Sequence record: MZ443780.1
Direction: 5' to 3' (one strand)
DNA length: 64,000 nucleotides
Part shown: piece after piece, positions 1 to 64,000 of the stretch
Numbering within the stretch: the first letter of the stretch is position 1
Layout of the letters: the number at the start of each line of letters is the position of its first letter
Made by a program: the position numbers and the translations under genes
The notes under the pieces: generated by a model
Seen by the model: the letters and a program-made list of their open reading frames with translations, nothing else
Databases searched by the model: none
Told to the model about the DNA's origin: nothing

Positions 1-422
1 AAGCGACGACACACTCCAGGTTTGCCCTTCTTGAAGATATGTCGTTTATGTTCGAAGACGTTATCGAGTAACCATTCTAGTGCTCGACTAAAATGTTTCT
101 CTGTCTTAGCAAACTTAGGCGCTACTGGGCCCCAACACTGCGAATTTACTCCGAATACCATCGGCAGAACTTTTCGCCCGAACTTAGAGGGGAACGGTGT
201 CCAAACCTCTCCGAACTTAGCGTTTCTCTGCTGGCTCTTAACAGGCGTATACAGCGATAGCTGCAACACATGCCAAAAGAACAGATTAATCTGTTTTCGG
301 TATTCAGCTTCATGTTTCTTCGGCCCATCGTACGGACAGGCGAATACTATGTTATTCTGAACCCACTTGATAGGAAACATCTCCTGGTACGTGGGATTCT
401 TCACCAAATACGGAGAAGCCAT
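1..422 (-). CDS. hypothetical protein, partial (runs off the left edge; MASPYLVKNPTYQEMFPIKW...)
   Basis: Read by hand and absent from the ORF track. ATG at 422 with GGAG RBS 6 nt upstream, open for 140 codons to the window edge, CTGTAAAAA motif upstream. Confidence 0.8.
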   Translation of the reverse strand, partial: MASPYLVKNPTYQEMFPIKWVQNNIVFACPYDGPKKHEAEYRKQINLFFWHVLQLSLYTPVKSQQRNAKFGEVWTPFPSKFGRKVLPMVFGVNSQCWGPVAPKFAKTEKHFSRALEWLLDNVFEHKRHIFKKGKPGVCRR

Positions 423-455
423 TGCATACTCCAGAAAAAGTGCTTCTTGCTCTTA

Positions 456-464
456 TTTTTACAG
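456..464 (-). promoter_or_regulatory. putative phage-sigma promoter motif CTGTAAAAA
   Basis: Variant of the recurrent CTGTAAAWA motif, 33 nt upstream of the ATG at 422. Confidence 0.45.
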
Positions 465-916
465 TTTTTGGTGCTTTTCGATCTTTTTCTTGTTTTAGGT
501 ACAAAACAGAGTCACATCTTAACCCTCACTTCAACACCCCTACCTAAACCTCATGCGGACAAGCGAACCTCAGCCGCCCGCCAGCCGACAAGCTAATCAA
601 CTAGCTTCGCTAGGACAGCTAACAAGCTAGGGCTAAATAGCTGGCTAGATAGGCTTATATTCATCATAGATGCTAGGGCTTTAATGGGTATCTAAGTGCT
701 AAAAATGAGCCAAGCGCGGATAGTCGTATGACGCTCGCTACGCATGTGAAATCAGCCGTAGACAGCTTAAAAGCGAAAAATCACCTAACTGATTTCGGTC
801 AAAAATACCATGTAACTTTTTTCGAAAATCGCACTCGAAACTGTACGAATCGTGAGATTTTTCTGAAAATAGAGGAAAAACCCGAATAAAATCAAGGACT
901 TTTCCCCCTTTTTCAG

Positions 917-1576
917 TTACTTTTTCTGCGAAACACGCTTCCCGAGCTTGACGCCGATTTGAGTCATGATGCGTTTGACAGTCTCCCCGTCGTGTTCAGC
1001 CATTGCACTCGCTAAACGTTCGCCCTGTTCACGCGATAGCTCTGGCATAATCATTTTCAGCATCTGTGAGCGCATCTTAGCTGATTTAGAGCGTCCTTTC
1101 GAGACAGACACGCCTTCATTCACCTTGAGCGCATTGCTAATCGCTTTCTGCACACGACGATCACCGAAGATATCGCCGAATACGTCACCGAACAGGTCTT
1201 TGAACGATAGACCACCGCTCATAATGTCGTTTTTCGTGAAACGCACAGGCTGTCCGAGAGCGTTTGTCTTCGTGCAGTGCGTGGATTCAACTTCGTTCGT
1301 TGTGCGTCCACCAGCACGGAAGTTCTCGTCAGGACGTGACGCTTTGCCCTCTGCGCCTGGCTTCGTGTTGCCATTACGCAGATCTGCATCACCTTCAACA
1401 GCTTTATCCGGGTCGAACATGTCGTCCGCTTTTGCGCTTTGATTCGCATCAAACGGAATCTTACCTGTCAGCTTGTTTGGATCTGGCCAACTGTCCGGGA
1501 TATCAGACGCAGGTTGTGGTTTGTTCGTCATATCACCGTTAGCTTCGCTGCTCAAGCTGATCTTAATACGTGCCAT
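917..1576 (-). CDS. hypothetical, probable virion/internal head protein (N-terminal ISLS motif)
   Basis: 219 aa, AGGAG RBS, starts MARIKISLSS. Confidence 0.7.
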   Translation of the reverse strand: MARIKISLSSEANGDMTNKPQPASDIPDSWPDPNKLTGKIPFDANQSAKADDMFDPDKAVEGDADLRNGNTKPGAEGKASRPDENFRAGGRTTNEVESTHCTKTNALGQPVRFTKNDIMSGGLSFKDLFGDVFGDIFGDRRVQKAISNALKVNEGVSVSKGRSKSAKMRSQMLKMIMPELSREQGERLASAMAEHDGETVKRIMTQIGVKLGKRVSQKK

Positions 1577-1587
1577 TGTCTTTTCTC

Positions 1588-2697
1588 CTATCGGATCTTA
1601 AAGCCATTGAAAATGTTGTACGCAACTTCTTTGCGCTGTACGGGACGCGTGGTACACACCCATTCCCATTGTTCGTTTCGTGCTGTGCGCTTCTTAGGCG
1701 CTTCCATAACTTTCAGCACATAGTTTTTGAACGGCAGAACGAGAATGTCTTCTGGTTCTAACGGACCTGATCGAGCGGGCAGCACGACCGTGATGTTACC
1801 AACAGTCAGCTCCTGATCGTAGTTCAACACGTTCGCTTCTTCGCTGATGTTGCCCTTAACAGGAGGCACACCCAAATCGAAGACGAGCGTACAATGCGTG
1901 AATGCCTCAACGCCTTTCACGCGCAGCGTAACGTGTTTGCCGCGCCACGGTTCAAGGTTCGCTGCTGTTAGTTCGACTTCAACGCCGTTCAGCACAAGCA
2001 TAGGGCGTGGAAACGCAGGTAGCATTGATTCGTTCAGACGTACCGAATATGTCGCCTGAGTAAAGTATTTTGGGATAAGCTGATCGAAATCCACGTAACT
2101 GTCTTTGCGCTGCTGTCTGAAAGTTGCAGGGCTGGTGGATTGATCGAGCGTGTAGCCTGATGCGTTTTGAATGTGGTGGTGAGTCACAACGTTGTAGATG
2201 TAGCCTGTGCTAACAAACCCGGGCACAACGCCCTGACGATAGCAGATGCCGCAGTTCGCAACGTTACCACCATCCCACTTGACGTCGAACTCTTCGCCTG
2301 TGTCGATGCCCATCAGGTCGGCAGCGTCCATTGCAGCATTCATGCCGTCGTCGATATCATCGAGAGTAACCACTTGGCGTCCACCACCAAACATACCTTT
2401 CGAGACAGTGCCAATCTTAACTCCGCCGTCCATAGAACTGGATTCGCGTCCGAGTGATTTGAGCGCACCGTCTTGGTTATCGAAGATATCGTTTTCAACT
2501 TTGTTGCAGCTACAGGTGAGGCCCATCTTCGCCTTTTTAAAGATGACGATATCGGTGGCGTCCACCTCAAGGGCCTGTTCGACTTTCGACTTCACAACCT
2601 CTTGGATTGAGTTCAGGCGTTTCTGCACTCGCTCCGTTTCGTAGGTTTTGTGCCTGTCGTATTTATTTCGCTGTTTTCCGCGTTCGATCCAGCTCAT
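1588..2697 (-). CDS. probable neck/head-closure-like structural protein with Cys motifs
   Basis: 369 aa, GAGGAG RBS. CSC and CGIC motifs; the C-terminal beta-rich segment (ITVVLP...EDILVL...YVLKVME...WVCTTRPV) resembles head-closure folds. Function is inferred. Confidence 0.5.
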   Translation of the reverse strand: MSWIERGKQRNKYDRHKTYETERVQKRLNSIQEVVKSKVEQALEVDATDIVIFKKAKMGLTCSCNKVENDIFDNQDGALKSLGRESSSMDGGVKIGTVSKGMFGGGRQVVTLDDIDDGMNAAMDAADLMGIDTGEEFDVKWDGGNVANCGICYRQGVVPGFVSTGYIYNVVTHHHIQNASGYTLDQSTSPATFRQQRKDSYVDFDQLIPKYFTQATYSVRLNESMLPAFPRPMLVLNGVEVELTAANLEPWRGKHVTLRVKGVEAFTHCTLVFDLGVPPVKGNISEEANVLNYDQELTVGNITVVLPARSGPLEPEDILVLPFKNYVLKVMEAPKKRTARNEQWEWVCTTRPVQRKEVAYNIFNGFKIR

Positions 2698-2751
2698 AAT
2701 CTTCTCCTCTGTGTGGTTGAAATTAGTGACTAAAAATTTCTACCTTCGACC

Positions 2752-2760
2752 TAGTAAATA
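2752..2760 (+). promoter_or_regulatory. putative phage-sigma promoter motif TAGTAAATA (variant)
   Basis: 35 nt upstream of the resolvase ATG. Confidence 0.35.
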
Positions 2761-2795
2761 CTTATTTATACGCATGTCAAGACACGGAGCCTTTT

Positions 2796-3344
2796 ATGCG
2801 TATTCTCTCAGGCGACCCGGGCAAGGTTAACTTCGCGTTGTCTGTTCAAGAGTTTAAGGACAAACGCATTACCGTGCTGGGTACGCGGATGTTTCAACAT
2901 CCTATCCAGAACCTGCATTACGATATGCGCCAACCAGTCAAAGAGTTCATGAAAGAGCTTGAAGACATTTGGAAGCGCTATGGACCGTTTGATGCAATGT
3001 GCTTTGAACGTTTTCAGTCACGCGGATTAGGCGGCAACACCATTGAAGCAATCAGCCTCATGCTCGGTGTTATCTCGCTGTTCGCGCTGAAAAAGAATTG
3101 TCCAATTGATTTGATTACGGCTAGTCAGTGGAAGAACGCGTTTAACCGCTCGATGGATCTCAAGGGGTACTACGCGCAGCACAACCTGACTTCGAAAAAG
3201 AGTCGTAAAGCAATTCACGAATTTGATGCCAGCCTTATCGGCGTCTACACCTTCTACCGTCACTCAGGAATCAAACCATTTGCTGGCTTCCATCGCATCG
3301 TTGATGTGTATGTGCCGCGATTCCTTGAGGCGCCTGTACTTTGA
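2796..3344 (+). CDS. RuvC-like (poxvirus A22-type) Holliday junction resolvase
   Basis: ILSGDPGKVNFA, CFERFQ, TASQWK and HEFDA motifs give the RNase H-fold acidic catalytic residues. Confidence 0.85.
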   Translation: MRILSGDPGKVNFALSVQEFKDKRITVLGTRMFQHPIQNLHYDMRQPVKEFMKELEDIWKRYGPFDAMCFERFQSRGLGGNTIEAISLMLGVISLFALKKNCPIDLITASQWKNAFNRSMDLKGYYAQHNLTSKKSRKAIHEFDASLIGVYTFYRHSGIKPFAGFHRIVDVYVPRFLEAPVL

Positions 3345-3354
3345 GGATTCAGAA

Positions 3355-3720
3355 ATGAAACAAGAACTGTTGAACAAACTCGCATTTGATGTGCTGTCCG
3401 AATTCGGTGTAGCGATGTTCCTCGATCGTGGTGAAGTCGGCTACAACAACGAAAGCTACGCAACGTTTGAAACGCTGTTCAGCGTGAAGTCTGACGCTGA
3501 TGGTTCAACGCTGGCAGCAGACCTACGTGCTAAGATCGCAGAGCATCTGGAGAAGCTGAAAGCAGAAGGTATGACGCGCAACTACAACGGCAATACCCAG
3601 CGCATGGCTGTTGTTGTCGAGTCGCCGAAACTTACCTACCGTGAGCCTATGGCAAACGAAATTCCAGGCGCGATGCTGTACTCATTCTCCATTGGCTTCC
3701 CCTTAATTCTGGCCAATTAA
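3355..3720 (+). CDS. hypothetical protein
   Basis: GAGG RBS before ATG 3355 (MKQELL...), 121 aa. Confidence 0.7.
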   Translation: MKQELLNKLAFDVLSEFGVAMFLDRGEVGYNNESYATFETLFSVKSDADGSTLAADLRAKIAEHLEKLKAEGMTRNYNGNTQRMAVVVESPKLTYREPMANEIPGAMLYSFSIGFPLILAN

Positions 3721-3721
3721 T

Positions 3722-3730
3722 CTGTAAATA
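3722..3730 (+). promoter_or_regulatory. putative phage-sigma promoter motif CTGTAAATA
   Basis: Intergenic, 36 nt upstream of ATG 3767. Confidence 0.5.
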
Positions 3731-3766
3731 TCCTTACTTGGTTAATGTGTCTTGTAGGGTAGCGAA

Positions 3767-4471
3767 ATGGCGAAGTTAAAGAAAGAACGATCAGTCAAGG
3801 TCAAAGCGAAAGTTAAGCCTGTTGTGAAAACAAAGGCGTCGACCAAGACGAAGAAAACAAAGAAGGAAAAAGCAATTCCTATTCGTGTTGTGGCAGACAC
3901 TCGTCCTATTATCACCTGTCCTGAGATGGAAGATAAGCCTCAACCATTTAAGTTCAAGGGGCAGTGTCCCATAACGACCTGTCAGTATTGCACACGCGAA
4001 ACACCGACCGGTTGTATGGCGCTTGACCGTAAAGAAGCTGCTGACCGTTCAATCTCTAACAAGGAGATCCAGTATTACAAACGTGGCCTCTTCCCGGAAC
4101 TTATGGAGATGGATCAAAAGCAGTTGGACAATACGATCCGCCGCGCACAAACTCGTGCCCGTACTGCTATCTGTCTTACTATGTTTATTGCCGGGATTGA
4201 TGATTCTGATTGCGATCGTTCTTTCCAGTACGTAGAAGGTCGGAGCAGAGCCGTCGATCAAGTACACAACTATCTTGTGCAGACGTTCAACGATTATCGT
4301 CCGTGGATGCTCGCGTATCTCGACGATGAGAAACGTTTCGCAGAGATGGTGGGTAAAATAACCAATTCCGAATTTAATTTAGGTGCAGCACTTCGTTTGA
4401 CGCCTCGTAAGTATCAGACGTTCTGCCTAGCGCTGCAAAACCTTAAACAATCTGGAGACTCCAATGAGTAA
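3767..4471 (+). CDS. hypothetical protein, Lys-rich N-tail and Cys cluster
   Basis: 234 aa; CPITTCQYC...GC motif. Confidence 0.75.
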   Translation: MAKLKKERSVKVKAKVKPVVKTKASTKTKKTKKEKAIPIRVVADTRPIITCPEMEDKPQPFKFKGQCPITTCQYCTRETPTGCMALDRKEAADRSISNKEIQYYKRGLFPELMEMDQKQLDNTIRRAQTRARTAICLTMFIAGIDDSDCDRSFQYVEGRSRAVDQVHNYLVQTFNDYRPWMLAYLDDEKRFAEMVGKITNSEFNLGAALRLTPRKYQTFCLALQNLKQSGDSNE

Positions 4472-6233
4472 CATTATTTCATTCGACCAGTTTCGCGCTA
4501 TGCTCAAGCGCAACATTCTGAAAGAACCTAAGATGCTGGTCAAGAACCAAACTCAGCCACTCGGTCAGATCATCTTCCAGTGCCCTGGTGACAACTTCAA
4601 AATGAAGGACATCACTATCCCTGCGTCACCGAATGCTATCGATCTGACGCTACAAGCTCCACTTGATAACCTGCTGGCGTGTGCTCAATTGAAATCTCTG
4701 TTCGACTTGCAGCGTATCGTTTTGCTGAACCCTGACGATATGCCAGTACCGGCAGAAGATATCGATCAGCCTGTTCTGTCTCAGCCACCAGTTGCTGGTG
4801 CGCTGTCTGTTGACGGTACAACTATCCCGAACGCTGTCGTGATCGTCGAACAAAACGGCAACGTCTGGACAGGCACTTCAAACAGTAGCGGTGTGTTCAA
4901 CGTGAACGTGTCCGGCCTTGAAGAAGGTCAGTTCTCGATCACTGTTACCGCAGAAGGTTATACGCCTGCACGTTACAACTTCACTGCTGGTGAGCAGCCG
5001 CTGCAACCTCTGCCTGAACCAACCGTACACGCAGTCTTCAAAGAGACAACCGTGTCGGGTACGACTGTGGCAAATGCTAATATTGTCGTGTCAGTGCAGA
5101 GCAAAGCGTACACCGGACAAGCTGATGATCAGGGTGCGTTCTCTATCAACGTTGACCCACTGCCGTTCGATACAATCTACGTGACTATCGAAGCGCCTGG
5201 GTATCTGTCCAAGCAGGTCACTGTTGTTACTGACAGCGTTCCTGGCCTTGCGCAGATTAACAGCGCACCTTTCCTGTCTACTTCTCTGGCAGGTAAAGCA
5301 AGCCCAAGCGCTCAGGTCGAGATTTTGATTGACGGACAAGCGAACCAGTTCGCTATCGCTGATGCAGACGGCAACTGGACTGCTGATGTCGGTGCTGTTA
5401 AAGGCGCTGTTACGATTCGTAGTCTGGAACAAGAAGGCTATGATGAAGCGACTGCGACAATGCAACCGACTAAGCTCCAGTTCGGTGCAATCACTGTCGA
5501 TGACGCTGACGCGTTTGGTGAGACACGCACTACCGTTACAGGTAACATTGCTGGTCTGAATCCAGAAGCGAACGATATCGCTGTTACCGTGACTGTTCAG
5601 GCTGGCGTGTACGAAGGTACTGTCAAACTCAGCAATGGCAACTTCACTATCACTGGTGTTGACGCTAAGGCGGGTGTTGGTGCGACTGGCGTTGTCAACG
5701 TCACCTCTGCGTTCTACGAAGATGGTGGCGCATCGTTTACCATTCTGGAAGAGTTCGCTGCGCCTACGCTGCAACAAGCACAGGATGGTCAGACTGCTGT
5801 AGTTGGTGACACTGTGGCAAGCACCACTGTTAAAGTCACCATGAACGGTGAAACCAAAACTGCGTCTTCAAACCCGCAGGGTGCGTTTAGCGTTGGTGGC
5901 TTCACTAACGTTGTTCCGGGCCCAGTCACTATCGAACTGTCTCGCGCTCAGTACCTGACTGCGAGCTTCGAAGTTACTCAGACCGTACAGGCTCGTGGTG
6001 AGCTTGATGCAGAGCTGAAATCTGGTGAAGACACCGTATCGGGATTAGCAACACCTGGCTCTACCGTATCTCTGACTCAGGACAGCATCACTGGTGATGC
6101 AGTAGCTGACGCGAGCACTGGTGAGTTCATTATCACGCTGTCCGGCCCTCTGGTTGAAGGTCAGGCTCAGCTTAAAGTTCAACATGCTGGTTATGTTGAC
6201 TATACTGAAACATTAGCTGTAGCGGCAGCTTAA
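4464..6233 (+). CDS. virion surface protein: N-terminal anchor domain plus about 6 tandem bacterial Ig-like repeats
   Basis: Six ~80-aa repeats (T.V.G.T...A.V.V...AD..G.F...I.V...GY); the N-terminal domain is paralogous to 6285..6941. Confidence 0.75.
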   Translation: MSNIISFDQFRAMLKRNILKEPKMLVKNQTQPLGQIIFQCPGDNFKMKDITIPASPNAIDLTLQAPLDNLLACAQLKSLFDLQRIVLLNPDDMPVPAEDIDQPVLSQPPVAGALSVDGTTIPNAVVIVEQNGNVWTGTSNSSGVFNVNVSGLEEGQFSITVTAEGYTPARYNFTAGEQPLQPLPEPTVHAVFKETTVSGTTVANANIVVSVQSKAYTGQADDQGAFSINVDPLPFDTIYVTIEAPGYLSKQVTVVTDSVPGLAQINSAPFLSTSLAGKASPSAQVEILIDGQANQFAIADADGNWTADVGAVKGAVTIRSLEQEGYDEATATMQPTKLQFGAITVDDADAFGETRTTVTGNIAGLNPEANDIAVTVTVQAGVYEGTVKLSNGNFTITGVDAKAGVGATGVVNVTSAFYEDGGASFTILEEFAAPTLQQAQDGQTAVVGDTVASTTVKVTMNGETKTASSNPQGAFSVGGFTNVVPGPVTIELSRAQYLTASFEVTQTVQARGELDAELKSGEDTVSGLATPGSTVSLTQDSITGDAVADASTGEFIITLSGPLVEGQAQLKVQHAGYVDYTETLAVAAA

Positions 6234-6284
6234 TCCTTTACAGGGGCTTCGGCCCCTAATTAAACTGAAATTCGGAGAGTTCCC

Positions 6285-6941
6285 ATGAGCACTAAAAACA
6301 ACACGCAAGTCCAGCCTATCACTCTGACTAAATACAACGAACTGTACGGCGACAACCCTGTTGCTCCTATGTACGTTGCCAACCGTACTGAGCCGCGCGG
6401 CAACGTAATGTTCAGCGCGAAAGATGATCTGGGTCAGCCTGTTGCTGTACTGGTACCTGCTACCTTCATCCCAATCGATCTGACTCAGCAAGCGACCAAA
6501 ACAAGCCTGATGCAGTCTACTCACCTGCGCCGCGCTCTGCGTATCGGTCAGCTGGTCATTCTCGAAACTGAAACCGCAGAAGAATATCTGCGCACCAGCG
6601 CTATGGCGAAAACTGAAATGCGTCATCTGAACAAGATGAATGCGTCTATCGCTGCTGAACTGGAAGAAGTCGACGGTCAGCTCGCGCCTATCAATCTGGC
6701 TGGTGGCAACACCAAGAAACAGATTCAGTTCGAAGACGGCGATCAGTTGTCAAGCAACCAGTTCGTTAACGCGTTCATCGCTCGCGCCGCAGAAGACAGC
6801 GGTGAGTCTGACGACAACCTCGAACGTGAGTTCCTGTCTCGTGGCCTGGGTCTGCCTGTGTCTGAGCTGGAAATTCTTCGCGCTAACATCTCTCGTCCGG
6901 CAATCGTTGACCTGATCGTTCAGGCAATCACTGACGCATAA
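6285..6941 (+). CDS. probable capsid-associated protein, paralog of the N-domain of 4464..6233
   Basis: GGAG RBS, strong codon bias, shared V.N.T.P.G...F...PA...IDLT.QA motif. Confidence 0.7.
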   Translation: MSTKNNTQVQPITLTKYNELYGDNPVAPMYVANRTEPRGNVMFSAKDDLGQPVAVLVPATFIPIDLTQQATKTSLMQSTHLRRALRIGQLVILETETAEEYLRTSAMAKTEMRHLNKMNASIAAELEEVDGQLAPINLAGGNTKKQIQFEDGDQLSSNQFVNAFIARAAEDSGESDDNLEREFLSRGLGLPVSELEILRANISRPAIVDLIVQAITDA

Positions 6942-6956
6942 TCTCAGTGTTGCGAC

Positions 6957-6997
6957 AAAAAAAAATGGGAGGCCCCGAAAGGAGTCTCCCATTTTTA
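6957..6997. terminator. bidirectional intrinsic terminator
   Basis: A-tract, ATGGGAG...CTCCCAT stem, T-tract, between convergent genes. Confidence 0.85.
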
Positions 6998-7168
6998 TTA
7001 CTTCTGCTGTTGTCTCATTCGATCAAGGAACGCCACACCTTCACCTGGCTTAACGATGCGCGGTTCAACCTTGATGCGATTGATCAGACGTTGCATACGG
7101 CGAAGATTGCGTTTGCGTAAATCCTCGATTGAGTGTTGCTTGTACTGCGTTCTGTATTTCAGAGCCAT
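6998..7168 (-). CDS. small basic protein (56 aa, MALKYRTQYKQHSIEDLRKRNLRRMQRL...)
   Basis: Read by hand, below the track cutoff. GAGGAAG RBS; immediately follows the primase stop and ends at the terminator. Confidence 0.7.
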   Translation of the reverse strand: MALKYRTQYKQHSIEDLRKRNLRRMQRLINRIKVEPRIVKPGEGVAFLDRMRQQQK

Positions 7169-7169
7169 G

Positions 7170-8225
7170 CTACTTCCTCTTTTCTATTGCTTTCGGTCTG
7201 TTCCACCCAAGTGCTTTCGCTGGCATGATACACTTCTTACCGTGTATGTCACGCAGCGTCATGCGAACTTCTTTGATCAACTTGAATGGTGCGTTGTCAG
7301 GGTCGAGCTTAATCAGCTTACCGTCTTCGTCAAATTCACGCGGTAACTTGAAGTGCTTAACAGGTACCGGAGAGTTACGCTCGAACTCCTCTTTGATTTT
7401 TCCACGCAGTAACTTACCGCCACCATCGTTGTCTGTCATCGTGTAGACTACGCTCACGCCCAGCATCTCAAGTGTTCTACGTTTCGTTTCACCGAACTGC
7501 TCTGCACCAAGCACTGCGAGTGCCGGTATGCCATACGACAATAACGCAAGCGCATCACGAGGACCTTCGACAAGCACAACGTATCTCAGCTTGTACTTTT
7601 TCAAACACTCTTTCACAAGCGGCAACGGGAATAGACCTTTATCTTTTGCCCAATCGCCTTGCGAGTTCACATAGCTGGTGCCGTTCATTTGCTTACGCAG
7701 ATAAGCAGCGATACCGCCTATGTATTTCGTACCATGCTTGCACGGGAAGAAGCAGACGTTCGTGCCTGTGTGCTGTGCATTAAGCAGACCACCAGCAGCA
7801 CGAACAAGCGCACCGGGATAACCGCGCCACTCAACATCTAGCGGCCACTCCATGTAAGACTTGCGCCCAAGAGCTTTCATCAATAGACCAACAGACGGGT
7901 AAGTACCTATCTTCTGTCCGATGTGCTCATACGTTTTAAGCAGAGCGCTCAAGCTGTTCGTGCCGGCGTCTTTCAGCGCCCAGCCTTTGATCTCTTGCAG
8001 CTTGGCATGTGCCGCTAATTTGTTCCAGCCACCCTTCTCACCACAACCAAAGCAGTGAAAGAACCCTAACGGGATTTCCATGCCTACAGAAGTGTAAATA
8101 CCACAACTAGGAGTCTTATCGCTGTGGAAGGGGCAGCACACCATCACGGTGTCGCCGTTGTATTTCTTCTCTCCCGGCAGTTTACCGATTTCCTCAAGAA
8201 TTATCTGATGAACGTCTTCTGCCAT
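7170..8225 (-). CDS. dnaG: DNA primase (CHC2 zinc finger plus TOPRIM)
   Basis: CCPFHSDKTPSC...FHCFGCG zinc finger; VVLVEGPRDAL and TDND TOPRIM motifs. Confidence 0.93.
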   Translation of the reverse strand: MAEDVHQIILEEIGKLPGEKKYNGDTVMVCCPFHSDKTPSCGIYTSVGMEIPLGFFHCFGCGEKGGWNKLAAHAKLQEIKGWALKDAGTNSLSALLKTYEHIGQKIGTYPSVGLLMKALGRKSYMEWPLDVEWRGYPGALVRAAGGLLNAQHTGTNVCFFPCKHGTKYIGGIAAYLRKQMNGTSYVNSQGDWAKDKGLFPLPLVKECLKKYKLRYVVLVEGPRDALALLSYGIPALAVLGAEQFGETKRRTLEMLGVSVVYTMTDNDGGGKLLRGKIKEEFERNSPVPVKHFKLPREFDEDGKLIKLDPDNAPFKLIKEVRMTLRDIHGKKCIMPAKALGWNRPKAIEKRK

Positions 8226-8264
8226 ACCATCCTCTATTCATTTCGTAATTTACGCATATAAGCA

Positions 8265-8273
8265 TATTTACAG
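8265..8273 (-). promoter_or_regulatory. putative phage-sigma promoter motif CTGTAAATA
   Basis: 39 nt upstream of the primase ATG on the minus strand. Confidence 0.5.
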
Positions 8274-8289
8274 ATAAGGGATAATAAGA

Positions 8290-8625
8290 ATGGGTAATCC
8301 ACATCGCTATGTACATTCCGCAGAGCGTCGTTTCTATGAACGGCACTGGTTACAGTTCTGCGATCTACTGAAAGTTGAACCTCAAACTCTCGGTGCTTTC
8401 AATAAGCAGGGCGATATGATTGGTCTTTATCTGCCTGTCGATTCAGACATTACGGAAATGACCAAGAGCATTAAGCTGATGTATTCCGTCACGGAAGATG
8501 ATGTTGAAGTGCGCTGTTACCTGTTCGGTACTCGCTACTACAAGTTCGTATTCTTTGAACAAACAATTGCAGTAAGCGAGGACGATGATGAGAACGTTCG
8601 CAAACGTACCAGCGCGAGTCAATGA
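8290..8625 (+). CDS. hypothetical protein
   Basis: 111 aa, AAGGGA RBS. Confidence 0.7.
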   Translation: MGNPHRYVHSAERRFYERHWLQFCDLLKVEPQTLGAFNKQGDMIGLYLPVDSDITEMTKSIKLMYSVTEDDVEVRCYLFGTRYYKFVFFEQTIAVSEDDDENVRKRTSASQ

Positions 8626-9673
8626 CACCCGTGTGCTGTCACGCATCGGTAAGATGATCGATGCTGCGCTCGACGTAAAAATTCAAGAGAAGCGCTGGCC
8701 GAAGAAACGCGTTAGCCCTTCAATGTTTCCTATCTGTCCGATTCAAGAGACAGCGAAACTGATTTACCAAAAGCATAACAACTGCATGACCGGAGAGTCA
8801 GGTACGTTGCTGAACATCTTTGCGAAAGCAGGGACGGGGATGCACGAAGCCTTGCAGAATGCTCTGGGGCACAGCGGTCAGATGGTTGGCCACTGGAAAT
8901 GTACGAACGAAAAATGCGTAGAGTACCCGAAGACCAAAGGCAAAATGGTTGACGGCGAATACGTGAAAGGTAAGTACACGCGAACTAAAAGCACTAACAA
9001 CATTTGTCCGTCGTGCAAAAAGCCCATGGCCTATGCAGAACTCAAAGTCCTGTATAAGTCGCTCAAGGGTTATGTCGATGGTTTGATTGATAATCTTGAC
9101 GGCACGTACAGCCTGATCGATTTGAAGTCTACCATGGTGACGAAAGCCGCTGACGGAACATTCTTTGTCAAGTACCATCGCTTTCAGATCGCAACATACG
9201 CCTATCTGTTGAAGAAGCGTTACGGTTACAACATCGTGGATTACACTCTCGTTTATGTGCCGCGAGATAATCCTAAGAAGTTTGTAGAGAAGACCTTTGT
9301 GTTTGACGAGGCAGAGTCGAAACGTGCCAAAGAGTTCATGATGGGTCAGATACGCGCATGGGATGCTGCGGTAAAATCAGCGCGTACGGGTAACCTGCTG
9401 CCAGCTATTAAACGTAAGCCGTGCAAGAGCGCTGAGTATTATTGGGACGAGTTCCACGGATATGACACATGCCCTTTTGTAGACCATTGCTTTATTCAAT
9501 CACACATGATTGACTTCATGAAGAAGTTAGAGCAGCGAATCATGGCCAACCCCGATCTGACTTATACGGAAATCATAAGCACAGGTCGGAAAACTCAACA
9601 ACAAGGTCTGCTGCCGGACAAGTCGAAGAAATCGCAACGTCCGAAGCATATCGTAAAAACATTTGAGCTATGA
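8588..9673 (+). CDS. Cas4/RecB-family PD-(D/E)XK exonuclease with probable 4Fe-4S Cys set and inserted zinc ribbon
   Basis: SPSMFPICP, GTGMHEALQ, GYVDGL, LIDLKS, QIATYA and C-terminal C..C.....C motifs. Confidence 0.85.
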   Translation: MRTFANVPARVNDTRVLSRIGKMIDAALDVKIQEKRWPKKRVSPSMFPICPIQETAKLIYQKHNNCMTGESGTLLNIFAKAGTGMHEALQNALGHSGQMVGHWKCTNEKCVEYPKTKGKMVDGEYVKGKYTRTKSTNNICPSCKKPMAYAELKVLYKSLKGYVDGLIDNLDGTYSLIDLKSTMVTKAADGTFFVKYHRFQIATYAYLLKKRYGYNIVDYTLVYVPRDNPKKFVEKTFVFDEAESKRAKEFMMGQIRAWDAAVKSARTGNLLPAIKRKPCKSAEYYWDEFHGYDTCPFVDHCFIQSHMIDFMKKLEQRIMANPDLTYTEIISTGRKTQQQGLLPDKSKKSQRPKHIVKTFEL

Positions 9674-10080
9674 GCATACAAAAAGATTATGAACGATCAT
9701 TGCGCCGACTTAAGGAGTCTGTCTATCGCAAAGAGCAGCTAGGTTATGTTGTGCCTCGCTGCGTTGACGTTGTACTCGCAAAGGTAAAACCTCCCGAACA
9801 GGTGGCATCGAGAAAGTATCTGGTCGTGCTGATGTTGGTCAGTCAGACCTGTGAGAATCTCTGTGCCTCCCTGACGATGCGAGAGCAGCTTGTGGTTAAG
9901 ATGACTCTCCTTAGTCGCAAACACCCAACGCCAGAGATTCAACGTCGTATCAGACGTTTAGATGAACTGGTCAATAGCCAAGACGTGAACATTGAAAATC
10001 ACCGATTGCTTCTCAATTACCGCTGCGAGATATTGATCGACATTCTCGACGGCAAAGAAACTAACTCACGATACACTTGA
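9670..10080 (+). CDS. hypothetical protein
   Basis: 136 aa, ATGA overlap coupling. Confidence 0.7.
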   Translation: MSIQKDYERSLRRLKESVYRKEQLGYVVPRCVDVVLAKVKPPEQVASRKYLVVLMLVSQTCENLCASLTMREQLVVKMTLLSRKHPTPEIQRRIRRLDELVNSQDVNIENHRLLLNYRCEILIDILDGKETNSRYT

Positions 10081-10088
10081 GGTGTAGA

Positions 10089-10592
10089 ATGGAAATTTAT
10101 GTAAGCCTGAGCCAGGACTCTACTGACAAGAATCGCAGTAAGGTATCAAGTCCTGAGTCTAACACTGGGCGCGTTGATGTGTCTGATTACGCTTCGCTTG
10201 AGAAGAAACTTCGCCTGACAGAAGAAGCGAAAGACAAAGAGAAGCTCGCTCAGAAAGCTGGTGGCGGGGATTCTGTAAAGGGTAAGAAAGGCGCTAAAAA
10301 AGATAGCGCGAAACCCAAAGGAGATGACTCTGACACGGACGCTGATAAAGAAGATGATGCCGGCGATGATGCCGACTTTAGCTTTGATGGAGGCGACGAT
10401 GATACAGATGAATCTACAGATGACTCTGGAGACGATTCCAATGGAAAGTCTAAAGCTAAGAAAGGTGGAAAAAAATCTGACAAGTCTGGAGATGCGGACG
10501 CAGAAGACGCAGAAGACGCTGACGCAGACGAATCCGAAGGTGATGACGGGGATGCAGATGCTGAAAGCACTGATGATGAGGACGTCGAGTAA
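10089..10592 (+). CDS. low-complexity D/K-rich protein with N-terminal VSLS motif
   Basis: GAGGTG RBS before ATG 10089 (MEIYVSLSQ); alternating Lys and Asp blocks. Confidence 0.75.
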   Translation: MEIYVSLSQDSTDKNRSKVSSPESNTGRVDVSDYASLEKKLRLTEEAKDKEKLAQKAGGGDSVKGKKGAKKDSAKPKGDDSDTDADKEDDAGDDADFSFDGGDDDTDESTDDSGDDSNGKSKAKKGGKKSDKSGDADAEDAEDADADESEGDDGDADAESTDDEDVE

Positions 10593-11088
10593 CGATCCCG
10601 TCGATGTGCCCAAGACGCATGATGCGATGATCGATGTACTGATCGCAATTCGCTATATGTGCATGAAGCGAATGATCTACCCTGTCGTTGCTGCGACAAT
10701 CGAGCGGCGCAATGAGTATCTGGTGATGAGCAAAGCCTGTCTCCAGATGAAGCCAACCAAAGTTTACGATGCAATTCAAGATCCGAACTGTGCTGTAAAC
10801 TCTCGTTGGCTGTTACGTGCTTTCACCCGCACTGCGCTGCACTTCGACCTGCTGCCTGTTATCGTAGATCGTAGCGGTGAGTTCCAGCCGCTGATTACAC
10901 GCTACTTCGATAAGGATGATGCAGACTTTGCCTATCGCCGTCAGTATGACATTCGCTACCTGACCCAGCTTACTGAAATTCGTAAGCCGCGTATGTATCT
11001 GCTTAATGGAGTTAATTATGGCGTACAAATCACTCGCCAAGAAACCGAAAAAGTCGAAAGCCGCGAAAGAAGCCGATATTCGGAATAA
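10573..11088 (+). CDS. hypothetical protein
   Basis: Globular-looking 3' part of track ORF 10324..11088; start uncertain. Confidence 0.6.
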   Translation: MMRTSSNDPVDVPKTHDAMIDVLIAIRYMCMKRMIYPVVAATIERRNEYLVMSKACLQMKPTKVYDAIQDPNCAVNSRWLLRAFTRTALHFDLLPVIVDRSGEFQPLITRYFDKDDADFAYRRQYDIRYLTQLTEIRKPRMYLLNGVNYGVQITRQETEKVESRERSRYSE

Positions 11089-11674
11089 AGCGCACAAGCA
11101 AGCGCGTAGCGGCAAGCTGGCGAAAGCTGTGAAGACAATGAGCGCTGCCTCTGCTAAATCGCGGCGCATGACGAAAGGTGAGAAGCGAGCAATTCAGTTG
11201 CAGCCGTTCAAACCTCAAGTTGTGCCTCAGCCGCCAAAAACTCCTCTGATGGAAAAGGGATTGTCGCTCACTGCGCTGATGCGCTCGACTCCCCGCCTGA
11301 TGAAAGAGAACGCGCTTGAGTGTTACGTCAACGGTGTCAAACGTGGTAAGACTAACAAAGGTCTGCCGATGATTATGGCAAACGTTCGACACAAAGATCC
11401 ACTGCGTCCTAATAAAACAGTGCGCATTCACAAGCCGATGATTATCGGTCTGGATGACCCGTTCAAGCCTATTTCAAAACAAAAGCGTGTACTGGTCAGT
11501 TGTCCATGTGAGAACTATGTTTTCATGTGGGAATATGCGAACGCCGAACACGGCTGTGCGCGAATCATTTATGGCAACGGCGAGCCACCAGACTTCACTA
11601 ACCCGGGACATGCGCCTGGACTGTGTAAGCATCTTATGGCCTTAGCCGATCAAGTCAAACGTAACGGAGATTAA
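11018..11674 (+). CDS. SWIM zinc-finger protein with basic N-tail
   Basis: VSCPC...GLCKHL (CxC-Xn-CxH); GGAG RBS before ATG 11018. Confidence 0.8.
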   Translation: MAYKSLAKKPKKSKAAKEADIRNKAHKQARSGKLAKAVKTMSAASAKSRRMTKGEKRAIQLQPFKPQVVPQPPKTPLMEKGLSLTALMRSTPRLMKENALECYVNGVKRGKTNKGLPMIMANVRHKDPLRPNKTVRIHKPMIIGLDDPFKPISKQKRVLVSCPCENYVFMWEYANAEHGCARIIYGNGEPPDFTNPGHAPGLCKHLMALADQVKRNGD

Positions 11675-11679
11675 TCTCG

Positions 11680-11961
11680 ATGTTCTTTAACAACCCAGCT
11701 CCAGGTGTTATTCCGAACTATCCAATTGTGCATTCGATTAATGAGATGCACCGTCGTGTGGCAGAACTCAATGGTGAGCTTATCGCTGCCGGTTGCACTG
11801 TCGTAGAGAACTACGGCGAGATGCTGATCGAAGTACCTGCCGGTGCGTCTGCTGCTGTAGACGAAATCATGCAGCGTCACATCGACATGTTCGCAGGTCC
11901 TATCATTAGCGCACCAGCACGTTTGCAAATCGGAGGTGAAGATGCAGAAGCAGAAGTTTAA
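11680..11961 (+). CDS. hypothetical protein
   Basis: 93 aa, GGAG RBS. Confidence 0.7.
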   Translation: MFFNNPAPGVIPNYPIVHSINEMHRRVAELNGELIAAGCTVVENYGEMLIEVPAGASAAVDEIMQRHIDMFAGPIISAPARLQIGGEDAEAEV

Positions 11962-12376
11962 TCCGAGCGAACCGTACTCTGTGTCGCTGCACTTTGGTCC
12001 GCACATCGTTCACGGTCACGCACAAGAAAGTGCGTTTGGTCAGGTGATGCAGAACATGCTGCTGCGTGAAATCAACAAATCATGCGAAGCGATGTTCAAG
12101 ACTATGGCTGATGTTCCTGTCGCCGCTTCTCCGACGTTCGATTGCGCAGAAGTAGAAGCCAGCAACATCCTCGCTGCTGTTCAGCGTTGGCATGAAGTCA
12201 TTGCCAATGAGCCACCAGCGAAAGAGTTCGAACCGTGTTCGGTGCCTGACTGGATGCGCCCGGGTCTTCGTGCTAAAGGCCTGACCGATGAACAGATTGA
12301 TAAGATCATTATCACTGGCATCGAACCGTCGTTTGAAGATCGTCCTGGCCTTGTGCTGAGAACGGTATCTTCGTAA
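11942..12376 (+). CDS. hypothetical protein
   Basis: GGAGGT RBS before ATG 11942. Confidence 0.7.
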   Translation: MQKQKFNPSEPYSVSLHFGPHIVHGHAQESAFGQVMQNMLLREINKSCEAMFKTMADVPVAASPTFDCAEVEASNILAAVQRWHEVIANEPPAKEFEPCSVPDWMRPGLRAKGLTDEQIDKIIITGIEPSFEDRPGLVLRTVSS

Positions 12377-12597
12377 TGGGCTGTCGTGGCTGTGGTCGTC
12401 GTAGCACTCGCATTAGCTACAACGCAAGCTCTGCTCCTCAAAACGAAATCGACGTTGAAGAGGACAATACGTTAAGCGCTGCGCGTTTGACACCTATGGG
12501 CTGGGTGCGCACCTGCGTTAAATGTGGGAAAGTATCTGACCCTTCTCCTTTTGCAGAACACATCAATAGTCCGTGTGACTGCACATTAGACGAGTGA
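12376..12597 (+). CDS. small Cys-rich (zinc-binding) protein
   Basis: CRGC, CVKC and CDC motifs; TAATG coupling. Confidence 0.7.
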   Translation: MGCRGCGRRSTRISYNASSAPQNEIDVEEDNTLSAARLTPMGWVRTCVKCGKVSDPSPFAEHINSPCDCTLDE

Positions 12598-12599
12598 TC

Positions 12600-13331
12600 A
12601 TGATGAACAATCTCGTTGCAACAATGGCTGCCTTAGATTCTTGTCGCTTCTATGCGGAGAACATGGTAGCCGTACAATTCGGCAGTTCGCTCCACCATGT
12701 TCCGCCTGAACCACCTTTCAATCGGCCAATCAATTCTCGTGTGCTGCATTCGCAAATTGCGCTCATTGAGAAGTCGTTCGACAACGCGATCAGCCGAACT
12801 GATTTGGAATTTCCTATTCAGGGTATTCTGTATCGCTTCCGTTCTATTTTCGGTCGTTACGTCAATCAGCATCTTGATGACCCGTACGGACCTTCAGGTA
12901 AACGTGTCAACGCAGAGCGTCCGGATTTGCTTGTCGCACCTCCTGCTCTTGTTCAGGGTGAAAACGAATCGGATCAGGAGTATTCGCATCGTTTCATTGC
13001 GTACACTGCTGACCAAGTGCGCAGCTTTATCTGGATGGTTAGTCTCGACCCGTATGCGCGTGAACAAACAGACTGCTTCTTACCGGTAGCTCCCTGGCCG
13101 TTCAGACTGCCTGAGAAAGATACAGCGTCGGCATTCCTGCTGGTGCATAGCGACATTCTGAACTCGTTAATGATGGCGATGCTGGACACATATAGCAATC
13201 ATCTCGACCTTCATGAGTCTTTGCGTGAGTACGGTACACGTATCATATTTCCTCTGGTGGCAATGTGCCGTGATGTGATATACACAGCATGGACTGTCCC
13301 TAACTTCAAAGGACAAAAATCAAATGTCTGA
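12600..13331 (+). CDS. hypothetical protein
   Basis: About 243 aa, coupled to its neighbours. Confidence 0.7.
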   Translation: MMNNLVATMAALDSCRFYAENMVAVQFGSSLHHVPPEPPFNRPINSRVLHSQIALIEKSFDNAISRTDLEFPIQGILYRFRSIFGRYVNQHLDDPYGPSGKRVNAERPDLLVAPPALVQGENESDQEYSHRFIAYTADQVRSFIWMVSLDPYAREQTDCFLPVAPWPFRLPEKDTASAFLLVHSDILNSLMMAMLDTYSNHLDLHESLREYGTRIIFPLVAMCRDVIYTAWTVPNFKGQKSNV

Positions 13332-13857
13332 TGTTATTCTGTTTGACAAGCAAAACGAGTGGGAAGACTTCGGTAGCGCTGTCTACGAAGAATTTCGCCT
13401 GAACGTAATGACTGGTAGTAGCAGTGCTAGTCAGATTCCTACAGTCGCGCCGTTCGAAGACGTGAAGCACCAACTCAGCTACTCGAACATCCTGCCAGAA
13501 GGTGAGCAATCGCCTATCGTTGTGCTTGATATTCTGGTGATGGAAGTTGAGCTGGCGGAAGGTGAATCCCGCAACTACGATGCTGATAGTCTGGACGCAG
13601 CGGTGCGTAAAGTCGTTGCCTTGTATCAGGCTCGCGCTCGTGATCTCGACTGCCACCTGACAGGCAACTTCATCACAGCAGACCACAAGGTCAACGGTGC
13701 TCTGTTGCGTATCTATCGCAATCAGGACTTCGTGTGCAAAGGTCATCCTGAACTGCTGCATGGTAAACCTATGGGCATGTTCCACTGCGACAAATGCGGT
13801 GAGATGCAAATGGCTGGCGCATTCCACTTGCCAAAAGAGGAAACTCAACATGGTTAA
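13324..13857 (+). CDS. hypothetical protein with C-terminal zinc ribbon
   Basis: GKPMGMFHCDKCGEMQMAGAFH motif. Confidence 0.75.
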   Translation: MSDVILFDKQNEWEDFGSAVYEEFRLNVMTGSSSASQIPTVAPFEDVKHQLSYSNILPEGEQSPIVVLDILVMEVELAEGESRNYDADSLDAAVRKVVALYQARARDLDCHLTGNFITADHKVNGALLRIYRNQDFVCKGHPELLHGKPMGMFHCDKCGEMQMAGAFHLPKEETQHG

Positions 13858-14317
13858 AGGCGGGCTGTGGCGTGTCTTCCCTGACTATGACTCGGAAGCT
13901 ATGCTGATGAAGCTCGGTGCTGCGATTGGCATTGAGCACGACGACGATGAAGGTCCCGGCGAACTGCACGTTACTCTGGCGTATGACGAATCGAACCCTG
14001 ACGTCAAAGCAGAGCAAAACGATGCTGGCGAGTTCTATGCTACTGTCAAAGGCGCTGAACTATTCGGCGAAGGTCAAGATAAGATTCTGGTACTCGTACT
14101 CGAATCGCCTGACCTGATTGCAGAGCATGAACGCATTCACGCATGTGGTGCAGCCAAGTTCTCGTTCAAGCCGTATCGTCCGCACGTTACGCTGTTGAAG
14201 CAAGCGAAAGACAGTCAGGCTGAACACCTCAATCAGATCATTCAGCATCCTGGCCGCCCTCCAATCACACTGCGCTTCATCGAAGAAGATCGCAAGGTGC
14301 TGGAGAAGCGTAGCTAA
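13850..14317 (+). CDS. acb1: Acb1-like 2H phosphoesterase (anti-CBASS cyclic-oligonucleotide nuclease; T4 57B family)
   Basis: Two HxT motifs (LHVTLAY, YRPHVTL). LVLVLESPDL..H....GA...F..Y.PH.TL matches T4 Acb1 as recalled from memory. GAGG RBS. Confidence 0.8.
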   Translation: MVKGGLWRVFPDYDSEAMLMKLGAAIGIEHDDDEGPGELHVTLAYDESNPDVKAEQNDAGEFYATVKGAELFGEGQDKILVLVLESPDLIAEHERIHACGAAKFSFKPYRPHVTLLKQAKDSQAEHLNQIIQHPGRPPITLRFIEEDRKVLEKRS

Positions 14318-14322
14318 ATCCT

Positions 14323-14350
14323 AGCGGTGGCCCTGTGCTGCCGCTTTTGT
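14323..14350 (+). terminator. probable intrinsic terminator
   Basis: AGCGGTGGC/GCTGCCGCT stem followed by TTTGT. Confidence 0.5.
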
Positions 14351-14368
14351 CGTTCTGGAGAAAATCCG

Positions 14369-14698
14369 ATGGAAATGTTAGTTAGTCTCTCGCACGAAAT
14401 CCGTGTCGATGGTCAAGATAGTGCTGATGCCAAAGCTATTGCGCTCGCACCTACTGACGGTGAACAACGTGCGCTTGAACTGCAAGAGCAACAACGCATT
14501 GCAGAAGAATATGGCGTAGACACACCCAAAGAGGAAATCGCCGAGAAAGAAGAAGATCGCAAAAAGCGCGAAGAAGAAGAGGCTAATGACAAGCGCACTA
14601 AGCCACCAGCAGATTTAGGTCAGCGCAAGCCTATCGACGATAAAGACCTTACAGCAACCGATATCCAAAATCAGCATGATAACCTGACAAAGATCTAG
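14369..14698 (+). CDS. acidic protein with N-terminal VSLS motif
   Basis: GGAG RBS before ATG 14369 (MEMLVSLSH). Confidence 0.75.
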   Translation: MEMLVSLSHEIRVDGQDSADAKAIALAPTDGEQRALELQEQQRIAEEYGVDTPKEEIAEKEEDRKKREEEEANDKRTKPPADLGQRKPIDDKDLTATDIQNQHDNLTKI

Positions 14699-14702
14699 GA
14701 AA

Positions 14703-14711
14703 CTGTAAATA
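14703..14711 (+). promoter_or_regulatory. putative phage-sigma promoter motif CTGTAAATA
   Basis: 32 nt upstream of the sigma-factor ATG. Confidence 0.5.
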
Positions 14712-14743
14712 AGAGTCAAAGCAACTAACAGGTGTATTTGACC

Positions 14744-15781
14744 ATGAACAATAAGTCGAATCTCACAGGCGGTCAGATAGAAAGCGTCATGGACACAATG
14801 CTTCATGACTGCCTCCGTGAGATTGTTGAGAACACGGACATATTCGACGTTCAACTGACCTACCTGTTGAACATGATTACGTCGAATAAAAAGCGTAAGC
14901 CATACAACGCCGAGACTCGTGAACGTGCTATCAGCCTTTTGATTAAAGCGCTGTCTGTACCGCGTGATCAGAAGATGGTTTATATTCAGGAACTTAAAAT
15001 GGAGCGTAACTTCATTTATGTCTTCCTGGAAAATGTAATTAAACGGTACTACGCGGCTTATGTCGATCTCTATCGTGTATTCATTTCTACGCAAGACTCA
15101 ATCAAGCGTGAAGCGTACTCGAAGCGACTGGACGTGTTTGTCAGAATGTTTGGTGCTGAGTCACGCTCCAAGCTGTTTGTCGCGTTGTGCCGTCTGAACG
15201 ATCTTCTGCCGCAGTTCATGGAGTACTTCCACTCGGTGGTGGCTGACTTCTATAGACTATGCAGCAAGCAAACAAAATTTTACGTTGATACCAACCGAGG
15301 CAAGCTGTACGACTCGAAGGACGTGCGCCAGAACTTCTTGCGTAACGTCATTGTTGCGATCAACAAGTATGACTCATCGCGTGGTGCGATTGTGAGTTAT
15401 ACGAAGTGGTGGATCTTGAACGCCCAGACCTGTAGTAGTAGCGAGCATGAATACGGCATCGCGTACACTATTCCCCAGACTCAACGTAAGAAACTGGCTA
15501 CAGGCGAAGACACTACTTCTCTGAATTTCTCGGTAAGTCTCGATACACCTGCCAACGAATCTGATGAAGGTGCGGACGCGTCCCTACATCAAAAAGTGAG
15601 TGACCATCATCACTTAGAAGATCACGTTGATAGCGAGAGGCGTACTGAAAAACTGAGACTGCTTATTAAGCGCGTAGACCCACTCGGCGTTGCTCGTCTA
15701 ACGATGGACGTTGGGGAAGAGTTTGACAAGTTCGAACTCGATCTTATGCGTAGACACATGCAGGCTCAAAGGCTAGCCTAA
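14744..15781 (+). CDS. phage RNA polymerase sigma factor (sigma70 region 2 present; no obvious region 4)
   Basis: VRQNFLRNVIVAINKYDSSRGAIVSYTKWWILNA resembles the sigma70 region 2.2-2.4 signature (A..KFD..RG..F.TYA.WWI). Confidence 0.8.
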   Translation: MNNKSNLTGGQIESVMDTMLHDCLREIVENTDIFDVQLTYLLNMITSNKKRKPYNAETRERAISLLIKALSVPRDQKMVYIQELKMERNFIYVFLENVIKRYYAAYVDLYRVFISTQDSIKREAYSKRLDVFVRMFGAESRSKLFVALCRLNDLLPQFMEYFHSVVADFYRLCSKQTKFYVDTNRGKLYDSKDVRQNFLRNVIVAINKYDSSRGAIVSYTKWWILNAQTCSSSEHEYGIAYTIPQTQRKKLATGEDTTSLNFSVSLDTPANESDEGADASLHQKVSDHHHLEDHVDSERRTEKLRLLIKRVDPLGVARLTMDVGEEFDKFELDLMRRHMQAQRLA

Positions 15782-15783
15782 AA

Positions 15784-15792
15784 CTGTAAACA
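15784..15792 (+). promoter_or_regulatory. putative phage-sigma promoter motif CTGTAAACA
   Basis: 37 nt upstream of the SSB ATG. Confidence 0.5.
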
Positions 15793-15829
15793 TTGCTCAC
15801 AAGGCAAAACTCAATATTGAGGAATAACA

Positions 15830-17110
15830 ATGGCACGTGGATTTGGTGACATTCAAGATAACAGCAAACGCGATAGTTTGCGCGAGTCGGAAATCTTTGA
15901 AATCTTCCCTCTTTCGAAGAAAGCAAACGGCAACTGGGTATCAATCCGTCTGCTGAATCTTGACCTGCTTCCAATTAAGAAGCACTGGATCAAGATCATG
16001 GGCGGCAAGGATAAAGATAAAGAAATCAAAATCCCGCGCATGTGCGTTAGCTTCGACCCGGACAATCAGAACAAACCTCTGAACGGTATGAAGTGTCCGT
16101 ACTGTGGCATCGCTCACGGTAACGACGAATCTGGTGCGCCAGCGCAGTATGACTATAAGTGGTATGCGCAAGCGATCATCCGTGACGAGCAAGCTGCTGC
16201 GCCGCGTAAAATGCCTAAGCTCACTAAACAAGAGCAGAAAACCGGCAAGAAAGAAATGGGCAGTGAGTCTTGGACTCCTGTTATGTGTATTCCGCTGTCG
16301 AACTCTCTGGCTGGCAAAATCCGCGAACTCGGTGAACGTAACATTCACACGGTCAAAGATAAGAAGTCCGGCAAGAAGTCGAAGCAGGCGTTCCAGGTCA
16401 ATCACGATAAGTACGGTTGTGATATCGAAATCAAATACAACCCGAAAAAATCACCGGCAGAGCGCTACACTATTGAGCGTGGCGATCACACGCCTCTGAC
16501 CGAAGAAGAAAAAGGTTATCTGACCTGGGACTTCGACAACTGGAACGAAATCTACGACATGCTCGGTCGTCTGAACGAAGAAGCTGCTATGGCTGACTTC
16601 AAGAAGATGGACGTTATCGGCGTTAACACCAACGATGATGATGGTGATGACGATGAAGACGATGACGACGACATGGCGCTTGGCCGCAAGAAGAAAGGCG
16701 GCAAGGCAGACAAGAAAAAACGTCGCAGCGATGATGACGACGACGATGAGGACGAAGATGACGACGATGACGACGATGAAGATGATCGTCCGTCTAAGAA
16801 GTCCAAGAAGTCGAAACCAACCAAGTCTCGTAAGATGTTAGACGATGACGAGGATGATGACGACGACGATGAAGACGATGAAGATGATCGTCCGTCGAAG
16901 AAAAAGAAATCTTTGAAGGACAAAAAGTCCTCGAAGAAATCGTCTAAGAAGTCTAAGTCCTCAGATGACGATGACGACGAAGACGATGATGCACCTAAGA
17001 AGAAGAAAAAGAAATCTTCTGACAAGGTGAAATCGTCTGATAAGAAGAAAAAGAAAAAGTCTTCTGACGACGATGATGATAAGCCGAAGAAAAAGAAAAA
17101 GAAAAAGTAA
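15830..17110 (+). CDS. gp32-like single-stranded DNA-binding protein with long D/K block tail
   Basis: HW...C...CPYC zinc site, WYAQAIIRD and G.DIEIKY motifs; sits directly upstream of RecA/UvsX. Confidence 0.75.
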   Translation: MARGFGDIQDNSKRDSLRESEIFEIFPLSKKANGNWVSIRLLNLDLLPIKKHWIKIMGGKDKDKEIKIPRMCVSFDPDNQNKPLNGMKCPYCGIAHGNDESGAPAQYDYKWYAQAIIRDEQAAAPRKMPKLTKQEQKTGKKEMGSESWTPVMCIPLSNSLAGKIRELGERNIHTVKDKKSGKKSKQAFQVNHDKYGCDIEIKYNPKKSPAERYTIERGDHTPLTEEEKGYLTWDFDNWNEIYDMLGRLNEEAAMADFKKMDVIGVNTNDDDGDDDEDDDDDMALGRKKKGGKADKKKRRSDDDDDDEDEDDDDDDDEDDRPSKKSKKSKPTKSRKMLDDDEDDDDDDEDDEDDRPSKKKKSLKDKKSSKKSSKKSKSSDDDDDEDDDAPKKKKKKSSDKVKSSDKKKKKKSSDDDDDKPKKKKKKK

Positions 17111-17120
17111 TTCGCAACAC

Positions 17121-17147
17121 GGGGTAGCTTAGGCTGCCCCTTCTTTT
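17121..17147 (+). terminator. intrinsic terminator
   Basis: GGGGTAGC-TTAG-GCTGCCCC followed by TTCTTTT. Confidence 0.7.
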
Positions 17148-17168
17148 CTCAATCTGGACTATCCCACA

Positions 17169-19700
17169 ATGGCGAAAACGAACAACAAGGCCGAGAAAAA
17201 GGCAGAGAAGAAAGCTAAAGTCAAAGCCAAGAAAAGTGGCGCATCGGCTGTAGCTTCTGACGATATCGGCGGCGTAGAGGTCATGGGCTTTGACCTTGCG
17301 AGTTTGATGGACGATGTGCTTGACGGCATCGAAAAGAAAACGAAAGTAAGCTCTCAGGATGCAGCACGTCACGCACCTCGTATTTCTACTGGTTGCCTTG
17401 CGCTTGACATGTACCTGTCTGGTGGTATTGTACCGGGCGGTTGGTATACGTTCAGCGGCGGTGAGCAGTCGTGCAAGTCAACAATGACCATGAGTATCAT
17501 GGCGAGCCTGATTCGTCTGCATTACTCTGGCATTAGTGTAGTGTTCGACTACGAAGGTTCAACCGATGCAGAGTACGTTGCTGGTCAGTTGAAGACGTTC
17601 GGCGTTAAAGTTGATCCGAAGACAATCTTCGGTGTGCGTGACGACGAAGACGGTAGTTGGATCGTTAAGCCTAAGATCCGTTACTATGCACCAGACAACG
17701 GTGAGCGCTTCTTCGATTATATGTCGATGCTGCGTCGTCGTCTGCCTGACAAGATCGTTGAGAAAGACGGCTCTGCGTACTACATCTTTGAGAACAACAA
17801 AGAGAACGCGAAGAAGCTGGCTGGCAAGTACGACAAGAAATGGTTCAGTCGTAACAACCAGTTCAAAGTCGCTGCGCCTGACGGTCACATGCAAGCGATG
17901 GTTATCGTTGACTCTTATCCGGCAATGCTGCCTGATCAGGTCGATGATGATGACGGTTCGAAAGCAATGGCGCTGCAAGCGCGTATGTTCTCTGACGGCA
18001 TCAAACGTTTCCGTGGCGGTATGCGTCGTAAGATGATGACCATCGTTGGCGTTAACCAGTTGCGTCAGAAACCTGCTGTAATGTTCGGCAGCCCTGAGTA
18101 TGAGCCCGGTGGCGATGCGTTGAAGTTCTACTGCTTCGACCGTGATACTCAGATTCGTACTAATCACGGTGTGCTGACTGCACCTCAGATCAAAGAGCTG
18201 TTGGACAACGGCACTGAGGTGAGCGTTGAGTCGTTCGATGGCTACCAGAAGATCAATGGTGCGTGGAAAGTTGAAGACGCTCCGTTCCCAATCGAACTGA
18301 ACGCTGGTGGACACGCATACGTTGGTAGCGCTGAACACCGCCAGTTTACTTTCATGTTCGACACAACTGCTGATGGTATGGCCGTGCTGCGTCCTGAGTG
18401 GAATACGCTCAACCAGCTTGCTCAGTACCCAGAGCAGAAAGGTCAGTATGCAGCACTGCGCGTACCGCCTGTGAAAGAACTGAAAGAGAACGTGCCTGAT
18501 GCGTTTGATGAAGCAAGCCAGCTCGTTAGTAACCTGCTTGGTAATGCTGACTTCGAAAGCGTACAACTGCCTCTGGCATCTTTCGGTGATACCACGTTCG
18601 CAGCGAACGTACTGACCACCAATATGATTGGCGATCAGGACGATGTTCACACGTTCTCTTTGTGGGCACGTCACCTGCTGTCTATCGGTATCTACGCGTA
18701 TGCTGACGAAAGCGGTCTGCACATTCCGGGTCTGAACAAACATGAACTGGAAGCGGCTGTAGCGCAAGACGAACTCGGTGCGTTTGCTGGTATCAGCTTC
18801 GAAGCCACCAGCCGTCAACGTCAAACGCAGATGCTGTCTGTTATCGCTGACGTGTTCCCTGAACTGACTCGCTACGTTCTGGACTATCAGTTGCAGACCG
18901 GTCAGGATAAAATCTATCTGGGCCCAGAGCAAGACTTTGCTCAGGCACTCGATCTGATTCTGCACAAACAGATTGAAGGTTACGATGACCTGTACGATCT
19001 GCTGATGCAGCAACTGGCCTACGTTGAAGACTGGTACAACTTCGACAACTCAATCGTTCCTGTTCCGTTCACGCTGAAAGCTATCGTGAATCCGACTGAG
19101 TTCTGGGATGTGAACGTTGCCGAAACGTCTGTTGTGATCACTAACGGCTTCGTCAGTCACAACTCTGATGTGCGTGTGCGTCTGGCCTCTCGTGCTGTTC
19201 CTGAAGGTTGGCCGAAACTCAAAGACGCTCCAGGCATCGTTGGTGAGAAGTCTGTTACTGTCGAAGGCGGCACTGACCGCTATCGTTTCATTGCTGCTAA
19301 GACCATCAAGAACAAGATGGGTGGCATCCCTAACCAGAGCACTTGGCTGCGCTTGTGGGAAGCTGACGGCAACGGTGAAGCGCGCGGCTTTGACCCAGTG
19401 TTTGATACGTGGCACTATCTGAAAACTCTCGGCCTGATTAACGGTACTCGTAAGAGCTTCAAGATCAAAGCGCCTTGCCCGCTCGCATCTGATGTTAAGA
19501 TGGACTGGGATGACTTCCGTACTCTCATCAACGGCAGCAAGACTCAGGTTGTCGATGTGTGTAAGAAACTGAAAGTCAAACCTGCTGGCTTGCGTCTGTG
19601 GTGCTTCAAGTTCGTGCAGTCCACCAAGGGCAACGAGATGTTGAAGAACGCTATCAGTAAGTCGGCGAAGTCTTCTAACGACGATGACGACGACGAGTAA
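17169..19700 (+). CDS. recA: RecA/UvsX-like recombinase containing an intein (about 499 aa after splicing)
   Basis: ISTGCLALDMYLSGG, Walker A variant GGEQSCKST, VIVDS, ARMFS, NQLRQK, EPGGDALKFY/SDVRVRL, KNKMG motifs. Confidence 0.92.
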   Translation: MAKTNNKAEKKAEKKAKVKAKKSGASAVASDDIGGVEVMGFDLASLMDDVLDGIEKKTKVSSQDAARHAPRISTGCLALDMYLSGGIVPGGWYTFSGGEQSCKSTMTMSIMASLIRLHYSGISVVFDYEGSTDAEYVAGQLKTFGVKVDPKTIFGVRDDEDGSWIVKPKIRYYAPDNGERFFDYMSMLRRRLPDKIVEKDGSAYYIFENNKENAKKLAGKYDKKWFSRNNQFKVAAPDGHMQAMVIVDSYPAMLPDQVDDDDGSKAMALQARMFSDGIKRFRGGMRRKMMTIVGVNQLRQKPAVMFGSPEYEPGGDALKFYCFDRDTQIRTNHGVLTAPQIKELLDNGTEVSVESFDGYQKINGAWKVEDAPFPIELNAGGHAYVGSAEHRQFTFMFDTTADGMAVLRPEWNTLNQLAQYPEQKGQYAALRVPPVKELKENVPDAFDEASQLVSNLLGNADFESVQLPLASFGDTTFAANVLTTNMIGDQDDVHTFSLWARHLLSIGIYAYADESGLHIPGLNKHELEAAVAQDELGAFAGISFEATSRQRQTQMLSVIADVFPELTRYVLDYQLQTGQDKIYLGPEQDFAQALDLILHKQIEGYDDLYDLLMQQLAYVEDWYNFDNSIVPVPFTLKAIVNPTEFWDVNVAETSVVITNGFVSHNSDVRVRLASRAVPEGWPKLKDAPGIVGEKSVTVEGGTDRYRFIAAKTIKNKMGGIPNQSTWLRLWEADGNGEARGFDPVFDTWHYLKTLGLINGTRKSFKIKAPCPLASDVKMDWDDFRTLINGSKTQVVDVCKKLKVKPAGLRLWCFKFVQSTKGNEMLKNAISKSAKSSNDDDDDE
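18132..19163 (+). mobile_element. class 1 intein, 344 aa, in RecA (degenerate or absent homing endonuclease)
   Basis: Starts CFDRDT, block B SAEH, block F FWDVNV, ends SHN with +1 Ser. Removing it restores ALKFY-SDVR. Confidence 0.9.
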
Positions 19701-19707
19701 CACACGC

Positions 19708-19734
19708 GGGAGGGCTTCGGCTCTCCCATCTTTT
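19708..19734 (+). terminator. intrinsic terminator
   Basis: GGGAGGGC-TTCG-GCTCTCCC followed by ATCTTTT. Confidence 0.7.
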
Positions 19735-19750
19735 GTTTGAGGAGAATGTA

Positions 19751-20179
19751 ATGCGCACTCAAATCTTTACCGCTGATATCCTTAATCTGGAAACAGTGAC
19801 TGTCAACGAAGAAGACGGTAGTGAAGTTCGTACACCCACTATCGTGCCTAACGTTGAAGGCGAACCTGAGTTTAACATCTACACCATTCAGTCTCTGATT
19901 CAGTCAACAACTACCGGCGAGCCTGTGTCTGACACGCGCCTGATTGTGTTGATCACACCTGACCTGCTGGCGGGCTTCTCTACTAACGGTTTGGAAAACT
20001 ACTTCGACCCTATTGCTCGCGTCGAAGATATCGCTGCTGGTAACGTCGGTAGCGTCCTCGGCAAACAGGTTGTTATCAACGATAAGTCTGTTGCGCCGTG
20101 TCTTGCAGTAGCAAACGTTAGCGATGTTGAAGAGGGTGTAACTATCCTCGCATACAGCGCAGCGCAGGTAAAACTGTAA
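19751..20179 (+). CDS. hypothetical protein
   Basis: GAGGAG RBS before ATG 19751, 142 aa. Confidence 0.75.
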   Translation: MRTQIFTADILNLETVTVNEEDGSEVRTPTIVPNVEGEPEFNIYTIQSLIQSTTTGEPVSDTRLIVLITPDLLAGFSTNGLENYFDPIARVEDIAAGNVGSVLGKQVVINDKSVAPCLAVANVSDVEEGVTILAYSAAQVKL

Positions 20180-20233
20180 ATACTGATCAACAACCGAACA
20201 CAAATGCTGTGTGTAGTCTCGCCCGTCTTGGGC

Positions 20234-20266
20234 ATGGGAGAGCCGGATGGCCTCCCATTTTTTTTT
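20234..20266 (+). terminator. strong intrinsic terminator
   Basis: ATGGGAG...CTCCCAT stem followed by T9. Confidence 0.85.
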
Positions 20267-20282
20267 ATTCTGAGGAATTTTT

Positions 20283-21356
20283 ATGAGCCAGCATAAAACT
20301 GAATTGTGGGATGAAGCTCTAGGCGGTGCACTGTCTGCTAAATACAATCAAACGGCTGAGTACGTCCCCGTGATTCGTAGCGTCAATGCACGACTCGTCG
20401 AGGAGATTGCTCCATTCCGTAGACGGCTTGTTGCGGGGTTTGAAAAGTTCCTGACTGACGCTAAAGGTAAGATTGAATACTTCGGTCCTTCACTCGAACA
20501 GTTCGCGTTATGGCTACAGCCGAACGGTAACTTCCAAAAGTCTGACTATGATATTGCTGTATTGTCTCATACGCATACCCATTTCTTTTGGCAGTATACC
20601 CGAGCAGAGTTTGAGTTCGAAGAAGAAGTGATGGAGCATATCATCGAATCAGAAACACCTACCAAGATACCAGCGTCAATCATCAAGCAACTTCCTTACT
20701 GGACTCAATGGGTACGCGCACCTATAGGCGTTGATATCACAGGGGAACCTGCTGCATCTCAAGGCGCTAACCTGCACTTCTTTGGCGCTCTTGTGAGTTA
20801 TTTGCGCTACGACAATAAAACGTTTCTGAATCTAAACGCGCCTGTGTTTACTGAGCGTGGGGATTGGAAAGACCCAGCGCTTATGGCTGCTAACGTTCGC
20901 GTGTGCATTGATGATGACATTGACTTCACCGACCCGAATACAATCATTCCTTATATGCAGGGTACGCATGAAAATTTGAGTGAGGAAATGAAACAAAAGA
21001 TATTCGGTGCTGTGCGTGAATGGGCGCCGAAGATGATCAGTTGTGTGTTATTCTTGTGCTCCCAGCAAGAAGCAGTATACAAACAGGGTGCAGTGCAGCA
21101 AGCAGTTCGCCGTAAAGGCAACAACTATAAAATGCAAGCGCTGTCCAAATCGAAACAGTTTACGGTCGGCGGTGAGTTCGTTGACCAAATACGTGAGTAC
21201 GAAGCTGACGCTATGCGCTCTGCATCAGGGCAGCGCCGTGCTCATATCAGACGTGGGCACTATCACCACTTCTGGACAGGGCCAAAAACAGGTGAGCGTA
21301 AACTCATTTGCAAATGGCTTCCACCGAGCATTGTTCGCGGTACTGCCGCAGAGTAA
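20283..21356 (+). CDS. AcrVA2/FinQ-family protein
   Basis: W..T...F.F.EE...P..IP.SI...LP.W, LFLC and RAHIRRGHYHHFWTG...KWLPP align with Moraxella AcrVA2 motifs recalled from memory (LPDWC, LWLC, RPHIRRGHWHGYWQG...RWQP). Confidence 0.75.
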   Translation: MSQHKTELWDEALGGALSAKYNQTAEYVPVIRSVNARLVEEIAPFRRRLVAGFEKFLTDAKGKIEYFGPSLEQFALWLQPNGNFQKSDYDIAVLSHTHTHFFWQYTRAEFEFEEEVMEHIIESETPTKIPASIIKQLPYWTQWVRAPIGVDITGEPAASQGANLHFFGALVSYLRYDNKTFLNLNAPVFTERGDWKDPALMAANVRVCIDDDIDFTDPNTIIPYMQGTHENLSEEMKQKIFGAVREWAPKMISCVLFLCSQQEAVYKQGAVQQAVRRKGNNYKMQALSKSKQFTVGGEFVDQIREYEADAMRSASGQRRAHIRRGHYHHFWTGPKTGERKLICKWLPPSIVRGTAAE

Positions 21357-21404
21357 TAGCTCTTTTCTAAACTCCACGTATGGGCGTTATGCCCGGAGGT
21401 TAAT

Positions 21405-22163
21405 ATGTCCCGTGTACAAACTCTATGGATTCCAGATATGGAATCGTATGAACCTTATGTCCGTTCTCTGTGCCATATGGCGCGAGCGCTGGAAAACAAT
21501 GGCCTGAACTATGGTAAGTTGAAACGCGTAGTTGTTATCGGCCTGTCGAAACGCAGTGTTGAGTCTTACGTTAAACAACTGCTTAACTCTAACACTCTGC
21601 CTAACACTCTCGTCTGTTTCGGTATCGACGAAGCGCCTGACAGCCACAAAGAATTTTCGTTCATCGGCTCGCATGTTGTGTTGATGCACGACCTGACGTA
21701 TGCCGGTGACAATGCGATGCACCGTGTGTCTCAACGTGTTCTCGAAATAATCCTGAGCTTGAAGCCTAAGCCACAAGACACTGAGCTTAAAAATGGTGCG
21801 CTGTCTCTCGTATACCAGAATCCTATGCTCTGGTCATTCATACGTGACACTGGCTCAAGTATGTACGGACACAGCCGTCACATTCAATACGCAGAAGGGA
21901 TCGCATCGACTGTCGGCGTAGATCAACTAATGTCCTGCGAGAACAACGAGGACTTCCATAAGCTCCATGCGCAGACAATCACAATCGGCCAAGAGTTCTT
22001 CTACGTTAAGACCTCAGAACTGCTGTCAAGGTTAGGCAGTCTTAGTTGGTCGCTCGGCTGCATAAACAGTGAGTTCAGAGCCGACTATAAAATCGTGCTG
22101 CATGAGGATCTGCGCATACCAATCTTCGAAGAATTTCTGTTAGGTGACTTCGGGGGCTTTTAA
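21405..22163 (+). CDS. hypothetical protein
   Basis: 252 aa, GGAGG RBS. Confidence 0.75.
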   Translation: MSRVQTLWIPDMESYEPYVRSLCHMARALENNGLNYGKLKRVVVIGLSKRSVESYVKQLLNSNTLPNTLVCFGIDEAPDSHKEFSFIGSHVVLMHDLTYAGDNAMHRVSQRVLEIILSLKPKPQDTELKNGALSLVYQNPMLWSFIRDTGSSMYGHSRHIQYAEGIASTVGVDQLMSCENNEDFHKLHAQTITIGQEFFYVKTSELLSRLGSLSWSLGCINSEFRADYKIVLHEDLRIPIFEEFLLGDFGGF

Positions 22164-22236
22164 GAATATTCTTAGCCTGCTCTCTAATTTCTATATGTTG
22201 GCAAGTAGTGCTGACGTATCGTTATTGGAGAATAAC

Positions 22237-22497
22237 ATGTGCGAACGTAGCCATCTGCGGTTGAAGTACCTCGCACGGTCATCGAACTGGTGCAATAATA
22301 AAGTAAACGCTTGTAGTGAGCGGAAGGCGAGAGATGTTCAGTGCGAAGAATTTTTGGCTGCGACCAAAGATTGTCGTTCGATTCAGAACTCGTCCAGTGT
22401 TGTTTCTTTCTTCTCTGGCCAAGAGCTTGTTGGTCAGGCTATCTGGCGTGAGATAGAGGGAGACAACATGCTTCAATTCCGGTTGCTACTTGCTTAA
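22237..22497 (+). CDS. hypothetical protein
   Basis: GGAG RBS before ATG 22237, 86 aa. Confidence 0.5.
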   Translation: MCERSHLRLKYLARSSNWCNNKVNACSERKARDVQCEEFLAATKDCRSIQNSSSVVSFFSGQELVGQAIWREIEGDNMLQFRLLLA

Positions 22498-22501
22498 CGA
22501 C

Positions 22502-22540
22502 AAAAGGGCTTTCAGAGAAAATCTGATGGCCCTTTTCTTA
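22502..22540 (+). terminator. probable terminator
   Basis: AAAAGGGC...GCCCTTTT stem. Confidence 0.65.
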
Positions 22541-22592
22541 TTCTATTGCTAATTTTCATCGACAAACACACTAACCGAATCTGAGGTAATTT

Positions 22593-24233
22593 ATGTCTTT
22601 GATTTCACTTAAAGGCGTAGCGTCCACATCTGCCCCTACCAAAGCGCAGAAAGATGCTGCTGTCTATATGTTTGGCTCTAAGGGCCATTCAATCGTTGCT
22701 GTGCTCGACAAATTCAGTCGTGCGAAAGAGCTACGCACCGCACACGTTGACGGTATGCTCAAGATGATGAAAGAAGGTGAAGATGACGAGATCATCAAGT
22801 TCACCGAGTCTGCTGCGGGTCGTAAGGCAATCGCTGCTGCTAAAGCATTCGCCGTAGCTAAAACGCTGACCGCCAGTATCAAAGCGCTGAAACTGATTCG
22901 CGTTCCTGTTAAGTGGGTAGCTGGTCATTCAGACGCGGCTGCTGCGCGTATCACCGAGACAAAAGAGATTCGTGCTCGCAAGTCTGCTGCTGGTAAAGCA
23001 GAGAAGCCGATCAAGCTCGACAACCCGGGCGCACCTGAGTCTACCACAGTAGACAACAAAGTGATTGACGCGAAGAAAGGTTCTGCAACACCGGCAACCG
23101 ATGACGTAAGCGTGATTGACCGTGTAGTCAAAAACCCTTCTATCAAAAACACGTCTATCATTATCCGCCGCCTCTTTAAAGGCCATGAGACTACATCTTC
23201 ATTGATGTTCCGCAAGGGTGTCGGTACTCAATCGACGCTTCTGGGTCTTGGGTCTCACGGCAACGGACACGAGACTGGTGCCGGACTGCTGGTGGCTGCA
23301 TTCAAAGCTACCGGCATCAAACCTAAGTGGTACTTAGCTGATGCTGGCGATGCTGCTTTCGATTTAGGTTCTGCTGCAAACGTAACGAAAGTGTTCAAGT
23401 GGTTGTCTGCGAGAAAGCCGGGCGAAACTTTTGCTGCCACTGCGAAGCTGCCTAAATCTGGTAAAGTACCTGCAGGTGCAACGCGTGTTGTGCGCGATCA
23501 TATCGGCAAGCCTGAGCCTGTGTCGAAAGAAAAACTCGCTTCTTCGACGTTTGATTTTGTAGGCGTTAAGTCTGCTGCTGGTGGCGCACTTAAACTGCAA
23601 TTCAAACAACCGAAGAATGACAACGAATGGTCACTGACAATCCGTCGTGATAAAGACTCTATTACGAGTGACCACGATGGTTCTTCTGGCTACCAGACTG
23701 CTGAGTCTTTCCTGCAACGCGGTATTACTGCAATCGGCGGTTCTGTTGTCGCAGAGCACCAGCAGCCGGGCAGCGCGATCTTCCAGTTTGCGAGCGAAGA
23801 TCAGGCTAAAGCATATATTGCTTGGCTTAAAAAGCAGAAAGCTCAAACCATCAACTACAAAACTGAGCCTAAGATCACGGTAACCAAAGCTGCTTCATAC
23901 ACACCGTCAGGTAAAACTGATGTTTCGCTGGTGGATGAAATGGCAGAAGTACCTGCACGTAAGATCGCAGCCAAACCTTTGCAGGCGCGTGAAGAATATT
24001 TCAATGCTCTGCGCAACATCCTGCAAAACAATCTGCCTAAGTCAGAAGTGTCCGCAACATCTAACGGTGTTGTCGTAGCGAAAGGCACCAAGATGTACAC
24101 GATTCGCCTCGACGATAAATCGTGGACAATTCAGACTGGCGTTACTGGCAAGACAAAACGTATCGGCGCAACGTTCGATATCGTTGATCTGCTCGGCATG
24201 ATCGACAAGTCAATTCTGAGTCCCAAAGCGTAA
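22593..24233 (+). CDS. basic Ala/Lys-rich protein, probable internal virion protein
   Basis: 546 aa, GAGGT RBS, starts MSLISLKGVASTSA. Confidence 0.7.
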   Translation: MSLISLKGVASTSAPTKAQKDAAVYMFGSKGHSIVAVLDKFSRAKELRTAHVDGMLKMMKEGEDDEIIKFTESAAGRKAIAAAKAFAVAKTLTASIKALKLIRVPVKWVAGHSDAAAARITETKEIRARKSAAGKAEKPIKLDNPGAPESTTVDNKVIDAKKGSATPATDDVSVIDRVVKNPSIKNTSIIIRRLFKGHETTSSLMFRKGVGTQSTLLGLGSHGNGHETGAGLLVAAFKATGIKPKWYLADAGDAAFDLGSAANVTKVFKWLSARKPGETFAATAKLPKSGKVPAGATRVVRDHIGKPEPVSKEKLASSTFDFVGVKSAAGGALKLQFKQPKNDNEWSLTIRRDKDSITSDHDGSSGYQTAESFLQRGITAIGGSVVAEHQQPGSAIFQFASEDQAKAYIAWLKKQKAQTINYKTEPKITVTKAASYTPSGKTDVSLVDEMAEVPARKIAAKPLQAREEYFNALRNILQNNLPKSEVSATSNGVVVAKGTKMYTIRLDDKSWTIQTGVTGKTKRIGATFDIVDLLGMIDKSILSPKA

Positions 24234-24239
24234 ACAAAG

Positions 24240-24264
24240 AGGGTAGCTTCGGCTGCCCTTTTTT
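24240..24264 (+). terminator. intrinsic terminator closing the late/middle block
   Basis: AGGGTAGC-TTCG-GCTGCCCT followed by T5; near-identical to the 17121 hairpin. Confidence 0.8.
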
Positions 24265-24335
24265 ACGTCTGATCGACCTGAAAAGTGACTGTGACTTAAC
24301 TCAAACTGAGACTGCCCAAGATCTGCGAAGTCTGC

Positions 24336-24386
24336 AAATAACTGGTCAAAATAGCTCTTTATACGCACACGCGCCCGTGATACAAT
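24336..24386 (+). promoter_or_regulatory. early sigma70 promoter with conserved upstream element
   Basis: AAATAA-CTGGTCAAAAT-N5-TTTATA-N17-TACAAT with extended -10 TG. Confidence 0.8.
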
Positions 24387-24439
24387 ATATGCAGACGCTA
24401 CACAACGTAGCACATACAACTAATGCTGAGGAGCATACA

Positions 24440-24766
24440 ATGAAAACTTACAACGCTGAGAACAAACACGAAATCGAAGAATTTGCGGCTGAGATCAACA
24501 AACGCATGAAGCGTACCGATGCGAAAGCAATCGTGACCAACGCCTACGCAGACGACGAGTTTTGTTTGATGGTTGTTGAGTGGGACGCAGAACTGAATGA
24601 AGAAACTGGCGAGTGTGGTTACTTCATTGATATCCCGAGCGAAGACGGCGAGAAGCATCGCATCACTTATGCAGGTGTGCCTCACCCCGAAGATAAAGAG
24701 TACGTGTTCTACTTCGACATGTACGAAGAATTGATGCCTGAGATTGAACGTCTGAATCTCGCCTAA
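24440..24766 (+). CDS. acidic early protein
   Basis: CTGAGGAG RBS, 108 aa. Confidence 0.8.
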   Translation: MKTYNAENKHEIEEFAAEINKRMKRTDAKAIVTNAYADDEFCLMVVEWDAELNEETGECGYFIDIPSEDGEKHRITYAGVPHPEDKEYVFYFDMYEELMPEIERLNLA

Positions 24767-24768
24767 GC

Positions 24769-24819
24769 AAATATCTGGTCAAAAGCGCCGTTGCTTGAAA
24801 ACGTGTGACGGCGTATTAT
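24769..24819 (+). promoter_or_regulatory. early sigma70 promoter with conserved upstream element
   Basis: AAATAT-CTGGTCAAAAG-N5-TTGCTT-N17-TATTAT. Confidence 0.8.
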
Positions 24820-24868
24820 GTAATCTCTAGCGCAATGACGCGCTCAACACTGAAAGAGGCAACAAACA

Positions 24869-25108
24869 ATGGCTGAGAAACAAGTAGTTCTTGATCTGAT
24901 CGCAGACGTAGCATCACCTACAGAAGTTATCTTCGAAGACGGTCAATCGTCTAATGAGTGGCTCGCACCGTACGATTTGCGCCTCACCGTGTCACTGCAC
25001 ACTGGCCCGAACGGCTACCCCGAAGTGAACATCATCGGCGATGAAGACGATCTGAAACGCTTCTTGTCTGAACACGACTTTGAAGGTTCAGTCGAAGACG
25101 TGAAGTAA
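24869..25108 (+). CDS. small acidic early protein
   Basis: GAGG RBS, 79 aa, GPNGYPEV motif. Confidence 0.8.
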   Translation: MAEKQVVLDLIADVASPTEVIFEDGQSSNEWLAPYDLRLTVSLHTGPNGYPEVNIIGDEDDLKRFLSEHDFEGSVEDVK

Positions 25109-25115
25109 GTTGTTT

Positions 25116-25142
25116 GAGCGGGGCTTCGGCCTCGCTTCTTTT
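25116..25142 (+). terminator. intrinsic terminator
   Basis: GAGCGGGGC-TTCG-GCCTCGCTT followed by CTTTT. Confidence 0.7.
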
Positions 25143-25165
25143 ATTCTGCCGAAGAGAAAGTAACT

Positions 25166-25672
25166 ATGAAGAATCAATATCTCGTTATTCGCATGAGTGC
25201 CGTTGACATATACGACCGTACATTTCTAATGCGTGGCTTCAATATGAAGCGCATCGAAAAAGTTATCGGCGTTATCGCTGTCGTCGGTGAAGGTCTGCTG
25301 ACTTCTGATTCTAAGATGTACCATCTGTCTCGCGTCAACATCGATCTGTTGGCGTCTGATACACAGCAGAGCTGGGGACGCCTGAGCTGGTCAAGCATTG
25401 ACGCCACGCTCATTGATTCTGGTATGCGCCGTCTGCCGCCAGAACTGCTTGATAGAATTAAGGCAATGCGCACTAATCGCATCTATTACGGCGTCGATAC
25501 GACGATACCAGAAGCGTTTCGTGACTGTCACACTGAGTTGGTGTATACGCCAAGCGCCGCTCGCAAGTTAGTAGATCGCGCCGAGAAACTTGCTGCGTTG
25601 AGTGAGTACAGCGTAGAAGATATTATCGCTCACCTGAAAACGCGCATTGAAGGCGTCACTATAGCTTTCTAA
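25166..25672 (+). CDS. hypothetical protein
   Basis: 168 aa. Confidence 0.7.
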   Translation: MKNQYLVIRMSAVDIYDRTFLMRGFNMKRIEKVIGVIAVVGEGLLTSDSKMYHLSRVNIDLLASDTQQSWGRLSWSSIDATLIDSGMRRLPPELLDRIKAMRTNRIYYGVDTTIPEAFRDCHTELVYTPSAARKLVDRAEKLAALSEYSVEDIIAHLKTRIEGVTIAF

Positions 25673-25734
25673 TCGTTATCTGACTGTGGCGTTACGGCGC
25701 CACGTACTTCACAACTTAATTGAGAGAACATGCC

Positions 25735-26349
25735 ATGAACCTCGTAACAACTTTCTTCGTCAAACGCTCTTACGCTTCACTCGCCGCTGGCAGTTTTGCA
25801 ATCGACGCCAAACACGTTCAAGAGCTGATTGAATGTGAGTGCATGATCGTACACGTCGATACAGGCCATCGTAATGCGTTCGCCTTGAAGAACATCGCTC
25901 TGACGCCTATCGACGAGCACAACGTGCGCGTTACGTTCGACCCTCTGACAGACGCACACGCAATGCCGTCTTCTGTCATGCCGAAAGATCTGAAAGGCAG
26001 TATTCAAGTCTATGGCATGTACAGTGAAGATTTGAAAGACGTGCCGCGCTTCGACGTGTCAAACGATGCGTCAGGCAACAACCCAAACATTCTGTCGCTT
26101 GATCTTGAATGCCGCCAGCGCCTGATGCAGTATCACGGTGGCATGTGTACGCTGACCGAACTGTGCCTGTCACTCTTTGAGAAAGGCATTCACATTGTCG
26201 ATATTCATCACAACGTCAAACAGCACGATCACGGCGTCGGCGTTTTCACTCAGCGCTATCGCACTGCGTTTGAGCTGAACAAAGACAACGGCATTAAACG
26301 CCACAACGATGATTATCCAGTTCTGGCGCGTATGACTGTTTTAATGTAA
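25735..26349 (+). CDS. hypothetical protein
   Basis: GAGAG RBS, 204 aa. Confidence 0.7.
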   Translation: MNLVTTFFVKRSYASLAAGSFAIDAKHVQELIECECMIVHVDTGHRNAFALKNIALTPIDEHNVRVTFDPLTDAHAMPSSVMPKDLKGSIQVYGMYSEDLKDVPRFDVSNDASGNNPNILSLDLECRQRLMQYHGGMCTLTELCLSLFEKGIHIVDIHHNVKQHDHGVGVFTQRYRTAFELNKDNGIKRHNDDYPVLARMTVLM

Positions 26350-26358
26350 ACACACAAT

Positions 26359-26382
26359 GCCTCGCAACGTGCGGGGCTTTTT
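26359..26382 (+). terminator. intrinsic terminator
   Basis: GCCTCGCA/TGCGGGGC stem followed by T5. Confidence 0.7.
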
Positions 26383-26398
26383 CTATTTGGAGAATGTT

Positions 26399-26659
26399 AT
26401 GGTATACGAACGCGAAGAACTTCAAGACATGCCGCTTGATGTGCTCTACCATCTGGCGTGCGCTAAAGGTCTGCTGGACGATCTTGACGATGACGACGAT
26501 GTGCCTGATCGTGAAGTGCTGGTGGGCATGATTCTTGATGCGCAGAGCGAAGATGAACAGGCAGAACAAAACGCTGCCGACAAACAACGCGCCGAAGATG
26601 ATCGCGATCCGCGTATCAATCGTCGTGATGGCCAAGACGGATCTGAGGACTACTGCTAA
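26399..26659 (+). CDS. acidic protein with HeH/Rho-N-like motif
   Basis: GGAG RBS; YEREELQDMPLDVLYHLACAKGL...DREVLVGMIL. Confidence 0.7.
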   Translation: MVYEREELQDMPLDVLYHLACAKGLLDDLDDDDDVPDREVLVGMILDAQSEDEQAEQNAADKQRAEDDRDPRINRRDGQDGSEDYC

Positions 26660-26877
26660 TGTCACCTACTGAACTGAATGAATATGTTCACCTCGTACTG
26701 ACGCCTGTTGCTATGGCGTGGCGCGAGCAATTCCCCAAAAAGAAACAAACGATTTGTACGATGAAGACGCCGTACTCTTGTCGTATCAAGTTCGTTGATG
26801 ACCGTGAAGTTGAAAAAGCGTGGCAAGCATTCTGCCGCACACACGGTATCAAGAACGAAGAAACACTCGAAGTCTAA
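26659..26877 (+). CDS. hypothetical protein
   Basis: 72 aa, TAATG coupling. Confidence 0.7.
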   Translation: MSPTELNEYVHLVLTPVAMAWREQFPKKKQTICTMKTPYSCRIKFVDDREVEKAWQAFCRTHGIKNEETLEV

Positions 26878-26881
26878 ATTC

Positions 26882-26910
26882 AAGGGCTGCCATTGCTGGT
26901 GGCCCTTTTT
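26882..26910 (+). terminator. intrinsic terminator
   Basis: AAGGGC...GCCCTT stem followed by TTT. Confidence 0.7.
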
Positions 26911-26915
26911 CATTT

Positions 26916-26924
26916 CTGTAAATA
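26916..26924 (+). promoter_or_regulatory. putative phage-sigma promoter motif CTGTAAATA
   Basis: Directly after a terminator, 32 nt upstream of ATG 26957. Confidence 0.5.
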
Positions 26925-26956
26925 CTCCGCACACTAACCACAACGCGGAACTTATA

Positions 26957-27325
26957 ATGCGCCGATTTGTACTCATCTTCAACGTCAGTCAGGAAGAGCT
27001 AGATGGCCGTCGTTTCTTTCAGGCAAAGCTCAACATTGTCTCATCACTGCGCCGCGCTCGCTGTGTGTTTCTCGTCGTGCGCGAGACAAAGCAGGTACTC
27101 TGTGTCTCTGAGCTAACGTATCAACCAAGCGTCGAACCCGGCATTCGTCAGGTAGACTTCGACGCCCCGCGTGATGTGACCGCATACGTTCTGCCATTCA
27201 CCGAACTCACTACTGCTATGGTCAATAACTCGCAGGACCCAAGCATTCGCTACTTTGGCCGTCAGCTTGAAATGGATGCTGACCAGCTTAAACGTTTTCA
27301 CACTCAACTGGAGATTGTCCCATGA
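26957..27325 (+). CDS. hypothetical protein
   Basis: 122 aa from ATG 26957. Confidence 0.7.
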   Translation: MRRFVLIFNVSQEELDGRRFFQAKLNIVSSLRRARCVFLVVRETKQVLCVSELTYQPSVEPGIRQVDFDAPRDVTAYVLPFTELTTAMVNNSQDPSIRYFGRQLEMDADQLKRFHTQLEIVP

Positions 27326-27564
27326 GTCAGTCATTAGGCGCTTCACTTGGTGCTCGCTTCGCTGTTAGCTCTCAGGAGAATATTGAGCGCCGTAAGAAGC
27401 GTGACCCGAAGAACAAGACGCTGACCTGTGCTGGCACTACAGCGCAGTACAATGCTGTCGGTATGCTCGCTAACAAACTCGACGTGTCACGCTCGCGTGT
27501 CATTGAATTGGCAATCGAAGAACTGCTGGCGAAGCATGGTATTAAGGTTGAGAGTGATGAGTAA
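27322..27564 (+). CDS. ribbon-helix-helix (CopG/Arc-like) DNA-binding protein
   Basis: KTLTC strand followed by QYNAVGMLANKLDVSRSRVIELAIEELL. Confidence 0.7.
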   Translation: MSQSLGASLGARFAVSSQENIERRKKRDPKNKTLTCAGTTAQYNAVGMLANKLDVSRSRVIELAIEELLAKHGIKVESDE

Positions 27565-27922
27565 CGATACGCATATCTTTTGCCGACTGTATGGCGTACA
27601 GCACCGACTGCGTATCATCGCATATAACTTCCTCAAACCTCAGCACATGATAACAGTCGATCCCTCTGACGTGCTCAAGATGATGCCTCGCATTATGGTG
27701 GGAGCAGCATACGACACGTACACGCCGTACAAAGTGATCAAGGCGGGACGTGCTGACTTCAAAATCCGCCTGATAGAGCGCACTGATGCGAACGTGTGGC
27801 GCTACGTGTTCGAAGACTATCGAGGCAAGCTGTTTGAGACTTACTTAAATCGGAGAACGTATGATACAGCTGGGGACGATAACAGCGTTAAGTCTAAAAG
27901 ACAAAGCGCCACGATCCACTGA
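27557..27922 (+). CDS. hypothetical protein
   Basis: ATG 27557 coupled to the RHH gene. Confidence 0.65.
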   Translation: MSNDTHIFCRLYGVQHRLRIIAYNFLKPQHMITVDPSDVLKMMPRIMVGAAYDTYTPYKVIKAGRADFKIRLIERTDANVWRYVFEDYRGKLFETYLNRRTYDTAGDDNSVKSKRQSATIH

Positions 27923-28496
27923 CATTGATATCACGCCCGTATCGAAAGACGAAGACTGGGGCTCATTGAGTCCCTTTCATCTCGGGCCGTGTCGCACACC
28001 TGATGGTACGATGTTTCTCAACATGGAGAACTTGTGGCAGTACAGCAAGGTCTATGAAGACCACATCGTCAACTCGAACGATATCTTTCACGGGGAGATA
28101 AGCAGGGAGTGGTACGAGTGGCATCTCAAAGGTGCTGGTTCAAAACAGGCGCATCGCTATCCTATGGGGAAAGGTCAAAAGGCTTTGTTCTCCAAATGGG
28201 GCGACTTGCGCCTTTCTTACGTTTCAGCACGAAAACAAATCTATGTGCCGGAATATGCCAAGCTGGTAATCAATCAGCCGAAGTTCAAACGTCTGCTCAA
28301 GGAATATAAGAAAGGTGCGAAGATCGTTGTACGCGATTATGACACCTACGATATTCTACGCGCCTACCAAGATGCTCGTAGTCCTTGGCTAGAAGCGATC
28401 AACAACCCGAACGCGAAGTTTGGTCACTCATTTGTGATTGCCCTAGCCCTGCTGTTTCACGACAGACCACTATGGTACAATCAATGGATAATCTAA
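27861..28496 (+). CDS. DUF6939-like protein (possibly NADAR-related)
   Basis: LSPFHLGP, ENLWQYSKVY, ARKQIYVPEY and FGHS motifs; family assignment from memory. Confidence 0.5.
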   Translation: MIQLGTITALSLKDKAPRSTDIDITPVSKDEDWGSLSPFHLGPCRTPDGTMFLNMENLWQYSKVYEDHIVNSNDIFHGEISREWYEWHLKGAGSKQAHRYPMGKGQKALFSKWGDLRLSYVSARKQIYVPEYAKLVINQPKFKRLLKEYKKGAKIVVRDYDTYDILRAYQDARSPWLEAINNPNAKFGHSFVIALALLFHDRPLWYNQWII

Positions 28497-28801
28497 AGTA
28501 TCTGGCTTGCATTGAACTGAGCACAAGGGAAGGTAATCTGAATCTCCCTATCCTGCCTAAGTGTGATATGCAGGCGTTTCTGCTTGACAGCCGTACTAAA
28601 ACGAAAGTGCCCATAAAGCTCAATGCCACAAACGTGGTGAAAGTCTGCGGCAAGACGTGTGGCAGCCTACAATGGTTCGACTGCGTTAATCTGCTTATCT
28701 GGTCGTCGTTCGAGCCAGAGCGTTTCACGCTGTATATTGAGCGGACACTCAAAGCAGACGAGACAGCAAGCGCCCTGCAATCTGCTGAACTCTGCAAATA
28801 A
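28484..28801 (+). CDS. hypothetical protein
   Basis: 105 aa filling the gap before a promoter; start uncertain. Confidence 0.5.
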   Translation: MDNLKYLACIELSTREGNLNLPILPKCDMQAFLLDSRTKTKVPIKLNATNVVKVCGKTCGSLQWFDCVNLLIWSSFEPERFTLYIERTLKADETASALQSAELCK

Positions 28802-28846
28802 CTGGTCAAAATAGCCGTTCTATTTAGTAGCTCGATATGATATACT
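28796..28846 (+). promoter_or_regulatory. early sigma70 promoter with conserved upstream element
   Basis: AAATAA-CTGGTCAAAAT-N5-TTCTAT-N17-TATACT with TG extension. Confidence 0.8.
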
Positions 28847-28894
28847 AAGAGCGAGCGCTATTGCTCAAAAACAACTAAAGCTGAGGAGCTTATC

Positions 28895-29335
28895 ATGACT
28901 ACTACTTACAACATCGCTGATCTGAAAACCCCTGAAATGTTCGCAGATGCCCGCCTGGGTCACTTGTCAGATTTTGCTGATAAACTTCGCGCTCTGCTGG
29001 GTCGTGAAGATATGTATCTGGAACTTGAAGCAGAAGAGGGCGCTGATATTTCCGATGTGTGCCCTGATGCAGATTCTGTTGTGGGTGACAATCTGATCAA
29101 CCTGCACATTCATTATGCAGATGACCCTGATCATGTAAGCGATAAGGGTGCATGGTACGCTTACTTAGCTTTCCCTCATGTTGAAAATCACTGGGGCGAG
29201 TGGACAAATAGTTTCATCCTGTTTGTCGAATCTAACGACGGGGATTTCCTTGAAGAGATCGCGTTCGAAAATGGCAACCCGAAAATGCTGTCTGATATTG
29301 TCGACCGCATTAACTACTGGTTCCCTGCCGAGTAA
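28895..29335 (+). CDS. strongly acidic early protein
   Basis: CTGAGGAG RBS, 146 aa. Confidence 0.8.
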   Translation: MTTTYNIADLKTPEMFADARLGHLSDFADKLRALLGREDMYLELEAEEGADISDVCPDADSVVGDNLINLHIHYADDPDHVSDKGAWYAYLAFPHVENHWGEWTNSFILFVESNDGDFLEEIAFENGNPKMLSDIVDRINYWFPAE

Positions 29336-29406
29336 GTGATTTGTGTTGAGCATTCGCTGAGTGCTCAATGAAAATCCAAACAACACCCTAAGCTGAGGAG
29401 CTTAAC

Positions 29407-29724
29407 ATGTCATCATCTACTACTCTGACTTTCATCTTTCCAGAAATGACTACTCTGGAAGTTTCAATCGGTAACGGCGTTGTGCCCGCTTATCTGGGTC
29501 TCGCAGAAAACAGAGACATAACATTCAGCGATGTTAAAGCGCTGCGTCTGATGGGCGATTCGAACATCGTGGGCGCAATGAACCGCTTCGATCAGTCGAT
29601 GCTCAACATGCTGATCGCCCGTCATGAAACGCATGAGCACATTCGTTGCCGTGACGCCATTGAGCAGGGCACTGAGTATTTCCCGTCTACTTGTCTCTAC
29701 CTGAAAGTAGCGCACCACCGCTAA
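29407..29724 (+). CDS. hypothetical protein
   Basis: CTGAGGAG RBS. Confidence 0.8.
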   Translation: MSSSTTLTFIFPEMTTLEVSIGNGVVPAYLGLAENRDITFSDVKALRLMGDSNIVGAMNRFDQSMLNMLIARHETHEHIRCRDAIEQGTEYFPSTCLYLKVAHHR

Positions 29725-29787
29725 GATTTGTGAAGGGCATTCGCTGAGTGTCCTTTGAAAATCAAACACTGTTCTGAGGAGAACAAC

Positions 29788-30141
29788 ATGCACAACATCG
29801 AACTGCCTGTAGACGCTCGCCACTTTGACGATCTGACCAACGCAGAGTTCCTGCAAGTGTGTCGCGCTCTGTCTACTGTCACTGGTCGTGAAGACCTTGA
29901 GTTTCGTTCGCATCTGATGAGTCGCTTCATCGACATTGCGTATCGCTCTGGCGGCACTAACACGTTCGGTATCAGTAAGTGCCGTGTGCTAATGCCGTCA
30001 GAAGTCCAACGTGAGGATATCGTTGAAGACTTCGAGATTCATCACGGCGATGCAGTCATCTCTATCGAACGCCAACGCGATACAGAGACAACGCTGCAAC
30101 GTATCGCAGGTGCCATTGAAGCCTGTTTGCCGAGAGAGTGA
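29788..30141 (+). CDS. hypothetical protein
   Basis: CTGAGGAG RBS before ATG 29788. Confidence 0.8.
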   Translation: MHNIELPVDARHFDDLTNAEFLQVCRALSTVTGREDLEFRSHLMSRFIDIAYRSGGTNTFGISKCRVLMPSEVQREDIVEDFEIHHGDAVISIERQRDTETTLQRIAGAIEACLPRE

Positions 30142-30212
30142 TTGTTGCTCGCAGATTCTTACGAGAGTCTGCTGTCAACATAACCCAAACCACCTAAGCT
30201 GAGGAGCTTAAC

Positions 30213-30623
30213 ATGAAACAATTCCCACGTCGCGGCGAAACGTATACGCTGAAACAAATCGAAACTGAACTGGACCTGCGTGACGCACCGTTCCTGCGTT
30301 TCATCCCGCAGAAAGTGCGTTATGAGCATGAGAGTGCAGCGGGCATTCAGGTTATTCAGTCTGCGAATGTCGTTGACCTGCATCACCTTGACGGCTGGGC
30401 AGACACTGAGTGGGTATTCGTTCGTGAAACCGAAGAGTGGATTCCACTGTTCCGTGCGAAAGACGATGCCGCGATTGAAGCGCTCTGTGTTATCGAGCCG
30501 TCTACCGATTACAGTAGTCGTATTGATGGCGGTATGCACATCTACCCGAAAGGTACTGAGCATCGTCAATACGAACCGTATGATGAGAAGCTGCATGGCG
30601 ATCTGCTGGTGGCAGTAAAATAA
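30213..30623 (+). CDS. hypothetical protein
   Basis: CTGAGGAG RBS. Confidence 0.8.
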   Translation: MKQFPRRGETYTLKQIETELDLRDAPFLRFIPQKVRYEHESAAGIQVIQSANVVDLHHLDGWADTEWVFVRETEEWIPLFRAKDDAAIEALCVIEPSTDYSSRIDGGMHIYPKGTEHRQYEPYDEKLHGDLLVAVK

Positions 30624-30629
30624 ATAACA

Positions 30630-30660
30630 GGGATGCTCGCATAGGCGGGTGTCCCATTTT
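30630..30660 (+). terminator. probable terminator
   Basis: GGGATGCTCGC/GCGGGTGTCCC stem followed by ATTTT. Confidence 0.65.
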
Positions 30661-30705
30661 ACATTCGGGTCGTTAACCTGAATACTTAACTTGAAGGGAA
30701 ATAAA

Positions 30706-31227
30706 ATGCTGGATAAAATCACCCACATCGTTCACACAATGATGACCTCTCTTAAAGACATTCGCAACGTTCAGGAAGTTCGCTTCATCGGTAACGAAGC
30801 TGTGCGTTTCCGTTTGCATGACAGAACGTTTGACGTGCGCGGCAACTACCCGTTGTTCTCTGTGCATGAGATCGAAGGTTCTTGCATGTGTGGTTCGAAA
30901 GCCGCCCGCGATGTTGAAGCGCAGATGAATAGCGGTGGCGTAGACGGCGAAGAAGATTTCGGGCATAACGCTAGCGACGAAGCGCTCAACGATCTGCTGT
31001 GTGCTCACGTTGAGTCTATGGCAGAAGAAGCTGTGCGTCGATACAACGAAGAATGTGGTGGCCCTGACTTAGACCCGATTAACAGTCAGCGCACTTGGTT
31101 GAAGACGCACTTCCTGCATATCGGGCACAACACGCCTGACCTACTCGAAACAGTATTGATGATGGAAGGTAGAGAGCGCCGTGACGAACTGGCAAAAGCC
31201 GTTAAGGAGAAGATATGGTCAGATTGA
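30706..31227 (+). CDS. hypothetical protein
   Basis: AAGGGA RBS before ATG 30706. Confidence 0.7.
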   Translation: MLDKITHIVHTMMTSLKDIRNVQEVRFIGNEAVRFRLHDRTFDVRGNYPLFSVHEIEGSCMCGSKAARDVEAQMNSGGVDGEEDFGHNASDEALNDLLCAHVESMAEEAVRRYNEECGGPDLDPINSQRTWLKTHFLHIGHNTPDLLETVLMMEGRERRDELAKAVKEKIWSD

Positions 31228-31505
31228 TCATAGGCCTCATTCGTGACTGGCGTAAGCAGAAGCAACTCGAATTTAAGACTGAGGTGCTTGAGGCAATAAT
31301 GATGTTAGACCTGCGTGACAAGCAACTGCTGTGTCGTGCATTCGGTCTGCCTGTTGATATGAATGGCATTCATGCTATCGCAAGCATGAACCGTAAAGAG
31401 TTAGCGAAACAGTGTGCGCAGTATTACGTGCGTTTCGCCGATAAGAAGTGGAAAGTGTTACCTGCTTTCCGCGATGTGCTGTACAACATCCGAAGAGGAA
31501 AATAA
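31215..31505 (+). CDS. hypothetical protein
   Basis: AAGGAG RBS. Confidence 0.7.
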   Translation: MVRLIIGLIRDWRKQKQLEFKTEVLEAIMMLDLRDKQLLCRAFGLPVDMNGIHAIASMNRKELAKQCAQYYVRFADKKWKVLPAFRDVLYNIRRGK

Positions 31506-31508
31506 GTA

Positions 31509-31946
31509 ATGAGCGAAATAGATATTCTGATCCGAGAGTTTGAGCGGGCGTATCTCAAGTCACTTGCGTCTGCCTGGGGAAACGTTGCCTATCATGCTGG
31601 CGACTACAACCCTGAGCTGAAAAACATTCGCATGTACTTGCGCTTTCGCACCCAGCAACAATGTTTGTGGAATCGTCCTGTTCTGGTACTCTCTACTATC
31701 GACGTCACTAATCCGGGTCAAGGTGAGTTCTCGAAGTTACTCGCACGTACCAAAGAGATGTGTCGTCAACGTGACTGGATTCTGCAAATCGAAAACGTAC
31801 TGACGCCTAAGTTCAGGAAGTTTCTTCAACGTGGTGGATTCAAACCTTTCGGTATTGATGCAGAAGTGCCGTACGGAAGTTTGTATTGGTTCCACGACGA
31901 AACAATCCCGCAGCAATGTGCGATGTACCCGGAGATTAGACGATGA
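31509..31946 (+). CDS. GNAT-like acetyltransferase
   Basis: LVLSTIDV..PGQGEFSKLL motif A; ENVL...FLQRGGF C-terminal motif. Confidence 0.65.
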   Translation: MSEIDILIREFERAYLKSLASAWGNVAYHAGDYNPELKNIRMYLRFRTQQQCLWNRPVLVLSTIDVTNPGQGEFSKLLARTKEMCRQRDWILQIENVLTPKFRKFLQRGGFKPFGIDAEVPYGSLYWFHDETIPQQCAMYPEIRR

Positions 31947-32389
31947 CTATCTGGTGGCCTACAATAATAATCTGCTTCGTGCTGCCCATGTCTGCTTGCT
32001 ATGCGACTATCCCGTGGTTTCGTGCTGCTGTTAATCGCAGACTGACGTTCAAGCCGTTTGACTATGACGCGCTCACTCAAATCTTCGAGCGTGGTCTGCC
32101 TGAGCGTTTGACCATTGAGTGTCTGCAAGCAACGTACAAGGGCAACACACCCGAGCATTTGTTCGTGGATATTTATCCGCACAAAGAGAACGTTGCTGCT
32201 GTTCGCTTTCGTGTGGACGAAGACTTTCCCATAGCGCATATCTTTCACAATGCGCTGGTGGGTAACTATAGTGCGCTGTGCATTCGTAGCAAGAAGCCGC
32301 CTGTGTTGAGTATCAACCAGTCTGTGTATCGTGTGATCGAATACGAATATGATAGCCAGTACCTGTTGATCTACCTCAAACACGAGTAA
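31943..32389 (+). CDS. hypothetical protein with N-terminal membrane anchor
   Basis: Hydrophobic N-terminal 25 aa. Confidence 0.65.
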   Translation: MTIWWPTIIICFVLPMSACYATIPWFRAAVNRRLTFKPFDYDALTQIFERGLPERLTIECLQATYKGNTPEHLFVDIYPHKENVAAVRFRVDEDFPIAHIFHNALVGNYSALCIRSKKPPVLSINQSVYRVIEYEYDSQYLLIYLKHE

Positions 32390-32395
32390 ACAATC

Positions 32396-32695
32396 ATGGT
32401 CACTCAACAACAACTCAAAGAGTTCTCGGCGTTACCTTCTTTACAGCGGAAAGTGTTTCTTCGAAGTCTTCAGGTAGAGATGTTGAGTGGCCTACCCGAA
32501 GTAGAACCGATAGTGCGTGAAATGCTGTGTCGTGCTATCGTGGTTGATATTGCTCAGGCTGAACTGGCACTACTTGCCGCTCGTCAAATGTGCGAGAACA
32601 AGGACGTTAAGAAAGCCATTGATGAATTGCTTCAATTTGCTGCGCGTCTGCATGACGCCGCATCTGATACTTTATTCTTAGGAGATACCGCATGA
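32396..32695 (+). CDS. hypothetical protein
   Basis: 99 aa. Confidence 0.65.
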   Translation: MVTQQQLKEFSALPSLQRKVFLRSLQVEMLSGLPEVEPIVREMLCRAIVVDIAQAELALLAARQMCENKDVKKAIDELLQFAARLHDAASDTLFLGDTA

Positions 32696-33741
32696 ATACG
32701 ATTTCTGGCGCAATGATTGATGAAGATGTTCTGGAGTGGCTGGACGATTTTAACGGTCACAAGATTCGTGAGATGTGCGAAGCGATCAATCAGCTTGCGT
32801 ATGCGCATCGTACCGAGCTGTCTATCCCGAACATGGGTAGTGATGAAGATCTGGCTGCGCTGTCTCATGCTGACCTGTTCACTATTCTGTCGCTCGCTTG
32901 CCCTGACGCGAAGTATGACCTGATGTTGTCTAACGTGCAACTGCTTGGTCTTGCGCTTGCTGCTAAAGGCGTTATCGACTATCACCTGCCTGAATTGAAT
33001 AGCCCGATTCTGGCAAAGCGTGAGTTTGCAGACAAGCACCGTAAAAACATCATCGGTGGCACAAGCACTCGTGGTCAGATCGTGGCTGCCCTCAACGAAT
33101 GGATCTGCGGTATGCGTGATCTTGAGATTGTACATGCGGGTACTGACTTACCACCTGATATTGCCGGTATGTATCTGTGCCTCGACGAGCACGAACAAGT
33201 TCGCTACGGTCGCTTGTTCCCTAACGGCAGTCAGGGTTGGACGTTCTGTGAATCGTATGCTGACGGCGGCTCTACTGGTTGGTATAGCGGTGATACGGAT
33301 CACATGAGCGATGACGATCTGCCTATGTCACTACTGACCGGCTGGGTGCTCATCTCTGAGTGGCATAGCCCGTCGCGTGAAGTGAAAGACAACGTTGTAC
33401 CCATTGGCCTGAGCGACACGCATCGCATCTTTATGTTCCTGCGCAGTCTTAGCCCTCACGTAAAAGCAGAGCTGGTGGCACACTTCGAAGGTGTGCTTGA
33501 CTATAAATCGCCGACCTCTGTTGACACTATCGGTCGTTTGACTGCGCACGATTGGCGTATGGCTGCTGTTGCTGTTGCTGATGACAGTGAGATACCTGAT
33601 GGTGCGACAAGCTGGACTAACGTACCTGCCTGGGCGTGTTTCGTCGCAGTCGCTAAAGCACTTGGCTTCAACTTCGAAACCCGCCAGTTCGACCCTCAGT
33701 TCGACTATCAGGCTAACGACGATCATTTAGAAGGAGAGTAA
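32692..33741 (+). CDS. hypothetical acidic protein
   Basis: AGGAG RBS, 349 aa. Confidence 0.75.
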   Translation: MNTISGAMIDEDVLEWLDDFNGHKIREMCEAINQLAYAHRTELSIPNMGSDEDLAALSHADLFTILSLACPDAKYDLMLSNVQLLGLALAAKGVIDYHLPELNSPILAKREFADKHRKNIIGGTSTRGQIVAALNEWICGMRDLEIVHAGTDLPPDIAGMYLCLDEHEQVRYGRLFPNGSQGWTFCESYADGGSTGWYSGDTDHMSDDDLPMSLLTGWVLISEWHSPSREVKDNVVPIGLSDTHRIFMFLRSLSPHVKAELVAHFEGVLDYKSPTSVDTIGRLTAHDWRMAAVAVADDSEIPDGATSWTNVPAWACFVAVAKALGFNFETRQFDPQFDYQANDDHLEGE

Positions 33742-33742
33742 C

Positions 33743-34276
33743 ATGGCAAAGTCACTGGGTGTATACATGACGTATATTCTGCGTCATAAACCTCAGGACA
33801 TTGGCATCGCAATGGACACCCAAGGATGGGTGTCTGTTCTGGATTTCTTGCAGAAAGCAAAGTACAAAAAGCAAGTGACCAGAGAGATGCTGATCGAAGA
33901 AGTAGAAGCGGACGATAAAGGTCGTTTTGAGTTTAACTCGAACAAGTCCAAGATTCGCTGTGTTCAAGGGCATTCTGTTGAGCACGTCATTCTCAATCTC
34001 GAACCTTGGACTGATTGTTCGCCTCTGTATCATGGCACCGCAGAGAAGAATGTCGCTGCTATCCAGCATGAAGGTATTCTCCGACGTAAACGCAAGCACG
34101 TCCATATCAGCAACGATATCGAAACAGCTCGACGTGTTGGACAACGCCACGGTGTACCTGTTGTGTTTCAAATCGACACACAGGCAATGATCACTCACGG
34201 TTATAAGTTCTACCGCGCAGAGAACGGAGTCATCCTCACCGATCACGTACCGTCGCGCTATATCAGATTGGTGTAA
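33743..34276 (+). CDS. kptA: RNA 2'-phosphotransferase (KptA/Tpt1 family)
   Basis: LRHKP..MD..GW, IRCVQGHS, LYHGT, RKHVHIS and V.LT..VP motifs. Confidence 0.93.
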   Translation: MAKSLGVYMTYILRHKPQDIGIAMDTQGWVSVLDFLQKAKYKKQVTREMLIEEVEADDKGRFEFNSNKSKIRCVQGHSVEHVILNLEPWTDCSPLYHGTAEKNVAAIQHEGILRRKRKHVHISNDIETARRVGQRHGVPVVFQIDTQAMITHGYKFYRAENGVILTDHVPSRYIRLV

Positions 34277-34278
34277 GT

Positions 34279-34680
34279 ATGGATAAAACGTACATGCGAC
34301 ATTGGGGATCACGCTACGTGCGGTCCTCATCTGGCAAGTGGTATTCAGTTCATGGACGTGAAGGAACGTGGGTGACGAATCGCTACGGCACATCATTCTA
34401 TCGTAGCGGTTCAGAAGTGTGGCGCGACATATCTGCCGCAGATCGTAATGCGTTGGAACGAGAGTTAGTTTCCCGTACACGCAAAGACTTCAAAGACACT
34501 AAGCTCAAGTATAGCCACTGGGGCAAGATTGTCCTGACTATTGCGAGACAGTCAGAAGAAGAAAACAACCCACACACGTCAGAGCTAGCTGAGATGCTTG
34601 AGTCGCTGAGACAGACTTTCTACGGACAGAAGGTACAGCAACTAAGCACAATATTGGACGAAATAGGGCTTAAAGAGTAG
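34279..34680 (+). CDS. hypothetical protein
   Basis: 133 aa. Confidence 0.65.
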   Translation: MDKTYMRHWGSRYVRSSSGKWYSVHGREGTWVTNRYGTSFYRSGSEVWRDISAADRNALERELVSRTRKDFKDTKLKYSHWGKIVLTIARQSEEENNPHTSELAEMLESLRQTFYGQKVQQLSTILDEIGLKE

Positions 34681-34698
34681 GCTCGTTTGTGATATAAT
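34648..34698 (+). promoter_or_regulatory. early sigma70 promoter with conserved upstream element
   Basis: ACAATA-TTGGACGAAAT-N5-TTAAAG-N17-TATAAT with TG extension. Confidence 0.75.
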
Positions 34699-34747
34699 AG
34701 AGATGAACGCTAGACACTCGTTTAGCTACTTACATGAGGATATGTAT

Positions 34748-36202
34748 ATGAAAAAGATTAAATACACTTTTCGCCTGACTGACCTTGTTCGCATCTCCAA
34801 AACTCTGCCTGTAACTATGAAGCATTTCGATGGTGCAGGAGAAGAAGCCATTGTTGTTGGTCGTCAGAATGAAAAAGACGAGTACGCGTTACACATCAAA
34901 CATCATGGTTATGTTGCATGGTACCCAGCCGAGTGCCTGACGCTGATCTCTCACAATAACGGTGAGCTGCTTGATCAGTGGGAAGCAGGTGACTACGGTC
35001 GAGATAAGAAGAAGAAACGCAAGATGCCAGAGGCGCTGCGTAACTTCACTGCTATTCTGCCTGTAACGTGTAACGCTGATTGCTCGTTCTGCCCAGAGAA
35101 AGAGATGGAGCAGAAAGCTGCCCAGCAAGAATGGCAAGACGGTTTGATTGCTTCGATCAAACGCATGTACAAGAAAACGAAGTTCGACCACGTATCAATC
35201 TCTGGTGGCGAACCTACACTGCGCACGAAGTTCTTGTTTGAGACTATCGACCGCATTCAGAAAGAAACGCCAATCAAGAAAGTAGGCTTGACGTCTAACG
35301 GCTTCTTCCTTGAAAAGCAAAACAGCACGTTCGACTTCTTAGACCGTAACACTACGCCTGAGATGACGAGCAAGCTGTCGCATCTGAATATCAGTATGCA
35401 CTCGTTCAATCGTGATCTCGCAAACAAGATCATGGGCGTGAACTACAAACAGACTCTGGAAGATCTTGTGCGCTTCCGCCGTCAGCTTGGTCGTGAAGTT
35501 AGTTTCCACATTAACTTTGTGATCAACGACAAGACCGGCTCAATCACCGAAGAGTTCAAACGTGCCGCCAACTTCATGCGAGCGAACCCGTTCATCGACA
35601 TTGTGTTCCGTGTTGACTACAACGATGTTGAACTGTCCAAAGCACTGCGCAAATATGCTATGGATTATGCAGAGTGGGAAGAAGAAAGTCGCATCGCCGC
35701 TGCTGCTCGTAAGAAATGTAGAATGAAGGAGCCGAAAGCACCTCACATCGTTCAGAAGTTTGATCGTTTCTTTGGAGGCAGCACTAACGATGAGGCTGAG
35801 AGTGCATGGACTACAGGCTGCCCGTCATGCTTCACCCATGCGTCTAACATCGTCAATAACAGTCGCGCATTCTTGAAAGCGTCTTCATACGAACCGAACG
35901 ACGACGAAGAAGAATACACTGAGCTGGTCTATCACATGGACGGCGCTCTGTATTGGGACTGGACTCGTAATGACCCTGTACCAGAACCACGCAGCAAACG
36001 TTTCGACTTCGAAATGAAAGAAGAAGCTGTCACTCAACCAAAAGCTGTTAAGAAACCTAAGAAGGCCAAACCTGTTGCTATGACCAGCAAGCAGAAGAAA
36101 GAAGTTGAGCGTGAGTCTGGTGTTGATAGCTGCAACTATTCATCTCGCTGTGGTTTTGTTGGCGGTAACGGTCGCTGTGGCTTCGGCAGCGGTCTGTGCT
36201 AA
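34748..36202 (+). CDS. radical SAM enzyme with N-terminal SH3-like module and Cys/Gly-rich C-tail
   Basis: CNADCSFC (CxxxCxxC), SISGGEPT, GLTSNG and LNISMHS motifs; GAGGA RBS. Confidence 0.88.
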   Translation: MKKIKYTFRLTDLVRISKTLPVTMKHFDGAGEEAIVVGRQNEKDEYALHIKHHGYVAWYPAECLTLISHNNGELLDQWEAGDYGRDKKKKRKMPEALRNFTAILPVTCNADCSFCPEKEMEQKAAQQEWQDGLIASIKRMYKKTKFDHVSISGGEPTLRTKFLFETIDRIQKETPIKKVGLTSNGFFLEKQNSTFDFLDRNTTPEMTSKLSHLNISMHSFNRDLANKIMGVNYKQTLEDLVRFRRQLGREVSFHINFVINDKTGSITEEFKRAANFMRANPFIDIVFRVDYNDVELSKALRKYAMDYAEWEEESRIAAAARKKCRMKEPKAPHIVQKFDRFFGGSTNDEAESAWTTGCPSCFTHASNIVNNSRAFLKASSYEPNDDEEEYTELVYHMDGALYWDWTRNDPVPEPRSKRFDFEMKEEAVTQPKAVKKPKKAKPVAMTSKQKKEVERESGVDSCNYSSRCGFVGGNGRCGFGSGLC

Positions 36203-36212
36203 GGACAATCAA

Positions 36213-36572
36213 ATGAAACAACGTACCTTCTATTATGACAGCCCGTTCTATTACGGGCTTATCGTGTGGCGCAAGCGTCTGCGCAATGTTGTGCTGATGC
36301 TATGCGCAATACTCATCATTCACGGCTGGCATGTGCCTGTAGTTGAAAACATGTGGGCATGGACTGGCATTATCTTCGGTATCTTGTTTCTCGTTTGCTA
36401 CATTAAGATGTGGGAATACGAGCGCATGATTCTCGAAGCGTGTGGTCCGCTAGATACGCACACTGTTATCGGTGTGTTGAACTTCGAAAGTTTAGAGCGC
36501 AAACATGCTGTCTGGTACGAAAAGAAGTTCGGACACAAGCCACCTAAAACTAACTCATGGAGTATCGACTAA
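36213..36572 (+). CDS. membrane protein (2 TM)
   Basis: AAGGA RBS; two hydrophobic segments. Confidence 0.7.
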   Translation: MKQRTFYYDSPFYYGLIVWRKRLRNVVLMLCAILIIHGWHVPVVENMWAWTGIIFGILFLVCYIKMWEYERMILEACGPLDTHTVIGVLNFESLERKHAVWYEKKFGHKPPKTNSWSID

Positions 36573-36994
36573 TGCCTCGCATGTTTACTGAGACTCATCG
36601 CAATAAGTATTTCCGTGATCGTAATCATCCTGGGTATCACGGTGACGTGTGCGAGCAAATCCATGTTGAGGGTATGGAAACGCTAAAAGACCTGAAATAC
36701 TATCAGACAGCAATTTCGATGCTGCGCCGTAGTACCCCTAAACGTACCAGTGAATACAGCCACGACATTCTGTATCTGCGTACTCACTTTAAAGAAGCTG
36801 CTGCGCGTATGAAGTCGCTACGCATTGCATATACCGAAGAGCATTGTCGCAGACACGGTGAGCGTATGCGCCTCGAAGTGAAAGACGCTGACGGCAATCG
36901 TGTTGATTTGTTCGTGACGTATGACGCGGCCAAATACTGCAAACTGCGTTCTGGTCTCGGCGCAATTATCGAACGTTACGAGGAAAAGAAATGA
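36557..36994 (+). CDS. hypothetical basic protein
   Basis: 145 aa; start uncertain. Confidence 0.6.
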   Translation: MEYRLMPRMFTETHRNKYFRDRNHPGYHGDVCEQIHVEGMETLKDLKYYQTAISMLRRSTPKRTSEYSHDILYLRTHFKEAAARMKSLRIAYTEEHCRRHGERMRLEVKDADGNRVDLFVTYDAAKYCKLRSGLGAIIERYEEKK

Positions 36995-37707
36995 TGCCGA
37001 AAATATTCACGCTGAAACATTCAGGCGCTGACGTTATCATGCCTGTGATCTTGTTCGAATTGAACAAGCAAATGAAAGCTGGTGCAGTAGTCGACCTGGC
37101 CGAAGCGTACTCACTGCTGAACGACACGCAAGCTGTTTACCTGACGTTAGCAAGCGCCGACAATGATGCGTATTACAAACAGCTTGAGCCTACGATTCGT
37201 TCGTTGCTTGCTAAGTACGGGCTACAGTGGATTCTCATTGAGAACGATCTGTCTCGATACTGTGAACGTTACGCAGAACTCAAAGGCTTCAAACGTGTAG
37301 ACGAGAACGTATGGTCACACGCTACAGGCGAAGTTGAGATCGATAACTATGACCGCATCATGCTTCGCGCTCTGCTGGAAGAATGCAGCGCTGCACGGTT
37401 TCTCGAAAGTGTCGATGAACTTGTCGAAGAACAGGCGGCAGTAGATGAGATTGACCACAAACTCGATCTCATTGAAGACGGCAAGTGTTCCGAATGCGGC
37501 GCAGAGCGTGACCATGATGTAGACGATGAATATATGTGTCTGTCGTGTCGCTTAGCCGCAGAGGATGAAGAACGTGCGGAAGAAACATACGACTATCATC
37601 TGGTTGACCCTCGAATGCGCGTTCGTTTCAAAACAAACGATTTTGAAGCTGCTGAAAAGTATGCTGAGTCGCATCGAGAGTGTAAAGTGTTGTACGTAGG
37701 GGAATAA
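36991..37707 (+). CDS. hypothetical acidic protein with CxxC...CxxC zinc site
   Basis: CSEC...CLSC motif; GAGG RBS. Confidence 0.7.
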   Translation: MMPKIFTLKHSGADVIMPVILFELNKQMKAGAVVDLAEAYSLLNDTQAVYLTLASADNDAYYKQLEPTIRSLLAKYGLQWILIENDLSRYCERYAELKGFKRVDENVWSHATGEVEIDNYDRIMLRALLEECSAARFLESVDELVEEQAAVDEIDHKLDLIEDGKCSECGAERDHDVDDEYMCLSCRLAAEDEERAEETYDYHLVDPRMRVRFKTNDFEAAEKYAESHRECKVLYVGE

Positions 37708-37711
37708 CAAA

Positions 37712-37975
37712 ATGGCTGTAGGCTTTGTCAAAGATGATGGCGTCAACGATACCATCGAAACAAACGTGCTGAATGAGATCGACCGCGCTCGTTCAGAACT
37801 TCAAGGCGCAGGTTCTGATTACTGCGTCAACCCTGATTGCGGTGAGAAGATTCCTGTGATGCGTAAACTCGCTATGCCCAATGCGCGTTACTGCATCAAC
37901 TGTCAGGCAGCGCACGACGGCACTGCTAACGTCGGCTATAATCGCCGTGGCTCAAAAGATTCTCAACTGAGGTAG
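37712..37975 (+). CDS. TraR/DksA C4 zinc-finger transcription factor
   Basis: YCVNPDCGEKIPVMRKLAMPNARYCINCQ and N-terminal GFVKDDGVND motif (TraR/YbiI type). Confidence 0.85.
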   Translation: MAVGFVKDDGVNDTIETNVLNEIDRARSELQGAGSDYCVNPDCGEKIPVMRKLAMPNARYCINCQAAHDGTANVGYNRRGSKDSQLR

Positions 37976-37980
37976 TTATT

Positions 37981-38409
37981 ATGGAAGCTAAAATAACGCA
38001 GACTGGTACTGAGTGGCACGTTAAAGCGACTCAAAACGATCAGCCATCAAACACGTTCACCTCTGTCTATCACTCCGAAGAAGAGTACGAGAAGTGGATG
38101 AACCTGCACAAGAAAGACTTCACTGTAGAAGTGAACGTCGTTCAGGTGCTGACCATTGAAGTGAAGAAAGGCACCTACCCTGATGTTCAGCCTGTAGTTG
38201 ACCCGAACGTGACGTACTCGCTCGAAGCGTTTGTCAAAACTGCCAACGACTGGGTAGTTATTCGTAGCGGCATCACAACACCAGAAGAAGTTATCCAGCT
38301 GGTTGATCGTCTTGATATCAGACAGCGCAAGCCGGAAGACGTGACTCATTTCCGTGTCGTGCGTGTCGTGCGTAGTGAAGTAGAACAACTGTGGGGAGAG
38401 ATGTGGTGA
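37981..38409 (+). CDS. hypothetical protein
   Basis: GAGGT RBS. Confidence 0.75.
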   Translation: MEAKITQTGTEWHVKATQNDQPSNTFTSVYHSEEEYEKWMNLHKKDFTVEVNVVQVLTIEVKKGTYPDVQPVVDPNVTYSLEAFVKTANDWVVIRSGITTPEEVIQLVDRLDIRQRKPEDVTHFRVVRVVRSEVEQLWGEMW

Positions 38410-38540
38410 GTGACAAAGAGCCATACTCACGTTGCGAAGACTGCCGTACACCTCTAGCAGAAGATGAAGTGTACGGCGAGTACGACGATCTGTGTGAGAA
38501 CTGCTGTGCTGATCGCGAAGATGATGGAGAGCCAACATAA
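38406..38540 (+). CDS. 44-aa acidic zinc-finger microprotein (CEDC...CENC)
   Basis: Read by hand. GTGA and TAATG coupling on both sides; GGGGAG RBS. Confidence 0.7.
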   Translation: MSDKEPYSRCEDCRTPLAEDEVYGEYDDLCENCCADREDDGEPT

Positions 38541-38857
38541 TGTTGCGTAAACTTTGGGTAGCTATAGGCTTCAAATTTCCTACGGTTGCTGACGCTATGC
38601 GTAAACGACAGGCATGTACACGCGTTGGCTATAAGAGCTACTGCGTTATGAACCGTGCTGGATTCGCAGAGGCATTCACGCATCACCTGCATGAATACCG
38701 AGATTCTAGCCCATCGTTGGCCGTGCTTAATAAACACAAACACGAAGACGTTGCAGCAAAAGCGCAGCGTATGGATTATCCGTGTGTTGTCGTCTTTGCT
38801 GATGACGGCTTCTCTGCAATTGCAATTGATCCACCTACTATGGAGCGCCATGTATGA
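38540..38857 (+). CDS. hypothetical protein
   Basis: Translationally coupled. Confidence 0.65.
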   Translation: MLRKLWVAIGFKFPTVADAMRKRQACTRVGYKSYCVMNRAGFAEAFTHHLHEYRDSSPSLAVLNKHKHEDVAAKAQRMDYPCVVVFADDGFSAIAIDPPTMERHV

Positions 38858-39207
38858 AACTGACAAAGCTGCCGCGTTACTTGTGGCTTACAGGCAAACA
38901 GGTGACGTACTTCTTCAAGCTGCTTAAAGCGAATCGTGAACTCGCTGCTATGGAGCATGAAGCCGAAGTGCTCAAAGCTCTGCACGATCTCACTGAGCGC
39001 GATATGCAGAACGGAACTATTGTCTGCATCAAGGTGCTTTCGTTCTTTCAGGAGTTGAAGCGCCCTCGTGGTGTGAAGTTCAATCTCCCCTACCTGTGGC
39101 CGAAGCGTGACCTGATTCGCTTGCTCAACAAGAACGGTGTTGCAGTAGGCCCAGTGCCGAACTACTTCGCAGCTTTCCATCAACTCGTAGACAAAGGGTT
39201 TAAGTGA
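38854..39207 (+). CDS. hypothetical protein
   Basis: GGAG RBS, ATGA overlap. Confidence 0.7.
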   Translation: MKLTKLPRYLWLTGKQVTYFFKLLKANRELAAMEHEAEVLKALHDLTERDMQNGTIVCIKVLSFFQELKRPRGVKFNLPYLWPKRDLIRLLNKNGVAVGPVPNYFAAFHQLVDKGFK

Positions 39208-39926
39208 TGAACCACCTAGAACATTTAGATGCAATCAAACAAATCACTGTTGACCAGATTCAAGCGTTCTCAGGTATCGCAGAAGTAATGCACGAACGGG
39301 GTCGCATTCAGCCTGAAATCTTTACCGAAGTGTGGCAGCGCACCGTATGCGAACAGCTTGGTCTGAACTACGATCACTGGCGCTACTACAACGAACTGGC
39401 TAACTTCATGACTCTGGGCATGGTGCCATACATGCCTGTGCTGCAAATTGCTGTGACTGCTTTTGTCGGCGCTGACGTGCGCGAGACACTGCAACGCTTC
39501 TCGCATCTCGATAAAGAAACTGTGGTATCTGCCTATGAAGTTGGTAACGAGTGGGTGCTGGACAATCATCGCATGATTTGCACATGTCGCGCTATCGACT
39601 CCTTAGTTAGTTTGTACTCGACGCACAAGTTGGAGATTGACGAACAGGAAGAGAATCGTTGTGTAGCCTACCCGGGAATGCCGAACATGCCGCACCAGTT
39701 TGTTGAAATGTACAAGCTGATTGACGAGGCTCGTCTGATTGTTAGTGGTCGTTGGCGTACACCTCTGCGTTATTTCCATTCGAGAGAGCGTGACTACATC
39801 TGGAACTATCCGCCAACAATGTCAACTAAAGGTAACGTCATCATTCAGACAGACGCAGGTACTATCTATCTGAATGGCGCGCCTAAGCGCGGTGATACTA
39901 ACGCAAACCATTTACGCTCAGTGTAA
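39204..39926 (+). CDS. hypothetical protein
   Basis: 240 aa, coupled. Confidence 0.7.
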   Translation: MMNHLEHLDAIKQITVDQIQAFSGIAEVMHERGRIQPEIFTEVWQRTVCEQLGLNYDHWRYYNELANFMTLGMVPYMPVLQIAVTAFVGADVRETLQRFSHLDKETVVSAYEVGNEWVLDNHRMICTCRAIDSLVSLYSTHKLEIDEQEENRCVAYPGMPNMPHQFVEMYKLIDEARLIVSGRWRTPLRYFHSRERDYIWNYPPTMSTKGNVIIQTDAGTIYLNGAPKRGDTNANHLRSV

Positions 39927-39935
39927 GGGGCAATC

Positions 39936-40598
39936 ATGAACATCATTCAATTCCTCATGGATGAGGACGAAGTACAGGACGCATTCGTTGCGTATCGCAC
40001 TGACCCTACCGATGAAAACAAACGTCGTGTGATCGAAACGCTTTTGCGTGAACAAGCGTCAGCAACTAACGTAACAGAGAAAGCTACGGTGCTGGGTAAG
40101 CCTCCACATCGTTTTGTGCTTATTCCACAAACAGACGCTATCACTCGTGAGCGAGTAGAAACCAGTGAAGGTCAGATTAGCTGGGACAGGCCCGTTGATC
40201 GTAGACTACTCGATCTGGCGAAGTGTGCTACCCGTGTCAGTAATCACGTACACGAACTTGGTGGCTCTGCTGTGTTTGTGCGATTCACTGCCGAAGAGTG
40301 GCACGAGACTTTCCTGACTCAGGGCCTTCCGATGTATCTTGCGGCGATGCAAGAAGCCTTGCAGGAAACAGAGAGTCTCGAAGCTATCGCAGTCTCTATG
40401 GAGAAACTAATTCGCGTTGTCGGTAACATGACCGAACTTGCATATTCAAAACGACTGATAGGTCAGATGTATGCCGTTGCCGAAAACAGACACGACGACA
40501 CTGTTAGCCCTGCGCTTGTCGCCATGGTAGATCTGGGGAGAACGAAGAACATCCCTGCTATCTGTAAAGAGACAGAAGACGAGAACGAGGAAGAATAA
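39936..40598 (+). CDS. hypothetical protein
   Basis: 220 aa. Confidence 0.7.
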   Translation: MNIIQFLMDEDEVQDAFVAYRTDPTDENKRRVIETLLREQASATNVTEKATVLGKPPHRFVLIPQTDAITRERVETSEGQISWDRPVDRRLLDLAKCATRVSNHVHELGGSAVFVRFTAEEWHETFLTQGLPMYLAAMQEALQETESLEAIAVSMEKLIRVVGNMTELAYSKRLIGQMYAVAENRHDDTVSPALVAMVDLGRTKNIPAICKETEDENEEE

Positions 40599-40970
40599 AT
40601 GATCAAACAAATCCCAAGACAACTTTCGACCAAAGATCGTAGTCTGTCTATCGACGGCTTTGCTTCTACAGTCAATCTGGAAAACTATACTGCTGTCGTT
40701 CGCGGTCCGTGGAAGTTATTGCGCGGCACTAACACCAGTGGTAACTTCACTATCGTGCTGGTGGGCCCTCATGCCGTCCCCTCGAATTTGGTAGGCATTC
40801 AAATCTTAATGGCTGCTGGCTTCTCTGATGTTGACGCGATGCTGGCACTCGGCGTTTCACGTAATGAATATCGTGCATGGACAAAAACGCAGCGCACTCG
40901 CAAACGCGAAGCAGCCGCACAACCACGCATGGGCAACACAACTTCACTCGACGATCTCCAGAGGAAATAA
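40599..40970 (+). CDS. hypothetical protein
   Basis: GAGGA RBS. Confidence 0.7.
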   Translation: MIKQIPRQLSTKDRSLSIDGFASTVNLENYTAVVRGPWKLLRGTNTSGNFTIVLVGPHAVPSNLVGIQILMAAGFSDVDAMLALGVSRNEYRAWTKTQRTRKREAAAQPRMGNTTSLDDLQRK

Positions 40971-40971
40971 G

Positions 40972-41754
40972 ATGAAACAGTTATTCGTAGGCAGTCACCC
41001 AAATACAGTTCGCTTCTCTGATCTCGATGCGCGTGATCGCGTGTGTGAGATTCGTGTACTGATCGCAAATGCGTATACTATCCTGCGCGATGCTATCGGT
41101 GAGAAAGCCAAAGACGAAGCGAACGTCTTCCACGGCCCGTGGCTTGTGTTTCGTAACCTGATGAACGAGCACCCAGCATCCTGTCTTGAAGAGTTTCGTC
41201 ACGCTTCAATCTACTTCGATGCAGATACCGAAAACATGGTGACTGAGATCGCTGACCTGATCGAACAGCACAACGAGCTGGTTCGTCAGGACTACGAACG
41301 AAAAGGCATTCACAGGCATCAGGCAGATGCAATGATCAGTATTGACGATACTATCAAAAATACTGCGCGTGAAGTAACGATGCGTGTCGGCGCAGGTAAG
41401 ACGCGCAGTGTTGTAGGTGAGATTGAGAGTAACAATCCACATCTGATGTTGGCAGATAATGTTCGAGCGTATACGCAGTTTGCAGCCAAGACCACATCGG
41501 TATTTGCGTTCTGCTCGCGTTTGACCAAGAAATTGGGATCTGATTGTTATGATCGCTACGACGACATGACCCAGGAAGAAATGATCGACTGCGTACACGG
41601 TCTCATTCTCGCTTCATCTAAAAGTGTAGATCAAATTCAGCGCCATGTACGTCAGTGCATCGAAGCCTTATCCATGCCTAAGTGTAAGGCTGATGGTGAC
41701 TTCGACTTCAAAGTAGGTGGCGGTGACAATGGCACATTTGACTTCCGTATGTAA
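40972..41754 (+). CDS. hypothetical protein
   Basis: GAGGA RBS before ATG 40972. Confidence 0.75.
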   Translation: MKQLFVGSHPNTVRFSDLDARDRVCEIRVLIANAYTILRDAIGEKAKDEANVFHGPWLVFRNLMNEHPASCLEEFRHASIYFDADTENMVTEIADLIEQHNELVRQDYERKGIHRHQADAMISIDDTIKNTAREVTMRVGAGKTRSVVGEIESNNPHLMLADNVRAYTQFAAKTTSVFAFCSRLTKKLGSDCYDRYDDMTQEEMIDCVHGLILASSKSVDQIQRHVRQCIEALSMPKCKADGDFDFKVGGGDNGTFDFRM

Positions 41755-41773
41755 ACGTTACTGGCGCGAAGCA

Positions 41774-41932
41774 ATGGTGCTGGCAGTGCTTGTCATCATT
41801 GCTTTCGCTTTACCTTATTTCGAAGTACGCAACCCAATGCTGACTATGCTGGTGGCTGTCATCGTTGCTGTGTACTTCTTTGCTACGTGGGCATGCAAGC
41901 CTCGTCACGGAGATAACAGTGAAAAAGAATGA
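41774..41932 (+). CDS. small membrane protein (2 TM)
   Basis: Two hydrophobic stretches; start uncertain. Confidence 0.55.
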   Translation: MVLAVLVIIAFALPYFEVRNPMLTMLVAVIVAVYFFATWACKPRHGDNSEKE

Positions 41933-42470
41933 GATCGTGTTGAGCAAGGAAGAAATTGCTGAGGGTGTTGAGAAGATCAATCACGCGCTGTTGCTTATTG
42001 GTCTTCGCTGCAACGAAGGTGATGTCGGTTACGAGACTGTGTACACTGACGACCACGGTGAAACACAGGGAGGCTGGTACGCCGAGTTCGATACTAAGTC
42101 CCGGGAGAAACTGCGTAACTCTAAGCAAGTGTCGTGGCGTAACGTTGGTATGATTAGCGGTGATACGCTTGACAGCATTCTCAAAACAATAACGAACTTG
42201 AAGTTCCGCAACTGTGTGAAAGAACCAACGCCGCTGCAAGTTCGTCGCGCAGAGCACAAGCAGAACAAAGTCGAATCGACCAAGCGAGCGCTTGAGATCT
42301 TCAACTCTGCCCAGCCTCTGTCTGATGGTGATCTGCACATCTGCATTGAGCACTTCCGCACTCTGGAAGAAATGATCAAAGCAGACCCGATGTTGAAACT
42401 GGCGCTGCCGTATGTTGTAAACAACCTGTATCAACTCGAAAACTATCTTCGCGCACGTAAAAGCAAGTAA
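41919..42470 (+). CDS. hypothetical protein
   Basis: GGAG RBS before GTG 41919. Confidence 0.7.
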   Translation: MKKNEIVLSKEEIAEGVEKINHALLLIGLRCNEGDVGYETVYTDDHGETQGGWYAEFDTKSREKLRNSKQVSWRNVGMISGDTLDSILKTITNLKFRNCVKEPTPLQVRRAEHKQNKVESTKRALEIFNSAQPLSDGDLHICIEHFRTLEEMIKADPMLKLALPYVVNNLYQLENYLRARKSK

Positions 42471-42476
42471 CAATCG

Positions 42477-42505
42477 TGGGAGACTCTTAACGGGGTTTCC
42501 CATTA
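42477..42505 (+). terminator. hairpin/terminator (same family as 50940)
   Basis: TGGGAGACTC-TTAACG-GGGTTTCCCA. Confidence 0.55.
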
Positions 42506-42528
42506 GTCATTTCTGGAGCAAAATTCGC

Positions 42529-43509
42529 ATGAGACTTGGATTCGCCTGTAAGCTGATTGACGCACAAGGCAAGCAACCGTACCCAAACAAAAGCATTAGC
42601 TACACGCACTTTGCAAAACTCGATCTCGACCAGCGTCGTCAAAAGCTACTCGACATTGTGACCGTCAACCTGACGTCACTGTACGATATGATCGCACACG
42701 TTGCGATGTTACGCCGAGACATGCGCATGTTTCGTATCACCAGCGAATTGCTCCCGCTGTTCACGCACCCACAAGTTGCGCACTTATACCAAGAGCGTGA
42801 ACTTGCCGCGCACATCGAACACTGGTTGTGGAAGTGCGGTACGTTAGCTCAGTCATCTGGCGTTAGACTTTCGTTTCACCCAGGTCAGTTTACCGTGCTC
42901 GCATCTGATCGACCTGACGTTGTGCTCAATTCAATCCACGAACTTGAGTACCATGCGTACTGCGCCTATCACATGGGGTACGGTCGACGCTTTCAAGACT
43001 TCAAGATCAACATTCACCTGTCTGGTCGTCTTGGTGCTAAAGGCTTTCGTGCTGCACACTCAAAACTTTCTGATCACTGCCGAAAGATGTTGACCGTTGA
43101 GAACGACGAGATCACGTCCAGCATTGAGGACTGTCTTGAGCTTGCGGACATTTGCCCGATTGTGCTCGATATTCATCATCACTGGGTAATGACTAACGAG
43201 TACATACAGCCGACCGATGATCGTGTGCAACGTGTCATTGAGTCGTGGCGAGGCATTACACCGACAGCGCATTACTCTGTGTCTAAGCCTGAGTTCGTGC
43301 CGTCGCGTGGTCTGCCAGATCAAAACAAGCTGACTGCTAATCGAATGCAGCTACGCGCACACTCTGACTACTACCACAACGATGACGTAAACGAGTGGGC
43401 CCTCAGCTTCACTGATTTTGACTTAATGTGCGAGTCGAAAGCGAAGAATCTCGCTCGTGCAAAATTGGCGTGTTTTACAGCGAACTCTGCAAATAACTGG
43501 ACAAAATAA
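42529..43509 (+). CDS. uvsE: UV-damage endonuclease (UvsE/UVDE family)
   Basis: MRLGFACK, RLSFHPGQFTVL, INIH, TVENDE, VLDIHHH, HYS, HSD and MCESKAK motifs. Confidence 0.93.
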   Translation: MRLGFACKLIDAQGKQPYPNKSISYTHFAKLDLDQRRQKLLDIVTVNLTSLYDMIAHVAMLRRDMRMFRITSELLPLFTHPQVAHLYQERELAAHIEHWLWKCGTLAQSSGVRLSFHPGQFTVLASDRPDVVLNSIHELEYHAYCAYHMGYGRRFQDFKINIHLSGRLGAKGFRAAHSKLSDHCRKMLTVENDEITSSIEDCLELADICPIVLDIHHHWVMTNEYIQPTDDRVQRVIESWRGITPTAHYSVSKPEFVPSRGLPDQNKLTANRMQLRAHSDYYHNDDVNEWALSFTDFDLMCESKAKNLARAKLACFTANSANNWTK

Positions 43510-43542
43510 GGCTTGTTTCTGATGGTTGCCCTATGATACACT
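43491..43542 (+). promoter_or_regulatory. early sigma70 promoter with conserved upstream element
   Basis: AAATAA-CTGGACAAAAT-N5-TTGTTT-N18-TACACT with TG extension. Confidence 0.75.
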
Positions 43543-43589
43543 GTTTATGAGCACTTTTGCTCGTTATAACTAGACAGAGGAAATAGACA

Positions 43590-43892
43590 ATGTTCAATAC
43601 AACAACCATCGTGAAGAAAGCAAGCGCTGTCCAGAACGTCAACCACTCTTTTGGCATTACCGGTATCACACCGACTAACCGCATCTCCTGCGTTTGGCCT
43701 GGCGCTCTGGAAGTACCTGCGAATATCAAACGTTGGTGTCGTGTAAACGAAATCACCAATGACCTTGATGCTTACATGCGTGTTCGCTTCAAGGGTCGTC
43801 GTGCAGACATTCTGAATTTGGTTGCTAAACATTTAGCGCCGAACAATCCTGAACTGGCTGTGCGTATTCTCGCTACTATCACTGAGGCCTAA
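43590..43892 (+). CDS. hypothetical protein
   Basis: GAGGA RBS. Confidence 0.75.
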   Translation: MFNTTTIVKKASAVQNVNHSFGITGITPTNRISCVWPGALEVPANIKRWCRVNEITNDLDAYMRVRFKGRRADILNLVAKHLAPNNPELAVRILATITEA

Positions 43893-43893
43893 A

Positions 43894-44157
43894 ATGAAAG
43901 TCCAAGCAATGGAAGCTATTTACGGTGCTACGAACACCAACACTTCTCTCGTAGAGAAGCGGGGCTTCCGTACTGTCGAATCGAAATACGTCGATGGAAC
44001 GGAGGTTAGATTACAACGTCTATCACACGATATACATGAACGTGTGGTTGTGGGTTACGACCGTTTTGGTCGAGCTGTGTATGGAACACAAGTACCACAA
44101 TCCACGTTCGAAGTGCGTGACAGCAAGGAAAGCGAACCGAATAACACGGCGCCCTAG
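43894..44157 (+). CDS. hypothetical protein
   Basis: GAGG RBS. Confidence 0.7.
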   Translation: MKVQAMEAIYGATNTNTSLVEKRGFRTVESKYVDGTEVRLQRLSHDIHERVVVGYDRFGRAVYGTQVPQSTFEVRDSKESEPNNTAP

Positions 44158-44228
44158 CAAGCTCACAACCAGAAGCCATAGAATAACCAACAATAAATTC
44201 ATGCGCTGACCTATCGTGGGGTGTCAAA

Positions 44229-44606
44229 ATGATTGTCATTTGTAACAGTTCAAAACAGTTTTGTGCTGATCGCCTAGCACATGGGGATGCTTTTGTTTTT
44301 GGGAAGACACGCATGTTACTACGTGCTGACTTCATCGTCCTGACCGACAAGAACAATTGCTTCTATGTAGTACGCAAATCTGATGTTGTTTGGGCTCCCG
44401 AGCTTACGGGTGCGACGCATGTGATTAAAATCCGGGCGTTCGCCCAGATTAAGCCGTTCGAACTTAACGCAGCATGTCCTCAGTTCAATAGCCGTGTGTT
44501 TGGAACAATCGCGTTCCGTAACCCACACTTCGAACATAGACTTAGCGGTCTAAACTATGTAGAGACAATCTTCGGAGGTTTACATGGCACGGTATCATGT
44601 GTTTAG
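44229..44606 (+). CDS. hypothetical protein
   Basis: 125 aa. Confidence 0.55.
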   Translation: MIVICNSSKQFCADRLAHGDAFVFGKTRMLLRADFIVLTDKNNCFYVVRKSDVVWAPELTGATHVIKIRAFAQIKPFELNAACPQFNSRVFGTIAFRNPHFEHRLSGLNYVETIFGGLHGTVSCV

Positions 44607-44835
44607 CGCTACCCACAAATACTACGGCGAAGCATATCAAGGTACGTGGCTGAAAGAGATCGCTCTCAACGGCCAGCAAGTATCAGAAGCCGAGTTTAAA
44701 GACTTCGAGACCGCAAAGGAATGCGCGGATAAGTTACATCAGGTTTGCGACATAGGGTGGATCGTCTATAACGCTTTTTCAGAAAGAGCGATGTACGACA
44801 CCCGTACTGAAAGCCAAGAGTCTGTAAATAACTAG
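44584..44835 (+). CDS. hypothetical protein
   Basis: GGAGG RBS. Confidence 0.7.
   Translation: MARYHVFSATHKYYGEAYQGTWLKEIALNGQQVSEAEFKDFETAKECADKLHQVCDIGWIVYNAFSERAMYDTRTESQESVNN
44822..44830 (+). promoter_or_regulatory. putative phage-sigma promoter motif CTGTAAATA
   Basis: At the end of the 44584 gene, 77 nt upstream of ATG 44908. Confidence 0.35.
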
Positions 44836-44907
44836 CAGGCTCGCCTGCACTTCTACTCAACGTGGAGCTTACGGGCTTCACAAAATTCACTATCAATGAG
44901 GTTCAAA

Positions 44908-45420
44908 ATGAAATTCACTTCAATCGCTATCGCACTGGTCATGGCTGCTTCTTCTGCTAACGCTGCAAACTTCAAAGCGCCAGCTCCTGCTGCGGGCATG
45001 GAGTCTTCCGGCATGACTATCTCTGACAAACTGGACGACTCTTGCCTGAGCAAGCTCGCTGCTGCATCTGACCTGCGTGGCGCTGTTGTTGACTTCGCTG
45101 TGTCGCGTGATGCTATCGACACGGTAGCTCTTTGGCCTCTCGTCTGTGCGCCGACTGTCGAATCAAAATCAATCGACGTTGAGCGCTCCGGCGCTGACAT
45201 GACTCTGACGTACATCAACAAAGATGCGACGATGCCCAAACTCGTTCTGGTGCTGCAACGTGTCAAGTCTGAAAACGACGACGATGCACCTGCGTATCAA
45301 GTTGTTCAGGTCGGTGATATGAATGCTATGGGTTATGAAGAACAGGCCGCCGTCAAAGACTGGCTGCTTGATTGCTATGCAGCTACCGTACAAGATGACC
45401 TGACGGTGGTACTGAACTAA
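44908..45420 (+). CDS. secreted/periplasmic protein with Sec signal peptide
   Basis: MKFTSIAIALVMAASSANA-A signal peptide; GAGG RBS. Confidence 0.75.
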   Translation: MKFTSIAIALVMAASSANAANFKAPAPAAGMESSGMTISDKLDDSCLSKLAAASDLRGAVVDFAVSRDAIDTVALWPLVCAPTVESKSIDVERSGADMTLTYINKDATMPKLVLVLQRVKSENDDDAPAYQVVQVGDMNAMGYEEQAAVKDWLLDCYAATVQDDLTVVLN

Positions 45421-45728
45421 TGCCAAAGAAGGATATGTCTGCGTTCAATGCGCAACGCACTTTAATAAACAAAGCCGCATCAACTCCCGCAGATTGGGAA
45501 ACGTTCAAACAAATGTTACTCAATCTGCGTCTGGCTGTTGCTGTTGAGCCTCGTCCTGATGCTGCTGTACGTCACCTTGCGCGTACATGGTACACTGACG
45601 ACAAATACCCGCTGCCTGTCTGCAAAGCAACGCTGTTGAAACTTATGGCGTTGAAGAAGGCTAACCGCAATCTTGAAGAAATGATCGCGCTCTATATTGA
45701 CCTCGAAGGAGAAACAACTAATGTCTGA
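45420..45728 (+). CDS. hypothetical protein
   Basis: TAATG coupling. Confidence 0.7.
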   Translation: MPKKDMSAFNAQRTLINKAASTPADWETFKQMLLNLRLAVAVEPRPDAAVRHLARTWYTDDKYPLPVCKATLLKLMALKKANRNLEEMIALYIDLEGETTNV

Positions 45729-46917
45729 TCTGAATGAACTGTCTGTGGCCGCTCGTCGTCTGTTTGCTAACGGTGATGCTCATGTGCGTGATGCGCTTCG
45801 TGCCGTAGCAAACACGGTTATCGCAGACTCTGCTCGATTCAAGTATGAGTTCTCCGAGCCTGCTGTCGAGTCTGTCTATCGTACTCTCGAAAGTCTGACG
45901 TTCTCAGGTGACGGTACGTTGCTTCTGCCCGCAGATGAAATTTATGCGTTTGACCAGCTTCTGAACAAGAAGTACCGCGACAACTTCTACTCGTCTGTGT
46001 GCAACGTTGCGTTCACTCAACGGCAAACCAACCCGCGTACTTCAATGCTCGAAGCGTTCCCGCGCAGCAACGAATACATGTGCGAAATTCTGGCTCGCGC
46101 ATTTGTGTGGGTGCTGATGCAGACTGGACTGGATAATCTTCTGGTAAAAGATTGCATCGTTGCTGGTCACACGCGTCTGCCGCAATTCATTATTGCGTTG
46201 CAGACAGAAGGTCAAGACGAAGGCTACACCAGCCTGTTCTCGCTATTCAACCCACTGTCCGATGATTATCAGGTAGTGTCTGCTACAAACTTCTTCCCAG
46301 AAGAATACCGTAAGCAGTTGCTGGCAGAAGCTACAGGGAATCTGCCGCCTGAGTACCGAGAAGTTGACAACATGACATTCGAACAACTCGGTGCGCTGTT
46401 GACTCGTCTTAACTTGGTAGGCCCAGCGTCTGCTAAGAAGAAATATCGCTGTGGTTGTGAAGGTGATTGCGAAGATGATTGCGATGCGTCTGGCTCCTCT
46501 TACAATAACCTTGAAGACTTCGATGACGCCAGCGATCTGCGTGACGTCTTCTACAACCACTACGGTTGGCCTGACGACGATATCGAAATTGACGACTCTC
46601 TGTGGGTAACTGGTAAGTCGAAGATGAAAGTCAACATCGACATTCCGGTAGTAACTCTTGCCGAACCTAAAGCTGCGAAAGAGCGTGGCTACAGGTCTAA
46701 AAAGATGCCGAAGAAAGCTATGGCTAAGTCCGGCACTCGTATTGAACTGGACTACACCCAACAACTGTGGCATCCGGTAACTCTCGATACCGAAGGCGCG
46801 AATCGCGTGTTTGCTATCACTCTCGTTTCTCGTCACACGTCTGGTGTCAATCGCGCAGTAGCTACTGCCCGTGAAGCGTTCGCAATTGCCGCCGTACTTG
46901 CTGATCTTGACAAATAA
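45721..46917 (+). CDS. hypothetical protein
   Basis: AAGGAG RBS before ATG 45721, 398 aa. Confidence 0.8.
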   Translation: MSDLNELSVAARRLFANGDAHVRDALRAVANTVIADSARFKYEFSEPAVESVYRTLESLTFSGDGTLLLPADEIYAFDQLLNKKYRDNFYSSVCNVAFTQRQTNPRTSMLEAFPRSNEYMCEILARAFVWVLMQTGLDNLLVKDCIVAGHTRLPQFIIALQTEGQDEGYTSLFSLFNPLSDDYQVVSATNFFPEEYRKQLLAEATGNLPPEYREVDNMTFEQLGALLTRLNLVGPASAKKKYRCGCEGDCEDDCDASGSSYNNLEDFDDASDLRDVFYNHYGWPDDDIEIDDSLWVTGKSKMKVNIDIPVVTLAEPKAAKERGYRSKKMPKKAMAKSGTRIELDYTQQLWHPVTLDTEGANRVFAITLVSRHTSGVNRAVATAREAFAIAAVLADLDK

Positions 46918-46962
46918 CTGGACAAACTAGCGCTTCGATTTGAGGCGCTTTTCTGCTATAAT
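46912..46962 (+). promoter_or_regulatory. early sigma70 promoter with conserved upstream element
   Basis: AAATAA-CTGGACAAACT-N5-TTCGAT-N17-TATAAT with TG extension. Confidence 0.8.
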
Positions 46963-47029
46963 AGCAGCTAGAGCAATATAGCTCTCAACGTCATTTTTAA
47001 CTATACGTTTATCACGGGAAACTTTTATA

Positions 47030-47332
47030 ATGTCACGCAAAATTTCACGCAAGAAAGCAGTCGACCTGATGTCCAAAACTTACAACGCAAAACATCCTGA
47101 ATATCTTCCGCGTCTGTTAGCCGAAGATATGGACTCGACTCACCTGTTCGAGTTTCGTGAGATGGTCGTTGCTAAGATTCAGGCTGGCGAAGACCCAACT
47201 AAAGTTGTCGATGATATGATCGACACTGCGATTCGTGTGACTCAGGTTCGTCGTCGCACCAGCAACGACTACAACCCGAAAATTGCAGACGTACTTACTG
47301 ACGAACTGCGTGATATGCTCCGTAACCTCTAA
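47030..47332 (+). CDS. hypothetical protein
   Basis: 100 aa. Confidence 0.75.
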   Translation: MSRKISRKKAVDLMSKTYNAKHPEYLPRLLAEDMDSTHLFEFREMVVAKIQAGEDPTKVVDDMIDTAIRVTQVRRRTSNDYNPKIADVLTDELRDMLRNL

Positions 47333-47340
47333 GGATAAAA

Positions 47341-47895
47341 ATGAAAAGCTACGGTTACTTCTATATTCTGAATCACATCGCTATGGCCGTAGATGCACCC
47401 AACAAGGAAGTTGGGTTTAAAGCTCTCGTTGAACTGGACATGTTCAATCGCGCATCTATCTTCACTCGTCCTGATAGCGAACCACGCGCTGCAAAGCTCG
47501 TTCGTGATCTGACAGACGCTATCTATCCGAAGTCTGCTGATGCAAACCCGACTATCGAGCAACGCATGATGCTTGTGCAAGCGCTGCACGATCAGGAACT
47601 CGAATCGATCTTAGGTGACATTCGCTTCTTCGTGCCGTTCGCGTACACGAAAGAGCAGTTGACCGAGCAGTTCGGTTTCTTCGATACAGGCGAAGCGCTC
47701 AACGTGCCGTACTTCTTACGTCACATGTTCATGGATGATCAAGCTGTCTTCTGTGACGGCAAGCTGACTAGCTTCGCTCATTCATGTACTCACGGTGAAG
47801 TATCTCAGACTGCCCGTCAGTACGGTCTCTTCCCTGCTCAGGCGTATGGCAAAAACGATATCCCTGAGCGTTACAAACATCTGCCTCTGTTTTAG
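47341..47895 (+). CDS. hypothetical protein
   Basis: AAGGA RBS. Confidence 0.75.
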   Translation: MKSYGYFYILNHIAMAVDAPNKEVGFKALVELDMFNRASIFTRPDSEPRAAKLVRDLTDAIYPKSADANPTIEQRMMLVQALHDQELESILGDIRFFVPFAYTKEQLTEQFGFFDTGEALNVPYFLRHMFMDDQAVFCDGKLTSFAHSCTHGEVSQTARQYGLFPAQAYGKNDIPERYKHLPLF

Positions 47896-47907
47896 GAGAC
47901 ACTGCTC

Positions 47908-48366
47908 ATGGGAGTTGTTCGCGGTATAACAGCAACCACGTTCCCATCACGGGGACGTGACGAGGGCCAGAAGATTGCTCTCAAGACTCGCTGGGGAATC
48001 TACCCAGCAGTCATCGTTCGTCAAGACAACGATCAGCCATACAATGAGATATGGAAGATCGATGCGAAGAATCTTCCTCGTCGCTATTTCACCGAGAGCG
48101 ACGACCTGTTCGTGTCGCGTCATTACATTGAGAACTACGCCAAGCATTCGCCTATCTGTGCTAAGGGTGAGCTTGAAGGTCAGTTTGTCGATGTAGTGTT
48201 TGACTACGACACGGCGAACAAATGCGAGGGCGTCATCATGACGCATCGTGATCTGCTTTTGGTAATTCTGATTACCACGGGCCCACATTCAGGACGCTAC
48301 GTCACAGGCAAAGAATGTCAGTACGCACCGCGTCCTCGTTCCACCAAAGAACTAATCGACAACTAA
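47908..48366 (+). CDS. hypothetical protein with probable internal duplication
   Basis: AGGAG RBS; two G..G..V...IV..D segments, ending GRYV..KECQY. Confidence 0.7.
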   Translation: MGVVRGITATTFPSRGRDEGQKIALKTRWGIYPAVIVRQDNDQPYNEIWKIDAKNLPRRYFTESDDLFVSRHYIENYAKHSPICAKGELEGQFVDVVFDYDTANKCEGVIMTHRDLLLVILITTGPHSGRYVTGKECQYAPRPRSTKELIDN

Positions 48367-48376
48367 GGATATAAGA

Positions 48377-48946
48377 ATGCAATTTAAAGTAATGCCAGAT
48401 CTCGAACGTTTCCCTGACTTCATTATGCCTAAACGCGCCACTGCGCATTCTGCTGGGTTTGATTTGTTTGCTCAGGAAGATATGATTATCACTGAACAAA
48501 CAACTCTGTTCGAGCTGGGCTTCAAAGCTGCCGTACCCCGCGACTTTAGCGGCGCAAATGATCAGGTACCGAAAGAGTATGTCGGCATCATCTTCCCTCG
48601 CAGCGGCCTGGGTGCTAAGTTCAACTGCCAACTGTCAAACACTCTGGGCGTTATTGATTGTGATTATCGCGGTCAGTGGATGGCTGCCATGCACCTCGGC
48701 GGTAAAGGCACTAAGAGCGGCGCACTTGAAAAAGTACGTGCTTTATTACAGCGCGTTGCGCCTGCGGTCGCTTCTCTGGTATCTGGTCCCGACACCCAAC
48801 TTGCGCTTCACATCAAACGCGGCGAAGCATTTGCACAAGTGCTGTTCTTCGAAGTGCCTATGATGGATATCGTTCAGGTGGCCGAGCTGGACGACACTGA
48901 GCGCGGCGAGGGTGGCTTCGGTTCTACCACGAAGTCTCGTGGTTAG
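48377..48946 (+). CDS. dut: trimeric dUTPase with an extra insertion between motifs III and IV
   Basis: SAGFDL, PRSG, GVIDCDYRG, AQ and RGEGGFGST motifs. Confidence 0.93.
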   Translation: MQFKVMPDLERFPDFIMPKRATAHSAGFDLFAQEDMIITEQTTLFELGFKAAVPRDFSGANDQVPKEYVGIIFPRSGLGAKFNCQLSNTLGVIDCDYRGQWMAAMHLGGKGTKSGALEKVRALLQRVAPAVASLVSGPDTQLALHIKRGEAFAQVLFFEVPMMDIVQVAELDDTERGEGGFGSTTKSRG

Positions 48947-49154
48947 TTTCATTGTCATATTGACTGCCTACTATATTGTGGGCGTCATCATTTTTGTGCG
49001 GGACGTCATGAGCCTTGACGACGATGATCCAGCGCTCAAGATTCTCAATCAAACATTGGACAAAGAAAGCGACCGAAGCGTTCTTTGGACGGCAGTGAAG
49101 CTGGCAACGTTCATTGTATTCGTGCATATCCCTATGTGGATTATCCGATTATAG
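48939..49154 (+). CDS. small membrane protein (2 TM)
   Basis: GTG 48939 overlapping the dut stop; two hydrophobic helices. Confidence 0.6.
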   Translation: MVSFIVILTAYYIVGVIIFVRDVMSLDDDDPALKILNQTLDKESDRSVLWTAVKLATFIVFVHIPMWIIRL

Positions 49155-49212
49155 TGATGTTACTCACACGAGGGGCCTTACGTGGGCTCCTCATTATCGT
49201 AATATAAACACT

Positions 49213-49527
49213 ATGGCAAAGAAAACTTATCTGCTACCCCGAGAGCGACCAAGCCCGTTGCCTAACTTACGAGCCTATCTCGCGTATCTCGCCCGGAAGC
49301 CAAACGCTAATCGTGAAGTATTAGAATCGTACTGCAAAGCAAGTCTGGCCCAGATGCGTCGCAATCGTTTCTTTGTAGGTAAACTCTTTGGCTATAAGGT
49401 GTATACGAAGTCGAACAAGCTCGCATACACGGTTGTGTGGATTGACCCATACAACTATGACTGTCTTGTTCTGAATCATCAAAGGAGAGAAGTAGAGTTC
49501 AAAAACCTTTATGGCCTGCTTTTATAG
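49213..49527 (+). CDS. hypothetical basic protein
   Basis: ATG 49213 after a hairpin. Confidence 0.6.
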   Translation: MAKKTYLLPRERPSPLPNLRAYLAYLARKPNANREVLESYCKASLAQMRRNRFFVGKLFGYKVYTKSNKLAYTVVWIDPYNYDCLVLNHQRREVEFKNLYGLLL

Positions 49528-49564
49528 TTAGGTCCTAGCGCCTTCACACTAGGGGATTCTTCCG

Positions 49565-50245
49565 ATGATAACTGTTCTTAACAATCGTACCGACGAGGTA
49601 ATTAAACGCCTGAACGTAGCAGTATGGTCTTGTGTAGCGTTTGCAACTGTATGTCTGATTGCAGTGCTCTTAACGCCAGCAAACGCCAGTATGTCTACAG
49701 GCCCTGACAACGCCATTGATATGTCTTCCACCGTGTCGCTCGATCCCTCCAATCGTGTAGCGACAAAATACAAGGAGATCGAAAAGGCAATTGTAGTCAA
49801 AGAGGAACGAAGGCCAAAACGCTATGTAACACGCGAGCGCCTCCGACAACTCTATGCGCATCTGCCTCACCCGACTGACTTAGGCAAGCAGATTGATTTG
49901 GCCGCAGAGAAGTACAGTGTAGACGCAAAATTGCTTCTCTCTATCTGCGTCTCCGAGTCGCATCTTCGTGCTAAAGTCAGGAACAAGTCCGGCGCTACTG
50001 GCTTATGTCAAGTAATGCCAAAGATGCACGGACGTTCTGCACGGGAACTCATGGACTACCGAATCAATCTTGATCAGGCAGCCCAGATAGTAGCAACACT
50101 AAACAAGCAGTGTAAAGGTCGTCGTGCTTGTGTCATTCAGGCATACAACACTGGTTGGGGAGCATATTTAAAAGGTGTGCGTTCACCACAATACTTAGCG
50201 AAAGTCCAGACCGAGTATCGCAAAAAGCATACTCCTTCTTCCTGA
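49565..50245 (+). CDS. lytic transglycosylase (SLT domain) with N-terminal signal/anchor
   Basis: ICVSES, GATGLCQVMP, N...A and AYNTG motifs; hydrophobic N-segment ending PANA-S. Confidence 0.88.
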   Translation: MITVLNNRTDEVIKRLNVAVWSCVAFATVCLIAVLLTPANASMSTGPDNAIDMSSTVSLDPSNRVATKYKEIEKAIVVKEERRPKRYVTRERLRQLYAHLPHPTDLGKQIDLAAEKYSVDAKLLLSICVSESHLRAKVRNKSGATGLCQVMPKMHGRSARELMDYRINLDQAAQIVATLNKQCKGRRACVIQAYNTGWGAYLKGVRSPQYLAKVQTEYRKKHTPSS

Positions 50246-50259
50246 TAGAGGATATAATA

Positions 50260-50934
50260 ATGAACATGAATATCACCACACTGTACAAGATGCAATTCCA
50301 GTTGCTGAAACCTTTCTCGCCTCGTCAGGAGTATGCGCTTGTTGTGCTGCTTAATGACAACGTGCGTGATGGTGACGTTGCTGCAATGGCAGAGATAATC
50401 GTTCGTGACTACCCGCACGTTGCTCGTCTGTATGACGCGTTCGCTGCGGCTAATCAGTATGAAAACGCAGTGCCATTCATCGTGCCTGTGTTGAACTCGG
50501 AAGAAGTGACCGAAGAGATCTTCTGCATCCGTGATCACGCGCTGGTTGTAGCCCCGGAATTACGTGAACTCCTGCAACAGGCTTTATCTCGCGTTGTGAT
50601 GATGCGCGAAACGCCTGATGAATTGCTGATGCGTGACGGCATCGAACTGATCTTAGTCGCAGACGCTATTCCACATCTGCTCGGTCAGTTTGTTGACAGT
50701 ATGCTTGACGCGTACAACTGTGGTGTGTTGCCAATGGTCGTGCGTCCGACTAAAGGTCAACAGGCGATGCGTGATGATCGTCTGCTGTCCTTCGAGTTGC
50801 TGCGCGAACATGATATGTTCTCTGGAAGTCTGGACTTCACTAAAGCATTACAGCCGAGCGAACGTGCTCGCGTTGTAGCCCAACAACTGCTTGCCCGCTT
50901 GCGCAATAACACGCTGCAAGCTGTAACACAATAA
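50260..50934 (+). CDS. hypothetical protein
   Basis: GAGGA RBS before ATG 50260. Confidence 0.75.
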   Translation: MNMNITTLYKMQFQLLKPFSPRQEYALVVLLNDNVRDGDVAAMAEIIVRDYPHVARLYDAFAAANQYENAVPFIVPVLNSEEVTEEIFCIRDHALVVAPELRELLQQALSRVVMMRETPDELLMRDGIELILVADAIPHLLGQFVDSMLDAYNCGVLPMVVRPTKGQQAMRDDRLLSFELLREHDMFSGSLDFTKALQPSERARVVAQQLLARLRNNTLQAVTQ

Positions 50935-50939
50935 AACAA

Positions 50940-50969
50940 ACGGGAGACCTTAACTGGTTTCCCGTTTTT
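50940..50969 (+). terminator. intrinsic terminator
   Basis: ACGGGAGACC-TTAACT-GGTTTCCCGT followed by TTTT. Confidence 0.75.
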
Positions 50970-50994
50970 CATTTCTGCGCAAATTTTTGAGACT

Positions 50995-51945
50995 ATGACA
51001 ATGACAAAGACTGCTACCTTCCCGTGGAAAAGTGCCGACCATCGTAACGTGGATTTCGCACTGCGTATCAACAAACTGAATCTGATGGAAACGTGGAACT
51101 ACGTTAAGGCTAATAACAAGCCTGACGCAGAAGGTGACGCGCTTCTATCCATGATGCACTACCACTCTACCGAGCACATGCGTCAGGTAACAGTGATTGC
51201 TCTCTGGTTGTTAGAGCGTGAGTCAGAACAAGCATGGCAGTATGACGTCGGTGCGTTACCTCTGGCAGTCGCGTGTATGTTCCACGACATGAATCACTCG
51301 CTCGGTAAAACTGACGACGAGCAGAACGTGGCCGTAGCCCAAGAGGCATTCAAGCAGTATCTCACTGTTACCGAAGATCAGCGTATCATCGATCAACAGG
51401 ACATTATTCTTGAGCTGATCAAAATCACTCAATTCCCGTACTCGGGGACACGTCAGCCGAAGAATCTTGTCGAGCGCTGCATCCGTGATGCGGATATCCT
51501 GTACGGTATGCAGGAAGATGTTATCGACTATGTAATGTTTTCGCTTCGCCGTGAACTGAATCGTCGTCCGAAAACTTCTACGTTGAAGTATGACCGAGAG
51601 CAGTGGGCAGCAATGCGCATTGACTTCCTGTTCTCAATCGAAATCTATACGCCGACAGCCGAAGCAATCATGGGCTGGGAGTTGTCTTCGACCAACGACA
51701 ATAGCCACGAAGATAAATTGCAGGCGTGGGTGAGCGATGACCCTGTGTTCTACGTTACCACCGCAAATGCGTTGAAAGCGAATGACGTGTTGTTTATCGA
51801 CACGCCAGAAGACGCAACGACGAAGCGCCGTCTGATCGAGCGCATTACAGACATGGGTGTTGGCTTCAACATCTATTTCAATGACGGTGACTCGCTTCAT
51901 CTGCGCAACGGTGAGAAGTGCGTAGCAGTCGAAAGACGCAAATAA
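50995..51945 (+). CDS. HD-domain phosphohydrolase
   Basis: YHSTEH, MFHDMNH and IRDAD motifs. Confidence 0.85.
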   Translation: MTMTKTATFPWKSADHRNVDFALRINKLNLMETWNYVKANNKPDAEGDALLSMMHYHSTEHMRQVTVIALWLLERESEQAWQYDVGALPLAVACMFHDMNHSLGKTDDEQNVAVAQEAFKQYLTVTEDQRIIDQQDIILELIKITQFPYSGTRQPKNLVERCIRDADILYGMQEDVIDYVMFSLRRELNRRPKTSTLKYDREQWAAMRIDFLFSIEIYTPTAEAIMGWELSSTNDNSHEDKLQAWVSDDPVFYVTTANALKANDVLFIDTPEDATTKRRLIERITDMGVGFNIYFNDGDSLHLRNGEKCVAVERRK

Positions 51946-51990
51946 TAGGCTGAAATCGCCGTACTGTCTAAAGTGCGTTTATGCTACAAT
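51940..51990 (+). promoter_or_regulatory. early sigma70 promoter, degenerate upstream element
   Basis: AAATAA-TAGGCTGAAAT-N5-TACTGT-N17-TACAAT with TG extension. Confidence 0.65.
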
Positions 51991-52022
51991 ATGCGTAGAC
52001 GCACTAACAAAGAGAAAACGAT

Positions 52023-52727
52023 ATGAAGCCATTAAAACGCATCTATATTGGTTCAGATACAAATCTGTTTGCGATTAACGCCATCGTCCATCGAACCGCA
52101 TTTATGTATTTGGACGTCACGGTACATTCTGATACTCGGGGAGACAGGGAAATAAAATTACCTGTGCGTGTCAATCCTGATGTTCCTGCCGAATTACGTA
52201 TGGCCGGTGTGAGTTATGGTATATACATGCCTGTATTAGCGTGTCACCCTGCTTCTGATACCGAGTTCCACATTGAGCTGGGTTACACCGATGTTGACGC
52301 GAAGCACTTCGACCTGTACAGCCAGAAGTGTACGCACTGGGCGTATATGGGGCTGCTGCCGGATGTAGCTACTTCTGATGTGCGTGATGCTCGGTACGTT
52401 GCCCCGTTGCGTGTGTACGAAGTACCGAAGCCATTCAACATGCCTGCCAGATATCACCACTATCGCAAATACGGCGCATCGTTGCGTACTGACTATCTGC
52501 GTACTTCTGCGCTCGATAGCATTGACGATGAAACGTGGGCGGCGCTTCTAAGCAAACCTGACCACGGTACTTCATGGTCGCAGTTCTTGAACTCTGTTAC
52601 TAATGGTCGCTTGACGCCGCATGACGATCTGTCCGAGTGTCTCGTAGACATTGACCAAGAGTTCATGCCCGAGAACGTCATTAAACGTCTGCGTCTTGCT
52701 CAACTCGAAAGACGCCTGAGAGGTTAA
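52023..52727 (+). CDS. hypothetical protein
   Basis: 234 aa. Confidence 0.7.
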   Translation: MKPLKRIYIGSDTNLFAINAIVHRTAFMYLDVTVHSDTRGDREIKLPVRVNPDVPAELRMAGVSYGIYMPVLACHPASDTEFHIELGYTDVDAKHFDLYSQKCTHWAYMGLLPDVATSDVRDARYVAPLRVYEVPKPFNMPARYHHYRKYGASLRTDYLRTSALDSIDDETWAALLSKPDHGTSWSQFLNSVTNGRLTPHDDLSECLVDIDQEFMPENVIKRLRLAQLERRLRG

Positions 52728-52729
52728 TC

Positions 52730-52960
52730 ATGATGCACGATATATACAAGGTGAGTGCTGTCCTGTTCTATCTGCTTGGCGCTATGGCTTTCCTTGCACA
52801 TATCGTTGGCTTCGTGAAGAACTGGATGAAGATAAAAGAGATGCGGCAGAAAGCACAGGCGAAGATTGCTAAAGTGAAAACGCCGCATGAATTGATTAAA
52901 CGCCGCTTGCGTAAAGCAGAAGAACGCGCACGGTACCGCCCGCGTAAGATAGGAAATTGA
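52730..52960 (+). CDS. small membrane protein
   Basis: One TM segment plus a basic tail; GAGGT RBS. Confidence 0.65.
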   Translation: MMHDIYKVSAVLFYLLGAMAFLAHIVGFVKNWMKIKEMRQKAQAKIAKVKTPHELIKRRLRKAEERARYRPRKIGN

Positions 52961-52962
52961 CT

Positions 52963-53271
52963 ATGCCTGTTGTTACTCGCAGTAAACGTCTGGAAGATAA
53001 AGTCAAACACGCTGTAGAAATGTGTTGGGATGAAACTACTACAGACAATGAGGGGCCGAAGACGTATAGTTTCTTGGCCACAACATTTGCACAGGATGGA
53101 AAAGAACTGCATGGCAGGGAAGTGCAAATGATCAACCATATCCTGAGTGATGCGCGTTACGTTAACCTTTATGGGCGCTACGTGACCGCGTTACAAAAGA
53201 GCAAGCACGGTGACAGACTCATATTCCAACCCGTCGCTGATCTCGAAGACATTATTGAACTGGAGCTGTAA
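52963..53271 (+). CDS. hypothetical protein
   Basis: AGGA RBS. Confidence 0.65.
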   Translation: MPVVTRSKRLEDKVKHAVEMCWDETTTDNEGPKTYSFLATTFAQDGKELHGREVQMINHILSDARYVNLYGRYVTALQKSKHGDRLIFQPVADLEDIIELEL

Positions 53272-53272
53272 C

Positions 53273-53581
53273 ATGGAAAAGATTAAACCTAATCTGCAAT
53301 ATATCCAAACGGTAACGCTGCGTACTCTTGAGGACATTGCGCAGCGTAAGCGTGAGCGCAATCTTCCGCCTAACACGTCATTCTCTATCAAGCAGTCACA
53401 TCTGTTCCCTGAGCATGAGATGACGATTCGTAATGCAAGCGACATGGCGATCTTTCTATCATCACCGAGTTTGTGTGAAAAGTATGGTCGCTGGGCGATA
53501 GCTCCTGAGCGTAATGCACAAGGGGATCGCGTTGTCGTCTTCGTCCCTGTCCCAGAAATCCCTGATGTTGAGGAGCTGTAA
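53273..53581 (+). CDS. hypothetical protein
   Basis: GGAG RBS before ATG 53273. Confidence 0.7.
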   Translation: MEKIKPNLQYIQTVTLRTLEDIAQRKRERNLPPNTSFSIKQSHLFPEHEMTIRNASDMAIFLSSPSLCEKYGRWAIAPERNAQGDRVVVFVPVPEIPDVEEL

Positions 53582-53582
53582 C

Positions 53583-54161
53583 ATGGAGCAGATCGATTTG
53601 TTTGATACTAAAGGTGCCCACGAGATTTCTGAGTATATAGAACTCGGTTCAGATGGACTTCCTCTAATGTTGGCTACACGCAATGACTGGCGAGTGTATG
53701 CTGCGTTCGGCGATCCTGTAGTGCGCGCGGAACTTTTGGAAAAGCACCCAGACCTGAAGCCGGGAAAATTGAAGTTCCGCAAGAAGCTGGTCATGATTCA
53801 AGAGTTTGTGTTGGTCACTCATGACACACTCAAGGAAAGTCTGCGCAAGAAACAAGGCGATGTATACTCTGGAAGCTACGACAGGGACCCGCAGTACCTG
53901 ATCAATGTGTATAATCACACTGAGAAGGTAGCGTTGTTCATGCGTGACTTCGAAGACTTCATGTCGGGCTTCATGAACGCCGTGCATCTGTTCACTGTGT
54001 CAACTGTGTATGACGGTCGCCTGTTGATCTTCGCAGAGAACGGAGCACCTATTGTCTCCGCAGAAGAAACGCTGGAGATGCTTAACGAGATTGAGCACTT
54101 CATTAACCGAAGCAAAGTGTATCGCGTACACTCACAACACGCCATCTACCGTACAATCTAA
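53583..54161 (+). CDS. hypothetical protein
   Basis: GAGGAG RBS before ATG 53583. Confidence 0.75.
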   Translation: MEQIDLFDTKGAHEISEYIELGSDGLPLMLATRNDWRVYAAFGDPVVRAELLEKHPDLKPGKLKFRKKLVMIQEFVLVTHDTLKESLRKKQGDVYSGSYDRDPQYLINVYNHTEKVALFMRDFEDFMSGFMNAVHLFTVSTVYDGRLLIFAENGAPIVSAEETLEMLNEIEHFINRSKVYRVHSQHAIYRTI

Positions 54162-54208
54162 TCTATCAATAGCGGCAGCGCTCACGGGTGCTGCACAGGA
54201 GAAACATT

Positions 54209-55858
54209 ATGTCATTCGATATGCGCAAAAACGTACTCATGGTTCGCTCTATGTCTCACGGCCAACCGTTCTATAACTTCTACAATGCAGTGGGCATCGA
54301 GTTTACGCTTGCCGGTTACCAGCTTAAAGAGATTTATGATTGCCATTACCAAGGTAAGCTGAGTGGCATTCGCACGTATTGGGGCTTCTCAAACAAAGCC
54401 ACCAGTGAGACTTTCGAGTTCTCATCGCGCGGCGATCTGATGTGGAACGTGTCGCTGAACAATACTTGCCACACTCTGCTTCCGTTTGAAATGATTATCG
54501 GGCATGAGGGTTTCAACGTTGTTAATGGCTTCATGATTGAAGACCATGTACGCAAGCTGATCCGAATCCACCAGAGAGCTGTTGGTCGCACTCTCGAAAG
54601 TTATGTGTGGTTCGAAAAAATGACTGAACCTCAGATGCGTGAGATGCTGGCTGCTCTTGGCCTGGGCCCGCTGCGCATTGAACGTGCAGACCGTGCTGAA
54701 CTGATCAAGATTCATACCGAATGGCTGCGTAAGCATGACGACGAGTTTAAGTATACGCACGATGCTATTGGTCTCGATCACGACCAGAAGATACCTGCTG
54801 ACTTCTACGATGACCACGGTCGCCGTATCTCTCGTCGTATGCTGGCTGCACACAAAACAGTTGAGATGATGGCCACCGAGCTGTCCAATCTCATTCGCAT
54901 TTTCGACCTGAACCCTAACTTCAATCACAAAGATCCGATGTGGGAGTTCGGGCTTGCTACAATCGCCGAGCGTTTCATCTATGCAGAAGACGCGAAAGAA
55001 GCGCTTGCTGCTATTCTCGAAAACAGCCAGTTCGTTGTTAACGGTGTGTATGCGTTAGCGCGTGATTACGATTGGCGTCAAGTCAACGAAGAAACAGAGG
55101 AATACCGCCAATCGTTGATTCGTCGTCTGCTGCAAGAACTGCGCAATGAAATCGAAGCCGAAGATTCGATGTTTGTTGTCGAAGACGGGATTGTGATGAT
55201 CAAAGCTGTCGCTGTCACTGCGCACAACGAACAACTGTTGGCCGAACCTGACCTCGAAGAAGATGAAGAAGAGGACGAAGAAGAAGAGGTTGATGAGGTA
55301 GAAGATACGTCCGAAGAACAACGCGCCGTGTTGAAAGCACTCACTGCTCTGCCTGACGATTCTCTGCGTAAGCTGTGTACTAATCATAAGCTCGCGCCTA
55401 AGCATCGTATTAGAAAGCTGACTCGCACTGAGATGATTGAACTGTGCTGCGATTCATTCGGTACTGAACTGCCTGACGATATGGATGACGTAGACCCAGA
55501 AGCTGAGGCGGAAGTTGAGGCAAAAGCTGAATCAGGCAAACGTCCACGCAAGTACCCAGCTTTGGTTGATGACGTTAATATCAGCTACGACACTATTCGC
55601 TCTATTCTCATTCGTGCTAAAATCCCAGGCACTGATCATAAAGGCGAACTGCATCGTGGTACGAAAGAGGCCCGAGCTATCGCTCGCAAGAAAATACTCA
55701 ATAGCCTGAAAACTGCTGTTGATACAGGCTTGCTTGAGACACTGGCTGCCTTTACGCTCGAAGCACTCGCCTGTGCTCTGACTAAAATGAAAGACGGTGA
55801 TCGCTATCCTCGTGACTCTGCGTACCTGAAAGAACTAATTAAACACGCAACTCGTTAA
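54209..55858 (+). CDS. multidomain protein with two HeH-like motifs and an acidic tract
   Basis: AGGAG RBS before ATG 54209. Confidence 0.75.
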   Translation: MSFDMRKNVLMVRSMSHGQPFYNFYNAVGIEFTLAGYQLKEIYDCHYQGKLSGIRTYWGFSNKATSETFEFSSRGDLMWNVSLNNTCHTLLPFEMIIGHEGFNVVNGFMIEDHVRKLIRIHQRAVGRTLESYVWFEKMTEPQMREMLAALGLGPLRIERADRAELIKIHTEWLRKHDDEFKYTHDAIGLDHDQKIPADFYDDHGRRISRRMLAAHKTVEMMATELSNLIRIFDLNPNFNHKDPMWEFGLATIAERFIYAEDAKEALAAILENSQFVVNGVYALARDYDWRQVNEETEEYRQSLIRRLLQELRNEIEAEDSMFVVEDGIVMIKAVAVTAHNEQLLAEPDLEEDEEEDEEEEVDEVEDTSEEQRAVLKALTALPDDSLRKLCTNHKLAPKHRIRKLTRTEMIELCCDSFGTELPDDMDDVDPEAEAEVEAKAESGKRPRKYPALVDDVNISYDTIRSILIRAKIPGTDHKGELHRGTKEARAIARKKILNSLKTAVDTGLLETLAAFTLEALACALTKMKDGDRYPRDSAYLKELIKHATR

Positions 55859-55893
55859 TCGTCTAACCATACCTAACATTGTAGGGAATCAAA

Positions 55894-56346
55894 ATGAAAG
55901 AGAAAAATATTCTGGTACTGAATCGTGTTCGCCTCGTTATGGAAGATATGCTCGTTGAGCAATTCGCTGACTTGGCCCGCAAAGACCAAGAACGTGCAGG
56001 CGACCTGAGCGTTATCATGCTGTCTAAGATTCAGCAGGGTGTTAACGCTATGCTTGCGAACGGTAACCCAGAAGCATGTTGTCGTGCTGATGTTGCGTGG
56101 ACAGAATGCTCGTTCTTATCGACGACTGGTCTGTTCGTGATTGCATCGTCTGCCGATGCTGAGGTGCTCAATCACTTTGAAGACTCGGACTATCTATGCC
56201 ACATACGGGCTATCGAGCACTTCGCAAAAGAAGCTGGCTTCAAGTTCACTGTTGAGCCTATTCGTGTAGCGTTTCCATTCGAGAGCACGATCATCCCAGA
56301 AGCTCTGCGCTACGTGCCACCTACAGATAACTTGACTAAGCGCTAA
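55894..56346 (+). CDS. hypothetical protein
   Basis: 150 aa. Confidence 0.7.
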   Translation: MKEKNILVLNRVRLVMEDMLVEQFADLARKDQERAGDLSVIMLSKIQQGVNAMLANGNPEACCRADVAWTECSFLSTTGLFVIASSADAEVLNHFEDSDYLCHIRAIEHFAKEAGFKFTVEPIRVAFPFESTIIPEALRYVPPTDNLTKR

Positions 56347-56352
56347 AACAGC

Positions 56353-56403
56353 AAAAATCTGGACAAAATGAGGGTAGTATGCGAAACTGCCCTATGCTAT
56401 AAT
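56353..56403 (+). promoter_or_regulatory. early sigma70 promoter with conserved upstream element
   Basis: AAAAAT-CTGGACAAAAT-N5-TAGTAT-N17-TATAAT with TG extension. Confidence 0.8.
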
Positions 56404-56454
56404 AGAAGCGTAGCATGTGCTACGCTTTCTAACGTATGTCTGAGGAGACAAATC

Positions 56455-56916
56455 ATGCAAGAGCATAAAGCAACCCCGGCCGATATCGAACTGCAAGATC
56501 GTATGATGGAAGCGGGTGTCCAGCGCATCATCGAATTGAAACCTGAGTGGATCGACGTTTGTACTGCGGGACTTCGTTTGTACCTGACCGTGTGCGATCA
56601 AATCGGCGGTCCGATTCCTGAACTGCGTTTCGTCCATAACAGCAAACCTTGTCGCATTCAATTCAACTTGAACGAATCGGCAGAAGGTACCGAGTTCACT
56701 GCGAACGATATCGATCACGAAAAGCAAATGGCAATATGTGATGCCATTCTTGATGTGGCCGACGCGAACGAAGATGGCCACTCGCTGTTAGACCTTGCCA
56801 TTTGTTCTGGTCGCCTGTTCATGATTGGTTATGACGGGCTTGCGGGTACGGTTGAGAAAGTTTGCTTCCGTTTCGCCAAGAAGAACTACACAATGAATCT
56901 GGTCAAAGGTGAATAA
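56455..56916 (+). CDS. hypothetical acidic early protein
   Basis: CTGAGGAG RBS before ATG 56455. Confidence 0.8.
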   Translation: MQEHKATPADIELQDRMMEAGVQRIIELKPEWIDVCTAGLRLYLTVCDQIGGPIPELRFVHNSKPCRIQFNLNESAEGTEFTANDIDHEKQMAICDAILDVADANEDGHSLLDLAICSGRLFMIGYDGLAGTVEKVCFRFAKKNYTMNLVKGE

Positions 56917-56917
56917 C

Positions 56918-57607
56918 ATGAAACTCTCGCCAACTATGTTGAAACGCAGCAAGCTAAACCCTGATGTGTTTGCGCTTGTTCGTGAAGGTGAAGTGCTGTC
57001 CTCATTCAAACCGAGCAAGCTCTTTGCGGCGCTCAATGCCGTTGTTAAAGACAGCGGGCTGAAAGAAGTCGATATCGTGTGGCGTGACGGTACGCGCACT
57101 GTAGAACATCTCATTGTTCACCACACGCGCAAGCTAGTATCGACTGACACAATCATGAACTACTACAACGTGTGCCTGATGCTTCGCGCTCAAGGCGCTG
57201 CTGCTAGTCTGTCTACGCCTGTAGACATTCGTACTATGTTTGATTCGAACGGGCCTCTGATTAGCGAGATTCACATTGACCCTGAAATCGTCGATAAGCT
57301 GGTGGAAGCACTTACACCCAAGCACCCTATGTTTGCAGACGCGCACGGCATCGAAGAAGATGATGATGTGTTCGATGATGACGACGATTATGACCCTGAT
57401 GATGACTTCGACGATGAGGATTATCTCTCCGAAGATATCTCACCAGAAGAAGATCGTCTGAGCATTAGCGCTTGGGGATATCGCGCCGAAGACTGGACGA
57501 CTACTTTGACGGACGACGATATTCAGGAAGTGCATAGCCTCGAAGTGGGTATTGACCCTGACATTGAATTGCCACTCGCACCTGACGCGAAGGACAAATA
57601 CTTCTAA
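56918..57607 (+). CDS. hypothetical protein with Asp-rich C-terminal half
   Basis: AAGGTG RBS. Confidence 0.75.
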   Translation: MKLSPTMLKRSKLNPDVFALVREGEVLSSFKPSKLFAALNAVVKDSGLKEVDIVWRDGTRTVEHLIVHHTRKLVSTDTIMNYYNVCLMLRAQGAAASLSTPVDIRTMFDSNGPLISEIHIDPEIVDKLVEALTPKHPMFADAHGIEEDDDVFDDDDDYDPDDDFDDEDYLSEDISPEEDRLSISAWGYRAEDWTTTLTDDDIQEVHSLEVGIDPDIELPLAPDAKDKYF

Positions 57608-57798
57608 TGAAAAGCACTAACGAACTGGTCAAAGAATTGAAGCAACGCGGCGAGCTTATTATTGACGAGCGAAACAAAGACATGCTGCCTGATTTGACAT
57701 TCACGCTTGATTGCATGTGTATCACCTACAAGAAGCGGGAAGTAGAAACAACTAAGCGCGGCCGCGTTGTCAGAATCAAACTGACCAGTATTCACTGA
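57607..57798 (+). CDS. hypothetical small protein
   Basis: TAATG coupling, 63 aa. Confidence 0.6.
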   Translation: MKSTNELVKELKQRGELIIDERNKDMLPDLTFTLDCMCITYKKREVETTKRGRVVRIKLTSIH

Positions 57799-57937
57799 TG
57801 TTCTCTTTGGCCCGACTGCCCAGCGATGCTCATCCCCCAGAAGAGGTGCCTCGCGCAGAGGCATGGCAGTTCGGGTCCTTTTTGAAGCGCACTTGCGAGT
57901 ACGCTGCATAAAGTAAAAACAAACAGGAGGCTGTTGA

Positions 57938-58399
57938 ATGAAATTCACCGAAGTAAGTAAAGATGCACAGGTCATTCTCATGGGTTCCGCACTTGCGGGA
58001 GTTATCGAAGTGTTTGGCCGCGATGCCGATGACGGCGGTCGCAAGCTGCTGATTACTGCATTGAATCAGATTGGCCTGACGCCTGACGAGTTCAAGGCTC
58101 TGATCAACAACATGACAATTTCAGTCAGGGCAGAAGTTGGTGCAGTGCGTGTGCTCGAAGCAGATCCGGACGATGACTTCGAAGAAGACGCCGAAGACTT
58201 CGGTGCCTGTGCTGAGTGCGATCGTCCAGTAGAAGATTGCGTGTGTGACGATGAAGACGACGACCTCGATACGTCAGAGCAACGTCCAGGCAATCTGAAC
58301 GATGACGGTCGGACAGACGAAAATGGCTGGCAGAATCTCGATGAAGATGCCGTCTGCCGTGTATGCCACCAACAAGTGTGTGAGTGCCGAGGCTACTGA
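57938..58399 (+). CDS. acidic protein with two C-terminal CxxC...CxC zinc motifs
   Basis: CAECDRPVEDCVC and CRVCHQQVCECR; AGGAGG RBS. Confidence 0.75.
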   Translation: MKFTEVSKDAQVILMGSALAGVIEVFGRDADDGGRKLLITALNQIGLTPDEFKALINNMTISVRAEVGAVRVLEADPDDDFEEDAEDFGACAECDRPVEDCVCDDEDDDLDTSEQRPGNLNDDGRTDENGWQNLDEDAVCRVCHQQVCECRGY

Positions 58400-58611
58400 T
58401 GAGCAGACCGACACAAGACGAAATCAATGGTCAGATAGCTGCCTCCGAAGAGCAACGCTATAACGAGCAGATCGCTCAATACGATGACTGGACAGACGAC
58501 GAGCTGGCTGATGCTGTAGAAGCAAACGAGCTTGTGGGTGAAGACGAAGACGCAAGCGACTACAGCCGCGAAGCGCTGATTCGAATGCTGCTGGCGGATC
58601 GACGATTCTAA
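58399..58611 (+). CDS. small acidic HeH-like protein
   Basis: YDDWTDDELADAV...YSREALIRMLL; TGATG coupling. Confidence 0.7.
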   Translation: MSRPTQDEINGQIAASEEQRYNEQIAQYDDWTDDELADAVEANELVGEDEDASDYSREALIRMLLADRRF

Positions 58612-58613
58612 GC

Positions 58614-58664
58614 AAAAATCTGGACAAAATGAGGGTTGTCTCAAAACAGCGCCCCTGATACAAT
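58614..58664 (+). promoter_or_regulatory. early sigma70 promoter with conserved upstream element
   Basis: AAAAAT-CTGGACAAAAT-N5-TTGTCT-N17-TACAAT with TG extension. Confidence 0.85.
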
Positions 58665-58669
58665 ATAAA

Positions 58670-58860
58670 GACAGCGAGACATGTTCTCTCTGTTATGTGC
58701 CTATAACGTTTTGACCGTGTGTTTATCTTTTCCCGGGCACACGGTCCTTTTTAAAGTCGCTTCGATGAGGCTGCTTTAAAAAGGGTTCAATACCCTTTGA
58801 GCGCACCGGGCTTTACGCGGTTTCCGCCTTGTGTGCTCTCATGCTAAACCGCAAAGGAAA
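58670..58860 (+). ncRNA. candidate structured 5' leader / small RNA
   Basis: About 200-nt gene-free leader with 9-bp and 11-bp perfect stems and overlapping alternative pairings. Confidence 0.45.
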
Positions 58861-58865
58861 TAGAT

Positions 58866-59678
58866 ATGCCAAACTTACGTGCTAAACCAGAAGACAAATT
58901 TTCTAAAGCTCGTTCTGCGAAGAACTCACCTGAACGTCAGGCTGCTGCTGAGAAGAAACGCACAACCCCACGCGGTCCGTCTTCTGCTAAACCTCGTCAG
59001 TTGCCGCCGGGCTATGGCTATAAGTCAAAAGCTACAGGCGAACGTGCGCCAGAGCGTGACGATAAAGAGTCCCAGAAACCTGATTTGAGTAAGAAAGACT
59101 GGGTTGCTCGTCGTGACGCAACGCCGAAGATGCGTGATGAAGAACGTGTATTCAATCTCGTTCACGCAATTCTGGCTGCATGGAAAGCGGATATCGGACA
59201 CGCCGAACATACGGCAGCATCTTCTGGTATCATCAAAGTGTCTCGTCGTAAAGTTGAAGGCGCATTGCGCGATCTCAAGAATACGCGCTTCACTAAAATC
59301 CCAACGCTCATCAATGAAATTCTGACACACTCTGATGTGTGTGAGGAATTCGGGATGTGGGTGTACGTCGAGCACGACACGCCGGATTGGATCTTCGTGC
59401 GTCTGCCTGAAGACAGCACGCCTGTGCTTCGCGCTGATATCGTCTACGACCGCACAGGTCAAACTGCTACGACGATCACGACTTCGAGTGAACCGCTGCT
59501 TGAAGTCTTAGGGGAAGACGACGAGCCAGAAATGCTCGAATGCAATGAGCGCGATATTGAAGACCTTGAAACTAAGGCAATGCGCAAAGAGCTGATCGAC
59601 AAGGGCATCATCAAGCCAGAAGCTGCTGATAAGCTGAGTCGACCGGATCTGATGAAGCTGTTAGCGTACTACGCATAA
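58866..59678 (+). CDS. protein with basic disordered N-tail and C-terminal HeH-like motif
   Basis: AAGGA RBS, 270 aa. Confidence 0.8.
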   Translation: MPNLRAKPEDKFSKARSAKNSPERQAAAEKKRTTPRGPSSAKPRQLPPGYGYKSKATGERAPERDDKESQKPDLSKKDWVARRDATPKMRDEERVFNLVHAILAAWKADIGHAEHTAASSGIIKVSRRKVEGALRDLKNTRFTKIPTLINEILTHSDVCEEFGMWVYVEHDTPDWIFVRLPEDSTPVLRADIVYDRTGQTATTITTSSEPLLEVLGEDDEPEMLECNERDIEDLETKAMRKELIDKGIIKPEAADKLSRPDLMKLLAYYA

Positions 59679-59732
59679 GCAATAACGAGCAGGGCGCTGA
59701 AATATAGCTGCCCTGCTATCTGCGAAGTATGC

Positions 59733-59784
59733 AGAAAACTGGACAAAATCGTGGTTGTTATCTGACAGCCACCTATGCTACAAT
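59733..59784 (+). promoter_or_regulatory. early sigma70 promoter with conserved upstream element
   Basis: AGAAAA-CTGGACAAAAT-N5-TTGTTA-N18-TACAAT with TG extension. Confidence 0.8.
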
Positions 59785-59844
59785 ATATGCAGACGCAGTG
59801 AGCGTCGAAATCAAACTAAACAACAATACTGAGGAGTATTTATC

Positions 59845-61443
59845 ATGGCACGTATCGAAACTAACTCTAACCTGGTTGGCAAAACTATCATCCTGCTGAA
59901 CGGCACCAAATCTAAAATCGAAGATGCTATCGCGTCCGGTTACAAGGTGAAAGGTCAGAGCAAACGTATCGCAACCCGCTGCGTTATCAAAGAGGGTTCT
60001 CACTTCCGTGAGATCGAGCGCATGAATCTGAGCCAGCTTGAAGATACCGGCGAAGGTTACGTCAAGCTGAAAGAAGCGAAAGCGTCCGGCAAGAAAACTG
60101 CCGGTAAGAAAGAAGCTGCAACGCCGAAAGCGTCCGGCAAGAAAACTTCTGGTAAGAAAGATGCGAAACCGTCGAAAGACAAAGAACCTAAAGTTCGTCG
60201 CAAATCTTCCGAAGAGCAGTCCGAAGATTATCAGAATCTGGCACACGCTATCATCAAAGGCGGCAAAGCTAAACCTGCAGTTGAAATCGAAACTGTTGAC
60301 GAAGCGCTGACCGATACTGTGGCAAAACGTATCGCCGATATCGTGCTTAACACTGACGTTGCGAAAGTGTGCGCTGATAACAAAACGCCGATCGCAAACG
60401 CCCTGGATGTTACTTACGGCGCCGAGTATGCTGCTGATGGTAACGTCATGCAGATCACTCTGAACCTGCAATACGCGAAGCCTGTCAAAGTGCTTGCTCG
60501 CCCTACGCTCGAAAATGCAGAAGCTATCGCAATGCGAGCGCAGAAAATGATCGCGCCTAAGCTGTCTAAGAAGCTGGCGAAAGCGATTCGTGAAGCGTTC
60601 AATATCGAAGACGCAGACGAGCTGGAAGCAGGTACTATGCTGCTGAAAGACGGCGAAGAGTTTGTCTTCTACGGCGAATCTGCGAAGCACCTCGGCAAAG
60701 CGCTGCTGTATGTCGTAGCTACCGACAAGTTCAAATCTGTCCTTGGCTCTACGCTGGGTGAGTACGAAATCCCAGACGCAGAAGAAGAAAACGACGACGA
60801 GGAAGAAGTCGAAGAAGAGGAAGAAGAAGAGGTCGAAGAGGAAGAGGAAGAAGAAGACGGCGAAGAAGATAGTGAAGAAGACGGCGAAGAAGAAGATGCC
60901 GCCGAGTACGAATACGTCAAAGTCACTAAAGACCATATCAGCATGGTTAACAAGAAAGTGACCGCGAAGTATCACGCCGCGCTGGCTGAACGCTTCAACA
61001 CTACCGAAGAAGTTCTCGTCCCTGGCCTCGTATTGACTGACGGCGACACAACGTTCGCGTACCTTGGCTGTGATAGCAAAGGCGGCCTGCTCGTTATCGA
61101 CGTAGAAGCTGAGGCAGATGATGAAGATGTTCTGCTGTATAGCAAAGCGGATATCAAAACGCTGAACGACTTCAACCCTGTGATCGATAGCGGCCTCGTT
61201 TCTGACGACGAAGAAGAAGACGGTGAAGAAGATACCGAAGACTTCGAAGACGGTAACGACGATGAAGAAGAAGAAGACGGCGAAGACGAAGAAGAGAGCT
61301 TCGAATTTGACGACGAAGAATCTGTTGACCTCGAAGATCTGTCTGACGACGAACTGCGTGAACGTGCCGTTGAGCTGGGTCTGACTACACCGCGCAAATC
61401 TGAAAACATGACCGGCGCACAACTGCGCAAGCTGCTGAAATAA
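59845..61443 (+). CDS. highly acidic multidomain protein, paralog of 61525..62763
   Basis: CTGAGGAG RBS, strong codon bias, long Glu/Asp tracts, C-terminal HeH-like motif. Confidence 0.85.
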   Translation: MARIETNSNLVGKTIILLNGTKSKIEDAIASGYKVKGQSKRIATRCVIKEGSHFREIERMNLSQLEDTGEGYVKLKEAKASGKKTAGKKEAATPKASGKKTSGKKDAKPSKDKEPKVRRKSSEEQSEDYQNLAHAIIKGGKAKPAVEIETVDEALTDTVAKRIADIVLNTDVAKVCADNKTPIANALDVTYGAEYAADGNVMQITLNLQYAKPVKVLARPTLENAEAIAMRAQKMIAPKLSKKLAKAIREAFNIEDADELEAGTMLLKDGEEFVFYGESAKHLGKALLYVVATDKFKSVLGSTLGEYEIPDAEEENDDEEEVEEEEEEEVEEEEEEEDGEEDSEEDGEEEDAAEYEYVKVTKDHISMVNKKVTAKYHAALAERFNTTEEVLVPGLVLTDGDTTFAYLGCDSKGGLLVIDVEAEADDEDVLLYSKADIKTLNDFNPVIDSGLVSDDEEEDGEEDTEDFEDGNDDEEEEDGEDEEESFEFDDEESVDLEDLSDDELRERAVELGLTTPRKSENMTGAQLRKLLK

Positions 61444-61464
61444 TCTCGCTGTAAACTGAACGAC

Positions 61465-61495
61465 TGTGCGGTTCAAATCGAGCCGCACATTTATT
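61465..61495 (+). terminator. probable terminator
   Basis: TGTGCGG...CCGCACA stem followed by TTTATT. Confidence 0.55.
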
Positions 61496-61524
61496 GACAA
61501 CTAAGCTGATTGAGGAATCACACT

Positions 61525-62763
61525 ATGTCAAACGCAAACAAAAATCTGCTGAATGCCCGTGTTCGTCGTCTGGACGGTACTACCACTTACATCAACAAAG
61601 TGAACGCTAACGGTTATAGCACCGACGCGAAGGGCCCTCAAATCCCTGTGAAACGCATCGTGCTCGCGGGCAAAACGCTGAAAGAGATTGAAGCGCCCTA
61701 CGCGAAAACTGAGCACGTTCTGATTGACGGCATCACTGTGAAGCTGAACAAGCGCCAGCAAAAAGATCTGCGCAACGATGAAATCGACGTTGACACGATC
61801 AAGCCTGATTTTAGTTCTCTGGTGTACATCGACCCGGAAACAGGCAAGCCTGCTGTAGCGAAAGCTACGAAGCCGAAAGGCGGTGTGAAAGCGACGCGCG
61901 AGCGCAACAAAGACACGCGCTCTAAGAAAGAGCGTAAAGCAGAAGCAGACGCGTCGAGTGCTGACCTCGATATGATCCCACGCTCTGATGCGATTGACCG
62001 CAAAGCAGAGCTGGTGCAAATGATCGACGCGACAATCGCCGACGCAACGACGAAAGATCGTCGCAAGATGTTGAGCGAAGCGTTTGACATGGACTGGAAA
62101 GATGTTAAGCATCACGGTGGCAAGGGTGTTGTCAAGCACATGGGACGCAAGGCAGCACAACGCGCCTGTGATAAGCTGCGCGTAGCAACTACCAGCGATG
62201 CGTATATTAAGCAGATGCCCATCGAGCTTAAACGTCTTATTCAAGACGGTAAGCTGACGCTCAACAAGAAACAGATTGAGCGTGTGTTAGACGTGTTTGG
62301 GCTTGATATGCAGTTCTATGCAACTGCGATGCAGACGCTGCTGGGTAATCTCAAGCTGTCGCTCGATAAATCTATCGAGAACCCGAAAGTGAAAGAGAAG
62401 AAAGCGAAACACAAACTCGCTGTGCCGACCTACGCGTCTGAGAAAGAACAGACCAAGCGTGTGCGCAAGATGACTGTAAAACTCATCAAGCCGCCGAAGT
62501 CTGCAATGGCAGAGGCGAAAGCGCACATCAAAGAGTCGAAAGCGACTATCGCCAAGAAGCTGGGCATCAAGCCTGCTGACGTGAAGCGTGGTCTGCTGTG
62601 TTATAAACCGAACGGCGTTGAGCTGATGTTCGTAGCTTGCGACATGACCGGCCCTGTCTTCGTTGAGAAAGACGGTAGCGAGTGCGTAATGTCACACGCG
62701 AACGTGAAGCACACTTTCAACCTGACGCTGGGCACTAACTCTGAACTGGACGCGGCTGTATGA
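61525..62763 (+). CDS. basic multidomain protein, paralog of 59845..61443
   Basis: GAGGA RBS before ATG 61525; shared N-terminal domain. Confidence 0.8.
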   Translation: MSNANKNLLNARVRRLDGTTTYINKVNANGYSTDAKGPQIPVKRIVLAGKTLKEIEAPYAKTEHVLIDGITVKLNKRQQKDLRNDEIDVDTIKPDFSSLVYIDPETGKPAVAKATKPKGGVKATRERNKDTRSKKERKAEADASSADLDMIPRSDAIDRKAELVQMIDATIADATTKDRRKMLSEAFDMDWKDVKHHGGKGVVKHMGRKAAQRACDKLRVATTSDAYIKQMPIELKRLIQDGKLTLNKKQIERVLDVFGLDMQFYATAMQTLLGNLKLSLDKSIENPKVKEKKAKHKLAVPTYASEKEQTKRVRKMTVKLIKPPKSAMAEAKAHIKESKATIAKKLGIKPADVKRGLLCYKPNGVELMFVACDMTGPVFVEKDGSECVMSHANVKHTFNLTLGTNSELDAAV

Positions 62764-63143
62764 CGAACAACGAGATTATCCTGACAGGTGTATTTGCTCA
62801 ATTGTACTCGCGGCTGACTACAGCCGCTGTACTTGAAACGTATGTGTACTATTCTGATTTGGCCCCTGTAGTGTTTGGTGTGCAACTGTCCACCGTGAGC
62901 AATTCGCAGTACAACGCCTTGTGGGAACTCGTTGCGAAAACAATGCGCGTCGATATCGCAGCGGGCAGACCACCGCTTGCTGCGTTGTACGTGTCTCGCG
63001 CAACTGACGAGAAGACACCGAGCAAAAAGTTCTTCAAAGAATACTACAAACTCACGGGCGTACATCTGTCTGAGACAGACTGGCGAGCACTCGTTGAACA
63101 TGTGTGGAAATCTTATGCACCAGATCTTCGGGAGCCATCATGA
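62760..63143 (+). CDS. hypothetical protein
   Basis: ATGA coupling. Confidence 0.7.
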   Translation: MTNNEIILTGVFAQLYSRLTTAAVLETYVYYSDLAPVVFGVQLSTVSNSQYNALWELVAKTMRVDIAAGRPPLAALYVSRATDEKTPSKKFFKEYYKLTGVHLSETDWRALVEHVWKSYAPDLREPS

Positions 63144-63601
63144 AAAAGGCCAAAGTTGTAATTAGTCGCGGTGGCTATAGACCGTCATCGCAAGAAGAAT
63201 CTCAAAAGCTGGTCGCTGAGTTTCTTCTCGGTAATATCGGAATCAACCCTACTGTTATCAGCCAGCAAATGTTGCTCAACATTGCGAACTATAACTACCT
63301 GACGTCTATCGTAGACACGGGCAAAGCTACGCAAGCGAACCAGAGCACATTGCATAAAACTGTAAAAGAACTTAATGCGTTCTGTAGATCGCACAAAATT
63401 CCTCTGGGTTTGCTAATTATGCCCCATACTTCGACCAGCGATTATGCCGGTGATGAGGTGGTAGCGATTCCTTGGGAGCATGTGCGCTCGAACACATTGA
63501 GCCAGTCGGCCATCGAATCTCTGTTTGAAACAGTTGAAGCTGATGGTTACCCGCAGTTTGTGACTGATGCGAAGACAGTAGAGGGATACAATGTTTTATG
63601 A
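63140..63601 (+). CDS. hypothetical protein
   Basis: GGGAG RBS, ATGA coupling. Confidence 0.7.
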   Translation: MKKAKVVISRGGYRPSSQEESQKLVAEFLLGNIGINPTVISQQMLLNIANYNYLTSIVDTGKATQANQSTLHKTVKELNAFCRSHKIPLGLLIMPHTSTSDYAGDEVVAIPWEHVRSNTLSQSAIESLFETVEADGYPQFVTDAKTVEGYNVL

Positions 63602-64000
63602 TCACGTATTCAACCACGACGAGAAGCAATTGCTTTTGAAGGTGGCTGAGTCTAAATATCTGGTGCGGCTAGACTGCCCCGACTATTTGAAGAAGTCGAA
63701 ACACGCGATTGAGATCAGACATACTGTGACCAACCGTGGCGAGCAACGTCGAAGCGGTACGATAACAACCGCATTCGTACCGCGCATTCATTCTGCGACT
63801 GTGCAGCGACTGGTACGTGAAGTGCGAGACAGCCAAAGCAAAAGCGCGTCTGAGGGACTCGCTGCGTTATTCGAGTTAGGCCTGGGTGTGCCGAAGCAAC
63901 GTGATATCGCAACGTACCTGCGCGACTACTCGCGTGAGAACGATAAGAAGGGTGTGGGTATCAAGTATATCCGCAAACTGATTAATGAGTATCACCGCAA
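63591..64000 (+). CDS. hypothetical protein, partial (runs off the right edge; MFYDHVFNHDEKQLLL...)
   Basis: Read by hand and absent from the track. GAGGGA RBS; open to the window end. Confidence 0.75.
   Translation, partial: MFYDHVFNHDEKQLLLKVAESKYLVRLDCPDYLKKSKHAIEIRHTVTNRGEQRRSGTITTAFVPRIHSATVQRLVREVRDSQSKSASEGLAALFELGLGVPKQRDIATYLRDYSRENDKKGVGIKYIRKLINEYHR

What the first reader, a model, noticed from the sequence alone, without database searches (positions are those of the whole stretch)
917..24233. Shared N-terminal [IV]SLS tag on unrelated proteins: a candidate capsid-targeting or maturation signal
Seen: MARIKISLSS (917..1576, minus strand), MEIYVSLSQ (10089), MEMLVSLSH (14369) and the variant MSLISLKGVASTSA (22593). 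The proteins are otherwise dissimilar, charged and low-complexity. Known: T4 internal proteins carry a short N-terminal capsid-targeting sequence that the prohead protease removes. Inference: this phage group may use its own ISLS-type address to load proteins into heads for co-injection.
Basis: partly seen in the sequence, partly recalled or inferred. Interest (0 to 1): 0.65.

Follow-up and report, generated by a model that had tools for sequence, protein, structure and literature searches.

The report
Shared head-loading leader on phage proteins
A giant Erwinia phage starts at least eight unrelated proteins with the same eight-residue leader. It is most likely an address label that loads them into the phage head, as phage T4 does with a different label, but no virion data yet show this.

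Summary
The window is Erwinia jumbo phage pEa_SNUABM_40 (Alexandravirus).

- **The signal.** [IV]SLS occurs 14 times in the 341-protein proteome, and 9 of these sit at residue 5 or 6 (0.03 expected, P about 3e-16).
- **The class.** Eight proteins share M-[EQKM]-[IVLM]-x-[VI]-S-L-S. The protein at 917-1576 carries a version one residue longer.
- **The fourth case.** The protein at 22593 is not a member here, although its Yoloswag and JA29 orthologs still carry the tag.
- **Selection.** The copies use different codons and the proteins are otherwise unrelated. The tag persists in orthologs across four genera.

The head-loading reading has four indirect supports:
- Tagged genes lie among replication genes but mostly follow the promoter-like motif found before structural operons.
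- The tag's core, [AS]-L-S, recurs in the acidic scaffold-like protein between the protease and coat genes, and in the coat protein's N-terminus.
- The head protease has the T4 gp21 fold (Z 11.2).
- The giant helicase, which carries a loose tag variant, is a virion protein in the relative PaBG.

There is no direct virion evidence, and the cut site is unresolved. The scan had already noted this tag on other Erwinia phage DNA (s1-156521, s1-156755).

The parts
917..1576 (-). CDS pEaSNUABM40_00224 (219 aa, pI 9.4). Carries the tag one residue longer than canonical (ISLS at residues 6-9).
   Evidence: PSSM 10.5 bits. Orthologs keep ISLS or ISLN in AD1, Alexandra and Y3. PHROG 31583, function unknown.
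1550..1576 (-). Codons 1-9 of that CDS, the tag itself.
   Evidence: Serine is AGC and leucine is TTG here; other copies use other codons.
1588..2697 (-). CDS 00225 (369 aa, unknown). It lies upstream in the same transcription unit and ends 11 nt before the tagged gene.
   Evidence: No Pfam match.
2720..2726 (-). Promoter-like motif M2 (CTAATTT), 29 nt before the start of CDS 00225. It would drive the 00225-00224 unit.
   Evidence: The same motif precedes the structural operons.
8245..8252 (+). Weaker M2-like site (GTAATTTA), 45 nt before CDS 00233. It may drive the unit that holds the tagged genes at 10089 and 14369. Assignment is uncertain.
   Evidence: It overlaps the divergent M1-type site of the primase gene, so it may be fortuitous.
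10089..10592 (+). CDS 00236 (167 aa, pI 4.1, 33% Asp+Glu). Canonical tag at residues 1-8.
   Evidence: PSSM 23.1. Tag kept in AD1, Alexandra, Y3, Yoloswag and JA29, at 32% overall identity in JA29.
10089..10112 (+). Tag codons 1-8 of CDS 00236.
14369..14698 (+). CDS 00245 (109 aa, pI 4.6). Canonical tag at residues 1-8. The ATG at 14369, not the upstream GTG at 14327, is the conserved start.
   Evidence: PSSM 23.0. A Shine-Dalgarno-like CTGGAG lies upstream. Orthologs are listed.
14369..14392 (+). Tag codons 1-8 of CDS 00245.
22593..24233 (+). CDS 00253 (546 aa, pI 9.8). Its N-terminus is a decayed relative of the tag and is not a class member in this genome.
   Evidence: PSSM 0.2. The Yoloswag and JA29 orthologs carry M-S-[IT]-I-S-L-S. 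AD1, Alexandra and Y3 do not.
22549..22555 (+). Promoter-like motif M2 (CTAATTT), 44 nt before CDS 00253.

Best explanation
**What it is.** The eight-residue leader M-[EQKM]-[IVLM]-x-[VI]-S-[LF]-S is a capsid-targeting address of the Alexandravirus, Sasquatchvirus, Yoloswagvirus and Salmondvirus jumbo phages.

**Proposed mechanism.**
1. Proteins that carry the leader are made late, together with the structural proteins.
2. The leader docks them into the assembling prohead core.
3. The same [AS]-L-S core marks the acidic scaffold-like protein gp144, gp141 and the coat-protein propeptide.
4. The gp21-fold prohead protease gp146 then trims the leader, either right after the second serine or at a glutamate a few residues downstream.
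5. The cargo stays in the head and is probably ejected with the DNA. It includes a Nudix hydrolase, several small basic proteins, two acidic proteins and perhaps the 1948-aa SNF2 helicase.

**Shown here:**
- the tag class and the selection acting on it;
- its link to a promoter motif and to head-module proteins;
- the fold of the protease.

**Inferred, not shown:** packaging, cleavage and ejection.
For: 1. **Architecture like the T4 CTS.** The leader is fixed at Met1 on proteins that share nothing else. The T4 CTS is described in PMC9026906.
2. **Selection at the protein level.**
   - Serine is encoded by both TCN and AGY, and leucine by TTG, CTC, CTG and CTT.
   - In Yoloswag and JA29 orthologs, residues 5-8 are 80% identical against 37% for residues 9-28.
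   - There are 7-9 tagged ORFs in each of six genomes of four genera.
3. **Expression signal.**
   - CTAATTT occurs 21 times in the genome. 16 of these lie in intergenic DNA, 11-76 nt before a start codon and in its orientation.
   - These sites precede the baseplate, tail-tube, coat, sheath and head-tail-joining operons.
   - They also precede the tagged units gp192, gp211-210-209, gp225-224, gp124-123, gp200-196 and gp253.
   - Neighbouring replication genes carry a different motif, CTGTAAA.
4. **Motif core in the head module.**
   - Across 56,479 aligned residues, only 9 [SA][LF]S sites are conserved in all four genera. Five are in gp144 and one is in gp141.
   - gp144 has 7 [AS]LS sites. 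No composition shuffle out of 2000 reached that number.
   - The coat protein has L-A-L-S at residues 30-33 in 6 of 7 genomes.
5. **Protease.** gp146 has the T4 gp21 fold: AF2 pLDDT 88, Foldseek probability 1.0, VIA Z 11.2 with rmsd 2.8 over 148 aa. Herpesvirus assemblins come next. His124 and Ser181 are invariant in 102 family members.
6. **Virion evidence from a relative.** The PaBG ortholog of gp181 is band 1 of the PaBG virion proteome. The listed mass is 221,162 Da and I compute 221,159 Da (PMC7412058). P1 packages its 250-kDa DarB through an N-terminal signal (PMC9024508).
Against: - No virion proteome exists for any phage that carries the canonical tag.
- The helicase tag variant scores only 0.2 bits, and PaBG itself has no canonical tags. 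The one experimental link is therefore loose.
- Tagged genes sit in replication and recombination neighbourhoods.
- For the two acidic in-window members (10089, 14369), the late-type promoter assignment rests on a weak site and a 12-gene read-through.
- That M2 is a late promoter is inferred only from the genes it precedes. It also precedes genes of unknown role (gp5-27).
- T4-type proteases studied so far cut after Glu (PMC5694885). The tag has no fixed Glu, so the cut site is unknown and the leader may not be removed at all.
Confidence: 0.6

Rival explanations
1. The tag directs proteins into a virion or assembly compartment other than the DNA-filled head interior, or acts only as a shared docking and cleavage site for the morphogenetic protease. 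The other compartment could be the tail, the baseplate or the 'hairs' of these hairy myoviruses. In the protease-only case, the cut would activate or inactivate late proteins without packaging them.
For: The evidence that ties the tag to late and structural expression and to the head-module motif does not say where the cargo ends up. The motif could simply be what the protease recognises.
Against: The conserved internal motif sites concentrate in proteins encoded between the protease and coat genes, not in tail proteins. The T4 and P1 precedents are both head-targeting.
Confidence: 0.17
2. The tag is an N-terminal short linear motif that binds a replication hub, in particular the phage's own beta-type sliding clamp gp174. 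From my own knowledge, E/Q-[ILVM]-x-[VI]-S-L resembles the bacterial clamp-binding hexapeptide QLxLxL, which is N-terminal in Hda.
For: The phage encodes a clamp (gp174; phmmer 2e-28 to the PaBG clamp, which matches TIGR00663) and a clamp loader (gp212, DNA_pol3_delta2 6.5e-26). Tagged genes lie among replication and recombination genes. gp209-211 adjoin the clamp loader gene, and one cargo is a MutT-like Nudix hydrolase.
Against: - No recognisable replisome enzyme carries the motif; polymerase, ligase, primase, helicase and clamp loader all lack it.
- The motif is locked to Met1, which clamp-binding motifs are not.
- Tagged units use the structural-type promoter, whereas the clamp loader, primase, ligase and SSB genes use the other one.
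- The motif core recurs in head-module proteins.
- PaBG keeps the clamp but not the tags.
Confidence: 0.08
3. The tag is an N-terminal degron or stability signal read by a host or phage protease other than the prohead protease. It would set the lifetime of a group of late proteins.
For: A fixed N-terminal position is typical of N-terminal degradation signals (my own knowledge). The proteins are functionally diverse.
Against: It does not explain the recurrence of the core motif inside the scaffold-like protein and the coat N-terminus. It also does not explain co-regulation with structural genes. I know of no degron with this consensus.
Confidence: 0.07
4. The shared start is a nucleic-acid or translation-level feature, or an N-terminal cassette spread by recombination that has no function as a peptide. 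The feature could be a translation initiation region or a recombination site.
For: The first three codons (ATG GAA ATY) are similar in most copies.
Against: - Codons 5-8 differ freely at synonymous positions, and even between the two serine codon families.
- The flanking DNA does not align.
- The peptide is kept in orthologs of 30-50% identity across genera.
Confidence: 0.03

Closest known systems
Phage T4 capsid targeting sequence (CTS) of IPI, IPII, IPIII, Alt and gp24 (PMC9026906)
   Same: - A short N-terminal leader starts at Met1 on otherwise unrelated, mostly small basic proteins.
- The genes are scattered outside the head module.
- A gp21-fold prohead protease is encoded in the head module.
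- The cargo includes enzymes.
   Different: - The sequence is unrelated. The conserved part here is 8 residues ending Ser-Leu-Ser, with no fixed Glu. The T4 leader is 10-19 residues and is cut after Glu.
- The same core motif recurs in a scaffold-like protein and in the coat N-terminus.
- Packaging and cleavage are untested here.
Phage P1 DarB N-terminal packaging signal (PMC9024508)
   Same: An N-terminal signal within 30 residues loads a giant (250 kDa) helicase-type protein into the head. Here a 1948-aa SNF2-type helicase has a tag-like N-terminus, and its PaBG ortholog is a virion protein.
   Different: P1 Dar proteins share no consensus N-terminus. Here 8-10 proteins share one. I did not test homology between gp181 and DarB.
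Propeptides of phiKZ, 201phi2-1 and SPN3US head and ejection proteins (PMC5694885, PMC10052503)
   Same: In these jumbo phages, many head-internal proteins are processed by a gp21-related protease at a short motif.
   Different: Those propeptides are mostly long (about 20 to over 120 residues) and not shared between proteins. They are cut at [AGS]-x-Glu.
Encapsulin cargo-loading peptides (my own knowledge, not tested here)
   Same: A short shared peptide with a small-Leu core addresses unrelated enzymes to the interior of an HK97-fold shell.
   Different: Most are C-terminal and bind the shell protein directly. No protease is involved, and there is no evidence here for shell binding.
Bacterial beta-clamp-binding motif QL[SD]LF / QLxLxL (my own knowledge)
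   Same: The pattern of polar and hydrophobic residues is similar. An N-terminal example is known (Hda).
   Different: The tag here is locked to Met1, is absent from replisome enzymes and is co-regulated with structural genes.

Membership tests
T4-type capsid targeting sequence | Short leader starting at Met1, shared by otherwise unrelated proteins | tested here: met
   8 proteins at 21.5-24.9 bits plus one at 10.5; next N-terminus 6.3. No similarity beyond residue 10.
T4-type capsid targeting sequence | Bearers are found inside proheads and virions | not testable with these tools
   There is no virion proteome for a tag-bearing phage. The only indirect evidence is that the PaBG ortholog of gp181 is a virion band.
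T4-type capsid targeting sequence | Leader ends in the protease motif (L/I-x-Glu) and is removed | tested here: not met
   Residues 6-8 are Ser-Leu-Ser and there is no fixed Glu. Glu follows at variable distances of 10-23 residues in most members. Removal itself is not testable here.
T4-type capsid targeting sequence | A gp21-type prohead protease is encoded by the phage | tested here: met
   gp146: VIA Z 11.2 and Foldseek probability 1.0 to 5JBL. Invariant His124 and Ser181.
T4-type capsid targeting sequence | The leader suffices to package a foreign protein | not testable with these tools
   This needs a fusion experiment.
T4 gp21 / herpesvirus assemblin-fold prohead protease (for gp146) | Fold, and His-then-Ser catalytic pair about 50-57 residues apart | tested here: met
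   AF2 pLDDT 88.3. 5jbl_A Z 11.2, VZV protease 6.3, HCMV protease 5.3. His124 and Ser181 are invariant in 102 sequences. No Pfam or PDB sequence match.
T4 gp21 / herpesvirus assemblin-fold prohead protease (for gp146) | Cleavage specificity (Glu at P1 in T4, phiKZ and SPN3US) | not testable with these tools
   Two candidate site types are seen, [AS]-L-S and x-S-Glu. Neither can be assigned.
Bacterial clamp-binding motif | Present on replisome and repair enzymes that work with the clamp | tested here: not met
   No polymerase, ligase, primase, helicase or clamp loader scores with the tag matrix.
Bacterial clamp-binding motif | Binds the hydrophobic pocket of the clamp | not tested

The most novel reading that the evidence does not exclude
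This clade uses a complete, sequence-defined cargo code. One [AS]-L-S-centred peptide serves as address and processing mark for the scaffold-like core, the coat propeptide and an 'ejectome' of about ten proteins, among them a Nudix hydrolase and a 220-kDa SNF2 helicase. The gp21-fold protease cuts after Ser rather than Glu, which would be a new specificity for T4-type prohead proteases. The tag could be used to load foreign proteins into a 260-kb jumbo-phage head.
Probability: 0.25. Interest if true: 0.75.

Novelty: new variant of a known kind. Interest (0 to 1): 0.62.

Why it matters
- **A cargo list from sequence alone.** Capsid-targeting leaders are established by experiment in T4 and P1 only. 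A second clear consensus leader, in an unrelated jumbo-phage clade, would give a sequence-readable list of proteins the phage carries into the cell. Such proteins are likely host-takeover or anti-defence factors. Here the list is a Nudix hydrolase and about eight proteins of unknown function.
- **A practical handle.** The leader could be used to pack chosen proteins into large phage heads.
- **Protease specificity.** It gives a concrete test of whether gp21-fold proteases can have non-Glu specificity.
- **Annotation.** The tag also fixes the true start codons of these genes, for example the ATG at 14369 rather than the upstream GTG.

Tried and rejected
- **DNA-level explanation.** Aligning the four gene starts shows no shared DNA, and the codons differ. 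Rejected.
- **Protease model from 12 close relatives.** AF2 gave pLDDT 45 and the model was unusable. It was replaced by a 102-sequence alignment.
- **Sequence searches with the protease.** Pfam and PDB sequence searches, as a single sequence and as profiles, found nothing.
- **Clamp search.** TIGR00663 found no clamp in pEa40 at the first look. phmmer with the PaBG clamp found gp174.
- **Conserved-motif scan that required PaBG to match.** It missed the gp144 sites and was redone on the four tag-bearing genera.
- **De novo search for another shared leader in PaBG.** None was found.
- **ESM Atlas.** Nothing usable for the proteins at 917 and 22593.
- **Public sequencing runs.** Only metagenome and metatranscriptome contigs hold the region. 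They cannot show timing or RNA ends.
- **Complex prediction (protease with residues 1-40 of the 10089 protein).** No verdict either way.
- It was redone from the files.
- **Literature.** Searches found no virion proteome and no description of the tag for Alexandravirus, Y3, Yoloswag or the Dickeya phages.


Full report
**Identity of the window.** Megablast places window 8000-24500 at 100% identity on Erwinia phage pEa_SNUABM_40 (MZ443780.1, 267,121 bp, Alexandravirus). The window is record 186001-250000. I rebuilt the whole genome from the record and translated its 341 annotated CDS. The phage belongs to the clade of 'hairy' jumbo myoviruses that includes Dickeya AD1 and JA29, Erwinia Alexandra, Y3 and Yoloswag, and more distantly Pseudomonas PaBG and Lu11 (PMC7412058; PMC6143709).

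**The observation.**
- In the whole proteome, [IV]SLS occurs 14 times and 9 of these start at residue 5 or 6. The expected number there is 0.028, and the binomial P is 3e-16.
- No tripeptide in shuffled N-termini reached more than 5 proteins at one fixed offset, against 8 observed.
- A position matrix separates a discrete class. Eight proteins score 21.5-24.9 bits, the 917-1576 protein scores 10.5 (its tag is one residue longer), the next N-terminus 6.3 and the best internal site 12.9.
- The consensus is M-[EQKM]-[IVLM]-x-[VI]-S-[LF]-S, most often followed by Ala.
- Three members lie in the window (917, 10089, 14369). Six lie elsewhere: gp123 (Nudix hydrolase, Pfam 2.8e-13), gp192, gp196, gp198, gp210 and gp211.
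- gp209 has a slightly decayed copy, and its Yoloswag homolog carries a proper tag.
- The 22593 protein scores 0.2 bits and is not a member here. Its Yoloswag and JA29 orthologs start with a near-canonical tag, so it looks like a decayed member.
- With the first ten residues removed, the proteins show no pairwise similarity; the best E-value is 0.17.

**Selection acts on the peptide.**
- The copies use different codons. Serine is encoded by both TCN and AGY, leucine by four codons and valine by four. The flanking DNA does not align.
- Each of six genomes from four genera has 7-9 ORFs of at least 60 codons that begin with the tag. PaBG has none.
- Orthologs keep the tag at 30-50% overall identity. 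In Yoloswag and JA29, residues 5-8 are 80% identical against 37% for residues 9-28.
- Homologs of the 917 protein occur in 58 phage records: 48 Erwinia, 8 Dickeya, 1 Yersinia and phage NCTB.

**Expression context.** Two promoter-like motifs stand out in the intergenic DNA.
- M1 (CTGTAAA, often extended to CTGTAAATA) precedes the ligase, SbcD-like, clamp-loader, primase, sigma-factor and SSB genes.
- M2 (CTAATTT, usually preceded by G or C) occurs 21 times in the genome. 16 of these are intergenic and lie 11-76 nt before a start codon in its orientation.
- M2 sites precede the operons that hold the baseplate wedge, tail tube, coat protein, sheath and head-tail-joining genes.
- M2 also precedes gp192, gp211 (followed by gp210 and gp209), gp225-gp224, gp124-gp123, gp200 through gp196, and gp253.
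- The site is conserved before the gp211 ortholog in Y3 and the gp192 ortholog in Yoloswag.
- By nearest upstream site, 11 of 12 tagged or tag-like genes fall under M2, against 43% of all genes.
- These units are few. For the two acidic in-window members, the assignment rests on a weaker site (window 8245-8252) and a long read-through.
- That M2 is a late promoter is my inference from the genes it precedes.

**Link to the head module.**
- The coat protein gp142 (365 aa) has a conserved stretch at residues 28-41 that contains L-A-L-S in six of seven genomes. The Alexandraviruses also have G-L-S-Glu at residues 72-75.
- The PaBG coat protein loses about 20% of its mass on maturation (PMC7412058), which would fit a cut near residue 74.
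- Across 177 proteins (56,479 residues) with orthologs in Y3, Yoloswag and JA29, only nine [SA][LF]S tripeptides are conserved in all. Five are in gp144 and one is in gp141. The others are in gp137, the gp210 tag and the primase.
- gp144 is a 679-aa, extremely acidic protein encoded between the protease and coat genes in the M2-driven coat operon.
- gp144 carries seven [AS]LS sites, the highest density in the proteome (Poisson P 1.8e-5). None of 2000 composition shuffles reached seven.
- I did not find the motif as a conserved feature of the protease itself.

**The protease.** gp146 (PHROG 18299, 'head maturation protease') has no Pfam or PDB sequence match.
- A profile search of 1.84 billion representative proteins found 1264 relatives.
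- In an alignment of 102 of them, N89, H124, G134, S181 and G183 are invariant.
- With that alignment AF2 gave pLDDT 88.3.
- Foldseek ranks T4 gp21 (5JBL) first, with probability 1.0.
- An aligner that does not rely on Foldseek gives Z 11.2 (rmsd 2.8 over 148 of 165 residues) to 5jbl_A. The varicella-zoster (Z 6.3) and cytomegalovirus (Z 5.3) proteases follow.
- The phage therefore has a T4-type prohead serine protease.
- T4, phiKZ and SPN3US enzymes cut after Glu, whereas herpesvirus assemblins cut after Ala (my own knowledge). Specificity here cannot be read off the fold.
- Two site types are compatible with the data. One is directly after [AS]-L-S. The other is after a Glu 10-23 residues from the start; several members have x-S-Glu at residues 11-15. 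I cannot decide between them.

**Virion evidence from a relative.** The 1948-aa SNF2-type helicase gp181 starts with a loose variant of the tag, I-S-T-S-A at residues 6-10. Its PaBG ortholog, PaBG_00202, is band 1 of the PaBG structural proteome. The listed mass is 221,162 Da and I compute 221,159 Da. That protein has S-L-S-A at residues 9-12. This shows that the family is packaged in one relative, but the tag variant is weak. P1 packages its 250-kDa DarB through an N-terminal signal (PMC9024508).

**Rivals.**
- *Clamp-binding motif.* This was worth considering. The phage has its own clamp (gp174) and clamp loader (gp212), and the tag resembles QLxLxL. Against it: no replisome enzyme carries the tag, the tag is locked to Met1, the tagged units use the structural-type promoter, and the core motif recurs in head proteins.
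- *Degron, RNA-level signal or non-head virion address.* These fit fewer observations.

**Earlier scan notes.** Two earlier AI notes on other Erwinia phage pieces reached the same reading. I re-derived the statistics independently.
- I confirmed the claim about scaffold-like proteins, and in part the claim about the coat propeptide.
- I did not confirm the motif on the protease.
- I added the promoter association, the protease fold and the PaBG link.

**Verdict.** The tag is real and strongly selected. It is most likely (about 0.6) a T4-like capsid-targeting leader with a new sequence. Packaging, removal and ejection remain to be shown.

Noticed in passing
whole genome; in the window at 2720-2726 (-), 22549-22555 (+) and 22184-22190 (+): There are two distinct promoter-like motifs. 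CTGTAAA(TA) precedes replication genes. (G/C)CTAATTT lies 29-55 nt before the starts of structural operons and of the tagged genes. This suggests a middle/late switch, perhaps through the phage sigma factor gene at window 14744-15781.
   Followed up: partly
record MZ443780.1 110912-112054 (-), outside the window: gp145 lies between the gp21-fold protease and the acidic gp144. It has a KMPT-N domain (Pfam 1.5e-26) followed by an HExxH zinc-metallopeptidase motif, so it is a possible second peptidase in the head module.
   Followed up: partly
record 108794-110833 (-), outside the window: gp144 is labelled 'ATPase' by PHROG 20988. It looks instead like a scaffold or core protein, with two CxxC pairs at the N-terminus, a region of about 200 aa of Asp/Glu with repeated F-D-S-E-S units, and a conserved C-terminal part.
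   Followed up: partly
record 150021-155867 (-), outside the window: This 1948-aa SNF2-family helicase has a PaBG ortholog that is an abundant virion protein. It may be a packaged, DarB-like anti-restriction or takeover enzyme. I did not test homology to DarB.
   Followed up: partly
window 14318-14368 and record 177568-177697: A G+C-rich hairpin with a T run, followed by TTCTGGAG, lies directly before two tagged genes (14369 and gp210). Similar hairpins precede tagged genes in Y3, Yoloswag and JA29. These may be terminators with read-through, or a regulatory element.
   Followed up: no
record 169623-170228 (-), residues about 100-110 of gp198: An internal tag-like site, [FV]-[IM]-S-x-S-[AS]-P-P-P, is conserved across genera inside a protein that is itself tagged. 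It is the best internal match to the tag matrix (12.9 bits).
   Followed up: partly
window 14327-14368: The Alexandra RefSeq record starts the ortholog of the 14369 gene 12 codons upstream. Tag conservation and the Shine-Dalgarno site favour the ATG at 14369, so the tag can be used to correct start codons.
   Followed up: partly
window 4464-6233 (+): This 589-aa protein is annotated in AD1 and Y3 as containing an inverse-autotransporter beta-barrel domain, which is unusual for a phage replication-region gene.
   Followed up: no

Follow-up and report, generated by a model that had tools for sequence, protein, structure and literature searches.

An AcrVA2/FinQ-family gene exchanged as a whole-gene allelic cassette between near-identical Erwinia jumbo phages: a candidate nascent-peptide-directed mRNA silencer

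What would an AcrVA2-like protein silence when it is carried by a jumbo phage, and how does its gene come to differ deeply between phages that are otherwise nearly identical? To our knowledge, no bacterial protein other than AcrVA2 has been found to bring about the destruction of one specific mRNA by sensing the nascent product as this leaves the ribosome, and we know of no family target other than Cas12a that has been defined at the peptide level, despite the thousands of members found on mobile elements. Here we describe the computational analysis of such a gene, pEaSNUABM40_00250, in a 64,000-nucleotide stretch (hereafter the window) of the 267,121-bp genome of Erwinia phage pEa_SNUABM_40 (MZ443780.1), an Alexandravirus with Erwinia amylovora as its host; this source is in keeping with the enterobacterial jumbo phage that the original prediction, made from the letters alone, had named. 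As far as our searches show, what is new here is the allelic cassette in which the gene lies, together with a natural near-isogenic phage pair that differs in it, while the protein itself joins a known family; no earlier description of such a whole-gene cassette or phage pair was found in the literature searched.

Positions are given in window numbering, in which the window position equals the record position minus 186,000. The gene occupies 20283..21356 on the + strand and encodes 357 amino acids plus a stop codon; a ribosome-binding site, GAGGA, was read from the sequence at 20272..20276 (+), 6 nt before the ATG. The product is entered in the record as 'hypothetical protein'. It matches phrog_6160 (E 5.5e-52), and the gene is present as one copy per phage in all of the phage records.

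When the protein was searched with phmmer against 177,635 PDB sequences, AcrVA2 was the sole match (7ci1_A, also 7ci2; E 2.5e-8), aligned in two collinear stretches covering residues 87-145 and 254-351 of the query. A profile built from eight relatives matched AcrVA2 at E 1.3e-9, and tblastn matched finQ-annotated genes on 565 plasmids, 547 of them conjugative, at 25% identity over residues 101-348 (E 4e-6). The original prediction had argued for AcrVA2/FinQ membership from short strings set beside those of AcrVA2; the quoted window strings are all collinear (at residues 102, 124, 255, 293, 303, 319 and 344), their matching blocks all fall within the two HMMER stretches against 7ci1_A, and the E values above bear the assignment out. 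An AlphaFold2 model, computed from a shallow alignment of 11 sequences, had a mean pLDDT of 79 and a pTM of 0.81. Foldseek comparison of this model with the PDB returned 7ci1_A, 7ci1_B and 7ci2_A at E 5e-11 to 9e-11 with probability 1.00, over about 350 alignment columns at approximately 15-17% identity, and nothing significant beyond the AcrVA2 chains (next match E 0.5), so that the structural comparison led to the same protein as the sequence searches. TM-scores to the AcrVA2 crystal structure were only 0.46-0.56, with an rmsd of 8-9 A, as would be expected at about 16% identity in a protein of several domains. The likeness to AcrVA2 goes far beyond chance, and profile and sequence comparison confirmed the pEaSNUABM40_00250 protein as a genuine, previously unannotated member of the known AcrVA2/FinQ family.

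Local scans with Pfam-A, NCBIfam and PADLOC gave no match for the protein. The local Pfam copy, which apparently lacks PF26125, returned no AcrVA2-like model for the relatives either; the precomputed PF26125 'AcrVA2-like' assignment is found on a 95%-identical protein (P0001) and on relatives of the allele classes B and C described below. Word-indexed searches found only 8-11 relatives, and the size of the family was therefore taken from an exhaustive profile search, which gave 2,665 cluster representatives at E <= 1e-3, of which 1,104 also passed E <= 1e-10. Among the distant members in Erwinia jumbo phages, that of RisingSun is annotated 'putative mycothiosynthase' and that of Special G 'putative protein FinQ'; in SPN3US-like Salmonella and Escherichia jumbo phages the match covered the C-terminal module only.

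In the published mutational study of AcrVA2, W79A and D89A gave partial loss of function, and H286A, R288A and H291A weakened the down-regulation of mRNA with Cas12a still bound. After correction for the PDB chain index, which is one off the numbering of that study, these residues (W79, D89, H286, R288 and H291) were found to align with W103, E113, H321, R323 and H326 of the window protein. The five functionally tested positions are thus all kept, D89 as Glu, and the His motif that the original prediction had singled out is intact; its three residues are encoded within nt 21243-21260 (+). In an alignment of 126 diverse family representatives, H321, R323 and H326 were invariant (126/126), as was P138 (126/126), and W103 was kept in 120; position 113 holds Asp in 91 sequences and Glu in another 11, giving an acidic residue in 102 of the 126.

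These conservation data bear on the possibility that the fold is kept and the activity is another one, the protein being a ribosome or finished-protein binder that acts stoichiometrically, or a general translation modulator, with no decay directed by the nascent chain. Such an activity would sit comfortably with a structural alignment of only about 15-17% identity and with the finding of the AcrVA2 paper that AcrVA2 also binds mature Cas12a; moreover, the enzyme that AcrVA2 recruits is, according to a review of the 2026 Nature paper, a cellular one, and may be engaged differently in Erwinia. However, the very residues whose mutation uncouples mRNA loss from binding in AcrVA2 do not vary across the family, which argues that the step downstream of binding is conserved, and we regard a change of activity as decidedly unlikely.

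The degree of conservation was found to vary widely along the protein. The N-terminal helical part, residues 1-99 (20283..20579, +), is clade- and allele-specific, with an identity between allele classes of 12% for residues 1-44 and 22% for residues 45-99; residues 1-28 have a pLDDT below 50 in the model, and distant family members are mostly alignable from about residue 100 on and not over residues 1-99. There follows a Trp/Pro block, residues 100-146 (20580..20720, +), which contains W103, E113, P130, P138 and W140, corresponds to the first HMMER stretch and has 44% between-class identity. The central beta-sheet region, residues 147-233 (20721..20981, +), for which the model predicts strands at 141-226, is at 19% the most variable part between the allele classes, the first 44 residues aside. 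Between-class identity then rises through 25% (residues 234-270) and 30% (residues 271-317) to 65% in the C-terminal module with the HxRxxH motif, residues 318-357 (21234..21353, +), which is matched in the second HMMER stretch.

Judged by these identities, conservation is concentrated in the C-terminal HxRxxH module, and variability in the N-terminal and central parts. A conserved C-terminus with a variable N-terminus fits the published likeness of AcrVA2 and FinQ, which lies in the C-terminal domain with divergence towards the N-terminus. It also fits the association of the C-terminal part of AcrVA2 with ribosomes and polysomes, as given in the review of the 2026 Nature paper; by the same account, AcrVA2 recruits a cellular enzyme, and the 3' part of the mRNA, left untranslated, is degraded.

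Comparison with the sister phage pEa_SNUABM_23 revealed how these differences are distributed between genomes. The two phages are collinear and 99.0-99.7% identical across the 64-kb window, in which the sole segment of at least 30 nt left unaligned by megablast is 20266-21257. The four flanking proteins are 99-100% identical between the phages, whereas the AcrVA2-like proteins are 33% identical. In direct alignment, identity to pEa_SNUABM_23 stops directly past the T-run of a hairpin upstream of the gene and returns, near-perfect, about 15 nt past the stop codon. From these two edges, the unit replaced is the entire gene including its ribosome-binding site, a whole-gene allelic cassette at 20266..21371 (+) that is the only gene-sized stretch in the 64 kb failing to align with pEa_SNUABM_23. 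An intragenic recombination junction at the HxR motif was considered and rejected, the blastn HSP having merely run into the motif-coding 3' end, which is approximately 80% identical.

The left boundary of the cassette is formed by a G+C-rich hairpin and the run of nine T that comes after it (20236..20266, +; from the sequence and a centroid RNA fold), which looks like an intrinsic terminator. The window contains the hairpin a single time, and 8 of 12 related loci have exactly one copy each, always immediately 5' of the AcrVA2-like homologue; its position is independent of the allele class or the upstream gene. The right boundary is a conserved intergenic block with a small hairpin and the ribosome-binding site of the next gene (21372..21404, +), near-identical 3' of the homologue, irrespective of allele class, in each of the eight Alexandravirus-like phages inspected. 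Both intergenic blocks are kept around all three of the allele classes that are described next. A repeat-based mechanism for the cassette was rejected, since the bounding hairpin is specific to the locus and is not a dispersed repeat.

The order of genes at the locus (SSB, UvsX-like, a gene of about 140 aa, an optional gene of about 235 aa, and the AcrVA2-like gene) is shared by Alexandravirus, Rivsvirus, Yoloswagvirus and Sasquatchvirus phages of Erwinia and Dickeya. The locus is occupied by at least three allele classes, mutually 24-36% identical. Class A comprises the alleles of pEa_SNUABM_40, pEa_SNUABM_3 and pEa_SNUABM_20 together with those of two metagenome or assembly contigs; among phage records it was seen in four only, which represent these three phages. 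Class B is found in SNUABM_23, SNUABM_30, AD1 and Alexandra, with 67-91% identity to one another, and the allele of the Dickeya phage AD1 is 85-91% identical to those of the Erwinia phages. Class C (SNUABM_33, _21, _5, Y3 and Yoloswag) is looser, at 35-56% identity among its members. Among the relatives compared, the allele class did not co-vary with the host genus, the optional 235-aa gene or the downstream gene.

The optional gene, which most relatives carry, lies at 3153-3854 in locus L004 and at 3247-3954 in contig L012, and in the same position in L003 and L005-L010; the window lacks it, as do pEa_SNUABM_23 and pEa_SNUABM_30, and no PHROG match was obtained for it. Its variable presence indicates a small plastic region downstream of the UvsX-like gene.

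Alleles also cross between less similar backbones. Contigs L003 and L012 have more distant backbones (UvsX-like protein 84-85%, g251 53-74% identical), yet carry the window allele at 91-95%. For L012, a 265,951-bp metagenome contig with a class A allele 95% identical to the window protein at the amino acid level, dS against the window was 0.33 for the allele and 0.71, 1.36 and 1.92 for flanking genes. Related jumbo phages evidently recombine at the AcrVA2-like locus. Against the same L012 allele, dN/dS was 0.067 for the gene and 0.02-0.12 in every region of the protein, the class-specific N-terminus included, values which indicate that the gene is under strong purifying selection within its class.

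As a separate observation, the AcrVA2-like gene of contig L003 (4001-5131; GCA_007314735.1, AAHPOS010000001.1) is broken by one deletion and fused in frame to the downstream gene, giving a 376-aa protein (P0002) without the C-terminal HxRxxH region; this could be a natural loss or an assembly error. The contig, 266,303 bp long and apparently of Alexandravirus jumbo phage type, with a UvsX-like protein 85% identical to that of the window, comes from an assembly labelled Salmonella enterica serovar Infantis, where it could represent contamination, a carrier state or an unrecognised host.

The setting of the gene gives some reason to consider a core factor for host takeover or self-regulation, which would switch off a single abundant host protein or adjust a phage gene in the ordinary course of infection and not as counter-defence. 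The position after the sigma-factor-like, SSB and UvsX-like genes is fixed in four genera, the gene is single-copy in every record, and the purifying selection is strong; with its one fixed site next to the SSB and UvsX-like genes in all related phages inspected, it resembles a core gene more than it does the accessory genes typical of counter-defence. Such a role, however, would leave unexplained why alleles 24-36% identical sit in backbones 84-100% identical in UvsX, and why the whole gene has been replaced repeatedly. The L003 copy lacking the motif region would in addition suggest that the gene is dispensable, if it is not an assembly error. On balance a core role is considered unlikely.

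Little further indication of function came from the neighbourhood. Upstream, a long + strand block carries a sigma-factor-like gene, SSB, an 843-aa UvsX/RecA-like gene and a 142-aa gene; genes of 252, 100 and 546 aa follow downstream, also in a + strand block. The neighbours did not match defence or anti-defence families, and no Acr or Aca gene, AcrVA1-like ones included, was detected among the adjacent genes. Family searches gave no match for g249, g251, g253 or the optional 235-aa gene, which hence provide no guilt-by-association clue. The gene at 14744-15781 gave a match at E 1e-157 to phrog_17569, a phage family named 'RNA polymerase sigma factor', and its presence just upstream may bear on the transcription of the block.

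A promoter scan found no sigma-70-type promoter upstream of the AcrVA2-like gene, and no Rfam families were found around it. Its ATG lies about 20 nt past the end of the terminator-like hairpin. This arrangement is repeated in the block: terminator-like hairpins close both the UvsX-like gene (19708-19727) and the 142-aa gene (20236-20266), the next start follows some 20 nt on in each case, and no sigma-70-type promoter was found between these hairpins and the next starts. Either read-through is the rule here, or the hairpins have another role, for example in the stability or processing of RNA.

The UvsX/RecA-like gene (17169-19700) is itself unusual, encoding 843 aa against a profile length of about 480-500. 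A 344-aa insertion (18132-19163) lies within the conserved RecA 'ALKFY' motif, starts with Cys and ends in His-Asn followed by Ser, which are intein-like boundary residues; no Pfam profile of an intein, Hint domain or homing endonuclease matched it, nor did any PDB sequence. The long form, of about 830-850 aa, is common to all of the related phages.

Turning to the target, the AcrVA2 paper describes orthologues on plasmids and megaphages, typically without Cas12a, and suggests that the family may have other targets. It also notes that a block of biogenesis leaves protein already in the cell untouched. FinQ lowers the transfer-gene mRNA of the F plasmid; the mechanism itself has been demonstrated for AcrVA2 only. 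E. amylovora is described in one paper as having type I-E CRISPR-Cas and a type I-F remnant array, with no mention of Cas12a, and the original prediction, which held Cas12a to be rare in such hosts, agrees with that description.

On this basis we favour, at a probability of roughly 55%, the reading that the gene encodes a functional AcrVA2/FinQ-family protein, a nascent-peptide-directed mRNA silencer whose target would be something other than Cas12a, made after infection, with the allele classes directed at different targets. The conserved C-terminal HxRxxH module would dock on translating ribosomes, the variable N-terminal and central parts would recognise a short peptide at the start of one nascent protein, and the docked protein would then trigger, through a host enzyme, decay of the mRNA being read. 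The split of the protein into conserved and variable parts agrees with these proposed docking and recognition roles. Because the family blocks synthesis and does not act on existing protein, the target in the case of a lytic phage is most likely a product whose synthesis begins only once the cell is infected. It might belong to an inducible host response or to a competing phage or plasmid, whereas a defence protein with constitutive expression is a less probable target.

That the target would not be Cas12a follows from the description, in one paper, of E. amylovora with type I-E and a I-F remnant only. Homology to AcrVA2 is what speaks for the opposite, namely a true Cas12a inhibitor retained for hosts with type V-A CRISPR-Cas. 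The isolation host, again as described in that one paper, has a type I-E system without Cas12a, most family members are found without Cas12a, the greatest difference from AcrVA2 lies outside the C-terminal module, and an AcrVA1-like or other Acr neighbour was not detected; retention for Cas12a therefore appears highly improbable.

The favoured silencer reading gains its view of the classes from the cassette. Deep, individually constrained classes swapped among near-identical backbones suggest discrete alternative specificities, and the allele classes most likely recognise different targets or variants of one target. Taken further, the classes might be alternative 'address labels' on a constant ribosome-docking module, with retargeting by a whole-gene swap between the intergenic anchors; this extension is offered tentatively, as possible though doubtful. 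If true, it would represent a natural modular polymorphism of specificity for nascent-peptide-directed silencing.

The same biochemistry might also serve as a weapon against other mobile elements, silencing an early gene that belongs to a co-infecting or superinfecting phage, or to a plasmid or prophage resident in the cell, in which case the allele classes would follow different competitors. FinQ hits the transfer genes of a rival plasmid and its carriers are nearly all conjugative, as counted above; a block of biogenesis works best on proteins made de novo, which are those of an incoming competitor. Many close jumbo phages come from the same kind of South Korean stream-water samples, and these related phages evidently recombine at the locus. 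The occurrence of class B in the Dickeya phage AD1, with class not following host genus, is neutral to this explanation. We consider a weapon of this kind fairly unlikely as the specific role.

The original prediction as a whole thus stood with regard to the family, the type of phage, the His motif and a host without described Cas12a, and fell short with regard to novelty. It had presented silencing of a target other than Cas12a as an undescribed counter-defence, which was overstated: that central idea is already in the literature, since the AcrVA2 paper has megaphage orthologues without Cas12a and proposes other targets. The prediction also left out of account that a block of biogenesis spares the protein that a cell has already made, and its co-translational silencing of a host defence or regulatory gene stays a proposal from homology. 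In addition, a huge-phage survey (2020) had noted proteins clustering with AcrVA2, and an AcrVA2 homologue of a Shewanella phage has been described previously. Experiments on jumbo-phage members of the family were not found in the literature searched. On its own, pEaSNUABM40_00250 leaves the picture of the AcrVA2/FinQ family unchanged. The natural near-isogenic pair makes the question of silencing targets other than Cas12a approachable descriptively, and infections with pEa_SNUABM_40 and pEa_SNUABM_23, if compared, could reveal the first such target of the family.

Among known systems, AcrVA2 of a Moraxella bovoculi prophage (7ci1, 7ci2) is the nearest of known structure, and the window protein, which is predicted to share its three-part fold over the whole length, has the same Trp block and HxRxxH motif and is of similar size (357 against about 322 aa). 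The window protein differs in an extra clade-specific N-terminal segment and in the low identity of about 15-17%; its carrier is a jumbo phage of virulent type and not a prophage, and an accompanying acrVA1 gene was not seen. FinQ, which is found on IncI-type and F-like conjugative plasmids, belongs to the same family, at 25% identity over residues 101-348, and works in Enterobacterales without Cas12a, lowering the mRNA of its target genes. Unlike the window protein, FinQ is plasmid-borne, is directed at F transfer genes and has an unrelated N-terminal part; the gene studied here lies on a 267-kb phage genome and not on a conjugative plasmid. The homologues at the same locus in Alexandravirus, Rivsvirus, Yoloswagvirus and Sasquatchvirus phages (phrog_6160) share the synteny, the motif and, by comparison of predicted structures, the fold (BFVD TM-scores 0.70-0.85), yet are only 27-36% identical to the window protein. 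Finally, T4-type phages show modular gene shuffling in hyperplastic regions, with genes exchanged between conserved intergenic elements. The cassette resembles this shuffling in that an entire gene is exchanged between a hairpin with T-run on the left and a hairpin with ribosome-binding site on the right, and differs from it in that the item exchanged is no unrelated gene but a deeply diverged homologous allele, and in that the bounding elements are unique to the locus.

Follow-up and report, generated by a model that had tools for sequence, protein, structure and literature searches.

The 64,000-nucleotide (nt) stretch of DNA analyzed here (the window; record MZ443780.1) belongs to Erwinia phage pEa_SNUABM_40 (Alexandravirus, 267 kb). 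A sequence-only reading had listed ten promoters in it that share an upstream element, and that list is borne out: 10/10 lie on the + strand, at gene boundaries. Each promoter would form part of a composite cassette, consisting of the end of the upstream gene, a 26-bp module (the element), a weak -35 (TT..), an extended -10 (TGnTAYAMT), an A/T-rich discriminator, a 5' stem-loop, a Shine-Dalgarno site, and a start codon. The cassettes are laid out as follows (window positions).

Cassette 1, 24321..24411 (+): far-upstream CTGC block 24321-24335; element 24327-24352; -35 TTTATA 24358-24363; extended -10 TGATACAAT 24378-24386; predicted start ~24393; 5' hairpin 24397-24411; first gene from 24440. 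The cassette comes after a strong terminator-like hairpin 3' of the gene ending at 24233.
Cassette 2, 24760..24844 (+): element 24760-24785; -35 TTGCTT 24791-24796; spacer hairpin; -10 TATTAT 24814-24819, the sole site without TGn; 5' hairpin 24829-24844; gene start 24869. The upstream gene has its stop at 24766, directly ahead of the element.
Cassette 3, 28781..28866 (+): far-upstream block from 28781; element 28787-28812; -35 TTCTAT 28818-28823; extended -10 TGATATACT 28838-28846; 5' hairpin ~28849-28866; gene start 28895. The upstream gene (ends 28801) has its stop codon within AAATAA.
Cassette 4, 34639..34726 (+): element 34639-34664, core TTGGAC; spacer hairpin (terminator-like) 34666-34684; -35 TTAAAG 34670-34675; extended -10 TGATATAAT 34690-34698; 5' hairpin 34709-34726; radical-SAM gene from 34748.
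Cassette 5, 43478..43564 (+): far-upstream block from 43478; element 43482-43507; -35 TTGTTT 43513-43518; spacer of 18 nt; extended -10 TGATACACT 43534-43542; 5' hairpin ~43547-43564; gene start 43590. The UvdE gene (42529-43509) ends in the element.
Cassette 6, 46903..46985 (+): element 46903-46928; spacer hairpin (terminator-like) 46929-46949, then TTTTCT; -35 TTCGAT 46934-46939; extended -10 TGCTATAAT 46954-46962; 5' hairpin 46970-46985; gene start 47030.
Cassette 7, 51931..52003 (+): element 51931-51956, core TAGGCT; spacer hairpin 51960-51977; -35 TACTGT 51962-51967; extended -10 TGCTACAAT 51982-51990; short leader of 26 nt; gene start 52023.
Cassette 8, 56344..56428 (+): element 56344-56369; -35 TAGTAT 56375-56380; spacer hairpin; extended -10 TGCTATAAT 56395-56403; strong 10-bp 5' hairpin 56405-56428; gene start ~56455.
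Cassette 9, 58605..58694 (+): element 58605-58630; -35 TTGTCT 58636-58641; extended -10 TGATACAAT 58656-58664; 5' hairpin 58670-58694; next annotated gene at 58866, after 195 nt without an annotated gene.
Cassette 10, 59718..59806 (+): far-upstream block from 59718; element 59724-59749; -35 TTGTTA 59755-59760; 18-nt spacer with a 9-bp hairpin; extended -10 TGCTACAAT 59776-59784; 5' hairpin 59792-59806; gene start 59845.

With at most one mismatch, CTGGWCAAAAT occurs 11 times in the window versus 2.3 expected, and 0 of 100 shuffles reach 11. Eight of the 11 matches are sites of the earlier list; the remaining two listed sites, 34648 and 51940, have the cores TTGGAC and TAGGCT. The near-identical genome NC_061445.1 has twelve members; two of them, at 257511 and 261598 in that record, fall outside the window. 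Module-bearing sites are restricted to the block of small ORFs plus two topoisomerase-region sites, and stand-alone copies of the module away from promoters were not found. Scanning five genomes for the extended -10, with the element not required, gave no intergenic TGnTAYAMT lacking the element among the matches listed.

The register is as invariant as had been described. With offset 0 at the start of AAAWAW, as in the earlier list (offset -9 being about -66), the -10 hexamer lies at offset 45 in 8/10 sites and at 46 in the other two. This hexamer is TAnnnT at all ten sites, 17 or 18 nt from a TT-starting -35; nine sites have TGn, also as described, and the exception at 24769 has GCG. The extended -10 holds 10.8-12.4 bits in five genomes. 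The -35 is indeed poorly conserved, with T1 in 10/10 sites, T2 in 8/10 and little else (2.4-4.1 bits). At 8/10 sites the leader up to the annotated gene start measures 26-61 nt; for the site at 56353, the start at ~56455 was placed through mapping from the RefSeq record. By the annotation used, the end of the upstream gene falls at offsets -9 to +32 in 8/10 sites, and three of the stop codons fall within AAATAA. Spacer hairpins with z < -2 occur at 36% of 73 distinct sites, and 5' hairpins have a mean z of -1.68 versus -0.18 for controls (z < -2 in 44% vs 6.5%); hairpins are frequent among the cassettes, not universal.

The conserved upstream block is larger than had been claimed, covering ~26 bases from about -66 to -41 with the consensus S-AA-n-T-nn-GC-A-n-A-W-A-W-YWGG-nY-RAAAT, in which the GC right ahead of AAAWAW is almost invariant. 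Within the CTGGWC core, which had been called highly conserved, GG is invariant in five genomes (three genera) and the other positions vary; CTGGAC, CTGGTC, TAGGCT, TTGGAC, and CGGCT are all accepted, and across eight phages GG is held at -49/-48 in 60/64 sites. The far-upstream CTGC...CTGC block is present, as reported, at 24321, 28781, 43478, and 59718. Information in the module amounts to 26-29 bits in each of five genomes, about twice that of the core promoter; 15.4 bits would suffice to specify 12 sites in this genome.

Between non-orthologous sites, identity is 0.64 in the module and 0.75 in the extended -10, versus 0.26-0.33 in flank, spacer, and leader. Recent duplication does not account for the likeness, because non-orthologous sites have only the module and extended -10 in common, with spacer and leader only ~30% identical. 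From about -69 to -34 the A/T content swings between ~0-0.2 and 0.85-1.0, most strongly with a period of 10-10.5 bp; among 47 distinct sites, the A/T frequency is 0 at -58, -49, and -48 and 0.15 at -59. A W-G-S triplet occupies offsets -3 to -1 and again 7 to 9, with a weaker copy at 17 to 19; since these repeats are ~10 bp apart, they fall on one helical face.

The module is found in the same register in Alexandravirus, Snuvirus, Sasquatchvirus, Yoloswagvirus, and Yersinia phage fHe-Yen9-02, and is conserved across the sampled related genera and three host genera, even as -35 and spacer diverge. Carriers of GG include lineages with almost no DNA identity in the early block. Salmondvirus JA11 has a same-register module with an altered core, TGTCC, the reverse complement of GGACA, one base away; the -10 of these promoters is a different hexamer without TGn, and 3/5 of them carry CTGTAAACT, which resembles a second motif class. 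The module and an early protein of 100 aa (47030-47332) share their phyletic distribution, but since all carriers are relatives this co-occurrence is not independent evidence.

The sites are tentatively interpreted, at slightly under an even chance, as host σ70 RNA polymerase promoters of the early block, with the module as a UP-type element that is extended and helically phased; σ70 use, early timing, contact by the α C-terminal domain (α-CTD), and a role for the G/C steps are what we infer. The promoters would serve an early, host-takeover gene block through the host σ70 polymerase, with the extended -10 and the upstream module compensating for the weak -35. A/T tracts near -64, -54, and -43 would be minor-groove sites for two α-CTDs; G/C steps near -59/-58, -49/-48, and -40 to -36, ~10 bp apart, would set groove geometry and bend direction, and the phased bending would lay the upstream DNA along one face of the polymerase. 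The variable and near-inverted cores appear to fit such a shape signal better than directional base readout, and the JA11 module next to a TGn-less -10 would fit a reader in the core enzyme, not in σ.

The bacterial UP element (rrnB P1) is similar in its extent (-59 to -38), in its fixed register to the -35, in compensating for a weak -35, and in having two A tracts ~11-13 bp apart on the subsite positions; the A tracts of the module sit at the proximal and distal UP subsites. The module matches the UP consensus NNAAAWWTWTTTTNNNAAANNN, reportedly the in-vitro-selected one of Estrem et al. from 1998/1999, at 6-10 of 14 positions versus a background of 4.4 +/- 1.6. The A tracts agree with this consensus, whereas the module departs from the UP optimum precisely at its T tract. 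UP elements differ in being A/T only and low in information, whereas the module has conserved G/C at -59/-58 and -49/-48, with invariant G/C where UP has its T tract, and adds a third conserved patch at -66 to -62. The proposal that the block goes beyond a textbook UP element holds, given its fixed register, its G/C content, and its 26-29 bits. In a preprint, natural UP subsites hold ~5 bits each, at one promoter; for σ38, a model of "two UP elements instead of -35" has been put forward (bioRxiv 10.1101/2020.02.05.936344).

By analogy, the best reading of the cassettes is that they are σ70 early promoters of the T4 "PeSL" (promoter-early stem-loop) or "über-promoter" kind with a UP-like module. 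T4 early promoters have been described as "über" promoters (UP/-35/TGn/-10) that carry additional consensus regions (PMC2988021), and the early consensus differs from one T4-like phage to the next, with A-rich DNA at -40 to -44 (PMC1524935). Likenesses include host σ70 promoters in a large lytic myovirus with many small early ORFs, the extended -10, A-rich DNA at ~-40 to -45, and phage-specific consensus regions (PMC2988021, PMC1524935), as well as G/C just before a T-rich, non-canonical -35. In the present cassettes, by contrast, the -35 holds almost no information, the upstream block reaches ~-66, is better conserved than the core promoter, and has invariant G/C positions, and the phage lineage is unrelated to T4. 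The T4 promoters are stimulated by an injected ADP-ribosyltransferase, Alt, which modifies R265 of α. To call the module part of an undescribed control system was an overstatement, since T4-type early promoters already carry extra consensus regions (PMC2988021) and form PeSLs (PMC2839356, PMC4122927).

Several observations, the departure at the T tract among them, count against a UP-type element alone. The 26-29 bits far exceed the ~5 bits per UP subsite and the 15.4 bits needed; the invariant C at -58 and GG at -49/-48 are unexplained by minor-groove reading of A/T tracts by α-CTD; and a pure shape signal should tolerate CC, GC, and CG at -49/-48, yet GG is held at 60/64. Because the information of the module exceeds what a UP-type element leads one to expect, a dedicated sequence-specific factor is a serious, if minority, possibility: the module would be, wholly or partly, its site and a private address for the early regulon. 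The factor could be an activator present at injection, from the host or delivered by the virion; α modified by an injected enzyme (cf. T4 Alt); or an early phage repressor, seated in successive major grooves at -59, -49, and -39, that silences the early promoters as a set. The site may also overlap with a UP function, and such an overlap would explain the surplus of information. The Tpt1/KptA-family enzyme encoded at 33743-34276 belongs to the early genes and is not a virion protein. As for the module as a private address label, by which a factor present at injection recruits polymerase to phage DNA or an early phage protein shuts the regulon off, this is on the unlikely side.

A dedicated factor would be in keeping with a module twice as informative as the core promoter, with invariant G/C positions and W-G-S repeats on one helical face, to which four sites add a CTGC unit one turn upstream; with its retention across phage and host genera while -35 and spacer drift, outlasting even the extended -10 in JA11; and with the matching spread of the 100-aa protein. 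The job itself is plausible, since T4 early shut-off is still unexplained (PMC2988021). The CTGS and A-rich units every 9-11 bp, on one helix face and upstream of a weak -35, also resemble direct-repeat activator sites (PhoB boxes, λ CII TTGC-N6-TTGC); the module, however, lies further upstream (-70 to -41) than those sites and does not match their consensuses, so this likeness is no more than a lead. From the conserved, G/C-containing block, a specific activator or repressor had been proposed; the block stands, but no convincing binder stands out among the 69 early-block ORFs. As to the suggested RHH or TraR-like binder, Pfam scans of these ORFs gave only a sub-threshold RHH_3 match (27322-27564, E 0.0034), to a fast-diverging protein (37% identical in Snuvirus) that went undetected in Yoloswag, JA11, and fHe-Yen9-02, and the TraR-like protein is of the DksA/TraR family. 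Proteins of this family act on RNA polymerase and are not known to bind DNA. The lack of module copies away from promoters, the two core forms in one genome, and the near-inverted form in JA11 also argue against a dedicated factor, and the module matched none of the Fis, IHF, CRP, DnaA, and PhoB consensuses in a comparison by eye.

Cassette exchange is an improbable explanation for most of the conservation. PeSLs are repeated promoter/stem-loop cassettes of T4-type early promoters (PMC2839356, PMC4122927), and in PeSL-like recombination, shown experimentally in T4-type phages (PMC2839356), gene conversion would keep the stretch between the functional A tracts uniform, leaving a G/C core without a reader of its own. 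The present cassettes are alike in being repeated and composite, apparently in ORFan-rich plastic regions (PMC2839356, PMC4122927), with the stop codon of the upstream gene in A/T-rich DNA, a σ70-like promoter, then a Shine-Dalgarno site and start codon, and a stem-loop between -35 and -10 or right after -10; here the upstream gene ends in or next to the cassette in 8/10, spacer hairpins occur at ~36% and 5' hairpins are frequent. PeSLs differ in being defined by promoter and stem-loop with a simply A/T-rich upstream part, whereas what the present cassettes have in common is a strictly positioned 26-bp module that contains G/C, with stem-loops of varying sequence. In phage AD1, the ortholog of the 24336 site has TAGGCTG in place of CTGGTCA (6/7 bases different); because its flanks are near-identical over ~40 nt around the changed core, the core seems to have been swapped as a block. 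Alexandra also has hybrid cores, for instance CTGGCT. Breakpoints of homology with four relatives are enriched at cassettes (19/133 at <=50 nt versus 7.8 +/- 2.7 expected), which is partly trivial because cassettes sit at gene boundaries. Conversion should, however, also homogenize spacer and leader, where identity is at the random level (0.29-0.33), and GG is kept in lineages with almost no DNA identity in the block. The cassettes nevertheless likely mark exchange points in the plastic early region.

It is very improbable that a phage-encoded σ (if packaged) or another polymerase reads these promoters with the module as part of its recognition site: a very divergent σ is encoded at 14744-15781 (unmatched by sequence in Pfam and PDB), and the CTGTAAACT of JA11 resembles the second motif class, but TGnTAYAAT at 17/18 nt from TT.. 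is the canonical σ70 extended -10 layout, a distinct CTGTAAATA class already fits the phage σ without the module, and nothing suggests a packaged σ or polymerase for genes that must be expressed before any phage protein exists. The separate motif of the divergent σ is provisionally aaatCTGTAAATA; the 266-kb RefSeq genome has no annotated RNA polymerase gene, only the σ factor.

For most jumbo phages, which have no RNA polymerase of their own, the host enzyme has to be captured within seconds after injection; this process has, to our knowledge, hardly been studied outside T4. This lineage offers a clean case, in which the -35 is almost given up in favor of an extended -10 and a long, strictly phased module with invariant G/C steps. 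Should polymerase read the module unaided, the concept of the UP-type element would be widened, and promoters both compact and very strong would become available for Erwinia, Dickeya, and Yersinia. If a factor reads it, that factor would be a missing regulator of early transcription or early shut-off, and the module would represent a new early-transcription control device in σ-dependent jumbo phages.

The window is identical to record positions 186001-250000 of Erwinia phage pEa_SNUABM_40 (MZ443780.1, genus Alexandravirus, 267 kb). The ten early promoters grouped by the sequence-only reading all hold, and all ten lie on the plus strand. Their shared 11-mer, CTGGWCAAAAT, occurs 11 times with at most one mismatch, against 2.3 expected, and no shuffle got to 11. 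The fixed register is equally real; counted from the first A of the AAAWAW motif (offset 0), by which sites are named, eight sites have the first base of the -10 hexamer at offset 45 and the other two at 46, and it is preceded by TGn in nine of the ten. In the window annotation the end of an upstream gene lies inside or adjoins the cassette (upstream module, weak -35, extended -10 and 5' stem-loop) in eight sites, and in eight the start codon lies 26-61 nt past the predicted transcription start; for 56353 the gene start, at about 56455, was placed via mapping from the RefSeq record. A looser search across the genome in NC_061445.1, the RefSeq record near-identical to the window phage, recovered the same ten and two more class members outside the window:

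24336, 24769, 28796, 34648, 43491, 46912, 51940, 56353, 58614 and 59733 (+), early promoters of the window
record 257511 of NC_061445.1, further class member before the topoisomerase II gene
record 261598 of NC_061445.1, further class member before the next gene block in the topoisomerase II region

Genes and other stretches beside these promoters, or elsewhere in the window, include the following:

423-727, 305-nt non-coding stretch, flanked by a minus-strand gene that ends at 422 and by a small plus-strand gene that begins at 728, rich in AGCTA, GCTAG and CTAGG repeats and possibly involved in replication or regulation
33743-34276 (+), early-block gene for a Tpt1/KptA RNA 2'-phosphotransferase, an NAD-dependent enzyme related to ADP-ribosyltransferases
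34748-36202 (+), gene for a large radical-SAM protein directly 3' of promoter 34648
42529-43509 (+), UvdE UV-endonuclease gene, which reads through the module (43482-43507) of promoter 43491, so that the promoter element fixes the final six codons of the gene; Dickeya phage AD1 has the same overlap with another stop codon
58671-58865 (+), 195 nt without an annotated gene downstream of promoter 58614, with a 5' hairpin sequence kept in relatives and a 32-aa sole ORF candidate (58681-58779); a small RNA or a micro-protein may be encoded here

Information profiles were calculated per genome for five genomes of three genera (the window, AD1, Alexandra, SNUABM_7 and Y3) and are concordant. They bear out a conserved block beyond a textbook UP element, the alpha-CTD site upstream of the -35, but not the extent first given for it: the module is larger and more structured, covering offsets -9 to 16 (about -66 to -41) with the consensus S A A n T n n G C A n A W A W Y W G G n Y R A A A T; next come a G/C-rich pentamer and, as the first base of the -35, an invariant T. 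A/T frequency swings between near 0 and near 1, with G/C troughs at -66, -59/-58, -49/-48 and -39 to -36 and A/T peaks at -65/-64, -57 to -52, -44 to -41 and -35/-34; this alternation has its strongest period at 10-10.5 bp. The module carries 25.6-29.0 bits per genome, the extended -10 10.8-12.4 bits, the -35, as claimed poorly conserved, 2.4-4.1 bits, and a control block farther upstream 0.3-1.7 bits; specifying twelve sites in a genome of the NC_061445.1 type needs 15.4 bits. A scan of the five genomes (Alexandra in part) for extended -10 sequences, with or without the module, found no intergenic promoter of this quality lacking it.

Orthologous promoters bearing the module in the same register are present in AD1, Alexandra, Snuvirus SNUABM_7 and Sasquatchvirus Y3, at eight more Alexandravirus loci (metagenome-derived contigs supplied two of these), and in Yoloswagvirus and Yersinia phage fHe-Yen9-02. 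All relatives found were phages of Erwinia, Dickeya or Yersinia. The CTGGWC core had been called highly conserved, which is true of GG at offsets 8-9 (60 of 64 tabulated sites) but not of the rest of the hexamer, whose forms include CTGGAC, CTGGTC, TAGGCT, TTGGAC, ATGGAC, CTGGCT and GCGGCT, among others. In Dickeya phage JA11 (Salmondvirus) the module is GCAAAnnnGTGTCCAAAAT, with the hexamer still at offset 45; its core, TGTCC, equals GGACA in reverse complement and is displaced by one base. In JA11 the -10 hexamer is TAAACT, TAAGAT or TATCCT and TGn is absent (CTGTA... in three of five sites), AAGGG right after the hexamer is conserved in three of five, and conservation is stronger in the module than in the core promoter.

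3684-3785, 10956, 14902, 18985 and 22424 of the JA11 locus L146, module sites (n=5)

Beyond Alexandravirus contigs, AAAWAWCTGGWCAAAAT gave only scattered single matches in IMG/VR, as chance would produce in a collection of that size. Among the matches listed for GCAAAWAWCTGGWCAAAAT in 185,579 bacterial genomes, all were single matches in unrelated taxa and none was in Erwinia or Dickeya; at this stringency, which a degenerate host motif would escape, nothing points to a host regulon.

The module may be read by the polymerase alone, as an extended UP element, a reading to which we give slightly less than an even chance. A tracts that coincide with both UP subsites, proximal and distal, with 6-10 of 14 consensus matches against a background of 4.4, count in its favor, as do the tolerance of several forms of the core, among them a near-inverted one, and retention of the module in JA11 with a different -10. 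The 10-bp alternation of A/T and G/C would be the pattern expected for DNA bent along one protein face.

That a dedicated factor reads the module in addition is possible but doubtful. The module holds several times the information of natural UP subsites, for which a preprint gives about 5 bits apiece at one promoter; moreover, the module has invariant G and C positions, favors GG over other G/C dinucleotides, and deviates from the selected UP optimum. Compared by eye with consensus sequences, it has no convincing match to Fis, IHF, CRP, DnaA, LexA, sigma-54, sigma-E, MarA or PhoB. Against such a factor, the 69 early ORFs offer no convincing binder: Pfam and PHROG scans found no DNA-binding domain above threshold, and the other Pfam matches are enzymes. 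Three products deserve mention:

27322-27564 (+), 80-aa protein with an RHH_3 match (E 0.0034; 17.8 bits, below the 21.6 cut-off)
37712-37975 (+), early-block TraR/DksA zinc-finger protein by Pfam
47030-47332 (+), 100-aa basic, all-helical protein

Proteins of the first two kinds had been proposed as binders, and neither is a convincing one. The RHH match is only sub-threshold, and the protein diverges fast, with homologues detected only in Alexandravirus, Sasquatchvirus and Snuvirus and none in three module-bearing lineages. The TraR/DksA family acts on polymerase and is not known to bind DNA. A DksA/TraR-type protein is annotated also in AD1, Y3, Yoloswag, JA11 and fHe-Yen9-02; A/T-rich sequence lies right after the -10 in most early promoters of the window, which are thus expected to be insensitive to such a factor. 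The third, the best-conserved early product (39-93% identity), is present in every module-bearing lineage; it has no family match, and its AlphaFold model (mean pLDDT 59) is too poor for a fold search.

There are signs of exchange between cassettes, as in T4-type phages; that such exchange has inflated the apparent conservation is improbable. At the ortholog of site 24336 in AD1 (L129:822), a 7-bp block reads TAGGCTG versus CTGGTCA here between nearly identical flanks, and Alexandra has the hybrid core CTGGCT; these sequences point to short-tract exchange between cassettes. Of 133 homology breakpoints relative to four relatives, 19 fall within 50 nt of a cassette versus 7.8 expected, an enrichment partly expected because cassettes lie at gene boundaries. 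Identity among non-orthologous sites within one genome reaches 0.64 over the module and 0.75 over the extended -10; their flanks, spacers and leaders, at 0.26-0.33, are at chance level, so descent of duplicated cassettes does not explain the module. Between orthologous sites across genomes, too, identity is highest in the module (0.72) and the extended -10 (0.84).

Hairpins are enriched between the -35 and -10 (mean z -1.25; z < -2 in 36% of 73 distinct sites), and three in the window are terminator-like, followed by a T run. An obligatory spacer hairpin in the manner of N4 was rejected, since it would apply to only about 36% of sites and is missing from whole ortholog families. A stem-loop beginning 3-10 nt past the hexamer is common (mean z -1.68 versus -0.18 for random 36-mers; z < -2 in 44% versus 6.5%). 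The stem sequences are unlike between cassettes, which implies selection on structure; the stem-loop is likely a 5' stabiliser or attenuator. An Rfam scan of the window gave no family match.

No RNA polymerase subunit is annotated in the whole of NC_061445.1, only a sigma factor, which is very divergent, with a full-length match to the phage sigma PHROG 17569 and no Pfam family or PDB sequence match. Jumbo phages without their own polymerase rely on the host enzyme, often with sigma homologues (review, PMC13282480). A second promoter-like motif, aaatCTGTAAATA, occurs six times in the window against 0.38 expected, and TGTAAATA has 33 copies genome-wide, mainly in the orientation of the surrounding gene block:

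14744-15781 (+), divergent sigma factor gene
3722-3730 (+), 8265-8273 (-), 14703-14711 (+), 20174-20182 (+), 26916-26924 (+) and 44822-44830 (+), copies of aaatCTGTAAATA

This second motif resembles the T4 late TATAAATA box, is without the upstream module, and probably has the phage sigma as its reader. The class member at record 261598 lies just 3' of a CTGTAAATA motif, so both promoter types stand in tandem there. A non-sigma-70 reader of the early promoters themselves is very improbable.

The early promoters had been proposed as an undescribed control system. No description of these phages' promoters was found in the literature searched, but the kind is known from T4-type phages, whose promoter-early stem-loop (PeSL) cassettes are repeats of promoter and stem-loop (PMC2839356, PMC4122927). 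The layout here is most likely that of PeSL cassettes: it leads from the stop codon of the gene upstream through an A/T-rich stretch and a sigma-70-like promoter to the SD and start codon, has a stem-loop in or just after the promoter, and is repeated through an ORFan-rich region. T4 early promoters are described as UP/-35/TGn/-10 'über' promoters with further unexplained consensus regions (PMC2988021), and the early consensus is particular to each T4-like phage (PMC1524935). Phage early sigma-70 promoter cassettes with a lineage-specific extended consensus are therefore already known; what is new is the combination of a nearly information-free -35 with a 26-bp, G/C-punctuated, helically phased upstream module, which holds more information than the core promoter and is retained throughout the related genera sampled.
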